Shown: piece after piece, positions 1-64,000 of the stretch | Position numbering within the stretch: position 1 is the stretch's first letter | Layout: each line of letters opens with the position of its first letter | Source of the DNA: an uncultured Gemmatimonadaceae bacterium | GTDB lineage: Bacteria; Gemmatimonadota; Gemmatimonadetes; Gemmatimonadales; Gemmatimonadaceae | Direction: 5' to 3' | NCBI GenBank assembly: GCA_963790305.1 | Contig: CAWBOC010000009.1 | Span: 256,001 to 320,000, forward strand | DNA length: 64,000 nt | Program-made: the position numbers and the translations under genes | Notes under the pieces: model-generated | What the model was told of the DNA's origin: nothing | What the model saw: only the letters and a program-made list of their open reading frames with translations | Databases searched by the model: none

Positions 1-50
1 CCACCAGCGAAGCCTCCAGCGAGATAGAGCACGCCGTCCCGATTATTCAC
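1..50 (-). CDS. 5' end of an unknown gene running off the window (VNNRDGVLYLAGGFAG...)
   Basis: GTG at 50-48 overlaps the recR TGA (GTGA coupling); open to the window edge. Confidence 0.45.
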   Translation of the reverse strand, partial: MNNRDGVLYLAGGFAG

Positions 51-634
51 ATGGCCCTCCGAGCACTCAACGCCTGGGCGATGGTGACGCCGTCGGCATA
101 CTCCAGGTCGCCCCCGATCGGGATCCCTCGAGCGATCCGCGTCACCGCTGCCCCCAATGGAGCGACCTGGCGCTGCACGAAGAGCGCGGTGGCCTCACCC
201 TCGAGGCTCGGGTTGGTCGCGACGATGACTTCGCGGATGTCGCCGGACTCGATCCGGTCGGTCAACTGGCGGATGGTGAGATCGTCGGGGCCAATGCCAT
301 CGAGGGGAGACAGCCGCCCGCCAAGCACGTGGTAGACCCCTCGGAACTCACCCGCTCGCTCGATGGCCCCAATGTCCGACGCCTCCTCGACGACGCAGAT
401 GACGGTGCGATCGCGCCGTGCATCGCGGCAAATGCCACAGGGATCGGCCTCGGTGAGGTTGGAGCACACCGAGCACCGGTGCACCCGGTCGGACAGCTCC
501 CCGAGCACCGTCGCCAGCCGCTTGCTCTGCTCGGGAGGCTGCTTGAGGAGGTGATATGTCAGGCGAAGTGCCGTCTTCCGACCGATGCCCGGAAGCTTCG
601 CGAGCTCCGTGGCGAGGTCGTCGATCGCCGACAT
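47..634 (-). CDS. recR: Recombination mediator RecR
   Basis: LPGIGRKTA HhH, C4 zinc finger, TOPRIM (VVEE, ATNPSLEGEATA); ATG at 634; dnaX-ybaB-recR synteny. Confidence 0.97.
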   Translation of the reverse strand: MSAIDDLATELAKLPGIGRKTALRLTYHLLKQPPEQSKRLATVLGELSDRVHRCSVCSNLTEADPCGICRDARRDRTVICVVEEASDIGAIERAGEFRGVYHVLGGRLSPLDGIGPDDLTIRQLTDRIESGDIREVIVATNPSLEGEATALFVQRQVAPLGAAVTRIARGIPIGGDLEYADGVTIAQALSARRAM

Positions 635-635
635 C

Positions 636-953
636 CTAGAACGGCAGCTTGAAGGGGAGCGGGAGTCCGCCGGTGAGCTTGCGCATTTCCTCCTGCGCGA
701 GGTCGGTCGCCTTCTTTTGTGCATCGGCGACCGCGACGGCGATGAGATCCTCCAGCATCTCGACGTCCGCGGGATTCACGACGCTCGGATCCAGCTTGAC
801 GGAGCGCACCTGCCCCTTGCCATCGGCCGTGACGGACACCATGCCGCCACCGCTGACACCGGTGACGCTCATGTTCCCCAGCTCATCCTGAATCTGCTGC
901 AGCTTGCCCTGCATCTGCTGCGCCTGTTGCAGGATCTTGGTGAAGTCGGCCAT
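636..953 (-). CDS. ybaB: YbaB/EbfC nucleoid-associated protein
   Basis: QQAQQMQ...SGGGMVSV...MLEDLIAVA; between dnaX and recR. Confidence 0.95.
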   Translation of the reverse strand: MADFTKILQQAQQMQGKLQQIQDELGNMSVTGVSGGGMVSVTADGKGQVRSVKLDPSVVNPADVEMLEDLIAVAVADAQKKATDLAQEEMRKLTGGLPLPFKLPF

Positions 954-987
954 GAGGAGGAAGCTATCGGGCGGGTTTGCGTAATAC

Positions 988-1063
988 AATGCAGAATGCG
1001 GATTGCGGAATGCGGAAATGCGTTGGGGGACCATTCGAATCCGCATTCCGCATCCCGCATTCT
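988..1063. repeat. 7-bp-periodic imperfect palindrome (AATGCGG)n...(CCGCATT)n
   Basis: aatgcag aatgcgg attgcgg aatgcgg ... ccgcatt ccgcatc ccgcatt in the dnaX-ybaB spacer. Confidence 0.75.
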
Positions 1064-1066
1064 CTC

Positions 1067-2746
1067 TCACTCGAGCAACTCGAGATCCAATTCCTCAATC
1101 GCTGCGTCTAACGCCGGATCTTTCTTCCGCAGCATCTGCGCGCGCTCCTGTCGGGCTTGATCCTCGGTGAGACGCTTCGGGGCATCGGCGACCGGCGTGC
1201 TGGGCTGCTCGACGCGCCGAACGACCACTTTCGTCGCACCATCGAAGGTGCCCGCGAGCGCGGCGATCACCTCTGCGGCGCCGCTTTCGATCGTCTTCTC
1301 GAAGATCTCGTTGGGTTTCTCGAGTTGAACGGTGATCGTACCATGCGCCGAGACGGCCACGGGAAGGGCGTGTTCGAGCGCTGACACGAGCATCGGGCGG
1401 CCCATCGATCGCACTCGGTCGACGACCTCTCCCCACCGCTCGCACAGAACGTTGAGGTCGAGCGCCGCACGCGGGGCGGGTTTGGGTGCCGGACTCGGGG
1501 CGTCGGCGCGTGGAGGGGGAACCGGCGATGGTTCCGCGCGGCGAGGCGACGGTCGCGGTGCATCCGGCACGCGGCGGCTCGTCGACGGCACGTTGTCTTG
1601 CGCGCCCGCTCCGCCACCGATGCCGCGCAGCAGATCCTCGAGCTCCACCGTGCGGTCGAGCAGCGCGAATCGCACCAGCAACGTCTCGAGCAGCAGCTGC
1701 TGTTGGGAGCTCTTGCGATAGAAGGGCTCGATCTCCGCGATCGCGCCGAGCATGCGGAGGAGATCAGGAGCCGTGAACCTGTCACGCCGGGCGCGCAGCG
1801 CCGCACGGGTTTGCTCCGACACTTCCGGTGCGTCGCCGCCGAGTGTGACGGCGAGCTGCGCGCGCAGGAGATCAGCGAGTCCGGCGAGAAAGACGGCGAA
1901 GTCGATGCCCGACTCGGCGAGGCGTCCAACCGCCGGAAAGACGTCGACCGCCCGCCGCTCGGCAATGAGCTCGAGGAGGCCGAGGTATTCGTCCTCGGGA
2001 ACGAGGCCAAGTGCGCTCCGAACGGCGCTCGCCGTGAGGCGGCCCTCGCCCATCGACAGAACCTGATCGGTCAGTGAGAGCGCGTCGCGCATGGAGCCGT
2101 CGGCCGCGCGGGCGATCATCGCCAGCGCGTCGTCGTCAGCGCCCACCCCTTCGGCCGCCAGTACGGTCATGAGGCGCTCGCGCACTTCCGCGGGCGAGAT
2201 GCGCTTGAAATCGAAGCGCTGGAGTCGGCTCATTACCGGCGCCGCGGCCTGCGTGATACGCTGCGGGTCCGTCGTCGCGAACACGAAGATCACTCGCGGC
2301 GGCGGCTCTTCGAGAATCTTGAGCAGCGCGTTCCATGCCTCACGAGTGAGCATGTGCGCTTCATCGACGATGTAGACCTTGAAGCGCCCTTCGGCCGTCG
2401 GGGCGTACATTGCGCGCTCGCGCAGCTCACGCGCGTCGTCCACGCCCCGATTGGAGGCGGCGTCGATCTCAATGACGTCGAGGCTCGCCGAGCCGCTCCA
2501 GATCCGGGTGCATGAGGCGCATTCCCCACAGGGCTCCCCCTCCGGAGCACCACGCTCGCAGTTCAGCGCCATCGCGAGAACGCGGGCGAGCGTCGTCTTC
2601 CCGACGCCGCGCGGCCCACACAGGAGATACCCATGCGCCACGCGCCCGCGCGCGATCGCTCCCTTCAGCGTGTTCGAGACGTGCGATTGCACCGCGACGT
2701 CGGCGAAGCGCTTGGGGCGATACTTCCGGGCGAGAGCGAGATACAT
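1067..2746 (-). CDS. dnaX: DNA polymerase III gamma/tau subunit
   Basis: ARKYRP, Walker A GPRGVGKTT, EIDAASN, DEAHML, LLKILEEPP; Pro-rich linker. Confidence 0.97.
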   Translation of the reverse strand: MYLALARKYRPKRFADVAVQSHVSNTLKGAIARGRVAHGYLLCGPRGVGKTTLARVLAMALNCERGAPEGEPCGECASCTRIWSGSASLDVIEIDAASNRGVDDARELRERAMYAPTAEGRFKVYIVDEAHMLTREAWNALLKILEEPPPRVIFVFATTDPQRITQAAAPVMSRLQRFDFKRISPAEVRERLMTVLAAEGVGADDDALAMIARAADGSMRDALSLTDQVLSMGEGRLTASAVRSALGLVPEDEYLGLLELIAERRAVDVFPAVGRLAESGIDFAVFLAGLADLLRAQLAVTLGGDAPEVSEQTRAALRARRDRFTAPDLLRMLGAIAEIEPFYRKSSQQQLLLETLLVRFALLDRTVELEDLLRGIGGGAGAQDNVPSTSRRVPDAPRPSPRRAEPSPVPPPRADAPSPAPKPAPRAALDLNVLCERWGEVVDRVRSMGRPMLVSALEHALPVAVSAHGTITVQLEKPNEIFEKTIESGAAEVIAALAGTFDGATKVVVRRVEQPSTPVADAPKRLTEDQARQERAQMLRKKDPALDAAIEELDLELLE

Positions 2747-2841
2747 GGGGGCGAAAAAACGGGGCGGGAGGAGGGGCCGCTGAGAAGATACGCCGCCGAA
2801 ATGGAAACGCGCGAGCCCGGACGATAGTCCGGCGCCCGCGC

Positions 2842-2946
2842 GAGTGCCTCAGGTCTTACGGGGCAGCGTCCACCACACATACCGCTGCTACCTGCGGGGT
2901 CCTGACGGGATTAGTGAGCTCGCGCCCCCCGGGACCTGAGGCACTC
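2842..2946 (-). ncRNA. ffs: Signal recognition particle RNA (4.5S)
   Basis: 14-bp terminal stem GAGTGCCTCAGGTC/GACCTGAGGCACTC; domain IV-like TCAGG-ACC..GGT-AGCAGC on the minus strand; typical position upstream of dnaX. Confidence 0.85.
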
Positions 2947-2981
2947 TAAAGCTAGTCGGTCGCGCGCGGGGGTTCAACTCA

Positions 2982-3063
2982 GGGGTTGTCGAGGTCGTCG
3001 AGGTGATCGAGGAGAGGCAAGGACGTTCCTCGATCACCTCGACACCCTCGACCACCTCGATCA
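2982..3063. repeat. 9-bp-periodic palindromic element (GAGGTNRTC)n-loop-(GAYNACCTC)n, copy 1
   Basis: Inverted tandem arms read directly from the sequence. Confidence 0.85.
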
Positions 3064-4086
3064 CGTCATTTGCTCAAGCACCTCCGCAACGACCGTCGCA
3101 GCCTGCCGTACCGCGCTCTCGCCGACGTCCAGGTGGGTCACCGCGCGAATGCGCGACGACGACCAGGGCGTCAGGAGCACGTCGCGTCGCGCGGCCTCGG
3201 CCACTACCGCGAACGCGTCGATCGAGCGTGGCAGGTCGAGCATCACGATGTTGGTGTCGGGAGGAACGACGTGTGCGCCGGCGACGCCGTCGACGATCGA
3301 CGCGTAGACCTTCGCCGTCGCGTGATCCTCGACGATGCGCGACAAGTGGGCCTCGAGCGCATGAAGCGCCGCCGCGGCGAGGATTCCCGACTGCCGCATG
3401 CCGCCGCCAAAGCGCTTGCGCACCGACCATCCCTCCGCGATCAGGTCGCGCGGTCCGGCAAGCGCGGCACCGACGGGGCAGCCGAGCCCCTTCGAGAACG
3501 ACACCATGACGGTGTCGGCGATCGAGGCGAGGGTGGCCAGTGCTTCGCCGGTCGCCGCGGCCGCGTTCCAGAGGCGTGCACCATCGAGATGCACGGGGAG
3601 GGCATTCGCGCGCGCGACGGTCGCGATCTCGCGCATGGCGGCAAGCGACGTCACCCGCCCTCCAGCCCCGTTATGCGTGTTCTCGAGACATGCGAGTGAC
3701 GCGCGCGGCACATGAGGCGACGTCGGTCGAATCGCGGCCGACAAGGCAGCCGCGTCCATGACGGGATTGCCAGCAACGGGCCGCACCTGCACACCGGCAA
3801 GCGCGGCGGCACCCGCCACCTCGTAATGCAGGATGTGCGCACCGGCATCGAGCAGTATTTCGGTCCCCGGCCGCGAGAGAAGCCACACCGCGGCCTGGTT
3901 CGCCATCGTGCCGCTGGGGAAGAAGAGCGCGGCATCCTTCCCGAGCAGATCGGCGACGCGTTGCTCCAGGCGCCGGGTAGTCGGATCGCCGTCCAGCACG
4001 TCGTCGCCCACCTCCGCCTCCGCCATGGCGCGACGCATGGCGGGCGTGGGCTTCGTCACCGTATCGCTTCGCATGTCGATGCGCAT
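3061..4086 (-). CDS. ltaE: Low-specificity L-threonine aldolase (PLP)
   Basis: IDMRSDTVT, PSGTMANQ, ENTHN, HLDGARLWNA, SFSKGLGCPVG. Confidence 0.92.
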   Translation of the reverse strand: MRIDMRSDTVTKPTPAMRRAMAEAEVGDDVLDGDPTTRRLEQRVADLLGKDAALFFPSGTMANQAAVWLLSRPGTEILLDAGAHILHYEVAGAAALAGVQVRPVAGNPVMDAAALSAAIRPTSPHVPRASLACLENTHNGAGGRVTSLAAMREIATVARANALPVHLDGARLWNAAAATGEALATLASIADTVMVSFSKGLGCPVGAALAGPRDLIAEGWSVRKRFGGGMRQSGILAAAALHALEAHLSRIVEDHATAKVYASIVDGVAGAHVVPPDTNIVMLDLPRSIDAFAVVAEAARRDVLLTPWSSSRIRAVTHLDVGESAVRQAATVVAEVLEQMT

Positions 4087-4131
4087 TGGCGGAAGATGCG
4101 CGCTTCGGTTGTGACGGGAAAGCGCCCAATG

Positions 4132-4164
4132 GAAAAGCGGCCCGCTCTGATCGAGCGGACCGCT
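4132..4164 (-). terminator. Probable intrinsic terminator after the small lipoprotein gene
   Basis: Minus-strand hairpin AGCGGTCCGCTC-gatca-GAGCGGGCCGCT followed by TTTT. Confidence 0.55.
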
Positions 4165-4194
4165 GGTCTCATGCAATCTGCTGTGCTGTGGACG

Positions 4195-4395
4195 CTACGG
4201 CTTTACCTCGACGGTCGGCCGCTTGACGACCAGCGTGTCCGTCGTCGTTCCTACATCGACATCGGGGGTGCGAACGGTATCCGTGGTCGTCCCGACCGTC
4301 GGGCGCTCGACCTCGTACTCTCCCTCCCCCGTCTTCTTGCAGCCCGCCAGCGTTATCGCTGTCGCGGTGAGTGCTACCAATGCGATTGTGCGCAC
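4195..4395 (-). CDS. Small lipoprotein with an internal repeat (GTTTDT twice)
   Basis: GTG start with GGAGG SD; lipobox LAGC. Confidence 0.75.
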   Translation of the reverse strand: MRTIALVALTATAITLAGCKKTGEGEYEVERPTVGTTTDTVRTPDVDVGTTTDTLVVKRPTVEVKP

Positions 4396-4449
4396 GAGGA
4401 ATCCTCCATGAGGCGTGCCTCTTCCCAAAGGGCAACCTTCGCGCCACGG

Positions 4450-5358
4450 TCAGTCCTCGAAGGTTTCCCGCTGCAAACGCCTGACGCGGCGAAGCTCATA
4501 TACCTGACCCACTTCGCCCCCCAGGATGAAGATCACCGCCGCATAGTAGACCCACGTCACCATGATGACGATGACGTAGAGCGTCCCCGTGTAGAGGCTA
4601 CCCGGTTTGAAGGATTCGAGAAACGCCGTGAAGCCGTACTTCGCCAGCTCGAACATCGTGCTCGTGAACGCGGCGGCGATCAGCGCGGCCTGCCAGCGAA
4701 CGCGACGCACAGGAAGAAACTTGTAGAGCGAGAAGAACATGAGGATGAGCACCGAGTACGCGAGCGCCCAGCCGACGTAGAATTCGAGCGTACCCATCAC
4801 ACCCTGCGCAATCCCGAAGCGCGAGAGCGCGCTGACGCCACGCGTGGTCGCCAGCGTCAGATACGCGCTGAGCACCGTGTTCGCGGCAAAGAGCAGCGAC
4901 GCGAGCACGGTGATCTTGATGTCGAAGATCTTGCCCTGGATGATCCCCCGCTCCTGCTCAATGTCGAAGATCTCGGCCAGCACCGTCCGCAGGGATCCGA
5001 ACAGACGCGTCGAAAACCACACGAACCCGATGGCACCGAAGAGGCCCACCTTGCCGCGGGCAGCGATGATCTCGTCGATCAGCTTGCGGAGCGGCGAATC
5101 GGCGCGCTCGGTGCCTGGCGGCAGCAGTCCGTTGATGAAGACCCAGATGCGCGACGAGGCGTCGGCCGCCGTCTGGTCGAGGATGTAGCCGAGCGCCGAG
5201 AAAAGCACGAGGACAAAGGGGACGGCGGCGAGGAGGAGGTTGAACGAGACACCTCCCGCCAGAAAAAAAATGCCATCCTCGCCCGCGTTGTCCCAGACGC
5301 GCTTGGCGTAGTCGCGAAGCGTCCACCCGATGCGCTTCGGGAGCGACCGGCGGGGCAT
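4450..5358 (-). CDS. YihY/virulence factor BrkB family membrane protein
   Basis: LAGGVSFNLLLAAVPF, multiple TM helices, WVYYAAVIFILGGEV. Confidence 0.9.
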   Translation of the reverse strand: MPRRSLPKRIGWTLRDYAKRVWDNAGEDGIFFLAGGVSFNLLLAAVPFVLVLFSALGYILDQTAADASSRIWVFINGLLPPGTERADSPLRKLIDEIIAARGKVGLFGAIGFVWFSTRLFGSLRTVLAEIFDIEQERGIIQGKIFDIKITVLASLLFAANTVLSAYLTLATTRGVSALSRFGIAQGVMGTLEFYVGWALAYSVLILMFFSLYKFLPVRRVRWQAALIAAAFTSTMFELAKYGFTAFLESFKPGSLYTGTLYVIVIMVTWVYYAAVIFILGGEVGQVYELRRVRRLQRETFED

Positions 5359-5404
5359 GCGTTAGGCGCGACGGCGGCCGGGCGCCCGTTGGGCCGGCCG
5401 CCGC

Positions 5405-5899
5405 TCAGCCTTCGGCTTCGTCGAGATCCTCGTCGAGGTCCGCATCCACCGCCGCTTCGACGCGACCGCGGCGTCCGCGCGACTCCCGGGCGACGTCAGC
5501 GCCCGCCTGGTAGGCGGCCTTGCTCTCGGCGATGCGCCGCTCGAGGTCTTCGCGCGCCTGATGCGCCGCTTCGCGCCCCGCCTCGATGGCGCTCGCGGCC
5601 TGGCGGCGCTTGAGCTCGAGCGCCGAGCGGGCCGCCTCGAGCTTGTCCTCGACGGTGCGGCGCGCGTGCTCGTACCGGTCGGTGACGTTGTCGGCCAGCT
5701 CACCCGCTTTTTCGCGCGCCGCGCGTTTCACCTTGCGCGCCTCGCGCCGCAGCCGGCGGCGTGTCTCCAGCCCGGAATCGGGCGCGAGCAACAGAGCCAC
5801 CCCCGCCCCTAGCGCGATCCCGACCAGGAATGAGCCGAAGCTCCCACTGGTCCGCTCAATGACTACGTAGGCTTCGTCGTCGTACTCGTGTCTCGACAT
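5405..5899 (-). CDS. YtxH domain protein
   Basis: FLVGIALGAGVALLLAPDSGLETRRRL followed by coiled coil. Confidence 0.88.
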   Translation of the reverse strand: MSRHEYDDEAYVVIERTSGSFGSFLVGIALGAGVALLLAPDSGLETRRRLRREARKVKRAAREKAGELADNVTDRYEHARRTVEDKLEAARSALELKRRQAASAIEAGREAAHQAREDLERRIAESKAAYQAGADVARESRGRRGRVEAAVDADLDEDLDEAEG

Positions 5900-5911
5900 G
5901 TGTGCGCTCTC

Positions 5912-7381
5912 CTAGCGCCGCTTTTTCGCCTTCGGTTCTTCCTTTTTCGCCTTCGTGGGCGGGGCGCTCACGGAACGCTTCTCGGGCCGCGCGGCCCCAT
6001 CCGCACCGTTGGATCCCATCAGGCGCGACAGCTCGCCACGCAGCTCGCCCGTGGACGTTCCGAGCAGCTTTGCCGACCGCTCCATGTCCCCTCCGGTGGA
6101 AGCGAAGGTACGGAGGATCAGCTGCCTCTTCGCGTCAGCAAGGGACGAGCCGACAGGAACGCTCACCACCGCCGGCACCTCACCGCTCGCCCGCAGGTGC
6201 CGGGGCACGATGTCGGCGGCGCCAATCGTCGAGCTGCGCGACATAATGACCGCCCGCTCGACCGCATTCTTCAGCTCCCGCACGTTGCCCGGCCAATTGT
6301 ACGACAGGATCCATTCCCAGGCGGCATCGTCGAAGCTGGTGACCTTCTTGTTGTTCTGGCGGGAGAATCGAATCAGGAACTCGTTCGCGAGGAGCTTGAT
6401 GTCCCCCACGCGCTCACGCAGCGGCGGGAGATAGATGGGTACGACGGCCAGGCGGTAGTACAGGTCTTCCCGAAGCTCGCCGTCAGCCAGGGCCTTCTCG
6501 AGATCCTTGTTCGTCGCCGCCACCACGCGGATGTCGACGCTGATCTCCTTCTTGCCGCCAAGGCGTCGCACTTGCCGTGACTCCAGCGAGCGCAGGAGCT
6601 TCACCTGGATGTCGGTGGGCATCTCGGCGACTTCGTCGAGAAAGATCGTGCCGCCGTGCGCGAGCTCGAAGGCGCCCTGCTTCTCGTTCGTGCTTCCGGT
6701 GAAGGCACCCTTCTCGTGGCCGAACAGCTCGTTCTCGAGGATGTCCTTCGGCAGCGCGGCGCAGTTGAGCGCGAAGAATGGACCCTTCTCGCGGTCGCTC
6801 TTGTTGTGCAGCGCACGCGCAACGAGCTCCTTGCCCGTGCCCGACTCGCCGAGGATGATGACGCTGGCAGTCAATGGCGCCACCGCCTCGATGAGCTGGT
6901 ACACCGAGCGCATCTGCTCCGACTGTCCAGTGAGCTCGCCGTAATGCGTGAGATTGGCGAGCTCGCTCGTCAACGCACGATTGGTCTGCTTCACCACGAA
7001 CTTGTCGACCGCCTTCGGGATGAGAGCCTTCAGGCGGTTGAGCTTTTCGCTGTTCAGCGGCTTCTCAATGTAGTCGTAGGCGCCCTGCCGCATCGCCTGC
7101 ACGGCGGAATCGACCGTCGCCTGGCCGGTGATGATGATGCACTCGGTGTGGATCTCACGCTGCTGCATCTCCTTGAGCAGCGCGAGTCCGTCGAGCTTCG
7201 GCATCTTGAGGTCGGCCAGGATGACGCCGTACGCGTCATTCGACAGACGCTCCAGCGCTTTCTGGCCATCGACGGCGACGTCGACGGCGTACCCCTCGTC
7301 GGAGAGGATCGCGCTCAACCCATCGGTGATCGCACGCTCATCGTCGGCGATCAGAATCTTCGCTGGCTGCTTCGTGGTCAT
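5912..7381 (-). CDS. NtrC/AtoC-family sigma-54-dependent response regulator
   Basis: Receiver (ADDE, DLKMP), AAA+ (GESGTGKE, GAFTGS, FLDEV, WPGNVRELKN), C-terminal HTH-like region. Confidence 0.93.
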   Translation of the reverse strand: MTTKQPAKILIADDERAITDGLSAILSDEGYAVDVAVDGQKALERLSNDAYGVILADLKMPKLDGLALLKEMQQREIHTECIIITGQATVDSAVQAMRQGAYDYIEKPLNSEKLNRLKALIPKAVDKFVVKQTNRALTSELANLTHYGELTGQSEQMRSVYQLIEAVAPLTASVIILGESGTGKELVARALHNKSDREKGPFFALNCAALPKDILENELFGHEKGAFTGSTNEKQGAFELAHGGTIFLDEVAEMPTDIQVKLLRSLESRQVRRLGGKKEISVDIRVVAATNKDLEKALADGELREDLYYRLAVVPIYLPPLRERVGDIKLLANEFLIRFSRQNNKKVTSFDDAAWEWILSYNWPGNVRELKNAVERAVIMSRSSTIGAADIVPRHLRASGEVPAVVSVPVGSSLADAKRQLILRTFASTGGDMERSAKLLGTSTGELRGELSRLMGSNGADGAARPEKRSVSAPPTKAKKEEPKAKKRR

Positions 7382-7968
7382 TCTGTCTCGGCACTGCTGC
7401 GCGTTCGCGCAGGAAAGAGCAACGTCAGACCGGACGGCTCCGGCTGAAGCCGAACGTCGACGGGTAGTTTCGGGTTGACGCGTGGACCTGCGAACCGGGC
7501 GAGGACACGATCACCATTCCCGGAAATATGCACTCGAATCGCGACTCCCGGGCCCAGCATGTGGTCGAGTGTCGCCGCTAGCGCGGCTCTGGCGTCGTCC
7601 GCGGCCATGTCGATACCCGTGGACCCCTCGCTAAGGTCCAGAGAGACGCTGCCACCTTCCGCGCTGGCGAGCGCATCGTACAACGTGATCACAGGTCCTG
7701 CCAACACCGCCAGATCGCTCCGCGCCGGTCGGGCCAGGGCCAGCAGCGCGTCGATCAGCCTGGAGGCGCGTTCGAGCTCACCCGCCGCCGCCGTCGCGAA
7801 CGGCAGAACGGCGGCCGGCTCGACCGTTTGCCGCGTGCACCGTGACCGGACCACCTCGAGGTTGACGGCAACGGCATTCAGGGGATTCCTGATCTCATGC
7901 GCGACTCGCCCCGACAAATGCTGCAGTGCCCTCAACCATTCGTTGGACGAAGTGCCGTCCTCCCTCAT
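7378..7968 (-). CDS. Sensor-less HisKA (DHp) protein with degenerate ATP-binding domain
   Basis: H-box VAHEIRNPLN; no recognisable N/G1/F/G2 boxes; overlaps both neighbours by 4 bp. Confidence 0.75.
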   Translation of the reverse strand: MREDGTSSNEWLRALQHLSGRVAHEIRNPLNAVAVNLEVVRSRCTRQTVEPAAVLPFATAAAGELERASRLIDALLALARPARSDLAVLAGPVITLYDALASAEGGSVSLDLSEGSTGIDMAADDARAALAATLDHMLGPGVAIRVHISGNGDRVLARFAGPRVNPKLPVDVRLQPEPSGLTLLFPARTRSSAETE

Positions 7969-9392
7969 TCGCCGGCATCGGGGTCATCCGGAGCCGCGAC
8001 CACCGCGGGCGTCAGGCCATCCGGCGCACGCCAATGTTGCTGCGCCGGCGACACCCACTTCTTCACCAGGTCAGCCGTGCCCACGACCGCCAGCTGCTCG
8101 AAGAGGAACGCGAACTTCTCGTCGTACACACGCCCGAGCGTCCCGCGAACGGAGTCCGGCAAGTCCCACAGCTCGCGCTTGAACGGCCCCAGCGCCTTCT
8201 TGCGGGTCTTGTAGTAGAACTGGTCGGCGGAATCCTTCGGCTTGCGCTCGTCCGCGGCATTTTCGTCGAGCCACTTGTAGATCTTCTCCCGCATGTTGGC
8301 CGGGATATGATCGTACATGAGGTTCTGGAAGTTGGTAGCGAGGTGAATCTCGCAGGCACCGACCCGTGGAAACGCATTGAAGGCATCGTCAGGCAGCGTG
8401 GATGCGCCATGCTGGACGGCGCCGGCGAGCCCGTATTCCTTCTCCGAGACTCGCGAAAGCTCCTCGAGCGCCTCGAGATCGAGCTTCACGTCGGCCATCT
8501 TGCCGTCAGGTAGCACGACGCCCCCATGCGACGTCCCCGTCTGCACGCTGATTTTGGAGAGGCCGACCGCTTTCTTTCCAAGGCGTTCCCGCAGGGTGCG
8601 GTTGTAGCCCTCCATGAACGCGCGCAGCTCATGCACGTTCGAGTTGTGGCCGCCGACCTCGCCGATCTCGCCGCCGACCGAGATCGTCACGTCGTCGGGC
8701 TCGATCTCGCGGATGTACGACGTGATCTCCACCGCCTGCTCGTAGTTGAGACGTTGCTGCTCGTCGAGGGACGGCTTCGAGATGTCGACCAGCGTCGACG
8801 TGTCGACGTCAATGTTGTAGAAGCCGGCCGTCACCGCCTCGAGAGCCAGCTGCTTCACCGCAGCGACCTCGCCGTCCGGGTCCACCACGAACTTCTTCGC
8901 GTTGACCTGGAAGTGGTCACCCTGAATGAACACGGGACCGCGGAACCCTTCGCGCAACGCCGCCCCCAGAATGACGGCAACGTACTCCGAGGGTCGCTGA
9001 TCGGTGTAGGCGATCTCCGAGCGGGCGATCTCGAGAATGAACGCGCCGGCGTTGAGGCGAATCGCCGTGCGGAATATCGAGCGCGCGGTATCGTACGTCA
9101 TGCCGCGCACGTTCATCGCCGGAACGGTCCAGCCGCCGGGCGCGTCCCCGCGCCCGCGGGCGAGGTAGAGGTCGTTGATCGACGCGGCCTGCACGCCGAC
9201 TTCCTGTCCGATCTCCCAGATGAGCCACCGCGCGTGGTCGCGCGCCTGCCCGTGACCGAAGACCGCCTCTCGCACCAGCGCATCCATCGCCGGCGACGCG
9301 AGATCCGCTTCGCGCGTTACGACGACGTGACCATTATCGACGCGAACAGCTCCCCCCACCGTCTGGGAGGTCCGGGTCGCTTGACTATGCAT
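7965..9392 (-). CDS. fba: Class II fructose-bisphosphate aldolase family protein
   Basis: IQGDHFQ, GEIGEVG, TGTSHGG, VQHGAS; SD GGAGG; glycolytic context. Confidence 0.82.
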   Translation of the reverse strand: MHSQATRTSQTVGGAVRVDNGHVVVTREADLASPAMDALVREAVFGHGQARDHARWLIWEIGQEVGVQAASINDLYLARGRGDAPGGWTVPAMNVRGMTYDTARSIFRTAIRLNAGAFILEIARSEIAYTDQRPSEYVAVILGAALREGFRGPVFIQGDHFQVNAKKFVVDPDGEVAAVKQLALEAVTAGFYNIDVDTSTLVDISKPSLDEQQRLNYEQAVEITSYIREIEPDDVTISVGGEIGEVGGHNSNVHELRAFMEGYNRTLRERLGKKAVGLSKISVQTGTSHGGVVLPDGKMADVKLDLEALEELSRVSEKEYGLAGAVQHGASTLPDDAFNAFPRVGACEIHLATNFQNLMYDHIPANMREKIYKWLDENAADERKPKDSADQFYYKTRKKALGPFKRELWDLPDSVRGTLGRVYDEKFAFLFEQLAVVGTADLVKKWVSPAQQHWRAPDGLTPAVVAAPDDPDAGE

Positions 9393-9461
9393 CCATCCTC
9401 CGAAGAAGTGCCGTGCCTGACGTACTTTGGGTGGGTCGGGTGCGTTCGGCAAGGGCGATGC

Positions 9462-10847
9462 TCACACTACCGATCTTGGATCCGGCTTGGGCAGCGCGTC
9501 CCATTCCTTTCGCGCCTCGCGTGCGTCCGGGCGCCCGAGCATCCCGTAGGTGTAGCGCTTCCCGAGCTCGACTCCGGGCTGATCGAGCGGATTCACCTCA
9601 TACAGCGCCCCGGCGATGACGGTGGCGATCGCGAGCATCATGAGCATCGACCCCACGTGCCAGGCGTCGAGCGTCTCACAGGTGATCGTCATGTTGGGAC
9701 GCCCCCGCCGCGCCAGGGCCCCAGCGGTCGCCTGACGCTCGACATCGAGCAGCTCGCCCAGCGAGTGGCCGCCGAGATACGCGAGCTCGGGGATGTCGGG
9801 GTGCAGCTTCGGAATCGCAATGTCGGTCGCGCGCGAGCCGACGGCAATGAAAGTCACGGTCTTGTCGAGCGGACCTTCCATGAACAGCTGAACCTGGGAA
9901 TGCTGATCGGTCGCGCCGAGCGCAGGAATCGGCGTCGGTCCAACACTGGTTCCGTCAGCTTTGGTCTTCCCCAGACTCTCCGCCCACAGCTGCACGAACC
10001 AGTCGCCCACGTCGCGCAGGTTGTCGCTGTATGGCATGATGACGTGCGTGCGCAAGCCGTGTTGTGTGTCGGCGAGCCACTGGAGCATGGCGTACGTCGC
10101 CGCCGGGTTCTTCCGCAGCTCGCGCGCGCCGCATCGCTCGGCCATGTCCCCGGCGCCGGCCATCAACGCCTGGATGTCGATGCCGATCAGTGCCGCCGGG
10201 AGCAGTCCCACCGCCGACAGTACACTGAATCGACCACCGACATTGGGGGGGATGTCGAGCGCGGGAATCGATTCTTCGCGCGCAATGCGACGGAGCGATC
10301 CCTTCTCGGGATCGGTGACGAACACGAGGTGGCGTTGGAACTTGTCACCCAGTGCTTCGATGAGCCGTCCGCGCACGACGAGATACTGCGCCATCGTCTC
10401 GGCGGTGCCACCCGACTTCGACACGACGAGAAACAGCGTTCGGCCGACCTCAATGCGGCCGAGCAACTCCGCCATGGTTACCGGGTCGACGTTCTCCAAC
10501 ACGTGGAGTCGCGGGAAGTAATCGCGCGCCTCGTCGCCAAGCTCGTTCCACCGGATGGATCGGAGCGCCGAGCGAAGCGCGATGGGCCCGAGCGCCGAGC
10601 CGCCGATCCCGAGCACGACAATGTCGCTGAACGCCTGCCCCGCGCCCTCCGCAAACTGGCGGATCTGGTCGGTGCTTTGGTGGGCAGCGGGGAGATCGAG
10701 AAACCCCAGCTCGCCGCGCCCCCGCCGCTCGTCGAATACCGCCATCGCGCGCGCGAACGCATCGCCCGCGCTCTCAATGGCGGCGAGGGGAATCCCGCCG
10801 GGCACGTTCTCGGCGAGCATGTTCGTATAGTCGAGCCGCAGCGCCAT
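9462..10847 (-). CDS. pgi: Glucose-6-phosphate isomerase
   Basis: GIGGSALG, SKSGGTAET, VGGRFSVLS, QLWAESLGK, DQPGVELGK. Confidence 0.96.
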   Translation of the reverse strand: MALRLDYTNMLAENVPGGIPLAAIESAGDAFARAMAVFDERRGRGELGFLDLPAAHQSTDQIRQFAEGAGQAFSDIVVLGIGGSALGPIALRSALRSIRWNELGDEARDYFPRLHVLENVDPVTMAELLGRIEVGRTLFLVVSKSGGTAETMAQYLVVRGRLIEALGDKFQRHLVFVTDPEKGSLRRIAREESIPALDIPPNVGGRFSVLSAVGLLPAALIGIDIQALMAGAGDMAERCGARELRKNPAATYAMLQWLADTQHGLRTHVIMPYSDNLRDVGDWFVQLWAESLGKTKADGTSVGPTPIPALGATDQHSQVQLFMEGPLDKTVTFIAVGSRATDIAIPKLHPDIPELAYLGGHSLGELLDVERQATAGALARRGRPNMTITCETLDAWHVGSMLMMLAIATVIAGALYEVNPLDQPGVELGKRYTYGMLGRPDAREARKEWDALPKPDPRSVV

Positions 10848-10848
10848 G

Positions 10849-11628
10849 TCAGTCGATCCGAATGGTGAGACCGTCGAACGCCGGCGCGATCCCGGCCGGC
10901 AGCTCCGCCTCGAGGTCGGCGTGCCGGTTGTCGTGCGTGAGATGCGTGAGGTACGTGCGCTCCGCGCCAAGCTCGCGCGCGACGCGCACCGCCTCGGGGA
11001 TGCTCAAGTGCGTCGGATGCTCGGTGCGAAAGAGTGCGTTGATGACGAGCACCCGCGCGCCACGCATCTGCTTCATCGCAGGCTCCGGGACGCTCTTCGC
11101 GTCGGTGATATACGCAAGCGGGCCAATGCGATACCCGTAGACCGAGAACGGGCCGTGCGGCACCGCGACAGCCATCACGTGCACACCGCCCAGCTCCACC
11201 GACTCGCCATCCCCCAACGCTCTCGCGTGGCCCTCGGGCTTCGAGGTTCCCGGTAGCGGGCGAATGGTATCGTCGAAGATGTAGGGGAACCTCCGCGCGA
11301 GGCGATCGAGCGTGTCGCGGGCACCGTAGATCGGCAGCGCGGCGCCGCGGCGAACGGAGATGGCGCGAAGATCATCAATGCCATGGGTATGATCCGCGTG
11401 ATCGTGCGTGTAGAACACGGCATCGACGCGATCAATGTCGGCGGCGATGAGCTGTACACGCAGCTCCGGTGGCGTATCGATGAGGATCTTCGTCCCGTCG
11501 TCCGTCTCGACCAGGGCGCCAACGCGGGTGCGTCGATCGCGAGGATCTGGAGAGCGGCATACCTCGCAGTGACATCCGAGCTGGGGCACGCCGAAGCTCG
11601 TGCCCGTGCCGAGGAAGGTCAGCTTCAC
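10849..11628 (-). CDS. PhnP-like MBL-fold metallohydrolase
   Basis: FLGTGTSFGVP, CxCxxC, THDHADHTHGIDDLR. Confidence 0.9.
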   Translation of the reverse strand: MKLTFLGTGTSFGVPQLGCHCEVCRSPDPRDRRTRVGALVETDDGTKILIDTPPELRVQLIAADIDRVDAVFYTHDHADHTHGIDDLRAISVRRGAALPIYGARDTLDRLARRFPYIFDDTIRPLPGTSKPEGHARALGDGESVELGGVHVMAVAVPHGPFSVYGYRIGPLAYITDAKSVPEPAMKQMRGARVLVINALFRTEHPTHLSIPEAVRVARELGAERTYLTHLTHDNRHADLEAELPAGIAPAFDGLTIRID

Positions 11629-13097
11629 ACCACTTCGACCTTCATCATGTTCGTGCTGCCAGGCTGATCGAAGGGCACCCCCGCCGTGACGACGACTCGC
11701 TCGTTCGGCTTGGCCAGCCCGCGCGCACGCGCCGCGGTGAGCGCATGTCCCACCATCGCGGTGTAGTTCCCCGCGCTCGGCACGAGCTCGGGCTGCACGC
11801 CCCACACCAGGGCCAGCTGACGGTACGTGCGCTCGACGTCGGTCGCGGCCAGGATGGGAACCTCCGGACGGTGTGATGCAACCACACGCGCGCTGAATCC
11901 ACTTTTGGTGAAGACGATGATGAGCGGCACCGCGAGCATGCGAACCGCCGCGACGGTCGCGGCGGCAATGGCGTCCTCGGTCTCCACGGGCCCGTCGGAC
12001 CGGCGCAGCCGTGCGTGATCGGTCACGCGCTGTTTCGGCGCGGGATGACTCTCGATCTCGGTGATGATGCGGCTCATCGCGCGCACGGCGAGCTCGGGAT
12101 ACTGCCCGGTCGCTGTCTCCGCCGACAGCATCACGGCGTCCGTGCCGTCGAGGATCGCATTCGCGACGTCGCTCGCCTCGGCGCGCGTGGGCCGCGGATT
12201 CTCGATCATCGACTCGAGCATCTGCGTGGCGGTGATCACCGGTCGGCCGGCGGCGTTGGCCAGCGCGATGATGCGCTTCTGCGCAATGGGCACCTCCTCG
12301 AACGGCAGCTCCACGCCGAGATCGCCGCGCGCAACCATTACGGCGTCGGCGACACGCAGGATGCTGTCAATGTTCGCGAGCGCGGTGTCCTTCTCGATCT
12401 TCGCGACGACGAGCATGTGCGGCGGAACGAGCCGACGGAGCCCCTCAATGTCCTTCGCCCGTCGCACGAACGAGAGCGCGAGGTAATCGACTTCCTGGCC
12501 CACCGCGAACTCGATGTCGGCGCGATCCTTCTCCGTGATCGATGGCGCGGAGACGAGCACGCCGGGAAGGTTGATTCCCTTGTGGCTCGACATGGGCCCG
12601 CCGTGGACGACGCGAGCCACAACGCGCGGCGGATGCACCTCGAGCACGACGAGGTCGAGCAGGCCGTCGTTGATGAGGATGCGATCTCCGACCTTTACAT
12701 CGCTCGCCAGCTCGCCGTACGTGACGGGAATGTCCTCCCCTTCCGCAACCGCGTCGGGGGCCAGCACGATGTCGTGCCCCTCGACCAGCATGACGGGCGC
12801 GGGAAGGTCTCCGATGCGTATGCGAGGTCCCTGGAGATCTCCCAGGATGGCGATGGGGCGGCCGATCTCCTTCGCGATCGCACGCACCGCGCTGATGACT
12901 TCCTCATGCTGCTCGTGCGTGCCATGCGAGAAGTTGATACGGGCGACGTTCATCCCGGCCGTGATGAGGGCGCGCAATACCGTGGGCGAGGACGACGCAG
13001 GCCCGATCGTGCAGACGATCTTTGTGCGGGCGGTATGACGAGAGGTTGTCGAGGTGGTCGAGGTCGTCGAGGGTGTCGAGGTCGCTACCGTGCTCAT
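11625..13097 (-). CDS. pyk: Pyruvate kinase
   Basis: RTKIVCTIGPAS, NFSHG, VARGDLGVE, ATQMLESM, TRAEASDVAN; S/T-rich N-terminal extension derived from a repeat. Confidence 0.97.
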   Translation of the reverse strand: MSTVATSTPSTTSTTSTTSRHTARTKIVCTIGPASSSPTVLRALITAGMNVARINFSHGTHEQHEEVISAVRAIAKEIGRPIAILGDLQGPRIRIGDLPAPVMLVEGHDIVLAPDAVAEGEDIPVTYGELASDVKVGDRILINDGLLDLVVLEVHPPRVVARVVHGGPMSSHKGINLPGVLVSAPSITEKDRADIEFAVGQEVDYLALSFVRRAKDIEGLRRLVPPHMLVVAKIEKDTALANIDSILRVADAVMVARGDLGVELPFEEVPIAQKRIIALANAAGRPVITATQMLESMIENPRPTRAEASDVANAILDGTDAVMLSAETATGQYPELAVRAMSRIITEIESHPAPKQRVTDHARLRRSDGPVETEDAIAAATVAAVRMLAVPLIIVFTKSGFSARVVASHRPEVPILAATDVERTYRQLALVWGVQPELVPSAGNYTAMVGHALTAARARGLAKPNERVVVTAGVPFDQPGSTNMMKVEVV

Positions 13098-13153
13098 GCG
13101 ATCCTCCCCTCGATCACCTCGACAGCCTCGACGACGTCGACACCCTCGAGCCT
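13041..13153. repeat. 9-bp-periodic palindromic element, copy 2 (loop contains the pyk RBS and ATG)
   Basis: gaggttgtc gaggtggtc gaggtcgtc gagggtgtc ... gatcacctc gacagcctc gacgacgtc gacaccctc. Confidence 0.85.
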
Positions 13154-14274
13154 CACCTCCCCACCACCTTCTGCTCGAGTCGCTCCAGCAATCCCTCGAA
13201 GGACTTCTGGAAGGAGGCCAGACCATCGACCAGGAGCTTGTCGGTCACGGAGGCGAGTGAGATGCCCAATGACTCCAGGTCCGCGATTGCGCGCCGCTCG
13301 CGGTCGATGTCCGCGTCGACCGTGCGCAGGACGATGCCGTGGTCGCGGAATGCATCGATCGTTTGCGGTGGCATCGTATCGACGGTGTCGGGGCCGATGA
13401 GCGCTTCCACGTACATCACGTCCCGGTACGCTGGATTCTTGGTGCTGGTGCTCGCCCAGAGCGGGCGCTGCACCCGCGCACCCTTGGCGACCAGCGCGTC
13501 CCACCGCGCGCCCGAGAAGCGCTCCTGAAAGAGCGCGTAGGCGAGCTTCGCGTTGGCGATCGCAATGCGCCCGCGCAGCGCACGCAGGCGCTCAGCGTCG
13601 GCCGAGGACATGTTCGCCACCCGCGCATCGATACGCTTGTCGACTTCGGTATCGACGCGGCTCACGAAGAAGCTCGCGACCGATGCGATTCGATCGACCG
13701 GCTTGCCGGTGCGGACGCGGTCCTCGAGACCGCCCAGGTAGGCCTCGATGATGTCGGCGTACGCGTCGAGCGCGAAGAGCAGCGTGATGTTGACGTTGAT
13801 GCCCTCGGCAATGAGGCGGCGTGCGGCGATCGCGCCGTCGCGCGTGCCTGGCACCTTGATCATCACATTCGGGCGGTCGACCAGAGTCCACAGCCGACGC
13901 GCCTCGGTGAGCGTCTCCTCGACGTCATGCGCCGCGCCCGGCGACACCTCGATCGACACGAAGCCATCCGCATGACCACTGGTTTCGTATACCTGCCGGA
14001 ATACGTCGCAGGCATCGCGCACATCGTCGGTGGCGATCATCTCGAACAGCTCCCACGATGTGTGGGTGGCAGGCGCAGCCGCGAGCTGATCGTCGTACGC
14101 GTCGGAGTCGGTGAGCGCCTTCTCGAAGATCGTCGGATTTGACGTCATACCGGTCAACGCATCACGCTCGATGCGCTGGGAGAGCTCGCCGCCGCGGAGG
14201 AGGGACCGGTCGATGTAGTCGAGCCAGATCGATTGTCCGGCATCGTGAAGCGCGTGCAGCGGTGTCTTCGGCAT
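13153..14274 (-). CDS. tal: Transaldolase
   Basis: GQSIWLD, TSNPTIF, SIEVSP, MIKVPGT, ASFFVSRVD, QRPLWASTSTK. Confidence 0.96.
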   Translation of the reverse strand: MPKTPLHALHDAGQSIWLDYIDRSLLRGGELSQRIERDALTGMTSNPTIFEKALTDSDAYDDQLAAAPATHTSWELFEMIATDDVRDACDVFRQVYETSGHADGFVSIEVSPGAAHDVEETLTEARRLWTLVDRPNVMIKVPGTRDGAIAARRLIAEGINVNITLLFALDAYADIIEAYLGGLEDRVRTGKPVDRIASVASFFVSRVDTEVDKRIDARVANMSSADAERLRALRGRIAIANAKLAYALFQERFSGARWDALVAKGARVQRPLWASTSTKNPAYRDVMYVEALIGPDTVDTMPPQTIDAFRDHGIVLRTVDADIDRERRAIADLESLGISLASVTDKLLVDGLASFQKSFEGLLERLEQKVVGR

Positions 14275-14432
14275 GGATTGGTCAGCGGCGGTGACGTGTC
14301 GCGCCGGCATTGTCAGCGGCGTTCCTGTCGAAAGATATCATCTGCTGGGCCGGTCCGCTCGCTTCCCGCCATCCGGCGTGCCATGCATCTTCGGCGCGTG
14401 ACATTTCACGCGTTTTCTCCCCAGCCCACCCC

Positions 14433-15449
14433 GTGAGCGACGCAGAGCGGTCGATTGCCGTCCGCGCTCGCGATCTCGCGAAGCAGCTCGACGGCACGCT
14501 CGTTCCGGCTGTCCCGGTGCCTCGATGGTCGAGTGGCGCGCTGCACGGGGACGCACAAACCGCATACGCCACGTGGATGGCGCGGCAACCGGTGAGCGGA
14601 GTGGCGGTGTGGGCACATACCGGGCGCGGCCTCCACCTCGACGCTTCGACTCGGGACCAGGTACTCCTGGCCTGGCGGACGGCAATGCCAGCGCCGGCGC
14701 TCATCATCGCCGGATGCGGGGTGCCCGCCGACGGCGGCCCGCTCCCTAGCGATCCCCCGACGCGCACCGATCACGTCATCCGCCGCACCGTCGCCGTGGC
14801 GGAAGCGGCACGGGCGGGCGGTGCGGACGCGTTGCTCGTCCACCCCCCTGGGCACCTCGCAGGCCTTCCGGATGCTTCCGGCCGCGTCCTCGCCCTGCAC
14901 AACGCCCTGGCTGAGGTCGGACTCCCTCTCGTCGCCTTTCTGCTCTATCAGCGGGCCAGCGGGTTGGAGTACGACGACTCCCTTCTGGACGGGCTGCTCG
15001 CGCTCCCGCACGTGGCCGGCGTGAAACTCGCCACGCTCGATTCCGTCATGCGATTCCAGACGGTCGCAGCTCGCCTGGCCGCAAATCACCCGGACCGGCT
15101 TCTCATTACAGGTGAGGATCGCTTTCTGGGGTACTCGTTGATGATCGGAGCCCGATGCGCGTTGATCGGCATGGGCGCGGCGAGAACGAGCATGCAGCAC
15201 GCGCTCGTACGGGCAGCTGTCACCAACGACGCTCCGGCGCTCGTACGCCTGACGAGCGCGTGCGACGCGTTCGCCGCCGCGACGTTCCTCGAGCCGATGG
15301 AGGGCTATATTCGGCGCATGCTGTGGGCGTTGGCGGAAGACGGGATAATTCCTGACGACGCGTGTCACGACCCGGCGGGCCCGGCGCTCGACCCGAATGA
15401 GCGGACGCGCCTCGTGGAGGCGATGCGCGCGCTGGAGGAAGTCGCGTGA
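14433..15449 (+). CDS. Dihydrodipicolinate synthase/N-acetylneuraminate lyase-family aldolase (not canonical DapA)
   Basis: LVPAVPVP, WAHTGRG (GxxG variant), VAGVKLA Schiff-base Lys, ITGEDR. Confidence 0.75.
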   Translation: MSDAERSIAVRARDLAKQLDGTLVPAVPVPRWSSGALHGDAQTAYATWMARQPVSGVAVWAHTGRGLHLDASTRDQVLLAWRTAMPAPALIIAGCGVPADGGPLPSDPPTRTDHVIRRTVAVAEAARAGGADALLVHPPGHLAGLPDASGRVLALHNALAEVGLPLVAFLLYQRASGLEYDDSLLDGLLALPHVAGVKLATLDSVMRFQTVAARLAANHPDRLLITGEDRFLGYSLMIGARCALIGMGAARTSMQHALVRAAVTNDAPALVRLTSACDAFAAATFLEPMEGYIRRMLWALAEDGIIPDDACHDPAGPALDPNERTRLVEAMRALEEVA

Positions 15450-16669
15450 GACGCGAGCTGCCGGCGCAGGCGCCCCTTCCCGAGCGCATCCGAAACCAGA
15501 TCGCGGACGAGTTCGAAGCGCGCGCCGATAACCCGCTCACGGAGAACCTTCGCGAGTGGGCCCTCGAACGGTGGGGCGTCGACATCGCGGGACGGTATGC
15601 GGGGCGAAAGATCCGCGTGCCCTTTGGAAAGGCGTCGGGGCAGCTCTCGATGACTCCGCAGCAGGTCGAGACCGACGCACTCGCCGGCCTCGGCTTCGTC
15701 GTGCTCAAGACGGTCATCGCGCAAGACAACAGTGGCGAGCGCGGAATGTCGGCGTGGGCGATCCACGAGACGCACATGCACGTCGAGCGCATCGAGGACG
15801 AGGACGGTACGTCGGGTTGGACGGTGACGTGGCGCGGTCGCGGCTGGGACAAGCCGTTCTCGAGCTACCTTCGACTGCTGCGCGCCGCGGTCCCCATTGG
15901 CGCCGAGCACGACATGCCAGTGGCAGCGTCGGTGAAATACCATCTGCCGGCGAGCCCCGACGAGCCATTTCGCGAATCCGAATACCGCTACACCACCCAG
16001 GCGCTCGCGGCGGCATGGCGCGACGCGGCCGGCAGGGGTGCGCCGATCATCGAGAAGGACTTCAGTCCCACGCTCGCCGCCGATGAGCGGTCCGAGGAGC
16101 GCGCGAACGTGCTGCGGTGGCTGCGCGAGGTGCCGCATCTCGTCGCCAATGCCGGCGCCGGTCCGATCGACCTCGGCATTAAGGTCATGAACGCGCGCTT
16201 CGACGATGCATTTCAGACCGAGATGCTCGCCGCGCTCGAGGACACGGAGCGAGTACGCTTTCGCGTGGCCTTCAATCGTCTGTTCGACCAGGAGCGTGGT
16301 GTCGCCTACGGCGGCCCGGCGCTCGCACGCCGGAATCTCCAGGCACTCAATGCATTCATCGCGCAGCAGGGCGCTCCGCCCGCTGCGCTCTCCGGCACGG
16401 GCGACATCCACTCGGGACGTCGCATGATCGAGTACGCGCTGCGAGGAGCGGAGAGCGGCCAGATTCACACGTTCTTTCAGCTCCCGCGCGCGCTGTACCG
16501 CTCGGGGTGCGCATCGCGCACCGCGGCGGCACTCCATGACCTCGTGCTCCACCCGGACCACGGCCTCGTTGCATGGTTGATCGCCCTCGGTGAGATGGGA
16601 TGGATCGAGCGGCGCGACGGCGTGCTGCACTTTCTCGACATCAGCTCGCAAGTTCCCAGTCAGCGTTGA
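15446..16669 (+). CDS. Divergent dihydroorotate dehydrogenase-like flavoprotein
   Basis: PFGKASGQLS, GFVVLKTV, LSGTGDIHSG, GAESGQIHT resemble the DHOD TIM barrel. Confidence 0.55.
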   Translation: MRRELPAQAPLPERIRNQIADEFEARADNPLTENLREWALERWGVDIAGRYAGRKIRVPFGKASGQLSMTPQQVETDALAGLGFVVLKTVIAQDNSGERGMSAWAIHETHMHVERIEDEDGTSGWTVTWRGRGWDKPFSSYLRLLRAAVPIGAEHDMPVAASVKYHLPASPDEPFRESEYRYTTQALAAAWRDAAGRGAPIIEKDFSPTLAADERSEERANVLRWLREVPHLVANAGAGPIDLGIKVMNARFDDAFQTEMLAALEDTERVRFRVAFNRLFDQERGVAYGGPALARRNLQALNAFIAQQGAPPAALSGTGDIHSGRRMIEYALRGAESGQIHTFFQLPRALYRSGCASRTAAALHDLVLHPDHGLVAWLIALGEMGWIERRDGVLHFLDISSQVPSQR

Positions 16670-17847
16670 CGGCGGCGATCACGATCGAGCGCGCTCGTCT
16701 GTGGGTCATCGCGCTCCCCCTCACGGTGCCCTTCGCCATCAGCGGCGGCGTCATGCACGTTCGCCGATCCCTCATCGTCGAGCTCGGCACCAGCGATGGG
16801 GCGACAGGTTTCGGTGAGAGCGCTCCCTTCGAGCTTCCCTTCTATTCGTCGGAAACGCTCGAGAGCGCGCGCTGGCTCCTCACGAGCGTTCTGCTTCCGC
16901 GCCTGATCGGCCGCACCCTCGACAACCCGCTGGCTGCCGATGGGATCCTCCGTGCGGGAGTTCGGGGAAACCCCTTCGCGCGCGCTGGTGCGGAAACGGC
17001 GGTCTGGGATCTGTTCTGCCATCGACGAGGCGTGCGGATGCTGGATCTCCTGGTCAATGCCCTGCGCACCATGGGCGTCGACGAGCGGCATCTTGCGCCC
17101 CGTCCTCAGGTGACGTGCGGGGTCGCGCTCGGGATTCCTGAAGATGGGGCACCCGTTACGCTGGCTCGCTGGACTCGTGAGGCGCTGGCGCAGGGCTACC
17201 GGCGTGTCAAGATCAAGATCCGGCCGGGTTGGGACGTCGAGCCGATACGGGCCGTTCGCGAGGTGCTCAAGACGGCCGCGCGCCCCGTGCTACTTTGGGC
17301 CGACGCGAACGGATCGTACGACCTCGACGGCGACGCGGATGCGTTGCGTGTCATTGATGCGGAAGGACTCCGCTTCATCGAGCAGCCGCTGCAGCACGAC
17401 GACCTCGTCGATCATGCCGCCCTGGCGAAGCGACTTCGGACTCCGGTCTGTCTCGATGAATCCTTGCGCGACGCGCGGTGGGCGCGTCATGCGCTCGAGC
17501 TCGGTGCCTCACGCATCTGGAACATCAAGGTGCAACGGTTAGGCGGCCTCGCCGAAGCCCTGCGGGTGTACGCTCTCGCTGCGGCGAACGACGTCGAGCT
17601 GTGGGGCGGCACCATGCCAGAAACGGGAATTGGCGCGCGCGCGATCCTCGCGCTGGGCGCGCTGCCGCGCTTCGTGTACCCGAGCAATGTCGAGCCGAGT
17701 GACCGGTGGTACGCATCAGGAACGGATCCCTTTCCGCTCGTCATGACTGCGGACGGGACGATGCCGGTGCCGAGTGAGAAGGGGATATCGACGTTAGGCG
17801 TGGGCGACCGTCTGCGCGAGCACGCAACGGTCGTATGGAGCTCGTGA
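16666..17847 (+). CDS. o-succinylbenzoate synthase / N-acylamino acid racemase (enolase superfamily)
   Basis: RVKIKI, ADANGSY, FIEQPL, CLDESL, NIKVQR, WGGTMPETGIG; TTG start overlaps the upstream TGA. Confidence 0.85.
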   Translation: MTAAITIERARLWVIALPLTVPFAISGGVMHVRRSLIVELGTSDGATGFGESAPFELPFYSSETLESARWLLTSVLLPRLIGRTLDNPLAADGILRAGVRGNPFARAGAETAVWDLFCHRRGVRMLDLLVNALRTMGVDERHLAPRPQVTCGVALGIPEDGAPVTLARWTREALAQGYRRVKIKIRPGWDVEPIRAVREVLKTAARPVLLWADANGSYDLDGDADALRVIDAEGLRFIEQPLQHDDLVDHAALAKRLRTPVCLDESLRDARWARHALELGASRIWNIKVQRLGGLAEALRVYALAAANDVELWGGTMPETGIGARAILALGALPRFVYPSNVEPSDRWYASGTDPFPLVMTADGTMPVPSEKGISTLGVGDRLREHATVVWSS

Positions 17848-17884
17848 CCGGACGTTCGACCGCAGTGCCCCACCACCGAGATCT

Positions 17885-19609
17885 CTACTGACCTCGGAGC
17901 GCCTGCGCCGAGTAGAGCCGCCCGCCGATCGACACCCATCGCACCGCGGACGGCGACTCGGGGATGCCACGCAGCGTGCCCTGGACGATGACGAAATCGG
18001 CCGGATCTCCTTCGCGCAATACGCGCGCGACGACGGTGTCGCTGGATGAGAGCAGACGCGGCGCGAGACCGCCATCACGATCGAGGCCCGCTTGCACCTC
18101 TCGCGTCGTCGCGTCGTCCTGCACCGCCAGCCGCATCGCGACAATGCCCCGTGCGAGCGCGCCTGCGCCCCAGCCAAGATCGGACACACTCCATCCGTCG
18201 GCGCGAACACCGGGGATCACCGTGAGCCCGGTGCCCCGCACCACGGGAACGCCCTTCTCGACCTTCACTTGGGCACGGCTCCCGATGCGCGCGATGCGCC
18301 CATCCTCGACGAGGAGGACAGCGTTGCGCCGTGGCCCATCGGAAACGCCATCGAGCACGGTCGCTCCAACAATGGCAAAGCGATCGGACCGGGTCGGCTT
18401 CACATCGTCGGCCGCATCGCGCACCAGTCGCAGCGCATCGCGGCGCGCCAATGCGAGCAGGTAGGGCATCGCCGCCTCCCAACCTTCTCGCAACGCGAAC
18501 GTTCCCGTCATTCCGCCCAATGAGGCGATGAGGCCCCCGGTCGTATCGGCCCAGAGCGTTCGGCGTCCCCATCCCGACCCACTCGCTCCAATGCGCTCGA
18601 GGATGATGCGCCGATCACCAATGAGTACCGAGTCGCGGCCGACCACCGTTAGGCTCACGGCCGAGTGTCCGGGGATGGCGAGGCTCGTTGGCCGACTCGA
18701 CCGATTCCACCGGCGCAACAGTCCCCCCCACGGCGAAACGGCCGGCGATTCCGGGAGCACGAAGAACCCCGACGGTGTCTTCACGGTGCGCGCGGTCGAG
18801 CCCGTGCCAATGCGAGTGCGAGCGCCAAGCACCGTCACCGTCGCACCCTCGTCGCCTTCGACCTCGAGCCGTCGCGGGATGTAGCTCGAGTCGGTGCGCA
18901 GGGTGACGAGGAGCGGTTTCGCTGAGCTCGCTGCCGACTCCACCCGCGCAATGATGGCCAGCGAGTCCTTGCCACGCACGAGCTCCCACCATTCGCGCGC
19001 CACGCCCTTGCCGCCGACATAGTGCCGGAGCGTACCACGTTCCTCGACATGAATCGAAGCACTGAACGGCACGTTCCGGCGAAGAGAATCACCTGCCAGC
19101 ACCGGGGCAGCGGCGTCGCATGCCACTCGCCACATCGTCACGTCGGCGGTCTGGACCTGCCGCTCGAAGTCCCACGTCGTTTCGGCGATACCGCGCAGCG
19201 TGTCGCCGCGGTGATCGAGTGACATGTTCACGCCGCTGAACCCCGTCGTCCACCGGAGCTGGATGCTGTCCGCCCGGCCCATGTTCCACCATGAATAGCG
19301 ATGCACGCTGGGCGTCGCGCCGGGCGCCGGGCGCAGCAAGAGATTGCGTCGCTCGTATGGACGCGTTCCGATCGTCGAATCGATCAGGACGCGCGAGGGC
19401 GGCGTCACGATGCGCTCGTCGGGACCCAGCATCAGGGTCGGCGTCCAGGCGCCCATCCGGACCTCCCAGCATCCGACCACGTCCGGCCAACTGGCGAGAG
19501 GCGCTGGAGCCACCCGCGCTGGGGCGACCTCGATGGGCTCGCGGGGTCCGCAGGCAATCGACGCCGCTGCGGTGGTCAACGCGAGTAGATAGCGCGTGCG
19601 CGTCAACAT
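17885..19609 (-). CDS. Multidomain lipoprotein ending in a truncated amidohydrolase-like module
   Basis: Lipobox-like SIAC; AIVGATVLDG...DGRIARIG...TVIPG and EGDPADFVIV...VSIGG. Confidence 0.65.
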   Translation of the reverse strand: MLTRTRYLLALTTAAASIACGPREPIEVAPARVAPAPLASWPDVVGCWEVRMGAWTPTLMLGPDERIVTPPSRVLIDSTIGTRPYERRNLLLRPAPGATPSVHRYSWWNMGRADSIQLRWTTGFSGVNMSLDHRGDTLRGIAETTWDFERQVQTADVTMWRVACDAAAPVLAGDSLRRNVPFSASIHVEERGTLRHYVGGKGVAREWWELVRGKDSLAIIARVESAASSAKPLLVTLRTDSSYIPRRLEVEGDEGATVTVLGARTRIGTGSTARTVKTPSGFFVLPESPAVSPWGGLLRRWNRSSRPTSLAIPGHSAVSLTVVGRDSVLIGDRRIILERIGASGSGWGRRTLWADTTGGLIASLGGMTGTFALREGWEAAMPYLLALARRDALRLVRDAADDVKPTRSDRFAIVGATVLDGVSDGPRRNAVLLVEDGRIARIGSRAQVKVEKGVPVVRGTGLTVIPGVRADGWSVSDLGWGAGALARGIVAMRLAVQDDATTREVQAGLDRDGGLAPRLLSSSDTVVARVLREGDPADFVIVQGTLRGIPESPSAVRWVSIGGRLYSAQALRGQ

Positions 19610-19731
19610 GCTCGTCCTCGGAGCCACCTCGATCCTCCTGAATTCCGTTCTCGCCGAGCGCCCGCGGGCGCCTTTACGCCGGCACAATGCACAAACCTTG
19701 CTCGCGGGCCGTTCCGCCCTGAAACCGCAAT

Positions 19732-20340
19732 GTGAGGTCCGCGTACGGCCTTGGGGTCGGCGCAGGCGGGGGCGTGCGCGGGCTAATGATCGGCGGCGTT
19801 GGCGTAGGCAGCGGCGGACGCCTCAGCGGAATCACCATCGCAGGCGTTGGCGCGGGGTCGGGCGGAGGGGTCGACGGCCTCACGATCGCCGGGCTTGGCG
19901 TTGGAAGCGGCGGCCAAGTCCGAGGGATCAGCATCGCGGGGCTTGGCGTCGGCGCGGGCGGGGGCGTCTCCGGCGTCAGCATCGCCGGGCTTGGAATCGG
20001 CTCGGGCGGAGAGATCCGCGGGCTGGCGATCGCTGGAGGCGGCGTGGGATCTCCGAAGATCTCCGGGATCGTGATCACCGGCATCGGGGCCGGCACGCTC
20101 GACTTCAACGGGGGCGTGATCGCGCCTTTCTACTTTCGTATCGAGAAAGAGGGGTCGATGCGAGGCGTATCGGTGAGCGGGTTCAATCGCCTGAGTGGCG
20201 TGCAGCACGGGCTCACGATCGGCGTGCTCAACATCGCCGAAGAGCTGCGTGGTGTGCAGATCGGCCTCATCAACATCGCGCGTCGCAACCCGAAAGGGCG
20301 GCGCGTGCTACCGGTCGCGAACTGGGGCTCGCGCGACTGA
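19732..20340 (+). CDS. Gly-rich 15-aa repeat surface-type protein (LA_2272-like), apparently 5'-truncated
   Basis: About 7 repeats of GxxIAGLGVGSGGxx, then GVQIGLINIA...LPVANW; no signal peptide. Confidence 0.6.
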   Translation: MRSAYGLGVGAGGGVRGLMIGGVGVGSGGRLSGITIAGVGAGSGGGVDGLTIAGLGVGSGGQVRGISIAGLGVGAGGGVSGVSIAGLGIGSGGEIRGLAIAGGGVGSPKISGIVITGIGAGTLDFNGGVIAPFYFRIEKEGSMRGVSVSGFNRLSGVQHGLTIGVLNIAEELRGVQIGLINIARRNPKGRRVLPVANWGSRD

Positions 20341-20805
20341 CGCCTGCGTCGCGGCCGGTGAGCCCCGAATGAAGGCGATGAGATCGGTGGGTTGCGGCTC
20401 GGCGCCCGCACCGCGAACGAGCATCGAGACCTGCCCGCGGTGGTAGCTACCGTGCATGGCCACGTGTAGCAGGATGTCCTCGATCGCGTTGTCGAACTCG
20501 TCGCCGGCGCTGTTTCGATAGTGCACCACGCGCCGAACGTCGCCACTCGCCAGGCGGTCGAGATATGCCCGAAATGTGCGGCCATTCTCCGCCGCGACCT
20601 GCGCGCATTCATCGACCGTCAGTATTGGCCAGACCGGTATGGACGGCGGCCGCTGCTCGAGCCGCGCGACCCAGACATGCTCCGCGCCGAGCACGTGCGC
20701 GTAGAGATCGAGCGCGCGCTTCGGAACTCCTGATTGGCGGAGCGATTCGAGGATGCGCTCGTCCGCCCAGGCCATGTGATCAACCAACGTCCGGAGATGG
20801 TTCAC
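20308..20805 (-). CDS. DinB/YfiT family protein
   Basis: HMAWAD, AHVLGAE, HVAMHGSYHRGQ. Confidence 0.88.
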   Translation of the reverse strand: MNHLRTLVDHMAWADERILESLRQSGVPKRALDLYAHVLGAEHVWVARLEQRPPSIPVWPILTVDECAQVAAENGRTFRAYLDRLASGDVRRVVHYRNSAGDEFDNAIEDILLHVAMHGSYHRGQVSMLVRGAGAEPQPTDLIAFIRGSPAATQASVARAPVRDR

Positions 20806-20815
20806 GTACCGGGCC

Positions 20816-21175
20816 TCAGAGCCGCGCGGGCTCCTGGACGGTCCGCTCGTCGATGACGTTCCCGGTGTTGAGCGTACCCGCCGGCTCGAACAACACCACT
20901 TCGACCTCGTCCTCAGCGACCGGGCGATGCTCGACGCCTCGCGGCACCACGATCATTTCGCCAGGTCCGACATCCACCACGCGATCGCGAAACTCCATGC
21001 GAAAACGCCCGCGGTGGACGAGAAAGAGCTCGTCTTCGTGGTCATGGTGATGCCACACGAACTCCCCGCGAAACTTGACGAGCTTGACGTGCTGCCCGTT
21101 CAGCTCGGCCACTATTCTCGGACTCCAGTGCTCGTCGATCGCGGCGAACTTCTCCCGAAGATCGATGCCGACCAT
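20816..21175 (-). CDS. Cupin domain protein
   Basis: GEFVWHHHDHEDELF, VPRGVEHRP. Confidence 0.9.
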   Translation of the reverse strand: MVGIDLREKFAAIDEHWSPRIVAELNGQHVKLVKFRGEFVWHHHDHEDELFLVHRGRFRMEFRDRVVDVGPGEMIVVPRGVEHRPVAEDEVEVVLFEPAGTLNTGNVIDERTVQEPARL

Positions 21176-21176
21176 G

Positions 21177-21635
21177 TCAGTCTCCCGCGCGGGCCCGCGT
21201 CGACAGCGGCGGACACGCCGCGCCGATCGCTGCCACAATCTCTCCGCGTGAGCGTCCGGCTGTCCAGCCGTATGCGGTCTCGAGCTCGTCTGTGATCCGG
21301 GCCAGCACATTCTCGCGTGGATACCCGACGGCGAGGTCCCACTGCGCCTCGGCGCAAAATGCGTCGGCCTCGGAGCGCAGCTTTCCGTCGATGGTCAGCC
21401 GTGCGGCGTACGAGCGGACGGCCCCCATCTCCTCGCATTGAGCGGCGTGCGCGCGCTCATGAATCTCGGCCAGCGTACGTGAGCGCCCGCTCAGTGTCGA
21501 ATCGATCCGCGTGATGGGGCCGACAATCGGAAGACAGATCGTCATCCCATCGAGTCCTTTGGGGAGCGGAGCGCGCGCGGCCGCGAGCGAAAGCGCGAGG
21601 AGCCCAGGCGCCAGCAGCCAGACTACGCGACGCAT
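21177..21635 (-). CDS. Small secreted HExxH protein
   Basis: Signal peptide; IHERAHAAQ...RSEADA. Confidence 0.6.
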   Translation of the reverse strand: MRRVVWLLAPGLLALSLAAARAPLPKGLDGMTICLPIVGPITRIDSTLSGRSRTLAEIHERAHAAQCEEMGAVRSYAARLTIDGKLRSEADAFCAEAQWDLAVGYPRENVLARITDELETAYGWTAGRSRGEIVAAIGAACPPLSTRARAGD

Positions 21636-21763
21636 GGAGATGCGGCGATCGCGCGCCACGGTGTGGAGCCGATGCGTCACGAACAGGTGCGATCCGGGCA
21701 TGGTCGCTTCCCCTCGACGCCCGTTTTCGGGCACTCGACGTGGAGGGCGCTACGAAACTCCGC

Positions 21764-22204
21764 CTATGCACCTCGTAGCAAGTCAAGAAGCGCGCCGAAC
21801 ACCACGATCGATCCCCACACCGCGAGTCCGATGAGCAGAAGGAGCGCAAGGAGGATTCCCGCGACCGTGAGCGCACTTGCTTTCTTCGTCGATGCCGGCT
21901 GCTCGCGCCACGACTCGAGGAGCCGCACGTTGCGAGTGTTGGCTCGCCAGGCGACGTCGAAGACATCGCCAATGAGCGGGATGGCGCCGAGGACCACGTC
22001 AATGGCGACGTTGGCGAGCATCCGGCCGAGTACCGGCGTGGGCGCTCCAGACCGCGCGGCCTGGAGGACGATGAGCCCGGAGAAGAGGCCGCCGGCAACG
22101 TCACCTCCGCCCGGAAGGAGGCCGAGGAGCGCATCCAGGCCAATGCGGATGTTCGTGCCCGGAATTCGAATTGCCTCGTCGAGGACACGCGCGAGGTCGC
22201 GCAT
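21764..22204 (-). CDS. DUF4112 family membrane protein
   Basis: LDEAIRIPGTNIRIGLDALLGLLPGGGD...GDVFDVAWRAN. Confidence 0.88.
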   Translation of the reverse strand: MRDLARVLDEAIRIPGTNIRIGLDALLGLLPGGGDVAGGLFSGLIVLQAARSGAPTPVLGRMLANVAIDVVLGAIPLIGDVFDVAWRANTRNVRLLESWREQPASTKKASALTVAGILLALLLLIGLAVWGSIVVFGALLDLLRGA

Positions 22205-22214
22205 GGGGCTGCGC

Positions 22215-22667
22215 TCAGTCGGCGAGGTCAGGGCGTCCCTCCAGGCGTATCATCGTCGCCGTCATGATCGCGACCTCGCGCTCCTCTGTCCCATTGATTG
22301 CCTTGACCGTTCCTTCACAGATGGTCAGGGTTCGTCCCGCGCGTCGTACCCGGCCGCTGGCCAGAAATCGTTCACCACGTCCGGGAGCGAGCAAATTGAC
22401 CTTGAACTCCACGCTCATCACTCCCGAACCCGACGGCATGAGCGACAGCGCCGCATAGCCGCAGGCGCTGTCCGCGATCGAAGCGACGGCGCCGGCGTGA
22501 AGTACCCCGTGCTGCTGCGCCAGGTCATCGCGCCATGGAACCTCAATGACGACCGCCCCGGGAGCAACGGACACGATGCGTGCTCCGATCGTCCCCATGA
22601 ATCTCTGCCGCGCGAAGGAGTCGCGAACGCGGCGTTCGTAATCGGGATCTGGCGCCGAGCGGGGCAC
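22215..22667 (-). CDS. PaaI family thioesterase
   Basis: QQHGVLHAGAVASIADSACG, VEFKVNLLAP. Confidence 0.9.
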   Translation of the reverse strand: MPRSAPDPDYERRVRDSFARQRFMGTIGARIVSVAPGAVVIEVPWRDDLAQQHGVLHAGAVASIADSACGYAALSLMPSGSGVMSVEFKVNLLAPGRGERFLASGRVRRAGRTLTICEGTVKAINGTEEREVAIMTATMIRLEGRPDLAD

Positions 22668-22670
22668 TCG

Positions 22671-23003
22671 TCAGACGATGGTCAGCTTGAAGTACAGCTC
22701 GCCACCGGGATACTCCGGCGCGCGGTCCCATCGCCGCTGCGAGTCGGAGATCATGTCCCGCGCCGTCGTGATGGACGCGGGCGCGTCGAGGGGAAGCGCG
22801 AACGATCCCTGGTGCATGAGCGATTTCGTGCGCGTGCCATCGGCGAGGCGCACCCACCCTTCCCATGATTCGACGCGCATGCCCGCGCGACCGAGGTGAT
22901 CGAGTGCGGTGAGCGCATCGTCGTGCCGCATTACCACGTCCTGCTTCGAGAGCGATCGTGCCGCCAGCTCCTCTGGCAGGACCGCAAGATTCGAGGATGA
23001 CAT
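22671..23003 (-). CDS. Hypothetical protein, possibly Imm40-like
   Basis: Compact ORF in an operon; remote resemblance judged by eye only. Confidence 0.5.
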   Translation of the reverse strand: MSSSNLAVLPEELAARSLSKQDVVMRHDDALTALDHLGRAGMRVESWEGWVRLADGTRTKSLMHQGSFALPLDAPASITTARDMISDSQRRWDRAPEYPGGELYFKLTIV

Positions 23004-23053
23004 ACAGGCAATCTCGCGCGTCCGTGCCGTCACGCGCCAGTCAGTGGCCGCCT

Positions 23054-23509
23054 TTACGGCCCGCCGAGTGTGTAGCCGCGCGCGAGTGCAACGGCGACGA
23101 AGACGATCACCACGATCAGAAACGCCTCTATGGTGCTGATGCGGGCGATGCGGCGCGCCGCTCCGAACGCCGCGGTCTGGTTGCGTCCCATGGCACGGCG
23201 CCAGCGAATGAGCGTGATCATCGGCCAGATCTCGAGCGCGACGACGAGCAGGAACAATCCCATCTTCAGATGGAAGAGGGGATTCTGGAGATAGTACGAC
23301 GTCGCCTTGTCCGTGCCCACGAGCACGCGCGCCAGCCCGGTGGAGAACCACAACACGGCCGCGACGGCCCACCAGCTATCTGCCGCGAACGCACGCCGTA
23401 TCGCGGCCCCGTCTACGATCCCGCGGAGCGCACGGCTGCGCGCCCAGACCGCACCCAGGCCTATTCCCAGCGCGATCAAGTGTGTGGCGGCGAGCAGGAG
23501 GCGCAGCAC
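23054..23509 (-). CDS. DUF2214 family membrane protein
   Basis: ADSWWAVAA, TGLARV, YYLQNPLFHLKMGLF, MITLIRWR, ALARG. Confidence 0.85.
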   Translation of the reverse strand: MLRLLLAATHLIALGIGLGAVWARSRALRGIVDGAAIRRAFAADSWWAVAAVLWFSTGLARVLVGTDKATSYYLQNPLFHLKMGLFLLVVALEIWPMITLIRWRRAMGRNQTAAFGAARRIARISTIEAFLIVVIVFVAVALARGYTLGGP

Positions 23510-23667
23510 GCGGTGAGTCCCGGGGGGGTAGAGTGGCCTTCGAGTCGCGCAACCATACACCGTCGAGGCAGGGGCTGCAATGTGGAATCCGCCCTGGTTG
23601 CGCATCGCGGGTCGCGTGGCCACGTTGAGAAGCAGGCATTCTTCTGCCCTATGTCAGGAGGTCGCTC

Positions 23668-24915
23668 ATGCCCGGCACAATGCCCTCCATCGACCGCGAT
23701 GCGCTCACGCGTTTGAAAGCAGGGGACGAGCAAGCGCTGCGACGCATCTTCGACGACCACTACTCCACGCTGACCCAGGAAGCGGCCACCGTGCTCGAAG
23801 ATCCGGGCGGCGCGCCGCGGGTCGTCGAAAGCGTGTTCGTCCGCGTCTGGGACGAGCGAACGGAGTTCGAGTCGCCGGAAGCGCTGGAGTCGTTCCTTCA
23901 CAAGGCGACCCGCGAAGCAGCCGCTCGCGCGCAGAGTCGTCGCGCCTCGCTGCATCGATTCGAGTCGCACGAAGGTGTGCACGCCCACGGCAACTCGCAC
24001 CGCAAGGAGCCAACGACCGCGGGCGAAGCGTGGTCGCACGTGGAGCACACCATTTACGCGCGCTCGCATCGCGGCGAGACGCTGCATCAAATGGCCGATC
24101 ACTCGCGCCACGCCACCGCCGAGCACGTCGGCGGAATGACGAAGCGGAAACCCTGGCTCTGGCCCGCCATCGGACTGGCGGCCGTCGCGCTCGTGATCCT
24201 CACGCCGATCGCGCTCATCGATCGGGCGAGCGAGGACCGCGCGGTGACCGCGGGAATTCGCTCGCGAGAAGCGCGCACGCTCGTCGCGCGCCAAGGCAGC
24301 CGTACCGCCATTCGTCTCGGCGACGGCACCGACGTCACGCTCGGCGGCGACTCGCGACTCACTGTACCGCCCGGATTCGGCGACCGGCTGCGCGGTGTTG
24401 GATTGGAAGGCACCGGGACGTTCGTCGTTGCACCGGAACAGCCGCTCGTGTTCCAGGTGCGCACGAAGGACGTGGCCATCAAGGCCCTCGGCACCACCTT
24501 CACTGTCCGCGCGTATCCCGATGAGAACTTCGTCGCCGTGCGCGTGAAGGAAGGACAGGTCACCGTGCAGGGGCAACAGGACCCGCGCACGCTGACCGCG
24601 GGTCAGGCCGTGATGGTCGACGCCCAGGGCGTCATCCGCGAGCCCACTCAGCAGGAGATCGACGAAGCGCTCGCCTGGTCCGACGGCCGCCTGGTGATGA
24701 ACCAGAAACCAATGCGAGAAGCACTGCAGCATCTCCAGCGGTGGTACGCGCTTGGTCTCGTCGTCCGCGACTCCTCGATCCTGGACCGCCCCGTGTCCAT
24801 GAACGTGTCGCTCGACTCCTCGCGCAACGCGATCGCGGCGCTGGAGCAGAGCGCGAACGTGAAATTCGGATACGAGGGTCGTGTTCGCGTGTTGAGGGAT
24901 GGGGTGAAGAAATAA
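23668..24915 (+). CDS. Fusion of an ECF sigma region-2-like domain, a TM helix and a FecR periplasmic domain
   Basis: LKAGDEQALRRIFDDHY...VVESVFVRVW; TM WLWPAIGLAAVALVIL; LGDGTDVTL, ALGTTFTV, VKEGQV, LAWSDGRL. Confidence 0.8.
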   Translation: MPGTMPSIDRDALTRLKAGDEQALRRIFDDHYSTLTQEAATVLEDPGGAPRVVESVFVRVWDERTEFESPEALESFLHKATREAAARAQSRRASLHRFESHEGVHAHGNSHRKEPTTAGEAWSHVEHTIYARSHRGETLHQMADHSRHATAEHVGGMTKRKPWLWPAIGLAAVALVILTPIALIDRASEDRAVTAGIRSREARTLVARQGSRTAIRLGDGTDVTLGGDSRLTVPPGFGDRLRGVGLEGTGTFVVAPEQPLVFQVRTKDVAIKALGTTFTVRAYPDENFVAVRVKEGQVTVQGQQDPRTLTAGQAVMVDAQGVIREPTQQEIDEALAWSDGRLVMNQKPMREALQHLQRWYALGLVVRDSSILDRPVSMNVSLDSSRNAIAALEQSANVKFGYEGRVRVLRDGVKK

Positions 24916-25001
24916 GGGTGCTCAGGGTGCTCAAGGTGCTCAGGGTGCTCAGGGTTCACCTCCCTGAGCACCCTGAGCACACTGAGCACCCCGAGCACCC
25001 T
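24915..25001. repeat. 9-bp-periodic palindrome variant (AGGGTGCTC)4...(GAGCACCCT)4
   Basis: Read directly; 7-nt loop; ends 5 nt before the ackA ATG. Confidence 0.9.
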
Positions 25002-25006
25002 TCCTT

Positions 25007-26251
25007 ATGAACGTCCTCGTCCTCAACGTCGGCTCCTCCTCACTCAAGTTCGAGCTCATCGGGACTGACGCCGAGCGCATCGAGGCGAACGCGGATACGC
25101 GACTCGCCGGCGGCGCGGTGGAGCGGATTGGCGGGGAGGCCGTGTTGTCGCTCGACGTGAAGGGACGTGGCGGGCAGCGGTCGGTCGCGCCGCTGCGGAA
25201 CCTTGCCACCGCCGTCGAGCACGTGGCCGCGTGGCTGGTGAGCGAGGAGGCGGACGCGGGGATTGCCACGCTCGCTGAGATCGAAGCGGTGGGCCATCGT
25301 GTCGTGCATGGCGGCGAGGATTTCGCGCGATCGCAGCGCATCGACGAGGCCGTTCTCAAGGCGCTCGATGAGCTGGTCGAGCTCGCCCCGCTGCACAACC
25401 CGCATAACATTGCCGGCATCCGCGCCGCGACGCGCGTGTTCGGACCCGGGGTTCCACAGGTGGCGGTGTTCGACACCGCGTTCCATCACTCGCTCCCCGA
25501 GGTCGCGTACCTGTATGGCCTACCCTACCAGCTGTATCGCCGGTACAAGGTGCGGCGGTACGGATTCCACGGGACCTCGCATCGGTACGTCGCGCACCGC
25601 TACCGTCAGCTCACGGGTCGCTCGCGCGAGCGCACCCGACTCATCACACTCCACCTCGGCAACGGCGCGTCGGCGTGCGCGATTCTCGGTGGGGAATCGA
25701 TCGACACGTCAATGGGATTTACACCGCTCGAGGGGCTCGTCATGGGCACGCGGTCGGGAGATCTGGATCCCGCGATTCTCGACTTCGTGGCCAGCAAGGA
25801 AGGGCTGACGCTCTCGGAGATGGAGACGCTGCTCAACAAGCAGTCGGGGCTGCTCGGTCTCTCGGGTCTCACGCCCGACATGCGCGAGCTGCTCAACGAG
25901 ATCGAGGAGCACGACGACCGGCGCGCGCGGCTGGCGGTGGAGGTGTTCTGCTATCGCATCCGCAAATACATCGGCGCGTACCTGGCCGTGCTCGACGGTG
26001 CCGATGCGATCGTGTTCGCCGGTGGAATCGGGGAGAACGCCGCCGCGATCCGCGCGCGGGTCTGCAGCGGTCTCGAGTGGATGGGAATCAGCGTCGATCC
26101 CGACGCCAATGCCTCGCTCACGACGGGACGCGAGGGGCGATTCAGCAAATCGGACAGCCGGGTCGAGCTCTGGGTGATCCCGACGGACGAGGAGCTGCTG
26201 ATTGCGCGCGATACGTGGAGGGTGGTCACGGGGGCGCCGTTGCGATATTGA
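25007..26251 (+). CDS. ackA: Acetate kinase
   Basis: [58 protein letters not shown]. Confidence 0.97.
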
Positions 26252-26591
26252 AACGGCAAAGATGACAGAATTCAGAACCGCATTGAAGCATCCAGGTTCA
26301 AAGGGGGGACGCGGATTCTGCGGATGCAACGGATACTGCGGATTGCTCCATGCGCCGTGATCCTTCTTAGACAGGAGCCAAAGGGCGGTTGCCTTTTCCT
26401 GCGCGAGGAGAGTTCTCGGCGCCAGGAGCGATCCGCCTGATCCGCGAAATCCGCGAAATCCGCGTCCCCCCTTTGAACCTGGATGCCAGCGTCGCGCACG
26501 TCGTTCGCCACAAACGACCACGGGGAGCCGCCAACTGGCTCCCCGTAGGTTTTGTCGGAATTCCATTCTGAATTCTGTCATCGTTGCCGTT
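26252..26591. mobile_element. Nested MITE/REP-like element: outer 26-bp IR (25/26 match) enclosing an inner perfect 30-bp IR (26288-26317/26457-26486)
   Basis: AACGGCAA(A/C)GATGACAGAATTCAGAA and GCATCCAGGTTCAAAGGGGGGACGCGGATT are both repeated in inverted orientation. Confidence 0.7.
26520..26546. terminator. GC hairpin ACGGGGAGCC-loop-GGCTCCCCGT between convergent genes
   Basis: 10-bp stem, followed by aggtttt. Confidence 0.45.
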
Positions 26592-27027
26592 CTCTCACGA
26601 CGAACGCGTACAACAACCCGATCAACCCAACCTGAATCATCGCCCCCGGCGCGAGCGCCGGCGTCGCACCCATCATCGCCTCGCGAAAGAGCAGCCACCG
26701 CGCCGCGTTCGGGTTCTGCTCGAGCTCGAACTCGACATTTCCCGCGTAGTGCATGTAGAAGCCGATGAATCCGGCGACGATGAAGAGCGTCATCAGGATT
26801 CCCCACGCACGAGCGCTCGCGCGGCTCGGGGCCAACGCGTGCCAGGCAAGTGCGGCCAGCCCCAGCCCAAGCAGAATCAGCGGGACGAGCTGCCATGTGT
26901 CCTCGAAGTGCTCGATGAGGAGCAGCTCCACGAGGAGGCCGGCCATGGCCAGCACGAGGATGACGACGAGAACGCGCCGGACGAGGGCGAGGACCGCCTC
27001 GCTCGAACGCTGGTCAGTGGTGAACAT
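26578..27027 (-). CDS. Hypothetical 4-TM membrane protein
   Basis: Hydrophobic helices; ELLLIEHFED, PALAPGAM. Confidence 0.75.
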   Translation of the reverse strand: MFTTDQRSSEAVLALVRRVLVVILVLAMAGLLVELLLIEHFEDTWQLVPLILLGLGLAALAWHALAPSRASARAWGILMTLFIVAGFIGFYMHYAGNVEFELEQNPNAARWLLFREAMMGATPALAPGAMIQVGLIGLLYAFVVRERQR

Positions 27028-27041
27028 GGCGGCCTAACGCA

Positions 27042-27413
27042 TCACGTCGATGGCTTGCGGCTGTCGTAACGCCTCGAGGTGATCACGAGTAACGCCGCCC
27101 CGATGAGGAGGACGAGCGCAGCCGGGAGCAGGAGCCAGGTGGTAATCGAATAGGGCATGCGCCGCGCAAGAACCACGAACAGGGCCGCGAAGAGCAGGCA
27201 GATGAACGCGGCAATGCGCAGCTGCCAGCCCGCGGTCGCGAAGGCTCGGTCGCTGCGAGCCAGCAGCGTCTGCACCGCCGCGACGTCCCCTTCGCAACGT
27301 CCTCGGCAGGCGGACATCTTGTTCACGTCGGCGGTGCAGCCCTCGCAAAGCCCGCGGCAGCAGTTGCGACAGGTGGCGACCGCGTCGACGTCGCGGTGGT
27401 AGTAGCAGCGCAT
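27042..27413 (-). CDS. B-box-like zinc-finger protein with 2 TM helices
   Basis: MRCYYH...CxxC...CxxC...CxxxC, then two hydrophobic helices. Confidence 0.7.
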   Translation of the reverse strand: MRCYYHRDVDAVATCRNCCRGLCEGCTADVNKMSACRGRCEGDVAAVQTLLARSDRAFATAGWQLRIAAFICLLFAALFVVLARRMPYSITTWLLLPAALVLLIGAALLVITSRRYDSRKPST

Positions 27414-27546
27414 CTCGAGGCGACGGGGCGAAAACGACGGCCTCAATGTCGTCGCATCGCGGCGCAGGCGCCAGCCTGGCGGGTGCTCTGGCGAGGGGCA
27501 TCACATCGCCATCACATTCAACCACCGTCAACCGCCGAGCCTTTCC

Positions 27547-30093
27547 ATGCGAGAGTCCTCCGTCTGCCGTTTTCTCATGCTGTGCACGCTCGCACTGTCA
27601 GCGTGCGCGAGCCGACCTCAGGATCCCGCGCCCACACCGGCGCCACAGCAACAGGGTCAGCCGCCGGAGGGGCAGACCGCGCAGCCACGCCGACGCGCAC
27701 GTCCGTACGCGCAGGTCGTCACCGATCGGGCGGTCACCGACACCGGCGGCATCACGGTGCATCGCGTCGAGGACCGCTGGTTGTTCGAGGTTCCCGATTC
27801 GCTCATGGGAAGGGATTTCCTGCTCGTCAGTCGCATCGCGGGGGTGCCGCCGAACTTCGGCGGCTTTCTCTCGGCGGGAACGTCGATCGAGGAGCGCGTG
27901 ATGCGATGGGAGCGACAGCGCGATCGCATCATCCTGCGCACGATCTCGTACGACGCCGTCGCCGATGACACGCTGCCGATCGCGATCTCGGTCGCGAGCA
28001 ACAACGTTGGCGCCATCCTCGCGGCGTTCCCCATCGAGGCGTACGGCAAGGACAGCGCGTCATTCGTCATCGACGTCGGGAGCTTCTTCTCCGGCGACAC
28101 CCCTGCCCTCTCCGGGCTGTCGCCGGCGCAGCGCCGCCAGTACCAGGTTCGGCGGCTCGATCCCGCACGCAGCTTCCTCACCTCGGTAAAATCGTTCCCG
28201 CAAAACGTCGAGGTGCGCCACACGCAAACGTACGACGCTACCGAGCCGCCGGCGGACCGGACCAGCGGAACGATTTCGCTGGACATGCGCCAGTCGATCG
28301 TGCTGCTCCCCAAGGTTCCCATGCGGCCACGCTACGCGGATGCGCGCGCCGGGTTCTTCGCGGTGACCCGGGTGAACTACGGCCTCGACGTGCAGAAGGC
28401 GGATTCGCAGAGCTTCATTCGTCGCTGGCGGCTCGAGCCCAAGGATCCCGCGGCGTACGCGCGCGGAGAGCTCGTGGAGCCGGTGAAGCCGATCGTGTAC
28501 TACATCGACCCGGCGACGCCCACGCGGTGGCGCCCGTACGTGCGGATGGGAATCGAAGACTGGCAGAAACCGTTCGAGAAGGCCGGCTTCAAGAACGCGA
28601 TCCTCGCCAAGGATCCGCCGAGCGCGGCTGACGATCCGGATTGGGATCCGGAAGACATTCGATATTCGGTGGTCCGGTGGGCGGCGAGTCTCGTGCGCAA
28701 CGCCGTGGGTCCGAGCACGTCGGATCCGCGCACCGGCGAGATCATCGAGAGCGACATCACGTTCTATCACAACCATATGCGGTCGTACCGGAATCGTCTG
28801 CTCATCGAGACGGGCGCCGCCAACCCGGTGGCTCGCACGCTCGACATGCCTGAAGCGCTCATGGGCGAGACGATGCGGAAGGTCATCACCCACGAGGTCG
28901 GCCATGCGATCGGCCTGCCGCACAACATGATCGCGTCGAGCTCCATCCCAATCGACTCGCTGCGGAGCGCCTCCTTCGCCAGTCGGTACGGCGTGTCGCT
29001 GACGATCATGGACTATGCGCGGCAGAACTACATCGCGCAGCCCGGTGACAGCCTCACGCCGACGTCGTTCGTGCGGCGTCTTGGCCCCTTCGATGACTTC
29101 ATCGTCAACTGGGGCTATCGGGTCATTCCGGAGGCGCGCACGCCGGAAGAGGAGCGTGCCCTGCTCGACCGATGGCTGCGCGAGCAGAGCGGACCCATGC
29201 GGTACCGCTATCTCCCGCAGTACCTCGCGGGCGTCGATCCTCGCTCGCAAACCGAGGACGTGGGCGACGATCCGGTGCGCGCCAGCACGTACGCCATCGA
29301 GAATCTCAAACGGGTGGTGCCGAATCTCGTCGGGTGGACCACCCGCAACGGTGACGACTACTCCGAGCTCAACGAGCTCTACGGCGAGGCGTTAGGCATG
29401 TGGGCGCGGTACATGGGCCACGTCGTCTCGGTGATCGGAGGGGTGCAGGTCGACCTCAAGACCGCCGACCAGGACGGGGTCGTTTTCAGCGCGGTCGACC
29501 GCGAGCGCCAGCAGGCCGCGCTCCGGTTCCTGGGCGAGCAGGCGTTCCGCACGCCATCCTGGCTGGCTCCCGACGAAATCCTTTCGCGCATCGGGCCACC
29601 CGCGGGGCAGACGTCGCTCGTCGATCGTCAGGCGGCCGTCGTCACCCAGCTGCTCGACGCTCGGCGACTTGCACGGCTCGCGCAGTCCGAGACAATGAAT
29701 GAGCGCAATGCCTACGCGCCGGCGGTCTACCTCGCTGACCTGCGACGCGCAATGTGGGGAGCGCCAGGCTCGCTGACGACCCCCGATGCCAATCGTCGCA
29801 CGCTCCACCGTGTCTACCTTGAGCGCCTGGCGGCGCTCGTCGAGCCGCCGCAGGCGCCACCGGCCGGCGGCGGTCAAGGGGGCGGAGCGGGCGGACCCCC
29901 GCAGGAGCCGCCATCGCCACTCCTTGTAGCGCCTAACGTGCCACGGACCGATCTTCCCGCGCTCGCGCGGAGTCAGCTCCGCGCCATTCAGGCCGACGCT
30001 CGCCGCGCCGCGGGTGTCGCACCATCGGCCGTCGTGCGCGCGCACTGGCAGGATGTGGCGGATCGCGTGGAGAAGGTGCTGAGGCCGGACTGA
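27547..30093 (+). CDS. Zinc-dependent metalloprotease lipoprotein (EcxA/DUF4953-DUF5117 type)
   Basis: Lipobox LSAC; PMRPRYADAR, HEVGHAIGLPHN, TIMDY Met-turn. Confidence 0.9.
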   Translation: MRESSVCRFLMLCTLALSACASRPQDPAPTPAPQQQGQPPEGQTAQPRRRARPYAQVVTDRAVTDTGGITVHRVEDRWLFEVPDSLMGRDFLLVSRIAGVPPNFGGFLSAGTSIEERVMRWERQRDRIILRTISYDAVADDTLPIAISVASNNVGAILAAFPIEAYGKDSASFVIDVGSFFSGDTPALSGLSPAQRRQYQVRRLDPARSFLTSVKSFPQNVEVRHTQTYDATEPPADRTSGTISLDMRQSIVLLPKVPMRPRYADARAGFFAVTRVNYGLDVQKADSQSFIRRWRLEPKDPAAYARGELVEPVKPIVYYIDPATPTRWRPYVRMGIEDWQKPFEKAGFKNAILAKDPPSAADDPDWDPEDIRYSVVRWAASLVRNAVGPSTSDPRTGEIIESDITFYHNHMRSYRNRLLIETGAANPVARTLDMPEALMGETMRKVITHEVGHAIGLPHNMIASSSIPIDSLRSASFASRYGVSLTIMDYARQNYIAQPGDSLTPTSFVRRLGPFDDFIVNWGYRVIPEARTPEEERALLDRWLREQSGPMRYRYLPQYLAGVDPRSQTEDVGDDPVRASTYAIENLKRVVPNLVGWTTRNGDDYSELNELYGEALGMWARYMGHVVSVIGGVQVDLKTADQDGVVFSAVDRERQQAALRFLGEQAFRTPSWLAPDEILSRIGPPAGQTSLVDRQAAVVTQLLDARRLARLAQSETMNERNAYAPAVYLADLRRAMWGAPGSLTTPDANRRTLHRVYLERLAALVEPPQAPPAGGGQGGGAGGPPQEPPSPLLVAPNVPRTDLPALARSQLRAIQADARRAAGVAPSAVVRAHWQDVADRVEKVLRPD

Positions 30094-30105
30094 GGCCGAA
30101 AGCGC

Positions 30106-32359
30106 CTAGAGCTTCATCTTCTCGACGAGCGCCTGAAACCTCGGGGATTCTCGAAGCGGGTCGAATATCGGGTTGATTCGGAGATACGCCACCCAGCCGC
30201 GCCGCTCCTCGCGTGCGCGCTCGGTCCAGTCGAGCGCCTGCTCGACATCGCCGATTCCGAGGTACAGCGTTGCGAACGCCACCGAGGACACGTAGCCGCT
30301 CTCGGCACGCTTCTCGAGATCGTTGACGAGTGCGAGCGCCCCCTCTCGATCGCCTTTCCGGCCGAGGACGTAGCCCAGCGTTGCGATCGCGTACGGGCCC
30401 GCGCCGCGAAGCGTGATCGCCTCGCGGAGCACGCGCTCCCCTTCGACCAGGTCTCCGTCGATGGCGTGTGCGAGGCCAAGCACGCGGTACGTCTCCTCGG
30501 CCTCGGGATTCATCTCGATGGCGCGTGAGAGATGATACCGCGCCTGTTCGTACCGGCGCGCGTAGTAGTACAGCCAGCCTAACGTGCGACGAATGGACAC
30601 CGAGGCCGGGTCGAGCTCTTGCGCGACATGACCCTCGAGTAGCGCCTCGTCGAGCCGCCCACGCGAGGCCAGCGAGAACGCATGCCACTGGTGCGCCGTC
30701 GCATATCGAGGGTCGAGCTCGATCGCGCGCCGGAATTCCTTGGTGGCACCCTCCCAGTCCCAGTCGTAGATGAACATGCTCCACGCCAGCGACGTGTGGG
30801 CCTCGGCCAGTGATTCATCGAGGGCGAGCGCTTTCCGCGCGTACTCTTTCGCGCGCTCGTGCCACTCCTGCACAGGAACGCTGCGGTAATCGAGCAGCAG
30901 GGCGAACGAGTCGGAGAGTCCCGTGTACGCGAGGGCATACTTCGGGTCCTCGCTGATCGCCTGCTCGAAGAAGTCGATTGCCTCGAACACCGCCTCCTGC
31001 GACCGCTTGTTCCACGCGTGGCGCCCGCGCAGATAGAGCGAGTGTGCCCGCACGTTCTCCGTTTGCCGTCGGGCGACCGGCGTCTCGAGTGACGCGAACG
31101 TGGTCGCGCGCAGCGTGCTCACGATCGTGTTCGCGATCTCGTCCTGAATGGCGAACACATCCTCGAGCGTCCGATCATACCGCTGCGACCAGAGCAGCTG
31201 TCCGTCATCGGTGGAGGAGAGCTGGGCAGTGATGCGAAGGCGCTCTCCAGCCTTTCGCACCGTCCCATCGAGGACGACGGATGCGCCGAGCAGGGCGCCA
31301 ATCGCGCGGACATCCTGGGCCTTGCCTTTGAGCGCGAACACCGACGTCCGCGATGAGACGCGCAGCCCCTCGACCTTCGCCAGAGCGACAATCAGCTCAT
31401 CGGTGATGCCATCGCTGAGGTACTCGTTTTCGGCATCGGAGCTGGCGTTGATGAACGGCAGCACGGCGATCGTGCGCGGCGCCGCGCGAGCCGTGGACAG
31501 CCGCGGGAGTGCGCTCGCGTCGAGTGCGGCGAGGAACTCGTTGACGCTCCCATAACGCGCCTCGGGCGCCTTCGCCAGCGCCTTGGTGAGGACCTGGTCG
31601 AGCGCGAGGGGCAGCTCCGGGCGCACGGCGCGCATCGAAGGCGGCGTTCGTGTCACATGCATCGCCATCGTCGCGCGGCTGTTCGGCCCGCGGAACGGTG
31701 GGTCGCCCGTCAGCATCTCGTAAATCACGCACGCGAGGCTGTAGAGATCGCTCGGCACTCCGAGATCGCGCTCCCCACTCGCCTGCTCGGGGCTCATGTA
31801 TTCGGGCGTGCCGAGCGCGAGTCCCACCTCGGTGATCGCCTGAGTGCTCTCGGTGGAGCAGACGAAGGCGATGCCGAAATCGGCGAGCATCGCCTGCCCC
31901 TCGGAAAGGAGGATGTTCTCTGGCTTGACGTCGCGGTGCACGTACCCGCTGCGGTGCGCGCTCTGGAGCGCCGAGCCGACCTCGTGCGCTACGCGCAGCG
32001 CGTCGCCCAGGGCAAGGGTATGCTCGCGATTCAACCGGTCGCGCAGCGAACCGCCCGGGACGTAAACGCGAGACGTAGTACAACCGACCGTCGGCCTCGC
32101 CGGAGTCGATGAGGGGCACGATGTGGGGATGCGACAGACGCGCCGCAATGCGGATCTCGCGCTCGAACCGCTCCGCGCCTAACGCCCTCGTGAGATCGGG
32201 ATGGAGCACCTTGATCGCGACCCGACGGGAGTGTTTCTGCTCCTCCGCCAGGTAGACCGTCGCCATTCCGCCATAGCCCAGCGGGCGCTCAATGACGTAG
32301 CGGCCGGCCAGTACATGGCCGGGCTCGAAAGCGGCTGGCGACGAGATGGGGGTGGTCAC
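30106..32359 (-). CDS. Hanks-type Ser/Thr kinase with TolB-like and TPR domains, one frameshift near 32070
   Basis: LGYGGMATVY, VAIKVL in one frame; HRDVKPEN, DFG, GTPEYMSPEQ, IAVLPF, TPRs in another. Confidence 0.88.
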
Positions 32360-32472
32360 GAGGATACAACGCGCGGAAGGGACGGATCGTGCGAGGCTGT
32401 TGGAGCCTTATCATCCGCCCCCATCGGCGGCCCCGCAAGGCGGGCGGCCGGGCATTATCGTATCATACAGGA

Positions 32473-33657
32473 ATGGCACAACTGACCGCTCCGCGCGACT
32501 GGGATTCACGCCTCCGCGGACTTCCCGAGCTGAGCAGCGCCGAGCTGCAGCGGTACGGGAGGCACCTCGTCCTGCCCAACGTGGGCCTGGACGGGCAGCG
32601 CCGGCTGAAGGCGGGTCGTGTTCTGCTGGTGGGCGCGGGCGGGCTCGGGTCCCCGGTGGCGTTGTACCTGGCAGCCGCCGGCGTCGGCACACTGGGCCTC
32701 ATCGACTTCGACGTCGTGGACCTCTCCAACCTCCAGCGGCAGGTGCTCCACGGCACCAGCGACGTCGGCCGCTCCAAGCTGGATTCGGCACGGGACCGCA
32801 TTCGGGACGTCAACCCGCACGTCGCGGTGGACACGTACGAGATGCGGCTGACGTCCGCCAATGCGATCGACATCCTGAGCGAGTACGATGTCGTGGTCGA
32901 CGGCACCGATAACTTCGCGACCCGCTATCTCACCAACGACGCGTGCGTCCTCCTCGGCAAGCCTAACGTCTACGGATCGATCTTTCGATTCGAGGGTCAG
33001 GCCTCCGTGTTCGCGACCGAGACCGGACCCTGCTATCGGTGCCTGTATCCCGAGCCACCGCCGCCCGGCCTCGTGCCCAGCTGCGTGGAGGGTGGCGTGC
33101 TGGGGGTGTTGCCGGGGATCGTGGGCACGATCCAGGCGACGGAGGCGCTCAAGCTGCTGCTCGGTATCGGCGATCCGCTCGTCGGGCGACTCCTGTTGAT
33201 CGACGCACTGGGCTCGCGCTTCCGCACGGTGCAGCTGGATCGCGACCCTGCCTGTCCCGCCTGCGGCACCCGGGAGATCCGGGAGCTCATCGATTACGAC
33301 GCGTTCTGCGGGGCGGCGGCGCCAGGGAATGCAGGTGTCGCGTCTGACGTAACCCCGATCGAGCTTGCGCGACGTCTGGCGCGCGGCGAGGTGCCTGACA
33401 TCATCGACGTGCGCGAGCCGTACGAGTGGCAGATCGCCCGGATTCCCGGCGCGCGGCTCATCCCGCTGGGCACGCTCAACCAGGCGCTGTCATCGCTTGA
33501 CCCGAGCCGTGACATCCTGGTGTACTGTCACCACGGCATTCGCAGCGCACACGCCGCCGAACAGCTCCGCGCCGCGGGATTCACGCGGGTGTCGAATCTC
33601 GCCGGGGGTATCGAGCGCTGGAGTCAGGACGTAGACCCGAGTGTACCGAGGTATTAG
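32473..33657 (+). CDS. moeB: MoeB/MoeZ adenylyltransferase with C-terminal rhodanese
   Basis: RYGRH, GAGGLG, SNLQRQ, CYRC, CPAC, DVREPYE, CHHGIRS. Confidence 0.92.
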   Translation: MAQLTAPRDWDSRLRGLPELSSAELQRYGRHLVLPNVGLDGQRRLKAGRVLLVGAGGLGSPVALYLAAAGVGTLGLIDFDVVDLSNLQRQVLHGTSDVGRSKLDSARDRIRDVNPHVAVDTYEMRLTSANAIDILSEYDVVVDGTDNFATRYLTNDACVLLGKPNVYGSIFRFEGQASVFATETGPCYRCLYPEPPPPGLVPSCVEGGVLGVLPGIVGTIQATEALKLLLGIGDPLVGRLLLIDALGSRFRTVQLDRDPACPACGTREIRELIDYDAFCGAAAPGNAGVASDVTPIELARRLARGEVPDIIDVREPYEWQIARIPGARLIPLGTLNQALSSLDPSRDILVYCHHGIRSAHAAEQLRAAGFTRVSNLAGGIERWSQDVDPSVPRY

Positions 33658-33669
33658 GGCGAGCCTTGC

Positions 33670-33694
33670 TCTTTATCATAAAGTGCTTTATCAT
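33670..33694. promoter_or_regulatory. AT-rich operator-like site: palindrome CTTTAT-C-ATAAAG plus direct repeat CTTTATCAT twice
   Basis: Stands out in high-GC DNA, about 35 bp upstream of a small gene. Confidence 0.5.
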
Positions 33695-33729
33695 GCTGCA
33701 GCCCTTACCTCGCCACGGTGGGTGACGAC

Positions 33730-34023
33730 ATGACGCCATGGACGCTGTTGAAGCACCCGAGCGCATTCCTGCCAGTGGCCATGTCGCTCGGCGCACTGGC
33801 CACGATCGGGATTTTCATCGTCTTGCACGGGACGGCGCCGCAGGTCGATGAAGGGACGGCCGCTCATCTCTGGCAGATCCTGATGGCCGCGCAGGCACCG
33901 ATCGTCTTGTACTTCGCGGTCACATGGGTGACGCGATCACCAAGACAGGCGCTCCCCGTTCTGGCCTTGCAGGTCGTCGCTGCGTTGGCGGCGATGGCGC
34001 CGGTCTTCCTGCTTCACTGGTAG
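33730..34023 (+). CDS. Small 3-TM membrane protein
   Basis: HPSAFLPVAMS...DEGTAAHLWQILM. Confidence 0.7.
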   Translation: MTPWTLLKHPSAFLPVAMSLGALATIGIFIVLHGTAPQVDEGTAAHLWQILMAAQAPIVLYFAVTWVTRSPRQALPVLALQVVAALAAMAPVFLLHW

Positions 34024-34042
34024 CCCGCCGGAGCGTTCCGCT

Positions 34043-34645
34043 CTATTCGTCGGGGGATGCGCCCGGCTCCAGCACTCGCGCCTCGACTCCACCCATGAAC
34101 GCGAAGCCAGTCAACCGGACGACCGGCGCGTTTGGATCCCCCGACGCCGGCTGCTTGAGCTGATCCTCGAAGCCGCCCATGAAGGCGAACCCGTCGGACT
34201 CGAGGCGGACGTTAGGCGGAACGGTCACGACGACGCCGCCCATGACCGCGAAGACGTCGATCTCGGTCACGCCCGGATCCAGCGCTGCCTCACGCAGATC
34301 CAGCTCGATCCCGCCCATGAAGGCGACGGCGTGAATGCGATTCGGCACGACCCAGGCACCGCGACGGACGACCCCGCTCATCACGGCGACGAAGTTGCGC
34401 GCACGCGACCGCTTCTCGGCGGGAACGCGCGGGCTCGGGGGCGGGACGATCGTCAGCGCAGGAAGCCCGACGAGCACGGAATCGAGCGCCTCCGGACTGC
34501 GCGCGGCGTACGCCTGCTCGAGCCTCGACTCGAGCTCCTCGAGCGTGAGCTGATCACGGGCGTAGTGAATGCTGAGACGCTCCACGGCGCGCTCTCGCGC
34601 GGCATCGAGACTTGCCGCGGGAACCGGACGGCCGGGGTTGGTCAT
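34043..34645 (-). CDS. DUF1707 (SHOCT-like) plus LiaF/DUF2154-like protein
   Basis: RERAVERLS...ELESRLEQAYAA; repeated MGG (FMGGIELDLR). Confidence 0.85.
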   Translation of the reverse strand: MTNPGRPVPAASLDAARERAVERLSIHYARDQLTLEELESRLEQAYAARSPEALDSVLVGLPALTIVPPPSPRVPAEKRSRARNFVAVMSGVVRRGAWVVPNRIHAVAFMGGIELDLREAALDPGVTEIDVFAVMGGVVVTVPPNVRLESDGFAFMGGFEDQLKQPASGDPNAPVVRLTGFAFMGGVEARVLEPGASPDE

Positions 34646-34655
34646 GCCCGCGGCG

Positions 34656-35525
<870 letters not shown>

Positions 35526-35528
35526 GAT

Positions 35529-35635
35529 CTCGAGGTAGTCAAGGTGATCGAGGTAGTCGAGGTGATCGAGGGAACATGCAGTCCGAGGTGTTACCCTCGA
35601 CCACCTGGACTACCTCGATCACCTCGACCACCTCG
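35529..35635. repeat. 9-bp-periodic palindromic element, copy 3 (NCS1 stop codon lies in the loop)
   Basis: gaggtagtc aaggtgatc gaggtagtc gaggtgatc ... gaccacctg gactacctc gatcacctc gaccacctc. Confidence 0.85.
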
Positions 35636-37105
35636 GCTCAGAACCAGATAAAAGGCAAAGCTCAACCCAAACGTCACAAACCACGCATACGAGTATAGCT
35701 GATCGAACAGATTCGGGTCCGCGACGCGGCCGCCGGGGGTCAGCGCGGCACGAATGAAGCCCGGGACGACGGGAAGAACGGACAGGACAAGGGCCGCGAC
35801 GGCCCGCCAGTTGTAGCCGTTGCGGTAGCTGTACGCGCCCTGCTCCCGGAAGAGATCGCCGACGAGAAGCTTCTGGCGGCGCAGCACCCAGTAGTCCGCG
35901 ATCAGGATCCCGCCAAGAGCACCCATGAGGCTCGAGTAGCCGAGGAGCCAGGTGAAGATGTACGCCGCGGCGTCGGAGTAGAGCTTCCACGGCATCATCA
36001 GGACGCCGATCACCGCCGTGATCAGGCCGCCCCGCACGTAGCTGATGCGCTTCGGGCTCAGGTTCGAGAAGTCGTTCGACGGGGAGACGACATTCGCCGC
36101 CATGTTGGTGGTGATCTGCGCCGCCAGCACGATGAGCGCGGCGAAGATGATGAGCCCTGCCCCGCCGATGCGACTCACCAGCACGACGGGATCCCAGATC
36201 GCCTCACCGAAGATCACGATCGTCGCCGCGGTCACCGCGACACCGATGAACGCGAACAGCGTCATCGTCGTCGGCAGGCCTAACGCCTGGCCGAGCGCCT
36301 GCGATCGCTGGCTCTTGGCGTAGCGGGTGAAATCGGGGATGTTGAGGCTGAGCGTCGCCCAGTAGCCGACGTTCGCCGTCAGTGCGGCGGGAAAGAGCAC
36401 CCAGAATGGCGTCCCGCCAGGTCCCTGCAGTCGTTGCGATTGCGCCAGGACGTTCGTTAGGCCCCCGCCGTTCCGGATGCCCCACCACAACAGCAGGAGT
36501 CCGCCACCGAGCAGAAGGGGGGCCGACCAGCTCTCGAGCACCTTGATGCCTTCCGTCCCCTTGAGAATGATGGCCACCTGGAGCAGCCAGAAAATCGCGA
36601 AGGCGATCCACGTCGCGCCGGGGATCGACGCCCATGTCGGCCAGGCGGCGCGGAAGAGCGCGTCGAGGGCGAGTGCGCCGATCCACGTCTGAATGCCGAA
36701 CCAGCCGCAGGCCACGATTGCGCGGAGAATGGCGGGAATGTTGGCGCCGCGTACCCCGAAGCTGGCTCGACACAGCACCGGAAACGAGATCCCGTAGCGC
36801 GTGCCGGCGTGGGCGTTCAGGATCATCGGGATCAACACGATCGCGTTGCCGAGGAGGATGACGAGCAGGGCCTGCCACCAGTTCATGCCCTGCGACATGA
36901 GGCCGGAGGCGAGCGTGTAGGTCGTGATGACGACGCTCATCCCGATCCAGAGCGCCGCGATGTTGTACGTCGACCAGGTACGCCGCTCGGGCGGCGTCGG
37001 GGCAAGATCGGGATTCCACAGCGGGCTATCGGAGAGGTCCTCGTGCGTGACGACGACGTCCGGCGTGTATGCGTCCGAACGCGCCGGCGCGACGGGAGTG
37101 CTCAC
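35591..37105 (-). CDS. NCS1 nucleobase:cation symporter
   Basis: RRTWSTYN, RASFGVRGA, CGWFGIQ, NIPDFTRY, MPWKL. Confidence 0.92.
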   Translation of the reverse strand: MSTPVAPARSDAYTPDVVVTHEDLSDSPLWNPDLAPTPPERRTWSTYNIAALWIGMSVVITTYTLASGLMSQGMNWWQALLVILLGNAIVLIPMILNAHAGTRYGISFPVLCRASFGVRGANIPAILRAIVACGWFGIQTWIGALALDALFRAAWPTWASIPGATWIAFAIFWLLQVAIILKGTEGIKVLESWSAPLLLGGGLLLLWWGIRNGGGLTNVLAQSQRLQGPGGTPFWVLFPAALTANVGYWATLSLNIPDFTRYAKSQRSQALGQALGLPTTMTLFAFIGVAVTAATIVIFGEAIWDPVVLVSRIGGAGLIIFAALIVLAAQITTNMAANVVSPSNDFSNLSPKRISYVRGGLITAVIGVLMMPWKLYSDAAAYIFTWLLGYSSLMGALGGILIADYWVLRRQKLLVGDLFREQGAYSYRNGYNWRAVAALVLSVLPVVPGFIRAALTPGGRVADPNLFDQLYSYAWFVTFGLSFAFYLVLSRGGRGDRGSPGGRG

Positions 37106-38580
37106 GACGCGCCTGCGATCTCGAGCTCCTCGGCGCGCAACGGCGACAGCGGTCCGCGCGACATGCGCATCGCGGGCGGCTCGCTGCCCATCCCCGCCAG
37201 GCCGGCGCTCGTGCGCGACAGCCATTGGCCTCGCCCTTCCCTCCCGACCACCTTGTAGTCGTCGACGATCACGTCCCCACGAGACAGCGTGGTGCGGGCG
37301 AAGCCGGCGAGCTGCCATCCCTCGAAGGGCGACCAGTCGGCGTTCGTCTCCATGCGCGAGGGGGTCACCGTCTCGCGGCGCTGGGGATGAATGATCGCCA
37401 GGTCGGCGTCGGCCCCGACCTGGATCGCACCCTTTCGCGGATACAGCCCCATGACGCGGGCGGGGTTCGTGCTCAGCTTGGCGCTCATCTCCTCGAGCGT
37501 GAGCCGTCCCTCGAGCACGCCGCGAGTGTACGTGAGCGGAAGAAGGGTCTCGAGTCCCGGCATTCCCATGGGGATCTTCGTCCAGTCACCGTTCCACATC
37601 GCCTTCTGCTCACGCGTGAACGTGCACGTGTCGGTCGAGATCACCGACACCTCACCGCTGCGAAGCCCCTTCCAGAGACGTTCGACATCGGCCGGCTTCT
37701 TCAGCTGCGGGCAGCAGGCGAACAAATGCCCGTCGTCGCGATCGAACACCGAGTCGTCGAGCACGAGATATTGTGCGCACGTCTCGGCGATCACCGGCAC
37801 GCCGCGCGCCTGCGCGGCCCGGATGATGTCCGCGCCCTCGGCGGTCGACATGTGCACGATGTAGAGCTGACCCCCAGTCGCTTCGCTCCATTGCACGGCG
37901 CGCTGGATCGCTTCGGCCTCGATGAAGTTCGGCCGTGTCATCCGGTGCAGCCGGGCGCCGTACTTCTTCATCAGCTCGGGGGTGTGATACCGCGAGATCA
38001 GCTCGTCGAGCACGCGCGCCGACTCGGCGTGGACGAGAAGCATCGTCCCATACTCCTTCATCTTCTCCAGCGTGCCGAACATCGCGCGATCGTCCGACTG
38101 CCACCCCTCGGACTCGTAGATCATGAACTCCTTGAAGGTGGTGAACCCGCGGTCCACCATCTCCTTGATCTGGTTCTTGTGGTCGTTCCACCGCGTGACG
38201 CAGATGTGGAAGGTGTAGTCAATGAGCGATTTCCCTTCCGCCTTCTTGTGCCAGTTGTCGGCCGCCTGTCCTAACGATTCTCCAGCATAGGGAATCGCGA
38301 AGTCGATGACGGTGGTCACTCCTCCGCGCGCGCCCGCCCGTGTCCCCGTGCGGTAGTCGTCCGCGGACACGGTACCGCAGAAGGGCAATTCGAGGTGCAC
38401 GTGGACGTCGAGAACGCCTGGAATGACGTGGTGTCCACGTGCATCGATCACCTGCGCGCCCTCGGCCTCGAGCGACGTGCCGAGCGCCGCGATCTTCTCG
38501 CCGGCAATGCCAATGTCCCCGACGAACGTGCCGGCTGGCGTGACGACGTTGCCGCCCTTGATCACTCTATCGAATCTCAT
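37102..38580 (-). CDS. hydA: Dihydropyrimidinase/hydantoinase
   Basis: PGVLDVHVH, GGVTTVIDF, TFKEFM, VHAE, VHMST, STD, GADADL. Confidence 0.92.
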   Translation of the reverse strand: MRFDRVIKGGNVVTPAGTFVGDIGIAGEKIAALGTSLEAEGAQVIDARGHHVIPGVLDVHVHLELPFCGTVSADDYRTGTRAGARGGVTTVIDFAIPYAGESLGQAADNWHKKAEGKSLIDYTFHICVTRWNDHKNQIKEMVDRGFTTFKEFMIYESEGWQSDDRAMFGTLEKMKEYGTMLLVHAESARVLDELISRYHTPELMKKYGARLHRMTRPNFIEAEAIQRAVQWSEATGGQLYIVHMSTAEGADIIRAAQARGVPVIAETCAQYLVLDDSVFDRDDGHLFACCPQLKKPADVERLWKGLRSGEVSVISTDTCTFTREQKAMWNGDWTKIPMGMPGLETLLPLTYTRGVLEGRLTLEEMSAKLSTNPARVMGLYPRKGAIQVGADADLAIIHPQRRETVTPSRMETNADWSPFEGWQLAGFARTTLSRGDVIVDDYKVVGREGRGQWLSRTSAGLAGMGSEPPAMRMSRGPLSPLRAEELEIAGAS

Positions 38581-38613
38581 GTGCTGCTCCTGTCTCTGCC
38601 TCCCTGTCTGGGT

Positions 38614-38817
38614 TCATCGCGCAACGAGTGTAAGGAACCGCAGATAGCCGCAGATAGCCGCAAAAACTGCAATGCCCGCGCGGGCCGCATCGTACGCTCC
38701 GAAAGTGTAGCCAGAGAACTTTTGGAACTTCCATGCCGCGTTTTGCTATCACGCGCCCGGAACAATTTTGCGGCCATCTGCGGCCATCTGCGGTTCCTTA
38801 CACTCGTTGCGCGATGA
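38614..38817. mobile_element. 204-bp MITE-like element with about 52-bp terminal inverted repeats containing 10-bp tandem units
   Basis: TCATCGCGCAACGAGTGTAAGGAACCGCAGAT(A/G)GCCGCAGAT(A/G)GCCGCAAAA at both ends, 2 mismatches. Confidence 0.75.
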
Positions 38818-38820
38818 CCA

Positions 38821-40197
38821 CTAACCTCGGCCGATCGAGCCAAGAGCCCGATCGAACACATCGAGCGCGAAGTCGACGTCGGCCCGGGTGATGCACATCG
38901 GCGGCTTGATGCGGAGCACGTTCCCCTCCAGGCCGCCCTTCCCGATCAGCACTCCCGCCTCACGAGCGGCCTCGAGCACGTCGAGCGTCTCACCCTTTGC
39001 GGGCTCTTTCGTGGTGCGGTTGCGCACGAGCTCGACGCCCAGCATGAGACCCATGCCGCGCACGTCGCCGATGAGCGTGTGCGAGCGCGTGAGACGCTCG
39101 AGCCCCGCCTTGAGCCGCCCGCCGGCAACGCGCGCGTTCTCCTGGAGGCCATCGGCGTCGATCACGTCCAGCACCGCCAGACCGGCCGCCGTCGACACCG
39201 GATTGCCGGCGTACGTGTTGAAGTGAATGCGCTGAGTGAGGGCCTTCGCGATCTCCATCCGCGTCGTCACCGCCGCGAGGGGTGCGCCATTGCCAATGCC
39301 CTTCGCCATCGTCACGAAGTCCGGCACGACGCCGTAATTCTGGAATCCCCAGTAGTTCTCGCCCGTCCTCCCGAAGCCCGTCTGCACTTCGTCGGCAATG
39401 CAAAGCCCGCCGTGGGCGCGCACAATGCCGTAGGTCTCCGACAGGTAGTTTCGCGCGCCAGCGGTCACACCGCCGACACCCTGAATGGGCTCGCAGATGA
39501 ACGCGGCCACTTTGCCCGGTGTGGAATAGCGAATCAGGTCACGCACGTCTTCCGCGCTCTTCGTCGCGATTTCTTCCGGGGTGCCGCCGAAGGGGCTTCG
39601 ATACGGATCGGGGTTTACCGCGTGATGCACACGGCCGTCCCCACCGGTCGGGTATTTCCAGGTGTGGTGCGAGGTGAGCCCCATCGCGGTCGGGCTGCCG
39701 CCATGGTAGGCGTTGCGCAGCGCGATCACATCGGTGTTGCCGGTGGCGAGGCGCGCCATCTGGATGGCGAGATCGTTCGCTTCGCTCCCGCTGTTCGTGA
39801 AATACGTGACGTCCAGGCCCGGCGGCATCTTCGACGCCAGCTTCTTCGCCAGCTGAGCGACGTTGGGATGCAGGTAGATCGTCGTCCCGTGCGGGAGCGT
39901 CGCCAGCTGTTCCTGCATGCGCTTCACGATCGTGGGATGCGCGTGACCGCATGACACCGTCGCGATCCCGGCGAACAGATCGAGATACCGGCGGCCCGTC
40001 TCATCCCACACGTACTGCATGTGCCCTTCGACGATCATCAGCGGATCGCGATAGATCGTGAAAATCGCAGGGTTCATGTACTGCCGGCGCATCGCGAGCA
40101 CTTCTTCGCGGGGCGGACCGCTGTACGGGCGCGGCTGGTGCTCGGTGGGCGGCATCTCGAGTCGTGGAGCCGCCGTCTGCGGCGCGATCGTCGTCAT
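38821..40197 (-). CDS. Class III aminotransferase, AGXT2/PYD4-like (probable beta-alanine aminotransferase)
   Basis: GHMQYVWDETGRRYLD, NSGSEAND, ADEVQTGFGRTG, MAKGIGNG. Confidence 0.88.
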   Translation of the reverse strand: MTTIAPQTAAPRLEMPPTEHQPRPYSGPPREEVLAMRRQYMNPAIFTIYRDPLMIVEGHMQYVWDETGRRYLDLFAGIATVSCGHAHPTIVKRMQEQLATLPHGTTIYLHPNVAQLAKKLASKMPPGLDVTYFTNSGSEANDLAIQMARLATGNTDVIALRNAYHGGSPTAMGLTSHHTWKYPTGGDGRVHHAVNPDPYRSPFGGTPEEIATKSAEDVRDLIRYSTPGKVAAFICEPIQGVGGVTAGARNYLSETYGIVRAHGGLCIADEVQTGFGRTGENYWGFQNYGVVPDFVTMAKGIGNGAPLAAVTTRMEIAKALTQRIHFNTYAGNPVSTAAGLAVLDVIDADGLQENARVAGGRLKAGLERLTRSHTLIGDVRGMGLMLGVELVRNRTTKEPAKGETLDVLEAAREAGVLIGKGGLEGNVLRIKPPMCITRADVDFALDVFDRALGSIGRG

Positions 40198-41330
40198 CGC
40201 ACGCTCGCCGCGCTTGGATCGGGCGACGCGTAGCCTTCGACCGGCTCGTATCCGCCCTGATACGTCGACGCGTCGGGACGGCGAATCTGCGATTGCAGCA
40301 CGACGCGGTCGCGGCGGATGCCGCGGAAGTCCTCGATGGACGTCCAGCCCTTGTCGGCGTGCTTCTCGAGGAACGCGTCGAGACCGGCGTTCAGGCGCTT
40401 GATGACGCTCGGGCCCACGGCCTGATCGAGCATGGCGGCGGTGCACACCTGCACGGTGCCAGCGCCGAGGAGAAAATACGACAGCGCCTGCGCAAAGTCG
40501 GAGATCCCCCCGATGCCAGAGAATGCGCCCTTGGGGAATGCCTGCGTCATGCGCGCCATGTTCGCCAGCGACATTGGGAGGATGGCCGGTCCGCCCAGTC
40601 CGCCGCTCGAGACGAGGCCGTCGACGTTCATCTCGAACTCGAGCGTCTCGGGATCGATGACCGGCAATGACGGGAACGTGTTCGACGACACGATCGCGTC
40701 GGCGCCACCCCGGAAGCACGCCGCCGCCTCGACGACAATGTCGTGGGTGGCCGGCGTCAACTTGGTCCACACCGGCACCTTGGCGACCTCCTTCACCGCC
40801 TCGGTGACCACCGAGCACAGCCCTTCATCCTTGCCAATGTTGGACCCCATGTCCTTCCGGTCCATGTGGGGACAGGAAAAGTTGAGCTCGAGGCCGTCAG
40901 CGCCGTTGTCCTGCGACGCCTGCGCCAGCGTCTGCCAGTTCCGAAGCTCCTTGTCGCTCCCCGAGCCGGCCATGATCGACGCGATGAGCACGCGATCGGG
41001 AAACTCCGACTTGATGCGGCGAATGCGCGGCACCCACCAGTCGAGCGCCTTGTCGGAGATGAGCTCCCAGTTCCACGATGAGTGCAGCGCCGCGCCGGGG
41101 CGTTTCTTCATCGAGACGTAGGCGTCGTCAGGCGACGTGCGCATGAACTTCGCCTTCGCGCCGACGACGTTGACGACGGGGTGCAGCCCGATCGTCTTGG
41201 TGACGACCCCACCCCACCCCGCCTCGAAGGCGCGCAGGATGTTGTTCTCCGACTCCGTGGGGGGCGCGGAGGAGAGCAGGAAGGGATTCTCGAACCGAAT
41301 CCCGGTGAAGGTCACCGATCGTGTGGCCAT
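40194..41330 (-). CDS. preA: Dihydropyrimidine dehydrogenase PreA-like subunit lacking the C-terminal ferredoxin domain
   Basis: NPFLLSSAPPT, WGGVVTKT, NWELIS, ELNFSCPH, SGIGGI, VQVCT. Confidence 0.82.
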   Translation of the reverse strand: MATRSVTFTGIRFENPFLLSSAPPTESENNILRAFEAGWGGVVTKTIGLHPVVNVVGAKAKFMRTSPDDAYVSMKKRPGAALHSSWNWELISDKALDWWVPRIRRIKSEFPDRVLIASIMAGSGSDKELRNWQTLAQASQDNGADGLELNFSCPHMDRKDMGSNIGKDEGLCSVVTEAVKEVAKVPVWTKLTPATHDIVVEAAACFRGGADAIVSSNTFPSLPVIDPETLEFEMNVDGLVSSGGLGGPAILPMSLANMARMTQAFPKGAFSGIGGISDFAQALSYFLLGAGTVQVCTAAMLDQAVGPSVIKRLNAGLDAFLEKHADKGWTSIEDFRGIRRDRVVLQSQIRRPDASTYQGGYEPVEGYASPDPSAASVR

Positions 41331-41344
41331 AACGACTCCCCGGA

Positions 41345-41396
41345 AGGATTCAGAATGAGGGCGGTTCAGCTTCCGATTTCCGCATTCCGCATTCGC
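41345..41396. repeat. Degenerate copy of the 7-bp CCGCATT repeat family
   Basis: ccgattt ccgcatt ccgcatt cgc between mmsA and preA. Confidence 0.5.
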
Positions 41397-42851
41397 CTAT
41401 GACATCCAGTTCACACCAGCCTCGCGATTCCACTTCGTCGTCATCTTCTTCGCCTGCGTCCAGAACTCGATCGATCCGCGCCCGGTGATGTCCCCGACGC
41501 CGAACTTCGAATCGTTCCAGCCGCCGAAGGAGAACGGCTCACGCGGCACCGGAACGCCCACGTTGACGCCGACCATTCCCGCGCTCGCGCGCTCCATGAC
41601 ATAGCGCGCCATCCCCCCGCTCTCGGTGAACACGGAGGCCGCATTCCCGTACGGCGACGCGTTCTCGATCGCGATCGCCCTGTCGACATCGGGCGCACGC
41701 ACGATCACGAGCACGGGGCCGAACACTTCTTCCTGCGCGATGCGCATCTCGGGCGTCACGTAGTCGATGATCGTCGGTCCCAGATAGTAGCCACCTTCCC
41801 GGCCGGCCACCGTGGTCTTTCGGCCGTCGACGATCACCTTCGCACCCGCCGCCTCGGCCTCAGCGATATACGACTCGATGCGCTTCTTCGCCTCGGCGGA
41901 GATCACGGGCCCCAGATCCTTGCCCGCCACCATGCGGCTGGCCACCGCCTTCATGCGGTCGATGATGTGATCACTGGTCGAGACGGCGACCATGACCGAC
42001 GCGGCCATGCACCGCTGCCCCGCACACCCCGACATGGAGGCGACGATGTTCGTCGATGCCATCTCCGGATCGGCATCGGGAAGGACGATGAGGTGGTTCT
42101 TGGCGCCGCCTAACGCCAGGCAGCGCTTGAGCGCCGCGGTCGAGCGGCGATAGACGATCTTCGCCGTCTTGGTCGAGCCGACGAAGCTCACCGCCGCGAT
42201 ACCCGGGTGGTCGCAGATCGCCTCGACGGCGTCCTTGCCGCCGTGCACCACCTGAAAAACCCCTTCGGGAAGTCCCGCTTCCGCCAGGAGCTCGGCAATG
42301 CGCCCCGCGCTCAACGGCACGAGCTCCGAGGGCTTGAGGATCAGGCAGTTGCCGAGCGCGATCGCGTTGGGGATCGACCAGTTCGGCACCATGTTCGGGA
42401 AGTTGAACGGCGTGATCGCGGCGACGACACCCACCGGAAAGCGCTCAATGCGGCACTCGACACCCCTGCTGACTTCGAGCACCTCTCCCGGAGCGATCTG
42501 CGGAAGCGAACACGCAAACTCGGTGAGCTCGGCGGACTTGAGGACCTCGGCCCGCGCTTCGCTGACGATTTTTCCATTCTCCTCGGTGACCAGCGCCGCG
42601 AGGTCATCAATGTCGCGCTCGAGCAGCGTCTTGTACCGGTAGAAGATCTGGACGCGCTCCTTGATCGGCGTCGCTGCCCAGGCGGGAAACGCCGCCTTCG
42701 CGGAGCGAACGGCGGCGTCGACGTCGTCAGCGGCCGAGAGCGGGACCCGCGAAATGACTGCGCCGCTGCTCGGGTCGTACACGTCCAGCAGCGGGCGATC
42801 CGCGGTCACGAAGGAGCCGCCGACGTAGTTCCGGACTTCGGGATACTTCAT
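41397..42851 (-). CDS. mmsA: CoA-acylating (methyl)malonate-semialdehyde dehydrogenase
   Basis: ITPFNFP, KPSE, FVGST, GGAKNH, GCAGQRCMA, EEVFGP, GVNVGVPVP. Confidence 0.93.
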   Translation of the reverse strand: MKYPEVRNYVGGSFVTADRPLLDVYDPSSGAVISRVPLSAADDVDAAVRSAKAAFPAWAATPIKERVQIFYRYKTLLERDIDDLAALVTEENGKIVSEARAEVLKSAELTEFACSLPQIAPGEVLEVSRGVECRIERFPVGVVAAITPFNFPNMVPNWSIPNAIALGNCLILKPSELVPLSAGRIAELLAEAGLPEGVFQVVHGGKDAVEAICDHPGIAAVSFVGSTKTAKIVYRRSTAALKRCLALGGAKNHLIVLPDADPEMASTNIVASMSGCAGQRCMAASVMVAVSTSDHIIDRMKAVASRMVAGKDLGPVISAEAKKRIESYIAEAEAAGAKVIVDGRKTTVAGREGGYYLGPTIIDYVTPEMRIAQEEVFGPVLVIVRAPDVDRAIAIENASPYGNAASVFTESGGMARYVMERASAGMVGVNVGVPVPREPFSFGGWNDSKFGVGDITGRGSIEFWTQAKKMTTKWNREAGVNWMS

Positions 42852-42930
42852 TGGTCAACAATGCGATGTGCACCGCCGACAGGCAAGGAACCAGGGCGGT
42901 TTCGGGGGGCGTGGCACGTCACACGGGACG

Positions 42931-43386
42931 TTACTCCCCAATGTCCTCGTTCCAGAGGGCGGGATGCGCAGCAATGAAGTCTCGCATCAACCGCACACAG
43001 TCCTGGTCGTCAACGACCTCGAGCACGACGCCGCGCTGTCTGAGATAATCCTCGGGGCCGCGGAAGGTGCGGTTCTCTCCAATCACGATCCGCGGAATGC
43101 CGTACAACAGCAATGCGCCGCTGCACATGTCGCAGGGCGACAGCGTCGAGTAGAGCGTGGCGCGGCGGTAATCGGCGGCTCGCAGTCGCCCCGCGTTCTC
43201 GAGACAGTCCATCTCCGCGTGCAGGGTCGCGCTTCCCTTCTGGACTCGACGGTTGTGGCCGCGCCCGACGATTCGCCCGTCGATGACGAGCACGGAGCCG
43301 ATCGGAATCCCGCCTTCGGAGAGTCCCGCGCGCGCCTCGGCAATCGCGGCGTCCAGAAAGGGATCACTCGTTGGGCTGGACATCAC
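42931..43386 (-). CDS. Cytosine/nucleoside deaminase (yeast Fcy1-like)
   Basis: EGGIPIGS, GHNRRVQ, HAEMDCLENAG, SPCDMC, LWNEDIG. Confidence 0.88.
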   Translation of the reverse strand: MMSSPTSDPFLDAAIAEARAGLSEGGIPIGSVLVIDGRIVGRGHNRRVQKGSATLHAEMDCLENAGRLRAADYRRATLYSTLSPCDMCSGALLLYGIPRIVIGENRTFRGPEDYLRQRGVVLEVVDDQDCVRLMRDFIAAHPALWNEDIGE

Positions 43387-45599
43387 TGAACGCGGTGCCG
43401 CACGATGCCGAAGGACAATGACTGTGCGGGCACCGCCCGCCCGGACGGATCGCGCCCCTGCACGACCGCCCGGTACACTCCGCTGGCGATCGGCGCTCCA
43501 GCCTCGTTGACCAGATTCCAGGTCAGCGATGGCTGGTCCCCAGCAGGCAGAGCGCGGACGAGCGTGCCATCCGGCTCGAGTATTTGCACGAGCCCTCCGG
43601 GCGGCAGGTTGGCGAAGACGAGACCGGGAGTCTCGGTGGGCCCGGTGATGCTCAGCCGTACCGCCCGAGGACCGCGACTCCGCACCGGCAATGACGTGAT
43701 CGGAGAGCCAAGGCTACTGACGCCGATCACGACAGTGCCTCGCGTCCGGACCTCATGCAACGGAGACAGGGCCTCGGCGAGCGCCGGATCCAGGTGCACC
43801 GCCTGCTGAAATGCGCTCGACGCTTCCCGAAGACGCCCCTGATCCGCGAGCAGCGTTCCGAGGGTGAAGTGCGCCAGAGGCAGGCTTGGCTGCTCGGCAA
43901 GCGCGCGACGATACTCCTGCTCGGCGTCGTCGCGCCGACCCTGGGCTTGCAGGAAGTCGGCGTAGTCGGCGCGAATCCACGCCAGCGCCGGCTGCAGGGC
44001 AAGGGCGCGGCGATAAAGCGAGTCAATGACCGCGGGAGCCCGCCCGGCGCGCTCGTACGACTGCGCCAGGGCGCGCAGCCGATCGGGCCGATTCGAGTCG
44101 GCCCGCACCGCCTGCTCGAGTGCGCGAATGGCCTCATCGTTTCTGCCGAGCTGCTGATAGGCTACGCCGAGCAGAAAGTGTGCTTCCCCTCGCGTCGTGT
44201 CGGTTCCGAGGGCGCGGTGGAGTGCAGCGGCGCCGCCGGCAAGCGCACTGGCATCGGTGGCACGGGCTGCATAGACGATCTGCCCCATGCCGCCGTACAC
44301 CGCGGCGTCGGGCCCGTTCTTGTCCCGCTCGAAATACGCCTCGATGAGTTGGTCCGTCGACTGCCTAACGGGCGCCGCTGCCGACCCTGGCGCCACGACT
44401 CGAATCCAGTGGTCGGTGAACGTTCCGTGGGGGACGGCGCGTTCCTTCACACGGGGCATATGGCAGCTTGCGCAGTCCGCCCCGGCGCTGTGGTCGGCGC
44501 GCGCCGGTGAACGCTCGAATCGCTCGGCCAGGGCCGCCGCCGCATGGCAGCCAAGACAGGGTTGGTTACGCGCCGCGGAGTCCGGCGGTGGACGGTGCGG
44601 GTTGTGGCAGATTGCGCACTCGAGCGGGCGCGAGGTGGCGCGCGTCGCGAGGAAGCAGGCGCTTTGCCGCAGGCGATCGGCGTGGGATACGATGTCGATG
44701 CTCCCCGCCACCTTGAAGAACGCCCACTGCTCGCGCAGCGGCTGCGAGGGAAGGTAACTGAAGGCGTCCTTTCCCTCACGCAGGACCGTCACTGGCGTGT
44801 GCACGTGACATTGCTCGCACACGTCCAGCCGGCGCGCGAGAGGAAGTCGCGCCGGATTTACGATCGTATTGTCGAACGTGGTGTCGCCGTCCACCGTCGC
44901 GCGTCGCTGACCGACGTGAAGCGCCCCGGGCCCATGGCATCGCTCGCATCCGATCCCGGGGCGGAGCTCGGCGTACTTGCCCTCGAGAAATGGAAATGGC
45001 CGCGGATAGCTCGAGTGACAGGCGATGCATCGATCGGGCATGACACGATCGAAGCGCGCGTTGTTCAGCTCGTACCCGGGACTGAAATCCCATCCATGCT
45101 GTCGATACCAGGTGAGCGGCAACTGGAACAGCCGTCCGTTCTCCTCGGTAAAGTAGGTGCGTGCGACCACCCCGCTCCCCATCACGTAGTCCATGCGCCG
45201 GCGCTGCTCATGGATGCGCTTCCCGCCGGCGCCGAGAATGAGCTCGACCTGGTACAGCTGACCGCCGTCATCGACGACGGAGTAGTGGAATCCCGTTGGG
45301 CGGTGCACGAGCGCCGTGTCGAGCGTGGTCTCGATACGATCCGCCGGCGTCCAGCGATGAAACGACCGCGACATCGCATGTTGGTCGTACGCCGCTGCTT
45401 CGGCGCTGTGACAGCTCTCGCAGGCCGCGTCACCGACATAGTCGGTGGGGGCACTGACGTTTCGAAAGACCGGCGATGGCTCGTCAGGCAGGTCCGGCGG
45501 CACGTCCGTCCGCGACGAGCGGTCGCATGCGGTGATTGCCGCTGCGGCAAGGCACAGTGAAACGAGGAGCGCCTTGACTCTCGGGCGGCGGAACGTCAC
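43383..45599 (-). CDS. Multiheme cytochrome c lipoprotein (7 CxxCH) with TPRs and a C-terminal Ig-like domain
   Basis: Lipobox ITAC; CESCH, CIACH, CERCH, CEQCH, CAICH, CLGCH, CASCH; TPR repeats. Confidence 0.85.
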   Translation of the reverse strand: MTFRRPRVKALLVSLCLAAAAITACDRSSRTDVPPDLPDEPSPVFRNVSAPTDYVGDAACESCHSAEAAAYDQHAMSRSFHRWTPADRIETTLDTALVHRPTGFHYSVVDDGGQLYQVELILGAGGKRIHEQRRRMDYVMGSGVVARTYFTEENGRLFQLPLTWYRQHGWDFSPGYELNNARFDRVMPDRCIACHSSYPRPFPFLEGKYAELRPGIGCERCHGPGALHVGQRRATVDGDTTFDNTIVNPARLPLARRLDVCEQCHVHTPVTVLREGKDAFSYLPSQPLREQWAFFKVAGSIDIVSHADRLRQSACFLATRATSRPLECAICHNPHRPPPDSAARNQPCLGCHAAAALAERFERSPARADHSAGADCASCHMPRVKERAVPHGTFTDHWIRVVAPGSAAAPVRQSTDQLIEAYFERDKNGPDAAVYGGMGQIVYAARATDASALAGGAAALHRALGTDTTRGEAHFLLGVAYQQLGRNDEAIRALEQAVRADSNRPDRLRALAQSYERAGRAPAVIDSLYRRALALQPALAWIRADYADFLQAQGRRDDAEQEYRRALAEQPSLPLAHFTLGTLLADQGRLREASSAFQQAVHLDPALAEALSPLHEVRTRGTVVIGVSSLGSPITSLPVRSRGPRAVRLSITGPTETPGLVFANLPPGGLVQILEPDGTLVRALPAGDQPSLTWNLVNEAGAPIASGVYRAVVQGRDPSGRAVPAQSLSFGIVRHRVQ

Positions 45600-45779
45600 T
45601 GGAGTGACAACTGGGCCATTCGTGCGCGGGTCTGGCGGAAATCGATGGCGAACAGTGGTCGGAGTCGCGCGCGAGCGTCAAGGACTGGACGGGAACTTTC
45701 GCGGCGTCGTCGACCCGTCCGTTCTTGATGTCAGCGCGCTGAGCAGTTGTATTCCGGCAATGCATCCAGACCGCATCGC

Positions 45780-47117
45780 GTGACGGAGCTCGCCCGCCGC
45801 CTCGGCGTCTTCGATGCCACCATGATCGTGATGGGCGGCATCATTGGCGCCGGCATCTTCATCAGCCCGTACGTCGTCGCGCGACACGTCAACACAACGC
45901 CGCTCATCCTCGGGGCATGGGTCGCGGGCGGTGCCATCGCGCTCGCCGGTGCCTTCGTGTATGCCGAGCTCGCGGCCCTGCGACCGGAAGCGGGCGGCGT
46001 GTACGCGTATCTCCGGGATGCCTTTCATCCCATCGTCGCATTCCTGTTCGGCTGGACGCTCCTCCTCGTAGTGCAGGCGGGAGGAATGGCGGCGGTCGCG
46101 GTGACCTTCGGTCTGTACGTGAGGGATCTCACCGGCATCGCGCTTTCGCCGACCACGCTCGCCGTGGGGGCACTGGTCGCCCTCACGATCATCAACTGCT
46201 TTGGGGTTCGCACCGGCGCGAACGTGCAGAACACGTTCATGGTGCTGAAGATCGTCGCCATCGGGGCATTGGTGACGATCGGATGGCTCGCGGTGGGAAC
46301 GGCGCCGCCCACGCCCGAGGTCGCGCGAGCGACCGGCTTCGGCGCGGCGATGGTTCCCGTACTCTTCGCCTACGGCGGATGGCAGACCGCCAGCTTCGTC
46401 TCCGAGGAAATGCGGGATACCCAACGCGACCTGCCCCGGGCCATGCTCTGGGGGATCATCGGTGTCGTCGTCCTGTACCTGGCAGCGAACCTCGTGTACG
46501 CGTTGGTGCTGAGCCCGGCCGGGCTCGCCGCAACGACCACGCCCGCCTCGGAGGTCATGCGCCGCGCCATCGGCGAGCGAGGCGCCCGCTTCATCGCGTT
46601 AGGCATCGCCATCTCGACGATCGGCTACCTCAGCCAGGGCATGTTGACCGCGCCGCGCGTCTACTTCGCCATGGCGCGCGACGGCGTCTTTTTCTCGAAG
46701 GTGGGCTGGCTTCATCCGCGAACACGCGCGCCGGTCTACGCCATCGCTCTTCAGGGCGTCTGGGCGGTCGCGGTCGCGTTGTCAGGCCGGTACGAGCAGA
46801 TCCTGAACTATGTCGTGGCGATCGACGCGATCTTCTTCGGGCTCACGGGCGTGGCGCTCATCGTCTTCCGACGACGTGAGTCTCGCGAGGCAGGCTCGAG
46901 ACGATTCCGTACCCCCGGTCACCCCTGGACGACGATCCTCTTCGTCGCCGCCTTCTGGATTGTCGCCTTCAACACCGTGCTGCAGTTTCCGACGTCGGCT
47001 GGCATCGGTGTCCTGGTGCTTTTGGCCGGGGTTCCGGTCTACCTGTGGTGGTCCAGGCAGCGCGTCAGGCTGGCGGCTCGATCCTCAGCGGCACCACCGT
47101 CGTCCCCCAGTGCATAA
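45780..47117 (+). CDS. APC-family amino acid permease
   Basis: GGIIGAGIF, YAELAA, FAYGGW, PRVYFAMARDG. Confidence 0.92.
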   Translation: MTELARRLGVFDATMIVMGGIIGAGIFISPYVVARHVNTTPLILGAWVAGGAIALAGAFVYAELAALRPEAGGVYAYLRDAFHPIVAFLFGWTLLLVVQAGGMAAVAVTFGLYVRDLTGIALSPTTLAVGALVALTIINCFGVRTGANVQNTFMVLKIVAIGALVTIGWLAVGTAPPTPEVARATGFGAAMVPVLFAYGGWQTASFVSEEMRDTQRDLPRAMLWGIIGVVVLYLAANLVYALVLSPAGLAATTTPASEVMRRAIGERGARFIALGIAISTIGYLSQGMLTAPRVYFAMARDGVFFSKVGWLHPRTRAPVYAIALQGVWAVAVALSGRYEQILNYVVAIDAIFFGLTGVALIVFRRRESREAGSRRFRTPGHPWTTILFVAAFWIVAFNTVLQFPTSAGIGVLVLLAGVPVYLWWSRQRVRLAARSSAAPPSSPSA

Positions 47118-47610
47118 CCAGCTCGCCAGTCAGTCCGTCCACGTCCGGGAAGTAGAACGTCAACAGCTCCACCGGAGGCCCTTCGCGCACGGTAGTCTCG
47201 ACGCGCAGAACGTCACTGCCGCTGGGATACGGCAGATGCCACACCGGATGCGCGCTGCTGAAGATGACGGTCCAGCGGGTTTGGTCGGGAATCATCGAGA
47301 TGCTGTACGTGCCGGCGGCTAGCGCCTGGCCGTTGACGCGCACCGCGCTGCTGAACGTGATGCTCGTGGCCGTGTCGGCGCCAGGAGTCCACGGTCGCCC
47401 CCAGGGCACGAGGGCGCCAAACAGCTCGCGTCCGCGTGCGCCTGGCCGGCTGTACTTCACTTCGATCCGCGTCGGGCCTAACGCCTGCGTCACCGAAGCT
47501 TGCTGACTCCGTCGCGGGCGGCGTGTCTCCTGAGCGCATAGCGACGACGTCAGCATGAGCCCGGCGAACGGGGCCAGAACACCAATCGTCCGAATGCCGA
47601 CGGCCGGCAT
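47065..47610 (-). CDS. DUF2911 domain secreted protein
   Basis: YSRPGARGRELFGALVPWGRPWTPGAD, LAAGTYS. Confidence 0.85.
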   Translation of the reverse strand: MPAVGIRTIGVLAPFAGLMLTSSLCAQETRRPRRSQQASVTQALGPTRIEVKYSRPGARGRELFGALVPWGRPWTPGADTATSITFSSAVRVNGQALAAGTYSISMIPDQTRWTVIFSSAHPVWHLPYPSGSDVLRVETTVREGPPVELLTFYFPDVDGLTGELVMHWGTTVVPLRIEPPA

Positions 47611-48029
47611 CAGTTGGCAAACTCCTCGTCGACGGCGAGCCGAATCTCGGCGAGGGTCTTCCCGTCGCGCGCGAGCCGGGCGACCAGCTCAGCCTCCTCG
47701 CGACACGCCATGCAGCCAATGGCCTGACGACTCTCGAAGCAGCTCAGCAGCGAACGGTGGCCCATGCTCTTGTCGCACTCGCACGCACAGTAAACGCCGT
47801 CGAAGACTTCGGGATGCGTGCGCGCCGCCGCGTACGCTTCCCGGGCACGGCGGCGTTCACCGACCTCCGATTCCGGCAGCACGTTCTCGCCGGTAATTCC
47901 GGGGCGCGGATCGGGATGCGGGAAACCAGCCCGAGGCTTCGCTACGTGATGCGCAACTCCGTCTCGCCAGATCGCGGGGGGTGCGAGGAGCGCGGAAAGC
48001 GCCAACAGAAATCGCCGGCGGGTTGTCAT
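47610..48029 (-). CDS. Tat-exported PCYCGC-motif-like Cys-rich protein
   Basis: TTRRRFL; YCACEC...GHRSLLSCF...CMAC. Confidence 0.8.
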   Translation of the reverse strand: MTTRRRFLLALSALLAPPAIWRDGVAHHVAKPRAGFPHPDPRPGITGENVLPESEVGERRRAREAYAAARTHPEVFDGVYCACECDKSMGHRSLLSCFESRQAIGCMACREEAELVARLARDGKTLAEIRLAVDEEFAN

Positions 48030-48163
48030 GCACCGAAATTAAGCGCGGAGGTGCCAGTTCAAAACAGTCAGCGCGTCAGGAATCCGTTAGTGTCCCATCC
48101 CGGGCCTCAGGGCTCGAAAAGCTCATTTCAAGCATGCCCCGACCGACCGGCATCCCATCTCCG

Positions 48164-50011
48164 ATGATCACTTTCACGCTCTTCGCCCTCGCGCTGGTGA
48201 TGTCTCCCGCGCTCTTGGCACAGCATGCCTTCGGCCACCACACCGAGGCGCTCGAGATCCGATTTGCACGAACGGACCCGGTAATCGCCTACGTCCTGCG
48301 TCTCGATTCCGCCGACCTTTCCGGATTCGATGTCGAGATGCGGATTCGAAGCGCACCCGACACCTTTCGCGTCGCCATGGCGGCGCACCCGGAGTACGAC
48401 GACCGCTTCTCGCGGTTCGTCGAGGGAATGCGCGTCGAGACGCCGCGCGGCGCCGGCGAGATCGTCCGCCTCGACACCGCGCTATGGCGCATCCGTGCAC
48501 CCGGAGGCGAAGCCACCCTTCGATATCGCATTCGACTTCCCGCTCCCGAAGGTGGTCAGCGCGCTTCGTGGCGACCGTTCATGTCGCTCAGCGGTGCCTT
48601 GAGTGGTGGACCACATGCCTTCATGTACCTCGTGAGTGCTCCCCTCGCGCCGGCACACGTGAAGGTCGACGTGCCGCCCAGCTGGGAGATAGCGACCGGG
48701 CTCGTCCCCACCTCCGATCCGCACACGTTCTTCGCACCGACTGCCGAATTCCTCATCGACTCCCCAATCCTCGCCGGCCGGTTTCGCAACTGGCGCTTCG
48801 ACGTCGATGGGACGCCGCACCGCGTGGTCTATTGGCCTCTGCCCGACGCCACCCCGTTCGACACGACCGCCTTCGTCTCCTCGCTGGAGCGCCTGAGCCG
48901 TCAGGCGGTCGCGCTCTTCGGGCGCGCCCCATATCGCGAGTTCACGTTTCTCTTTCAGGACGGCGCGTTCGGCGGCCTCGAGCACGCCAATTCGGCGACG
49001 TTAGGCGCCCCGAGTGCCGAGCTCGCCCGCGGCCAGGCGGAGCTGCTGGGTGAGGCTGCGCACGAGTACCTCCACGCGTGGAACCTCGTCCGCATCCGGC
49101 CAGCGGAGCGCGGGCCAATCAGCTACCGGCAGACCGGGCAGACACGAGGTCTGTGGTGGAGCGAAGGCCTTACCATGTTCTACGCGGACCTGCTCGCTCG
49201 GCGCGCCGGGATCCCCACCGTCGATTCGACACGCATCGCGCACGTCGAGCGGCTCATCGCCCGCTATCGCTTCAGTCCCGGCAACGCCCGAATCTCTGCC
49301 GAGCGGGCGGGCCTCGCCGAGTACGGCGCGCCACCCGGATCGCTTGGTGACTACGATCCGAGTCCGCACACCCAGGGAGAGCTCCTCGGGACAATCCTCG
49401 ACCTGGTGATTCGAGAGGCGACGCACGATCGTCGCTCCATCGACGACGTCATGCGGCTCATGATGCAACGGTACTCCGGGAGAACGGGATTCACCGGCCG
49501 TGACATCGAGCGCGCTGTCACGGAAGTCTGTGGCTGCAGCGTTCGCCCGATATTCGACGCGCATGTCCGCGGTGCCGCGCCGATCGACGTGAACCGATAT
49601 CTCGGCGCCGTCGGGCTGCGAGCCGACGTCACCGACGAACCGGTGCGGAACGCGGAGGGTGAGGCCACCCCCGACCTGCGAGTGTTCGGCTGGCAGCCGG
49701 AGGAGGGACGGGTCGCGCTGCTCATCAACAATCCCGAGAGCGCCTGGGGTCGCGCCGGCCTTCACACCGGCGATCGTCTCATATCGATCGACAATCAGCC
49801 AGTCGCCACATTACGAGAGCTTCGGGCCGCGGTCCTGCGCGCACGCATTGGCGATACCGTGATCGTCCGGGTGCAGCGGCCTAACGGTCCCTTCCGCGCG
49901 TCGGTGATGGTCACGGGGTACAGCTACCCGCGGGTGCGACTCGAGGAGAAGCCCAATGCCACCCCGCTCCAACGACAGCGGCGCGAGCGCTGGATCAACG
50001 CGTCACCGTGA
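48164..50011 (+). CDS. M61 glycyl aminopeptidase with PDZ domain
   Basis: GGLEHANS, AHEYLHAWN, WWSEGLT, AGLHTGD. Confidence 0.9.
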   Translation: MITFTLFALALVMSPALLAQHAFGHHTEALEIRFARTDPVIAYVLRLDSADLSGFDVEMRIRSAPDTFRVAMAAHPEYDDRFSRFVEGMRVETPRGAGEIVRLDTALWRIRAPGGEATLRYRIRLPAPEGGQRASWRPFMSLSGALSGGPHAFMYLVSAPLAPAHVKVDVPPSWEIATGLVPTSDPHTFFAPTAEFLIDSPILAGRFRNWRFDVDGTPHRVVYWPLPDATPFDTTAFVSSLERLSRQAVALFGRAPYREFTFLFQDGAFGGLEHANSATLGAPSAELARGQAELLGEAAHEYLHAWNLVRIRPAERGPISYRQTGQTRGLWWSEGLTMFYADLLARRAGIPTVDSTRIAHVERLIARYRFSPGNARISAERAGLAEYGAPPGSLGDYDPSPHTQGELLGTILDLVIREATHDRRSIDDVMRLMMQRYSGRTGFTGRDIERAVTEVCGCSVRPIFDAHVRGAAPIDVNRYLGAVGLRADVTDEPVRNAEGEATPDLRVFGWQPEEGRVALLINNPESAWGRAGLHTGDRLISIDNQPVATLRELRAAVLRARIGDTVIVRVQRPNGPFRASVMVTGYSYPRVRLEEKPNATPLQRQRRERWINASP

Positions 50012-50066
50012 CCGGGTGGACTGGCTTTTGCGCCGCGCGGCGTGCGACCCTTTTCAGGAGCGACCA

Positions 50067-50339
50067 ATGCCTCGGGGCGACAAGTCGAAGTACACGCACA
50101 AGCAGGAGCGCATGGCCGAGCATATCGAGGAAGGCTACGAGAAGCAGGGCGTGAGCGAGAAAGAAGCCGAGCGCCGCGCCTGGGCGACGGTCAACAAGCA
50201 GACGGGCGGCGGCAACAAACCCGGCGGCTCTGGCCGCGGGAAGCCGGACACCAGCCGAGGGAGCATGACGCGCGCGGAGCGCAGCCGTGCGGCCAAGAAG
50301 GGGGCGGCCACTCGGAAGCGGAACTCGAGCTCCGGGTAG
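50067..50339 (+). CDS. Small basic conserved protein (stress-associated type)
   Basis: SD AGGAG; MPRGDKSKYTHKQERMAEHIEEGYE...AWATVNK. Confidence 0.8.
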   Translation: MPRGDKSKYTHKQERMAEHIEEGYEKQGVSEKEAERRAWATVNKQTGGGNKPGGSGRGKPDTSRGSMTRAERSRAAKKGAATRKRNSSSG

Positions 50340-50426
50340 TCGAGGTCATCAAGGGTGTCGAGGTGATCGAGGGACCGTCGTTGCCTTCCTCGCTTACCTC
50401 GACGACCTCGACACCCTCGACTACCC
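50334..50426. repeat. 9-bp-periodic palindromic element, copy 4, between convergent genes
   Basis: gggtagtc gaggtcatc aagggtgtc gaggtgatc ... gacgacctc gacaccctc gactaccc. Confidence 0.85.
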
Positions 50427-51026
50427 CTACTTCATATGCTTCCAGTTCCGTGGCTTCCCGTCCGCGAGCCACTCCACTGCCGTCGCCAACCGGCGCGCGC
50501 GCGTCTCTTCCTGCTTGGCCGTCGTCACCCACTCCAGGTACTCGCGCCGGTGGCTCGGCGTAAAGTTCTCGAACGTCGTTAGGGCCTTCTTGTTTTGCTT
50601 GAGGGCCGCCATGAAATAGGGCGGCGTCTTGATCGGTTGCTTGGGGTGTTTTGGAGGACGCGCCGCTTTCACGCCCTGCTCGTTCAGCGCCATCGCCTTC
50701 TTGATGTAGCCGATGAGGGTTTTCTTCGACGGAAGATCCGAGAGAGAGCGGATACGTCCGAAGTGCCCCGCCGCTTCCTGCGCCTTGGGATTCCTGTCGT
50801 CGAGCACGAGCGCGCCCTTCCAGAACCCGAACGCGCAGTGCTCCTTGAACGCAGCCATGCTGCACAACGTCCCGTGATAGTCGAAGAAGGGTGAGCTCCA
50901 CTTCGTCGTCTCCTCTACCTCGGGGCACGCCTCGTGAACCACCGAGCGAAGGTAGGTGAGGATCGGACGCGCAAAAGGCGCCGACTTCTCAATGTAGGCG
51001 TCAATGCGTGGATCGCGGGTGCCCAT
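50427..51026 (-). CDS. YdeI/OmpD-associated (DUF1801) protein
   Basis: DPRIDAYI, KWSSP, AFKEHC, SHRREYLEWV, ETRARRL. Confidence 0.9.
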   Translation of the reverse strand: MGTRDPRIDAYIEKSAPFARPILTYLRSVVHEACPEVEETTKWSSPFFDYHGTLCSMAAFKEHCAFGFWKGALVLDDRNPKAQEAAGHFGRIRSLSDLPSKKTLIGYIKKAMALNEQGVKAARPPKHPKQPIKTPPYFMAALKQNKKALTTFENFTPSHRREYLEWVTTAKQEETRARRLATAVEWLADGKPRNWKHMK

Positions 51027-51063
51027 TGGTGCTCCTCGAGTCAGGGTAAGGGCCGCGGCTCGT

Positions 51064-51342
51064 TTACACGTCGGGGATGGATATCGATTTCGCCTGCACG
51101 ATCTCACAGCGCGGCGGCAGCACAATCGTGTCCTTCGAGGTCGCAAAGAACGCGAGTCCCCGGTATGACGTGAGATATTGATTGTGCTTCTTGAACATGC
51201 CGCCAACGCCGATCACGACCAGTGGTCGGTCCGTTCGCTCGAGGATCTTCAGCCAGTCCGCGATCTCGAGGCGCACGACTACTCCCACCGCCTTGAGTGC
51301 GTTGACGCGTGCCGCGTGAGCGGCGGCTGCGCTTGCATCCAT
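51064..51342 (-). CDS. Small hypothetical protein
   Basis: NALKAVGVVVR...YLTSYRGLAF; coding-like composition. Confidence 0.65.
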   Translation of the reverse strand: MDASAAAAHAARVNALKAVGVVVRLEIADWLKILERTDRPLVVIGVGGMFKKHNQYLTSYRGLAFFATSKDTIVLPPRCEIVQAKSISIPDV

Positions 51343-51531
51343 TCGGCTCTCGTTGCTTATGAAAGTCAGGAGATGGCGGGCGCACGGGCTTAGCGACCCC
51401 AAGCTACTATCGCGTCGACGCAGTCACTAGGATACGCCGAGGCAACTCTTTCATACCGGGACGGCTCCTAGAAAAGGGGCTTCTCCCCGCGCCGCCCGAC
51501 CGTCGGTCCCCTAGCCACATTCCGAGGAATC

Positions 51532-53005
51532 ATGCGAAACGCCTTGTGTCACCTCTCGCTTGCTGCGGCCGTGCTTATCGCGGCCGAGGGACTCCCACGC
51601 ACCGCGAACGCCCAGGCAGCGCCTGCCGCTTCCGAGCGCGCGTTGCGCGACCTCGTTCGGGTCATGAATCTCGGCCACCGTGACTCCCTCGAGCGCTTTG
51701 TGCGTGAACGGTTCGTCGTCGCAGGTCCGGGAAGCGTTCCGGCGGCTGATCGCGTGGAGCGCCTCTCCCGTCTGCGCTCCATCTTCGGCGAGCTCACGCT
51801 TCGCGCGATCGACTCCGTCGCGCCCGCACGTGCGTCAGGCGTTGCCCAGTCGGCTCGCACGGAAGCGTGGCGCCGACTCGGGGTGATCATGGATACGACA
51901 CCACCGGGTCGCATTGTCCGCGTTTCGATCGCACCGGCCACCGCACCGGACGCACCGACACGTCGCCTTACCGATGCTCAGGTCGTCGAGCAGCTCAGTG
52001 CGTACATGGACCGGTTGGCTCGCCGCGATGTGTTCTCGGGCAGTGTACTGCTCGCCAAGGCAGGCAAGCCGCTCTTCAACGCCGCCTATGGCGAAGCGAA
52101 CAAGGACTTCGGCGTCAAGAATACTGTCGACACCAAGTTCAACCTCGGCTCCATGAACAAGATGTTCACGTCGGTCGCCATCATGCAGCTCGTCGAGGCG
52201 GGCAAGCTCTCGCTCGACGACACCCTGGGGAAGTTTCTCCCCGCGGGATCGATGCGCGCCGACGTGCTGGCGAAGGTGCGCGTGAAGCACCTCCTGACGC
52301 ACACGTCGGGGCTCGGCAGCTACTTCTCGCCGCGCTGGGACAGTCTTTCGCGCTCGATGTTCCGAAGCGTCGACGACTGGATGCCTCTGGTGAAGGATGA
52401 GACGCTCGCTTTCGAGCCCGGCACGCGATGGTCGTACAGCAACACCGGAATGCTGGTGCTCGGGAAGGTGATCGAGTCCGTCAGCGGGAAGGACTATTTC
52501 CAGTACGTGCGCGAGCGGATCTTTACGCCGGCGGGGATGACGTCGACCGACTCGTATGAGCTCGACCTGGTGACGAAGAATCTTGCCGTCGGGTACGAAC
52601 GCGAGGAAACCGCCGCCGGCCCGCGGTATCGCAACAACATCTTCCAGCACGTGATTCGCGGCGGTCCGGCGGGCGGCGGGTATTCGACCGTCGGCGATCT
52701 CACGCGATTCGCGGCGGCGCTTGCAAAGTGGGAAGCTCGTGAGCCGCGATGGTATGAGGATGCTCACGACGCCGAAGCCGGAGCTCGGCTCGCCCGATTA
52801 TGGCTTTGGGTTTGGCGTGATTGATGGGGGGCGGATCGTGGGCCACAGCGGCGGGTTCGAGGGGATCAGCGCCCAACTCGACATCTATCTCGTGGACGGC
52901 TACACGATGGCCGTCATGGCGAATTACGGAGGCGCGGCGCAGCCAGTCATCGAAAAGGTGCGTACGCTTCTCTTCGCGGGACGTAAGGAGACGGCGTCAC
53001 GTTAG
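51532..53005 (+). CDS. Beta-lactamase-family serine hydrolase, frameshift near 52722
   Basis: SxxK (GSMNKMF), YSN, LLTHTSGL; GHSGG motif continues in another frame. Confidence 0.88.
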
Positions 53006-53078
53006 GCGCACAGTTCCACCGAGACATGGCCGAGCGGCGGCGTGGGTCCCATCACCACGCCGCCGTTCGCCGTTCTCG

Positions 53079-53927
53079 TCAAAATGCAAACATAACGCCG
53101 ACTTCGGGTGCGAAATCAGTCGCGTTCCGTGTGATCCCCCACCCGTTGTTTAGCTTGATGAACGCTCGTGGCAGCAGGTGCCACTGCACCTCGGTGATGA
53201 GCGCAACCTCATCGAGCTGGTTGCCTTCGATGACGGAGGCGACGCGCCATTTCGGCGACAGCCGCCGCAGGTACTCGATGGCGTACTCCCCGGCCTCGAG
53301 CTTGCGCTCCTCGCCGCTGTACTCGCCTGCGGCACGCAGCGTCATCGTGCCCCACCGGTAGCCGCGCGTCATCCCGAAGCCCAGCTTGTATTCCCACGCG
53401 GATGTCCCAATGAGCTTCCGGTGTTTCTGGAGCGGAAAGACCGTTTCGAAATAGGTGAATAGCTCGGGCCGCGTTTCAGTCTCGCGACGGAAGCGCCATC
53501 GTATCTGCGCCTCCACGTCGCCGAGCCCGTGCTCCTCGATCTCGGAAGGCATGGCCGAAGGGTCATTGGGCGACTTCTCAAGCTCGGCGCTGATCACCGC
53601 ACCTTCGAGCTCGAGCGCGACGTCTTCGGTCAAACCATAGCCAAGGAAGAGGAGTGCTTCCGAGGCGCTGTAGCGCCCGCGGAAATCTTCGGCGATCCCG
53701 TAGCCCAGCTCGCTCGGCTTGTACTCGAGATCCTTGTCTGCGTACCACTCGGCGAATGGGTAGAAGAGCAGCTCACCTTTCCGCACGTAGGTCCCGAACA
53801 TCAATGTGGCGACGCCGGTGCCTCGGTCGCGGAGATGCTGCGGGAGCTGCTGAGCGACGAGTCGCTCGGGGAAGGTGACGGGGGCGAGTGCAATGGCGAG
53901 CGTCAGCGTGTGTACTACCCGGTTCAT
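53079..53927 (-). CDS. Secreted probable outer-membrane beta-barrel protein
   Basis: Signal peptide, GLGDVEAQIRW, alternating beta pattern, C-terminal Phe. Confidence 0.65.
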   Translation of the reverse strand: MNRVVHTLTLAIALAPVTFPERLVAQQLPQHLRDRGTGVATLMFGTYVRKGELLFYPFAEWYADKDLEYKPSELGYGIAEDFRGRYSASEALLFLGYGLTEDVALELEGAVISAELEKSPNDPSAMPSEIEEHGLGDVEAQIRWRFRRETETRPELFTYFETVFPLQKHRKLIGTSAWEYKLGFGMTRGYRWGTMTLRAAGEYSGEERKLEAGEYAIEYLRRLSPKWRVASVIEGNQLDEVALITEVQWHLLPRAFIKLNNGWGITRNATDFAPEVGVMFAF

Positions 53928-54014
53928 GCGACACATAGCGATGCCTCCTTCGGGATGAGGAGACCAGCCCAGCTGCGTCCCTGTACAGAAAACACTCCCT
54001 GTCTGACCTCTCCG

Positions 54015-55227
54015 TCACCTCGCCGTCCGAAGGCGGTCGCCGATGACGGCGAGCAGCGTTCCATCGTCGCCTCCGATCTCCCAGATCATGATGCCGCCGA
54101 GCCCGTGCGCCCGTACGTACTCGGCCTTGTGGCCGATGGACTCGGCGTCATCGTAGGTGATGAACACGCCGAGCGAGTCGTTATGCAGCCAGGGCACCAG
54201 TGCCTCGGGGTGCCAGAAGCGAGTGAATCCCTGTGCGGTGAGGTTTCTCGACGCGATCTGTCGGTAATCGAGGCCGGTTGCCCACTCGCGCGGCGCCGGC
54301 GACGCGGCCTGGAACAACCCACCGTTGGCGCCGTGAACGCCCCCGTACGCGCGCCCATAGAACGGCGCTCCGATGACAATCTTCCCCGACGGGACGCCGC
54401 CCCGACGGTAGACCGCGACCGTGGAATCGATGTTGTAGTACGGCGTCGGATCGTTCGTCGCCGCGTGGAGGGGTGCGTTGAAGTGCGCGATCGCCGAGCC
54501 GGAGTGGTAGTCGTACGTCATCACGTTGAACCAATCCAGCAACGGGGCGATGCGATCGAGCTCCAGGCTCCCGAATGAGCCGCGCGCCAGCGGCCGTGGC
54601 GGCCGTAAGGAGATAGCGGCGCCCGTCGCGCGCGCCCTCAGCGTCGAGCTGCCGGCGCAGCTCGGCGAGCAGAAGCGTGAAGTTCTGCCGGTCCTCCGGC
54701 CGAGTGACATTCTCCCTGGCTCCCCCGAACACCGGATACTCCCAGTCAATGTCGAATCCGTCGAACAGTCCGGGCCATCCGCGCAGGAACAGCTCGATGC
54801 CGGATGCGGCGAAGCGCTGTCGGGCTTCCGGGGTCAGGGCCGCATCGGAGAAATTCACCGAGCGCGTCCATCCGCCGATGGCGACGAGGAACTTCAGATG
54901 CGGGTACCGCTCCTTGAGTGCGCGCAGCTGGCCGAAGTTTCCGCCCCTCGCCGCGGCACTCCCGCTTCCGCATCGCCCGGCATCGAGGCACGGATCCTCG
55001 AGCGCTATGGTGCCGTCGGGTCCTACGTTGGCGAAGGCGTAGATGACGTGCGTTAGGCGGTCGCCAGGCAGCTCGGCGATCCTCGTCCCCTTGGAACGAA
55101 CGCCCCACGACGCCAGATAGGCGACGACCCTTGGACTCTCGGTCCGAGGTGTGGATGGGGGAGCCGGCGACCTCGCCGTCGCGCACGCCATGAGGGCGAG
55201 CGCGAGCACGGAGAAGGAGTACCGCAT
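54015..55227 (-). CDS. GH18 chitinase-like lipoprotein, frameshift near 54578
   Basis: AIGGW, FDGFDIDWEYP; NVMTYDY, GAPFYGR, GGIMIWE in the second frame. Confidence 0.9.
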
Positions 55228-56114
55228 TACCTGCGCGCCGGGCTGTCGGCCGCGCGCGAGACGCTCGACAGGAATTCGAGCAGTGCGGCGTTGAAACGTT
55301 CCGGCTGGGCGAAGTGCACCCCGTGGCCTCCGTCGGCAATCACGACCTGGCGCGCGTTTGGTATTCGTCGCGCGAGCGTATCAGCGACCAGGCGAAACAA
55401 CGGAATTTCATGGTCCCCGACGATCATCAGCGTCGGCACGCGGATCTTCGCCAGATCGTCCATCCGTGCCGGGGAGACGCGTCCCGACGGCGGACGGGGG
55501 TTGAGCAAATCGCGGCCGTCGTATCTCGCCCACATTCGATCTATCCGCTTGCGATAGCCCGGATTGTTGGGAGGCTCCCAGTCGAGTCCGGTCGATTCCA
55601 CGAACTTTCGCAGGGAATCGAGGCCGTGAGTTCTCGCGATCTCCCCGAATCTCGCACCGGGCAGCGGACCGGATGGCATCGGCTGAAACCCGCCGGGTGG
55701 GCCCGAGCCGTACAGAACGAGCGCGGTGAGACGTTCGGGGAACGCAACGGCAAAATTGAGAGCGGTTCGGGCTCCGGCTGAAAGACCGAGGACGACCGCC
55801 GAGGGAATCTTCAGGCTGTCGAGCAGGATGCGCAGGTCGTCCGGATCGGCGGTCGGATCGGCGTGTCCTGTCGAGCTCCCGTACCCGCGTCGGTCGTAGC
55901 GCAGCACGCGATACGTTGGCGACAACGCCGCGACCTGATCGTCCCAGATGGTCAGGTCCTGCGCCGCCCCGTGGATGAGCACGACCGTCGTTCCCTTGCC
56001 GGTGAGCTCGTAGTTGATCGATGCATCACCCACGTTCACTTTGCCGGTCTGTGCGGAAAGCGCGAGCGGTGCTGCGCACACGACCGTCGTTGTCATCATG
56101 AGTCGGCGTATCAT
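55227..56114 (-). CDS. Secreted alpha/beta hydrolase
   Basis: LIHG, YDRRGYG, GLSAG nucleophile elbow, GGHG. Confidence 0.88.
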   Translation of the reverse strand: MIRRLMMTTTVVCAAPLALSAQTGKVNVGDASINYELTGKGTTVVLIHGAAQDLTIWDDQVAALSPTYRVLRYDRRGYGSSTGHADPTADPDDLRILLDSLKIPSAVVLGLSAGARTALNFAVAFPERLTALVLYGSGPPGGFQPMPSGPLPGARFGEIARTHGLDSLRKFVESTGLDWEPPNNPGYRKRIDRMWARYDGRDLLNPRPPSGRVSPARMDDLAKIRVPTLMIVGDHEIPLFRLVADTLARRIPNARQVVIADGGHGVHFAQPERFNAALLEFLSSVSRAADSPARR

Positions 56115-58502
56115 CGAAGCCTCCCGCCGGTGGGCGAGGTGAAGATCCGATCGTCGAGGCCCACGCGCCTCACGACGGCCGCGAAGCGCGCGTTCCCTCG
56201 CACCTGGTCGAAGAAGGGCTCACTCAGCGGAAGGTATACGGGCCAGAAATCGCCGGCGTCGGTGAGACGTTCCATCTCGTCGATGGCTCGGGCCGTATCA
56301 CCGAGCGCCAAAAAGAGCGAAAAAACAACCCGGGGACGGCCGCTCACGTCTCCCGCCGTGCCGCCGGTCGCCCGCGTCAGCCGCAGTGCGGGCTCTCGAT
56401 TCCCGAGAAGCGCGTGGAGATGAGCAGCCGGCACTTGCCACGACGGCACGTGCACCGTGAGGCGATCGGCGAACGTCCTCGCCGTCGCCGTGTCGCCCTC
56501 CTCGAGGTACGCCTGCGTTGCCATGAAGAGGACGGGGGGATTGATAGAGTCGATCTCCAGCGCTCGGGTGATTTCGGCGATCCCTTCCCGGTTGCGCCCG
56601 GTGAGTGAGAGCAGCCGCCCATGCCAACCCGAGGCCACGGCGGAATACGGATCGAGCAGACGCGCGCGCTCGAACTGCCCCCGTGCATCGAGGAGACGTC
56701 CCGTATAGAGGAGCAAGCGCCCGTACTGTATTCGCGCCGATGCGTCGTTCGCATCGAGCTCGATTGCGCGGCGGTGTGCTTCCTCCGCGCGGCGCCACTC
56801 GTATGCATGAAGATGCGCGAGCCCGAGCGCGGTATACGCTTCCGAGAGCGTGCCGTCGAGAGCCAGGGCGCGGCGTGCCGAGGCAATGGCGCGCTCGCGA
56901 ACGTCCTGCGCGCGTACGCCTGAAAAGTACGGCAGCAGCTCGAGCGCTACCGCGAGCCCGGCGTGGGCCCGCGCGAAACTGCTGTCTCGCGCGATCGCCT
57001 CCTCGAAACGATCGATCGACTGACGCACTCCGTCCGATCGCCTCGCGAGCGCGAAACGACCGCGCAGGTACAGATCATAGGCTTGGGCATCCTGCGTTCC
57101 GGAGCTGGCCGTCACCGCTACGCTGGTGCCGCGAGCGCCAGGATCGAGCCTCGCGCGCAGCGCTGCCGCAATCGCGCGCGTAATCTCGGTCTGCATCTCG
57201 AAGACGTTGGTCGAATCGCGTCGATAGCTCTCCGACCAATACTCGCGATTGTCCTCGGCAGCTCGTCAGCTGAGCGGACACCCGGAGCTGCTCTCCCACT
57301 CGGCGCACGTTGCCGTAGAGCACGTAATCCGCCGACAGCGTCCGTCCGACTTCGCCCGCGTCGACGTCGCGTCCAGTGTAGCGGTAGCTGAGCGTGCGGG
57401 AGACGACGCGTATTCCCTGCAGCTTTCCCAGCGATGTGGCCAGCTCGTCGGCGAGTCCGTCGGCGACGTACTGCGCCGAGTCGGTGCCCAGCGTCGCGAA
57501 CGGAAGCACGGCGACGGCGAGCTCCCGTGCTGCCCCGTCGCGCGCTGCGATCACGGCGATGGCGATCACAGCCGCAACGATTGCCGACCAGCCCCGCCGC
57601 CCTCGAGCCGCGTGAGATGACGAAGGATCGGCGCGAAGCCCGAGCTCGTCTCTCCATCGAGCGCGCGCAGAGACGTCGCGCGCCGACTGCGGGCGGGCAG
57701 CCGGATCCTTCTCGAGGCATCGCATGACGAGCTGCGCCAACGGCAGAGGGCAATCGGCACGCTTTTCACGGAGCGGAGCCGGACGCTCGCTGATGTGGGC
57801 GAGCATCTGGTGGCCTGGCCGCGACGCGAAGGGCGTCTCCCCGGCCAGCAGCTCGTAGGCGACACAGCCAAACGAGTAGAGATCGGCGCGATGATCGATG
57901 CCAGGATCGGCGGCGATCTGCTCCGGTGCCATGTATGCCGGTGTGCCGATCACCGTTCCCGCCTGCGTCACGGTGGTCGTGTGCTCCGTCGCCTCCTCCG
58001 AGCTACGTGCGTCGCTGATCGCTTTGGCGATCCCGAAGTCGGCGACGACGGCGGCGTCCCCCGAGAGCAACACGTTCTCGGGCTTGATGTCGCGATGCAC
58101 GACCCCGCGCTCGTGCGCGTACGCGAGCGCGCGCGCGACGTCGCGCAGAATTCCGACCGCTTCAGCGATGGGCAGCGCGCCACTCGCACTGAGCCTGTCG
58201 CGCAGCGCGAGGCCCTCGACGAAGGGCATCGTGTAATACGGCAGCCCCCCGATCTCGCCGCTCGCCAACACCGGAACAATGTTCGCCTGCTGGAGCGATG
58301 CGACGAGGCGGATCTCGCGCGCGAACCGTCGGCTCGATACACCGGCGGCAAGCTCCGGCGACAGCACCTTGATGACGACCGTTCGCCCCAGCGAGGTCTC
58401 GACCGCGGTGAACACCCGCGCCATTCCCCCTCCGCCGAGCTCACGCCCGATCGAGTATCCGGAGAGGCTGGACTGGAGGTGAGACCGGAGGTCCGCGGTC
58501 AC
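56111..58502 (-). CDS. Hanks-type Ser/Thr kinase-TM-TolB-like-TPR, frameshifts near 57670, about 57600 and 57260
   Basis: LGGGGMARV, HRDIKPEN, DFGIA, GTPAYMAPEQ, VAVLPF; TPR part in ORF 56111-57196. Confidence 0.85.
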
Positions 58503-58642
58503 GAACGCCTCGGAAAGGGTGTTCGAATGTAGAGGTCGGCCTCAGCAGCCGAAAGAACAGCGGCCATCGCCCCTCTTCACGCGGACCAGTGCACCGACGT
58601 ATGATGTTCCACTCGTCGATCGATCACTTCTGGAGGCCATTC

Positions 58643-59200
58643 ATGCGTTCCGTGCTGCGTACTGCCCTTCCCGCCCTCGCGATGCTCGCCGCGCTCGCCG
58701 CTGCCGCCGAGGCGCAACATCACGCCTCGACCGTCGCCGCGGATCTGCGCGCAGATATCGAGCAGGTCGAAAAGAAGATGCTCGACCTCGCACGCGCGAT
58801 TCCCGAGGACAAATACGGCTGGCGTCCCGGCGCTGGCGTTCGCTCCATCGGCGAAGTCGTGATGCATGTCGCCGCGGACAACTATCTGATTCCGGCGGCG
58901 ATTGGATTTCCGGCCGACCCCGCCACCGGCATCAAGGGCAACGACTACAACACCGCCGTCGCGTTCGAGAAGCGCACCGCCAACAAGGCGGCGGCGATCG
59001 CCGAGCTCGAGAAGTCGTTCGCGTTCGTGAAGAAGTCGCTCGACGCCTCGGGCGACAAGCTTGCTCAGCCGGTGTCGATGTTCGGGATGAACCTCACGTC
59101 GCAGAAGGCGTGGATCATGGCGACGACGCACCTGCACGAGCATCTGGGCCAGCTCATCGCGTACGCGCGGAGCAACGGCATCGCCCCACCCTGGAGCTGA
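58643..59200 (+). CDS. Secreted DinB family protein
   Basis: SD GGAGG; LARAIPEDKYGWRP, HLHEHLGQLIAYAR. Confidence 0.88.
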   Translation: MRSVLRTALPALAMLAALAAAAEAQHHASTVAADLRADIEQVEKKMLDLARAIPEDKYGWRPGAGVRSIGEVVMHVAADNYLIPAAIGFPADPATGIKGNDYNTAVAFEKRTANKAAAIAELEKSFAFVKKSLDASGDKLAQPVSMFGMNLTSQKAWIMATTHLHEHLGQLIAYARSNGIAPPWS

Positions 59201-59268
59201 CCGCTCGAGGTCAGGCGTTAGGCTCCCGGTCGGCTTTCACGGCGGCCGGGAGCGGCTCCAGACGCTCG

Positions 59269-61868
59269 GTGATCCCGCCTGGGTCGATCGCGCGCGTTGC
59301 GCTGGCGGCTGGGCTCCTCGCGGCACCCTGCACCGCTCAGAGCATCGAGGCCGCCCGCATCCTCGGCACACCGCCACGCCTCGATGGGCGTCTCACGGAG
59401 GACCTCTGGTCCACGGCGCAGCCGCTGGCGGGGTTCCTCCAGCGCGACCCGGACCAGGGCGCACCCGCGACCGAACGTACCGAGGTGCGCTTCGCCTACG
59501 ACGACGACGCGCTCTACATCGGGGCGCGTATGTTCAGCACATCACCCAACGCCATTCGCGCGTTGGTCACACGCCACGATCGTGAAGGAAGCTCCGAGCA
59601 GCTGCTCGTCTCCCTCGATACACACCTTGATCGCCGCACCGCCTATACCTTCGCCGTCACGCCCGCCTCCGTCCGCATCGACTACTACCACTCATCGGAT
59701 GAGGAGGATAGCCGTGACAACGGCTTCAACCCGGTGTGGCAGGCGCAGGCCCGCATCGATTCCCTCGGATGGACGGCGGAGATGCGCATTCCATTTTCGC
59801 AGCTGCGCTTTACCGCGGCAGAGGTGCAGGTGTGGGGAGTGAACGTCGTCCGTAGTGTGCCGGCGAAGAACGAACGCAGCTATTGGGCGCTGATCCGCCG
59901 TGATGAGCCAGGGTGGGCGTCGCGCATGGGAGCGCTGGTGGGGATTCGCGACGTTCGCCCCTCGCGGCGCATCGAGATCTCCCCCTACCTCGCCGTGGAT
60001 TCGCGGTTGGACAGCGACATCGACCGGGCAGATCCCTTCGCGAGGGAGCACGAGACGAACGCGCGCGTGGGAGCGGATCTCAAGCTTGGGCTGGGCCCGA
60101 GCTTCACGCTCGACGTCACCCTCAATCCCGATTTCGGCCAGGTCGAGGCAGATCCCGCCGAGGTCAACTTGAGCGCCTTCGAAACGTTCTTCGACGAGCA
60201 ACGGCCGTTCTTTGCCGAGGGTGCGGAGCTGCTCGAAGGGCGCGGCCTCTTTTACTCGCGACGCATTGGCGCGCCGCCCCCTGGGGATCCCGACGCCGAC
60301 TACGCCGAGCCTCTCCAGCACACGTCCATCCTCGGCGCCGCCAAGCTCACCGGCCGTACGCAGTCGAAGCTCGCTGTCTCCGCGCTGGCCGCGGTGACGC
60401 AGCGAGAGCGGATTCGCACCTTCAATGCGACCACGCGAACGTTCGGCGACGCCGTTGTGGCGCCGCTCGCCGCCTACGCCGCGGTCGGGGCGCAGGCAGC
60501 AGTTTGGCGCAAGCGGGTCGACGTTAGGCGGAGTGCTGACGGCCGTGCACCGCGACGTCGATGAAGGATCCCCACTGGCTGGCGCGGTGTCACGCGATGC
60601 ATTCTCCGGCATCGTCGAGGGACGCGTGCGCTGGGCGGGAGGCAGGTATGACGCGAGCGCGCACGTGGGCTTTACCCACGTTCGCGGCGACTCCGGCGCC
60701 ATCCTCGAGCTGCAGCGTTCGTCCCGACGGTACTGGCAGCGCCCCGACGCGTCACACGTCGAGATCGACCCGCGACGCTTGACGCTATCCGGCACGATGC
60801 TCGGCATCAATCACAGCAAGCTCGCCGGCGCGCACTGGCTGTGGGACATCGACTACTGGCAGGAGGCGCCGGGCCTCGAGCCGAACGACATCGGGGCCTT
60901 CGGCAGCGTCGACGATCGCGGCGTTGCCTGGGACCTGATCTATCGGGAGACGCGGCCGAAGGGGTGGTACCGATCGTACTCGATGGCGATCGGGTCGAGC
61001 GTGGAGTGGAACTTCGACGGCGTGCGCCGCGGGTCCGAGGCATTTCTGGAATTCAACACCACGTTCGCGAACTACCTTCGCTTCGGCAGCGACTTCTGGC
61101 ATAACCCGCGGGGATACTCCGATGACCTCACGCGCGGCGGCCCGCTCATGGGGACGGGACGCGCGTGGGGGATGGCATTCGAGCTGGAGGGTCGAGAGGG
61201 TGCGCGCACGGCGTGGAGCGTGGAGCTCGACGGTGAGCGCGAGGAATTCGAATGGATGGTCGGGAGAGCTGCAGGGAGACTTCAGCTTCCATCCGGGGAC
61301 ACAGTGGGAGATCAGCGTCAGCCCCAGCTGGGAGCTGGGCGAGGACCCGCGGCAATACGTGACGACGCTGGATGACGGGCGGCCAGAAACGTTCGGGCAG
61401 CGTTATGTGTTCGCGCGCGTGGAGCGCAGCGAGATCGCAACGCGTGTGCGCGTGAACTACACATTCACGCCGAACCTCACTCTGGAGACGTACGCCGAGC
61501 CGTTCGCGTCGAGCGGCACTTTCTCCCGCTTTGGGGAGCTGCTCGCACCGCGATCGCGCGAGCTGCTCGAGTACGGGACATCCGGAACGACGATCGCGCG
61601 AAACCCGGACGGATCGCACATCGTGACGGTGGGCTCGGACACCCTCGCCATCGCGAACGAAGACTTCAACGTCCGTTCGCTGCGGAGCAACGTCGTGCTG
61701 CGGTGGGAATGGCGGCCGGGGAGCGCGCTCTTTCTCGTCTGGCAGCAGAATCAGGAAGCGGACCGCCCGTTCGGGAGAGTGCGTCCGCGCGACCTGTGGG
61801 ATGCGCTGAGCACGAGCGGCGACAGCTTCTTTGCGGTGAAGATCAGCTACTGGCTGCCGGTGCGTTGA
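59269..61868 (+). CDS. DUF5916 outer-membrane protein with CBM9-like N-terminus, frameshifts near 60496 and 61250
   Basis: PRLDGRL, WTAEMRIPFSQLRF, NPDFGQVEAD, FYSRRIG; C-terminal NVVLRWEWRPGS...KISYW. Confidence 0.85.
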
Positions 61869-61907
61869 CTGACACGTAGATTCCTGCAGTCGCCTGCACG
61901 AGGGGTC

Positions 61908-63656
61908 ATGGCCACACGATCGCGCGAGCTGCTCGATCTCGAAACGGTCCTCAGCAAGCAGTACACGCTCGAGCGCGAGCTCGGGCGTGGTGGCATGGGA
62001 GTGGTCTTCCTTGCCCGCGATCTGAGGCTCGACCGCCTGGTGGCGATCAAGGCGCTTCCGCTGCATCTCGCTGACGACGAGCGCGTACGCGAGCGCTTCC
62101 TGCGCGAAGCGCGGACCGCCGCACGCCTCTCGCATCCGAACATCGTCCCCATCCATCGCGCCAATGAGATCGATGGCCGCGTGTTCTTCGTCATGGGGTA
62201 CGTCGACGGAGAGTCGCTCGCACAACGCGTGACCGGCCGCGGTGCGCTCCCGGCAGGAGAAGTCGTCGCCCTCCTGCGAGACGTGGCCGCCGCGCTGCAC
62301 GAGGCTCATCGCCTCGGCATTGTCCATCGCGACGTCAAGGCGGAGAACATCCTCTTCGACCAGCGGACCGGGCGCGCCATGGTGACCGACTTCGGAATCG
62401 CCCGCGTCGCCGAGGCCGCGCCGTTGACCGCGACGGGCCTCCTGCTCGGCACGGTGCAGTACATGAGTCCGGAACAGGTCGTGGGCGAAACCGTCGACGC
62501 GCGAAGCGACGTGTACTCGCTAGGCGTCGTCGCCTTCCATGCCTTGACGACACGCTTCCCCTTTCAGAGCGAATCGGCATCAGCGGTGCTCGTCGCACAC
62601 GTGACGAAGACGCCGCCCAAAATCCTCGACGTCGACCCATCGATTCCGCTGGCGCTCGCCGAGATCGTCGATCGGTGTCTCGCGAAGGAGCCGGCGCAAC
62701 GCTTCCAGTCAGCGGGAGAGCTGGGCGATGCACTGAGCGCGCTGTCACCGTCGATCCTCCCGGCTCCCCGGCGTGAGGACTCCACCCCCGTGGCGAAAGC
62801 GAGCGATGTTCTCCTCTCGGATCGCGAGGCACGTGCTGTCTGGGATCGTGCGGCAAACCTTCAGGCGCAGGCGACCGGCACCGTCACGCCGATCCCGCCG
62901 CCTCCGCGGGAGGCCGAGCGTCAACCGGTGTCGCCATCATCCGCCTATCGACTCAATGTCGTCCGCGACTCGGCGCGGGAGGCGGGAATAGGCACCGAGT
63001 ACGTAGATCGCGCATTGGCGGAACGCGGCCTTGGTGAGAAGGGCGCCGCGCGTCCGGCGCCGGTAGTGCCAGCGTCGACACCCGCGGCGGCAATGGAGAT
63101 TCGCGACATGCGCGTCAAGCCCTTCTCGCGCTGGGTCGGTGCGCCGTCGTTGATCGAGTACGAGGTCGTCGTCGACGGCGAGGTCTCGGAGCGCGATTTC
63201 GAGCGGCTGGTCGAGCCAATCCGTAGCACGCTGTCCGACGTCGGGACCGTCGGAGCGATGGGGCGCTCGTTCACATGGAGCGCGACCGATCCAAAGCGAC
63301 GCGTGCACGTTGCGGTGCAGGTGCGGAGCGGACGCACGACGATTCGCGTCGCGGAGCCCCTCCGGGCGCTCAGGGGAAACGTCTTCGGCGGCGGTCTCGG
63401 AGGATTCGGGGGCGGGTTTGCCGGCCCGCTGTTTCTGATGGTCAGCTCTGCGACGGGTGCGGTCGAAGCGGGCGTCGCCGCTGGCCTGACAGCGGCCGCA
63501 ACCGCGTACTTTGGGACGCGGACCGTGTACAAGGGACTCGTGAAATCTCGGCAGACGGAGCTGCGCGCTCTGATCGCCCGGCTCGCGGAGGAGGCGCGGC
63601 GGTCGATCGACGAGCCCTCGGAGGAGCGGAAGCGTCCGGTCCTGCCAAGACGCTAA
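61908..63656 (+). CDS. Hanks-type Ser/Thr kinase with an uncharacterised C-terminal domain and TM hairpin
   Basis: LGRGGMGVV, VAIK, HRDVKAEN, DFGIA, GTVQYMSPEQ. Confidence 0.9.
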   Translation: MATRSRELLDLETVLSKQYTLERELGRGGMGVVFLARDLRLDRLVAIKALPLHLADDERVRERFLREARTAARLSHPNIVPIHRANEIDGRVFFVMGYVDGESLAQRVTGRGALPAGEVVALLRDVAAALHEAHRLGIVHRDVKAENILFDQRTGRAMVTDFGIARVAEAAPLTATGLLLGTVQYMSPEQVVGETVDARSDVYSLGVVAFHALTTRFPFQSESASAVLVAHVTKTPPKILDVDPSIPLALAEIVDRCLAKEPAQRFQSAGELGDALSALSPSILPAPRREDSTPVAKASDVLLSDREARAVWDRAANLQAQATGTVTPIPPPPREAERQPVSPSSAYRLNVVRDSAREAGIGTEYVDRALAERGLGEKGAARPAPVVPASTPAAAMEIRDMRVKPFSRWVGAPSLIEYEVVVDGEVSERDFERLVEPIRSTLSDVGTVGAMGRSFTWSATDPKRRVHVAVQVRSGRTTIRVAEPLRALRGNVFGGGLGGFGGGFAGPLFLMVSSATGAVEAGVAAGLTAAATAYFGTRTVYKGLVKSRQTELRALIARLAEEARRSIDEPSEERKRPVLPRR

Positions 63657-63660
63657 GCGC

Positions 63661-64000
63661 TCAGCCGCACTCCGAGAAGCCGCAGACGTGACACTTCACG
63701 CACCCTTCGGCAAACTCGAGCTGCGATCCGCAATCGGGGCACGTCCCCATGAAGGACTGGGTGTACCCACTCATGTCGAACCCGAGCTGCTCAGGCTCCG
63801 GCGCGCCGGCTCCTCCGCCAGATCCCTCGGATACCGGGTTGGCGATCTGCTCCAGCGCCGGGATGCCTGCCTGACGGGTGTCGGGCGGCAAGAGCTCCGC
63901 CTGCACGCCCTGGTGCTTGTCGCGCCACCAATCCTCGAGCGCGATGCCGATGGCGTCCGGCACCGAGAGTACCTTGTTCGGGCCGAGGCCGACCGCACGA
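63661..64000 (-). CDS. nrdJ: C-terminus of class II (B12) ribonucleotide reductase, partial
   Basis: GPNKVLSVPDAIG...CPDCG...EGCVKCHVCGFSECG. Confidence 0.85.
   Translation of the reverse strand, partial: RAVGLGPNKVLSVPDAIGIALEDWWRDKHQGVQAELLPPDTRQAGIPALEQIANPVSEGSGGGAGAPEPEQLGFDMSGYTQSFMGTCPDCGSQLEFAEGCVKCHVCGFSECG

Follow-up and report, generated by a model that had tools for sequence, protein, structure and literature searches.

A hyper-abundant octamer spelled like an integron attC core in Gemmatimonadaceae genomes, a candidate self word tied to DNA exchange

The stretch of DNA analysed here (the window, 64,000 nucleotides) belongs to the genome of an uncultured soil bacterium of the Gemmatimonadaceae, designated G000 (its relatives being G010, G016, etc.), and contains 22 exact copies of the octamer CGTTAGGC/GCCTAACG (hereafter the word), 12 of them reading CGTTAGGC (+) and 10 reading GCCTAACG (−), each at the coordinate listed by an initial annotation made from the letters alone. 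By our own gene calls, 16 of the 22 copies are situated in genes. Eight are written as xCG-TTA-GGC, in the genes of an enolase-superfamily protein (17792..17799, +), a Met-zincin (DUF4953; 29390..29397, +; kept in 5/5 aligned genus relatives), a Ser/Thr kinase-TPR protein (30577..30584, −), a cytosine/purine permease (36278..36285, −), an aldehyde dehydrogenase (42108..42115, −; kept in 6/7 aligned relatives), an amino-acid permease (46597..46604, +), a DUF2911 protein (47476..47483, −), and an M61 peptidase (48999..49006, +). Four take the form xxG-CCT-AAC-G, in the aforementioned Met-zincin gene (29931..29938, −; same codons in G016), in a ThiF/rhodanese gene at a conserved K-P-N-V (32961..32968, −; kept in 7/8 genus relatives, and also in G012 and G016, the word-poor G010 and G021 having CCG/CCC instead of CCT), antisense in a minus-strand gene (34210..34217, +), and in the aforementioned M61 peptidase gene (49879..49886, −). 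Two copies of the form xGC-CTA-ACG are antisense in a minus-strand gene (18647..18654, +) and in the aforementioned cytosine/purine permease gene (36455..36462, +), where the relatives have other amino acids, and two of the form xxC-GTT-AGG-C lie in a TPR/cytochrome c gene (44363..44370, −) and a DUF5916 gene (60522..60529, +). The other six fall outside called genes (5360..5367, 53000..53007, 55051..55058, and 59216..59223, all +; 32177..32184 and 27032..27039, both −), the last being placed between two minus-strand genes and kept in 4/5 aligned genus relatives. The frame counts given previously (10/4/3/1, plus one TAG stop and three intergenic copies) are close to ours, the slight differences arising because our gene calls are independent and missed some genes; the TAG-stop copy was not confirmed. 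The one-mismatch copies named at 1106, 17537, 38269, and 50577 are present, represent just 4 of the 48 in the window, and are those in which the TTAG/CTAA centre is intact.

A mononucleotide expectation of 2–3 copies had been estimated for the window, correctly (about 83 copies on each strand of 4.31 Mb, which makes 2.5 in 64 kb), and 100 dinucleotide-preserving shuffles gave 0.90 copies (sd 1.0, largest 4). In the whole G000 genome, 855 copies are present (419 + and 436 −), and the word is the top over-represented 8-mer by z score at Markov orders 1–3, with 40–68 copies expected. The 686 in-gene copies compare with ~40 after a synonymous-codon shuffle within genes and with 27.1 ± 4.3, a 25-fold excess, after a shuffle in which proteins, codon usage, and every dinucleotide were preserved. 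The word occurs in each of the four stop-free frames (333/56/144/153), and 2.6–23% of the peptide contexts able to encode the word do so. The codon TTA is tied to this context, as had been proposed for testing: GGC follows 468 of the 1054 TTA codons of G000, and a G precedes 462 of those 468. The 16.5% of the genome outside called genes holds 169 of the 855 copies, a density similar to that in genes and without intergenic enrichment. The word density climbs with gene GC3, from 1.28 copies per 10 kb to about 2.3, the reverse of what composition predicts. The flanks (±20 bp) of the copies in G000 carry no information, ruling out a longer repeat or mobile element behind them; CGTTAGGC is a stand-alone word without conserved flanks, and differs from its own reverse complement. 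The initial proposal of a non-palindromic, genome-wide, and frame-independent signal at the DNA level, unexplained by coding, is thereby supported, and our literature searches, like the authors of that proposal, found no published description of the word.

At distances of less than about 500 bp, copies of the word repel each other. In G000, the pair ratio climbs through 0, 0.12, 0.18, 0.41, and 0.68 over the successive bins to 500 bp and is ~1 past 750 bp; control words gave 0.8–1.4 in the same analysis, and in the denser genome of G016 the repulsion range is shorter. Close inverted pairs are scarce, the closest pair in G000 being 95 bp apart and only 4 pairs lying within 200 bp against 33.6 expected. 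No periodicity was seen up to 60 kb (pair ratios of 0.82–1.12 in 2-kb bins), within the limits set by the contigs, over which the copies are spread evenly at 1.4–3.0 per 10 kb. A sparse zone (C6:140–343 kb), with 16 copies versus about 40 expected, adjoins a switch of GC skew at about 170 kb, and the two conserved sites there are present as soft variants. The largest gap consists of 54 kb of core housekeeping DNA without an exact copy, which rules out a foreign island; the relatives have 2–4 copies in the 20 kb compared, of which G000 keeps two as soft variants. The uptake sequences of Neisseriaceae (DUS) and Pasteurellaceae (USS) are scarce in atypical or recently acquired DNA; for the word, a 39-kb low-GC region of sugar-nucleotide genes has no copy and the density is lower in low-GC3 genes, but the largest gap, as described, is core housekeeping DNA.

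Abundance of the word is lineage-specific and patchy. In a survey of the phylum, at least 300 copies were found in 18 of 401 genomes (maximum 4469), and G016, a relative outside this sample, has 6360 copies (1.26 per kb). The word is enriched in 9/9 genomes of the genus of G000, is lacking in most genera of Gemmatimonadaceae (the word-poor G010 has 0 copies in 400 kb), and varies in abundance 30- to 100-fold from one related genus to another, as well as inside a single GTDB genus, with identical spelling in distant genera and no dialects. The contrast in genus g44, considered as proof of rapid gain, is weakened by the DNA identity of just 66–73% between the word-poor G292 and G240. Existing copies are retained: in 8 genus relatives with 81–87% identity, 46 of 71 site–genome pairs are kept versus 24% of all 8-mers, and in a second genus 12/17 and 11/17 are kept versus 18%. 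Alignment of codons reveals that substitutions, both synonymous and nonsynonymous, create the copies and that indels play no part, by which insertion scars of cassettes at the word sites are ruled out.

The word shares its spelling with part of an integron recombination site. An attC site is an imperfect inverted repeat of 57–141 bp with the structure R''-L''...L'-R'. In cassette arrays of the same order, which adjoin integrase genes or integrase pieces, the R' core GTTAGGC together with the conserved 5' C of attC is identical to CGTTAGGC, in which 38 of 51 full-length attC matches end (G027:C95, G027:C80, G025:C3), and the chance of such an 8-mer identity is, by simple arithmetic, about 3 in 100,000. 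Furthermore, the word fits GTTRRRY, described in PMC3053210 as the general core of integrons, the inverse core being RYYYAAC. G000 carries an integron integrase itself (448.9 bits), beside which a simple RYYYAAC...GTTRRRY hairpin scan detected no attC array. Unlike attC, the word copies are single, without the R''/L''/L'/R' hairpin or an array (their flanks are not conserved, and none has an inverted partner closer than 95 bp), and are located in conserved housekeeping genes far from the integrase. The tolerated variants differ as well; GTTAGAC closes 6/51 attC matches, yet CGTTAGAC has just 10 copies in G000, whereas the variants enriched in that genome, CGTTAGGT, TGTTAGGC, and CGTTATGC, close 0/51 full-length matches, TGTTAGGC being found at attC only in one match of reverse orientation (R'' side). 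Neither this identity with the R' core nor the short-range repulsion of copies was part of the initial annotation.

Several explanations of the word have to be weighed against these observations. That it simply reflects codon usage, peptide motifs, or a bias in dinucleotides might be suggested by its commonest frame, which encodes the frequent tripeptide (A/S/P/T)-L-G (3208 sites), but the 25-fold excess over the strictest shuffle, the use of four frames and both orientations, the equal density outside genes, and the existence of related genomes of similar composition without copies refute such an artefact, leaving it a virtually nil probability. A polar signal of the Chi or KOPS/AIMS type, acting with RecBCD/AddAB or FtsK, would likewise be an octamer over-represented over the whole chromosome, but the orientation of CGTTAGGC does not follow GC skew (174 + and 163 − copies in bins of positive skew versus 234 + and 264 − in bins of negative skew; Spearman 0.13 for strand difference against skew, p 0.24), and the orientation runs equal expectation on 11/11 contigs tested; we reject this reading as extremely improbable, in agreement with the initial annotation, which had set the word apart from Chi and KOPS and called for this check of replichore polarity. 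Improbable, to a lesser degree, is the conversion of near-cognates into the word by sequence-specific repair or by a process coupled to methylation (VSP-like or HIP1-methylase-like). The great rarity in G000 of one-mismatch words at positions 2, 6 (G>A), and 7 (1–13 copies versus 6–26 expected) might be taken as its signature, but the same words are also scarce in the word-poor G010 (0–7.5 per Mb), so that the rarity is background and unusable as evidence of conversion. MmeI-type enzymes recognise sites that are asymmetric, span six bases, and have adenine in the penultimate place, and the core CCTAAC is shaped like such a site; G000 has an enzyme of this type, its single DNA methyltransferase, the gene of which adjoins that of an SNF2 helicase. 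However, this enzyme is encoded by a vertically inherited single-copy gene in 37/41 genomes, word-rich and word-poor alike, and in its alignment 0 strict columns part rich from poor, while 40% of random partitions do equally well; neither methyltransferase families nor a switch of specificity in this conserved enzyme showed a pattern that follows the word abundance. Patch repair by Vsr and Dcm is not supported either, Vsr being present in 3/41 relatives, in 0 word-rich genomes, and in 0/9 of the genus (the search was positive in control genomes), and Dcm-type methylases (PF00145) in 3/41; the N6_N4 methylase (PF01555) is absent in G000 and G240. Although a precedent exists in HIP1, in which the sites of two orphan methylases are embedded according to PMC13756078, no matching methylase pattern was found for CGTTAGGC, and a repulsion reaching across hundreds of bases is not expected from local conversions that occur independently of each other. 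A drive by repair or by methylation, the latter being one of the mechanisms offered initially, is thus weakened.

The remaining two alternatives invoke a protein that binds the word. Sites of a chromosome-organising or nucleoid protein, each under ordinary selection, would agree with the retention of sites between species, with the spacing of copies over 100–500 bp and their even spread over contigs, and with the sparse zone near the GC-skew switch, which could mean exclusion near the terminus. HIP1-type words show periodic long-range spacing of 10–90 kb. HIP1 itself (GCGATCGC), the hyper-abundant cyanobacterial octamer with a published excess of 15- to 300-fold (PMC5861425, PMC13756078), has been argued to be selected and structural (Xu et al., PMC5861425) and is now linked to transformation (PMC13756078); it resembles CGTTAGGC in lying in genes, in being conserved beyond expectation, in its patchy occurrence, and in a function long unexplained, as described in the same two sources, but it is a palindrome, whereas CGTTAGGC is asymmetric and shows no 10–60 kb periodicity. 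The lack of periodicity, the persistence of two conserved sparse-zone sites as soft variants, and abundance differences that would be odd for a housekeeping architecture protein make the nucleoid explanation unlikely; no candidate nucleoid protein was found. Quite unlikely, too, is that the reader of the word is an integron integrase, or a protein sharing its box specificity, the scattered copies being its docking or secondary sites or the outcome of abortive attC-by-genome strand exchange turning near-cognate sites into the R' box. Such a role would agree with the identity with attC, with the cassette arrays beside integrase genes, and with the integrase of G000. Against it, an integrase above the curated cut-off is found in 11/15 word-rich versus 16/23 word-poor relatives, and integrase presence shows no association with word abundance: the richest genome, G016, has three out-of-frame integrase pieces only, the word-rich G400 has none, nor have G012 and G022, and the word-poor G292 has two or three. 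Besides the differing variants and the lack of attC-like inverted pairs, flank conservation, and indel scars at the word sites, the biochemistry is also discordant, since what the integrase binds is described as a single strand in folded form, bearing extrahelical bases (PMC3053210), and insertion into the genome as requiring only GWT (bioRxiv 10.1101/2022.09.11.507474).

By analogy with DUS, USS, and HIP1, we tentatively consider CGTTAGGC a self word maintained by a drive linked to the exchange of DNA and read by a putative protein, an explanation to which we give a substantial chance, though short of an even one. We infer both DNA exchange as the favouring step and a protein as the reader. 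In the proposed course of events, a sequence-specific candidate protein would read CGTTAGGC as double-stranded DNA in either orientation, and word-bearing DNA would be favoured in exchange between relatives, through preferential uptake or through better survival and recombination of the incoming fragments; word-creating substitutions would therefore be fixed and kept in the resident DNA despite rare codons and, sometimes, amino-acid changes. If one copy per few hundred bases suffices, an extra copy beside an old one would bring no gain, and copies would accordingly come to be spaced apart. In Neisseria, the spacing of DUS (about one per 1.1–1.5 kb) is reported to track the size of conversion fragments, denser genomes having shorter fragments (PMC2397512), and the density of G016 falls in this range. 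Like DUS and USS, CGTTAGGC is a short exact word repeated hundreds to thousands of times, in either orientation and in every frame, runs counter to the codon preferences of the genes that contain it, at times altering amino acids, and is common to related species, with about one copy per kb in the richest genomes and a spacing tied to density. Close inverted pairs of DUS act as terminators in Neisseria. In contrast, CGTTAGGC has only 8 letters without a flanking consensus, forms no close inverted pairs and serves no terminator use, and is very patchy; its lack of intergenic excess and its undialected spelling in distant genera, equal to an integron core, are further differences that count against the DUS-like reading, as do the 54-kb housekeeping gap and the failure to find a receptor candidate. 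The self-word explanation also does not account for the 8/8 identity with the attC R' box. Competence parts are widespread (ComEC and ComEA-type HHH_3 in 41/41 relatives, DprA and secretins in 5/5), but, being equally present in word-poor relatives, they do not explain the patchiness or discriminate word-rich genomes, and the correlation of the word with ComEA or methyltransferase genes that had been suggested was not borne out. A search with the ComP_DUS family gave no match, and none in control genomes either, which makes it uninformative. The earlier interpretation is partly supported; among the three mechanisms it offered, namely uptake, nucleoid or SMC-type protein binding, and methylation-driven accumulation, the first provides the best analogy.

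A bolder extension, which we regard as distinctly doubtful, would make Gemmatimonadaceae a further lineage, after Neisseriaceae, Pasteurellaceae, and possibly cyanobacteria, with a word for recognising self DNA in exchange, borrowed in its spelling from the attC core of integrons; an uptake or recombination machinery tuned to the cassette box might couple transformation to cassette capture and fill the genome with the word as a by-product. Hyper-abundant DNA words are known in few lineages, each informative on self versus foreign DNA, and the present case is a strong one (up to 1.26 copies per kb) in a major, little-studied soil phylum. Its spelling hints at a link between two gene-exchange systems, and its switching on and off between related genera offers natural contrasts for finding the reader. 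In work on Gemmatimonadaceae genomes, the word may also serve as a marker, both in binning and to detect foreign DNA. Clusters of the word on one strand in word-poor genomes, considered as misbinned contigs, proved to be integron cassette arrays, one of which shares its contig with comEC.

The octamer CGTTAGGC, or GCCTAACG on the opposite strand (hereafter the word), is certainly real and maintained by something acting on the DNA itself. All 22 exact copies that the initial annotation had counted in the window (12 plus-strand, 10 minus-strand) were recovered, each exactly where it had been placed, against 0.90 expected and at most 4 found in dinucleotide-preserving shuffles. The genes of the window are ordinary housekeeping ones (recR, ybaB, dnaX, pyruvate kinase, transaldolase, acetate kinase, Ser/Thr kinases, and permeases). 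In the whole source assembly (G000; 4.31 Mb, 66% GC, 13 contigs), of which the window is C9:256001–320000, the two spellings total 855 copies (419 + 436) and rank first among 8-mers by z score under Markov models of orders 1, 2, and 3, which predict 67.9, 39.9, and 44.3 copies, respectively; models of orders 4 and 5 swallow the signal into the 5- and 6-mers of the word itself. Its strict centre is GTTAGG (1547 copies), with 1229 copies of CGTTAGG and 1105 of GTTAGGC. Among its variants in the genome, the end positions accept C or T, and G2 and G7 are strict. The flanks carry no information within 20 bases on each side, and the word is therefore not a piece of a longer repeat.

The claim that protein coding does not explain the word is borne out by shuffling. 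According to the gene calls made for the present analysis (3650 genes, spanning 83.5% of the assembly), the word takes the forms xCG-TTA-GGC (333 times), xxC-GTT-AGG-C (56), xGC-CTA-ACG (144), and xxG-CCT-AAC-G (153), with zero copies in the two stop-giving frames of the called genes and 169 copies outside them. Twenty synonymous-codon shuffles within genes gave 7–21 sense and 16–36 antisense copies (observed: 389 and 297), and the enrichment also stays under a null that keeps all proteins, global codon usage, and all dinucleotides (686 in-gene copies against 27.1 ± 4.3). Nor is TTA used equally elsewhere: 468 of the 1054 TTA codons are followed by GGC, 462 of these 468 being preceded by G. 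Between 2.6% and 22.8% of the peptide contexts able to spell the word synonymously actually do so, and 400 kb of G010, a word-poor relative of similar composition, contains 0 copies.

Copies of the word are retained between genomes beyond the level of their surroundings. When 20 kb of the window was compared with 8 genomes of the same genus (81–87% identity), the word was unchanged in 46 of 71 site–genome pairs, which are not independent because the 8 genomes are kin, as against 24.4% for 8-mer windows overall in those alignments. Identity at third-codon positions in the flanks falls to 0.44–0.68, while every position of the word stays at 0.79 or above. Only 4 copies of the relatives were absent from G000 in the aligned 20 kb, because the window had been chosen as word-rich (22 copies against an average of 12.7). 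In a second genus, at 78% identity, 12/17 and 11/17 copies were kept, compared with 18% for all 8-mers. Codon alignments across genera revealed no indels at any word site. The conserved K-P-N-V of ThiF is written with the rare CCT in the word-rich G000, G012, and G016, and with CCG or CCC in the word-poor G010 and G021; several copies in G016 required amino-acid changes, e.g., I-P-E-A to L-P-N-A.

In line with the strand symmetry noted in the initial annotation, the word is not polarised by replichore. In 50-kb bins, its strand difference correlates neither with GC skew (Spearman 0.13, p 0.24) nor with gene strand (0.10); the skew signal is usable, since it tracks gene strand (0.63). Orientation runs are as expected on all 11 contigs tested, and a Chi- or KOPS-like polar signal is rejected. 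Copies in G000 repel one another at short distance, the observed/expected pair ratio being 0 under 50 bp, 0.12 at 50–100 bp, 0.18 at 100–200 bp, 0.41 at 200–300 bp, 0.68 at 300–500 bp, 0.83 at 500–750 bp, and about 1 beyond 750 bp, whereas three ordinary frequent 8-mers gave 0.76–1.38 at every distance. In G016, the richest relative (183 kb, 230 copies, 1.26 per kb), repulsion is confined to distances under 200 bp (ratios 0.21, 0.28, and 0.55). No periodicity was detected up to 60 kb. Independent local creation of sites would not predict such neighbour interference; a process satisfied by a single copy per fragment would. Four other over-represented 8-mers, TCCGCATT (628 genome copies), AGGCGCTA (324), GGAGTCAG (352), and CTAGAGGC (189), cluster 85- to 300-fold within 50 bp genome-wide and hence belong to repeat elements, unlike CGTTAGGC; in the window, TCCGCATT/AATGCGGA lies at 995, 1009, 1040, 22142, 32147, and 41379, and TAGCGCCT at 29927, 30640, and 47320. 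An intergenic palindromic element of about 105 bp at window positions 35531–35640, with arms of GGTAGTCGAGGTGATCGAGG-type units and 109 BLAST hits in the genome (both orientations counted), resembles a hairpin repeat of the REP or MITE type.

Along the genome, word density climbs with gene GC3, starting at 1.28 per 10 kb and reaching about 2.3, and the word is absent from a 39-kb low-GC region that carries sugar-nucleotide genes. Core housekeeping DNA makes up the longest word-free gap (54 kb; expected number of such gaps, 0.014); relatives carry 20 copies in 155 kb of stretch orthologous to 20 kb of this gap, and G000 holds two conserved sites of the region as CGTTAGGT and CGTTAGGG. The gap is included in a sparse zone at G000:C6:140–343 kb (16 copies against about 40 expected), adjoining a plus-to-minus switch of GC skew at about 170 kb; this pattern, seen on one contig, may reflect a terminus effect. 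Two further words, CGTCAGGC and CGTGAGGC, e.g., at window positions 8010, 8387, and 2033, exceed the protein-, codon-, and dinucleotide-keeping null 2.8- and 1.9-fold in G000, without a clear excess in G016.

Each of the 9 genomes of the genus carries 382–1006 copies, and the 41 nearest genomes comprise 15 with at least 300, 3 with 170–200, and 23 with 65 or fewer; G016 reaches 6360 copies in 5.1 Mb. Across 401 genomes sampled evenly from the phylum, all 18 with at least 300 copies belong to two families (f1 and f2) of one order, and none of those listed as of the same class or phylum exceeds 70; the 41 nearest also include two genomes above 300 from a third family of the order (f3). The independent word-rich clades are g1, g9, g36, g39, g43, g44, g46, g47, and g49 in f1, g75 in f2, and g24 and g26 in f3. 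These tallies include the unpublished genomes G015 (both sets) and G085, G124, and G203 (401 set), all word-poor, and no claim stands on them alone. Within one GTDB genus (g44), three genomes have 3479–4141 copies and G292 only 66, with the hexamer at background level; this contrast is no proof of a fast switch, because G292 is the outlier of the genus (66–73% DNA identity, against 76–81% for the others).

In its strand and frame independence, site retention, neighbour interference, creation by substitution even against the protein sequence, and lineage-specific abundance (here up to one per 0.8 kb), the word resembles the uptake sequences DUS and USS, the spacing of the former following recombination fragment size (PMC2397512); the cyanobacterial octamer HIP1 is a further parallel (PMC5861425; PMC13756078). 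Because these combined features match DUS/USS, we tentatively prefer a drive linked to DNA exchange, acting through a putative reader, although this reading falls short of an even chance. Binding sites of a chromosome protein, maintained by selection, rank next and are rather unlikely. Somewhat less probable still is an integron-linked protein as reader. In the word-poor genomes, copies lie mostly in one-strand clusters with 500–650 bp spacing. The clusters on contig C95 of the relative G027 are cassette arrays, in which each attC has an R'' box GCCTAAC(A), paired L boxes, and the end C-GTTAGGC; the general inverse core and core of integrons are RYYYAAC and GTTRRRY (PMC3053210). A profile built from 20 sites gave 57 hits in three array loci adjoining integrase genes or pieces; 38 of the 51 full-length hits in array orientation end in CGTTAGGC, 6 in CGTTAGAC, and the remainder in single variants, and the word is thus identical in spelling to the R' box of the order's integrons, an agreement with a chance of about 3 in 100,000 and too exact to dismiss. 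However, integrases above the curated cut-off occur in 11/15 word-rich, 1/3 intermediate, and 16/23 word-poor genomes, being absent from G012, G022, and G400, reduced to three out-of-frame pieces in the richest G016, and present as two or three hits in the word-poor G292. Moreover, CGTTAGAC has 10 copies in G000 instead of the approximately 135 that would mirror attC usage, whereas the genome-enriched variants CGTTAGGT (10-fold), TGTTAGGC (8.5-fold), CGTTATGC (6-fold), and GGTTAGGC (5.7-fold) end none of the 51 full-length hits, TGTTAGGC appearing in the attC search solely in a hit of reverse orientation (R'' side). As described in PMC3053210 and bioRxiv 10.1101/2022.09.11.507474, respectively, integrase substrates are folded bottom strands with extrahelical bases, and genomic insertion requires only GWT; the integron integrase as the obvious reader does not fit.

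Least probable of these four readings, and unlikely, is a repair or methylation bias as the source. Vsr was found in 3 of the 41 genomes, none word-rich, by a search positive in its control genomes, and a C5 methylase in 3 of 41; in a five-genome contrast (rich G000, G240, and G016; poor G292 and G010), N6_N4 methylase is absent from the rich G000 and G240. The single DNA methyltransferase found in G000, a 1021-aa Eco57I/MmeI-type adenine enzyme followed by a 739-aa SNF2-type helicase (L200:9022–14367, i.e., G000:C7:233022–238367), is vertically inherited and single-copy in 37/41 genomes of the order, and no column of its alignment splits four rich from seven poor lineages (one poor row being the unpublished G015), 40% of random partitions doing equally well. 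Such conservation is unusually stable for an apparent restriction or defence-type module. Of 478 papers matching the word's two spellings in full text, the 20 listed concerned primers, constructs, nematode telomere work, and similar matters, and nothing on the word was among the matches listed for Gemmatimonadetes uptake sequences or natural transformation, for integrons and attC in Gemmatimonadota, or for uptake sequences and over-represented k-mers.

As for the favoured drive tied to DNA exchange, ComEC and ComEA-type HHH_3 (41/41 genomes each) and DprA and secretins (5/5 each) occur whether a genome is rich or poor in the word, so that DNA uptake is possible, while these genes fail to explain the patchiness. 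Stretches L092+L093 (G027:C95:1–28000) form an extensive chromosomal array of integron cassettes, matched about 34 times by the attC profile, the sites being very uniform and about 100 bp long, on the same contig as comEC. Outside the window, G000:C9:694912–695922 encodes a full-length integron integrase (TIGR02249, 448.9 bits), with same-strand genes reaching as far as this gene; a simple hairpin scan revealed no obvious attC array in its vicinity. The comEA-type gene of G000 (C11:5–103) is truncated by the start of C11, and identical-score secretin hits at G000:C3:186336–186845, near the contig end, and C11:42842–43351 suggest that these two contigs overlap or are duplicated.
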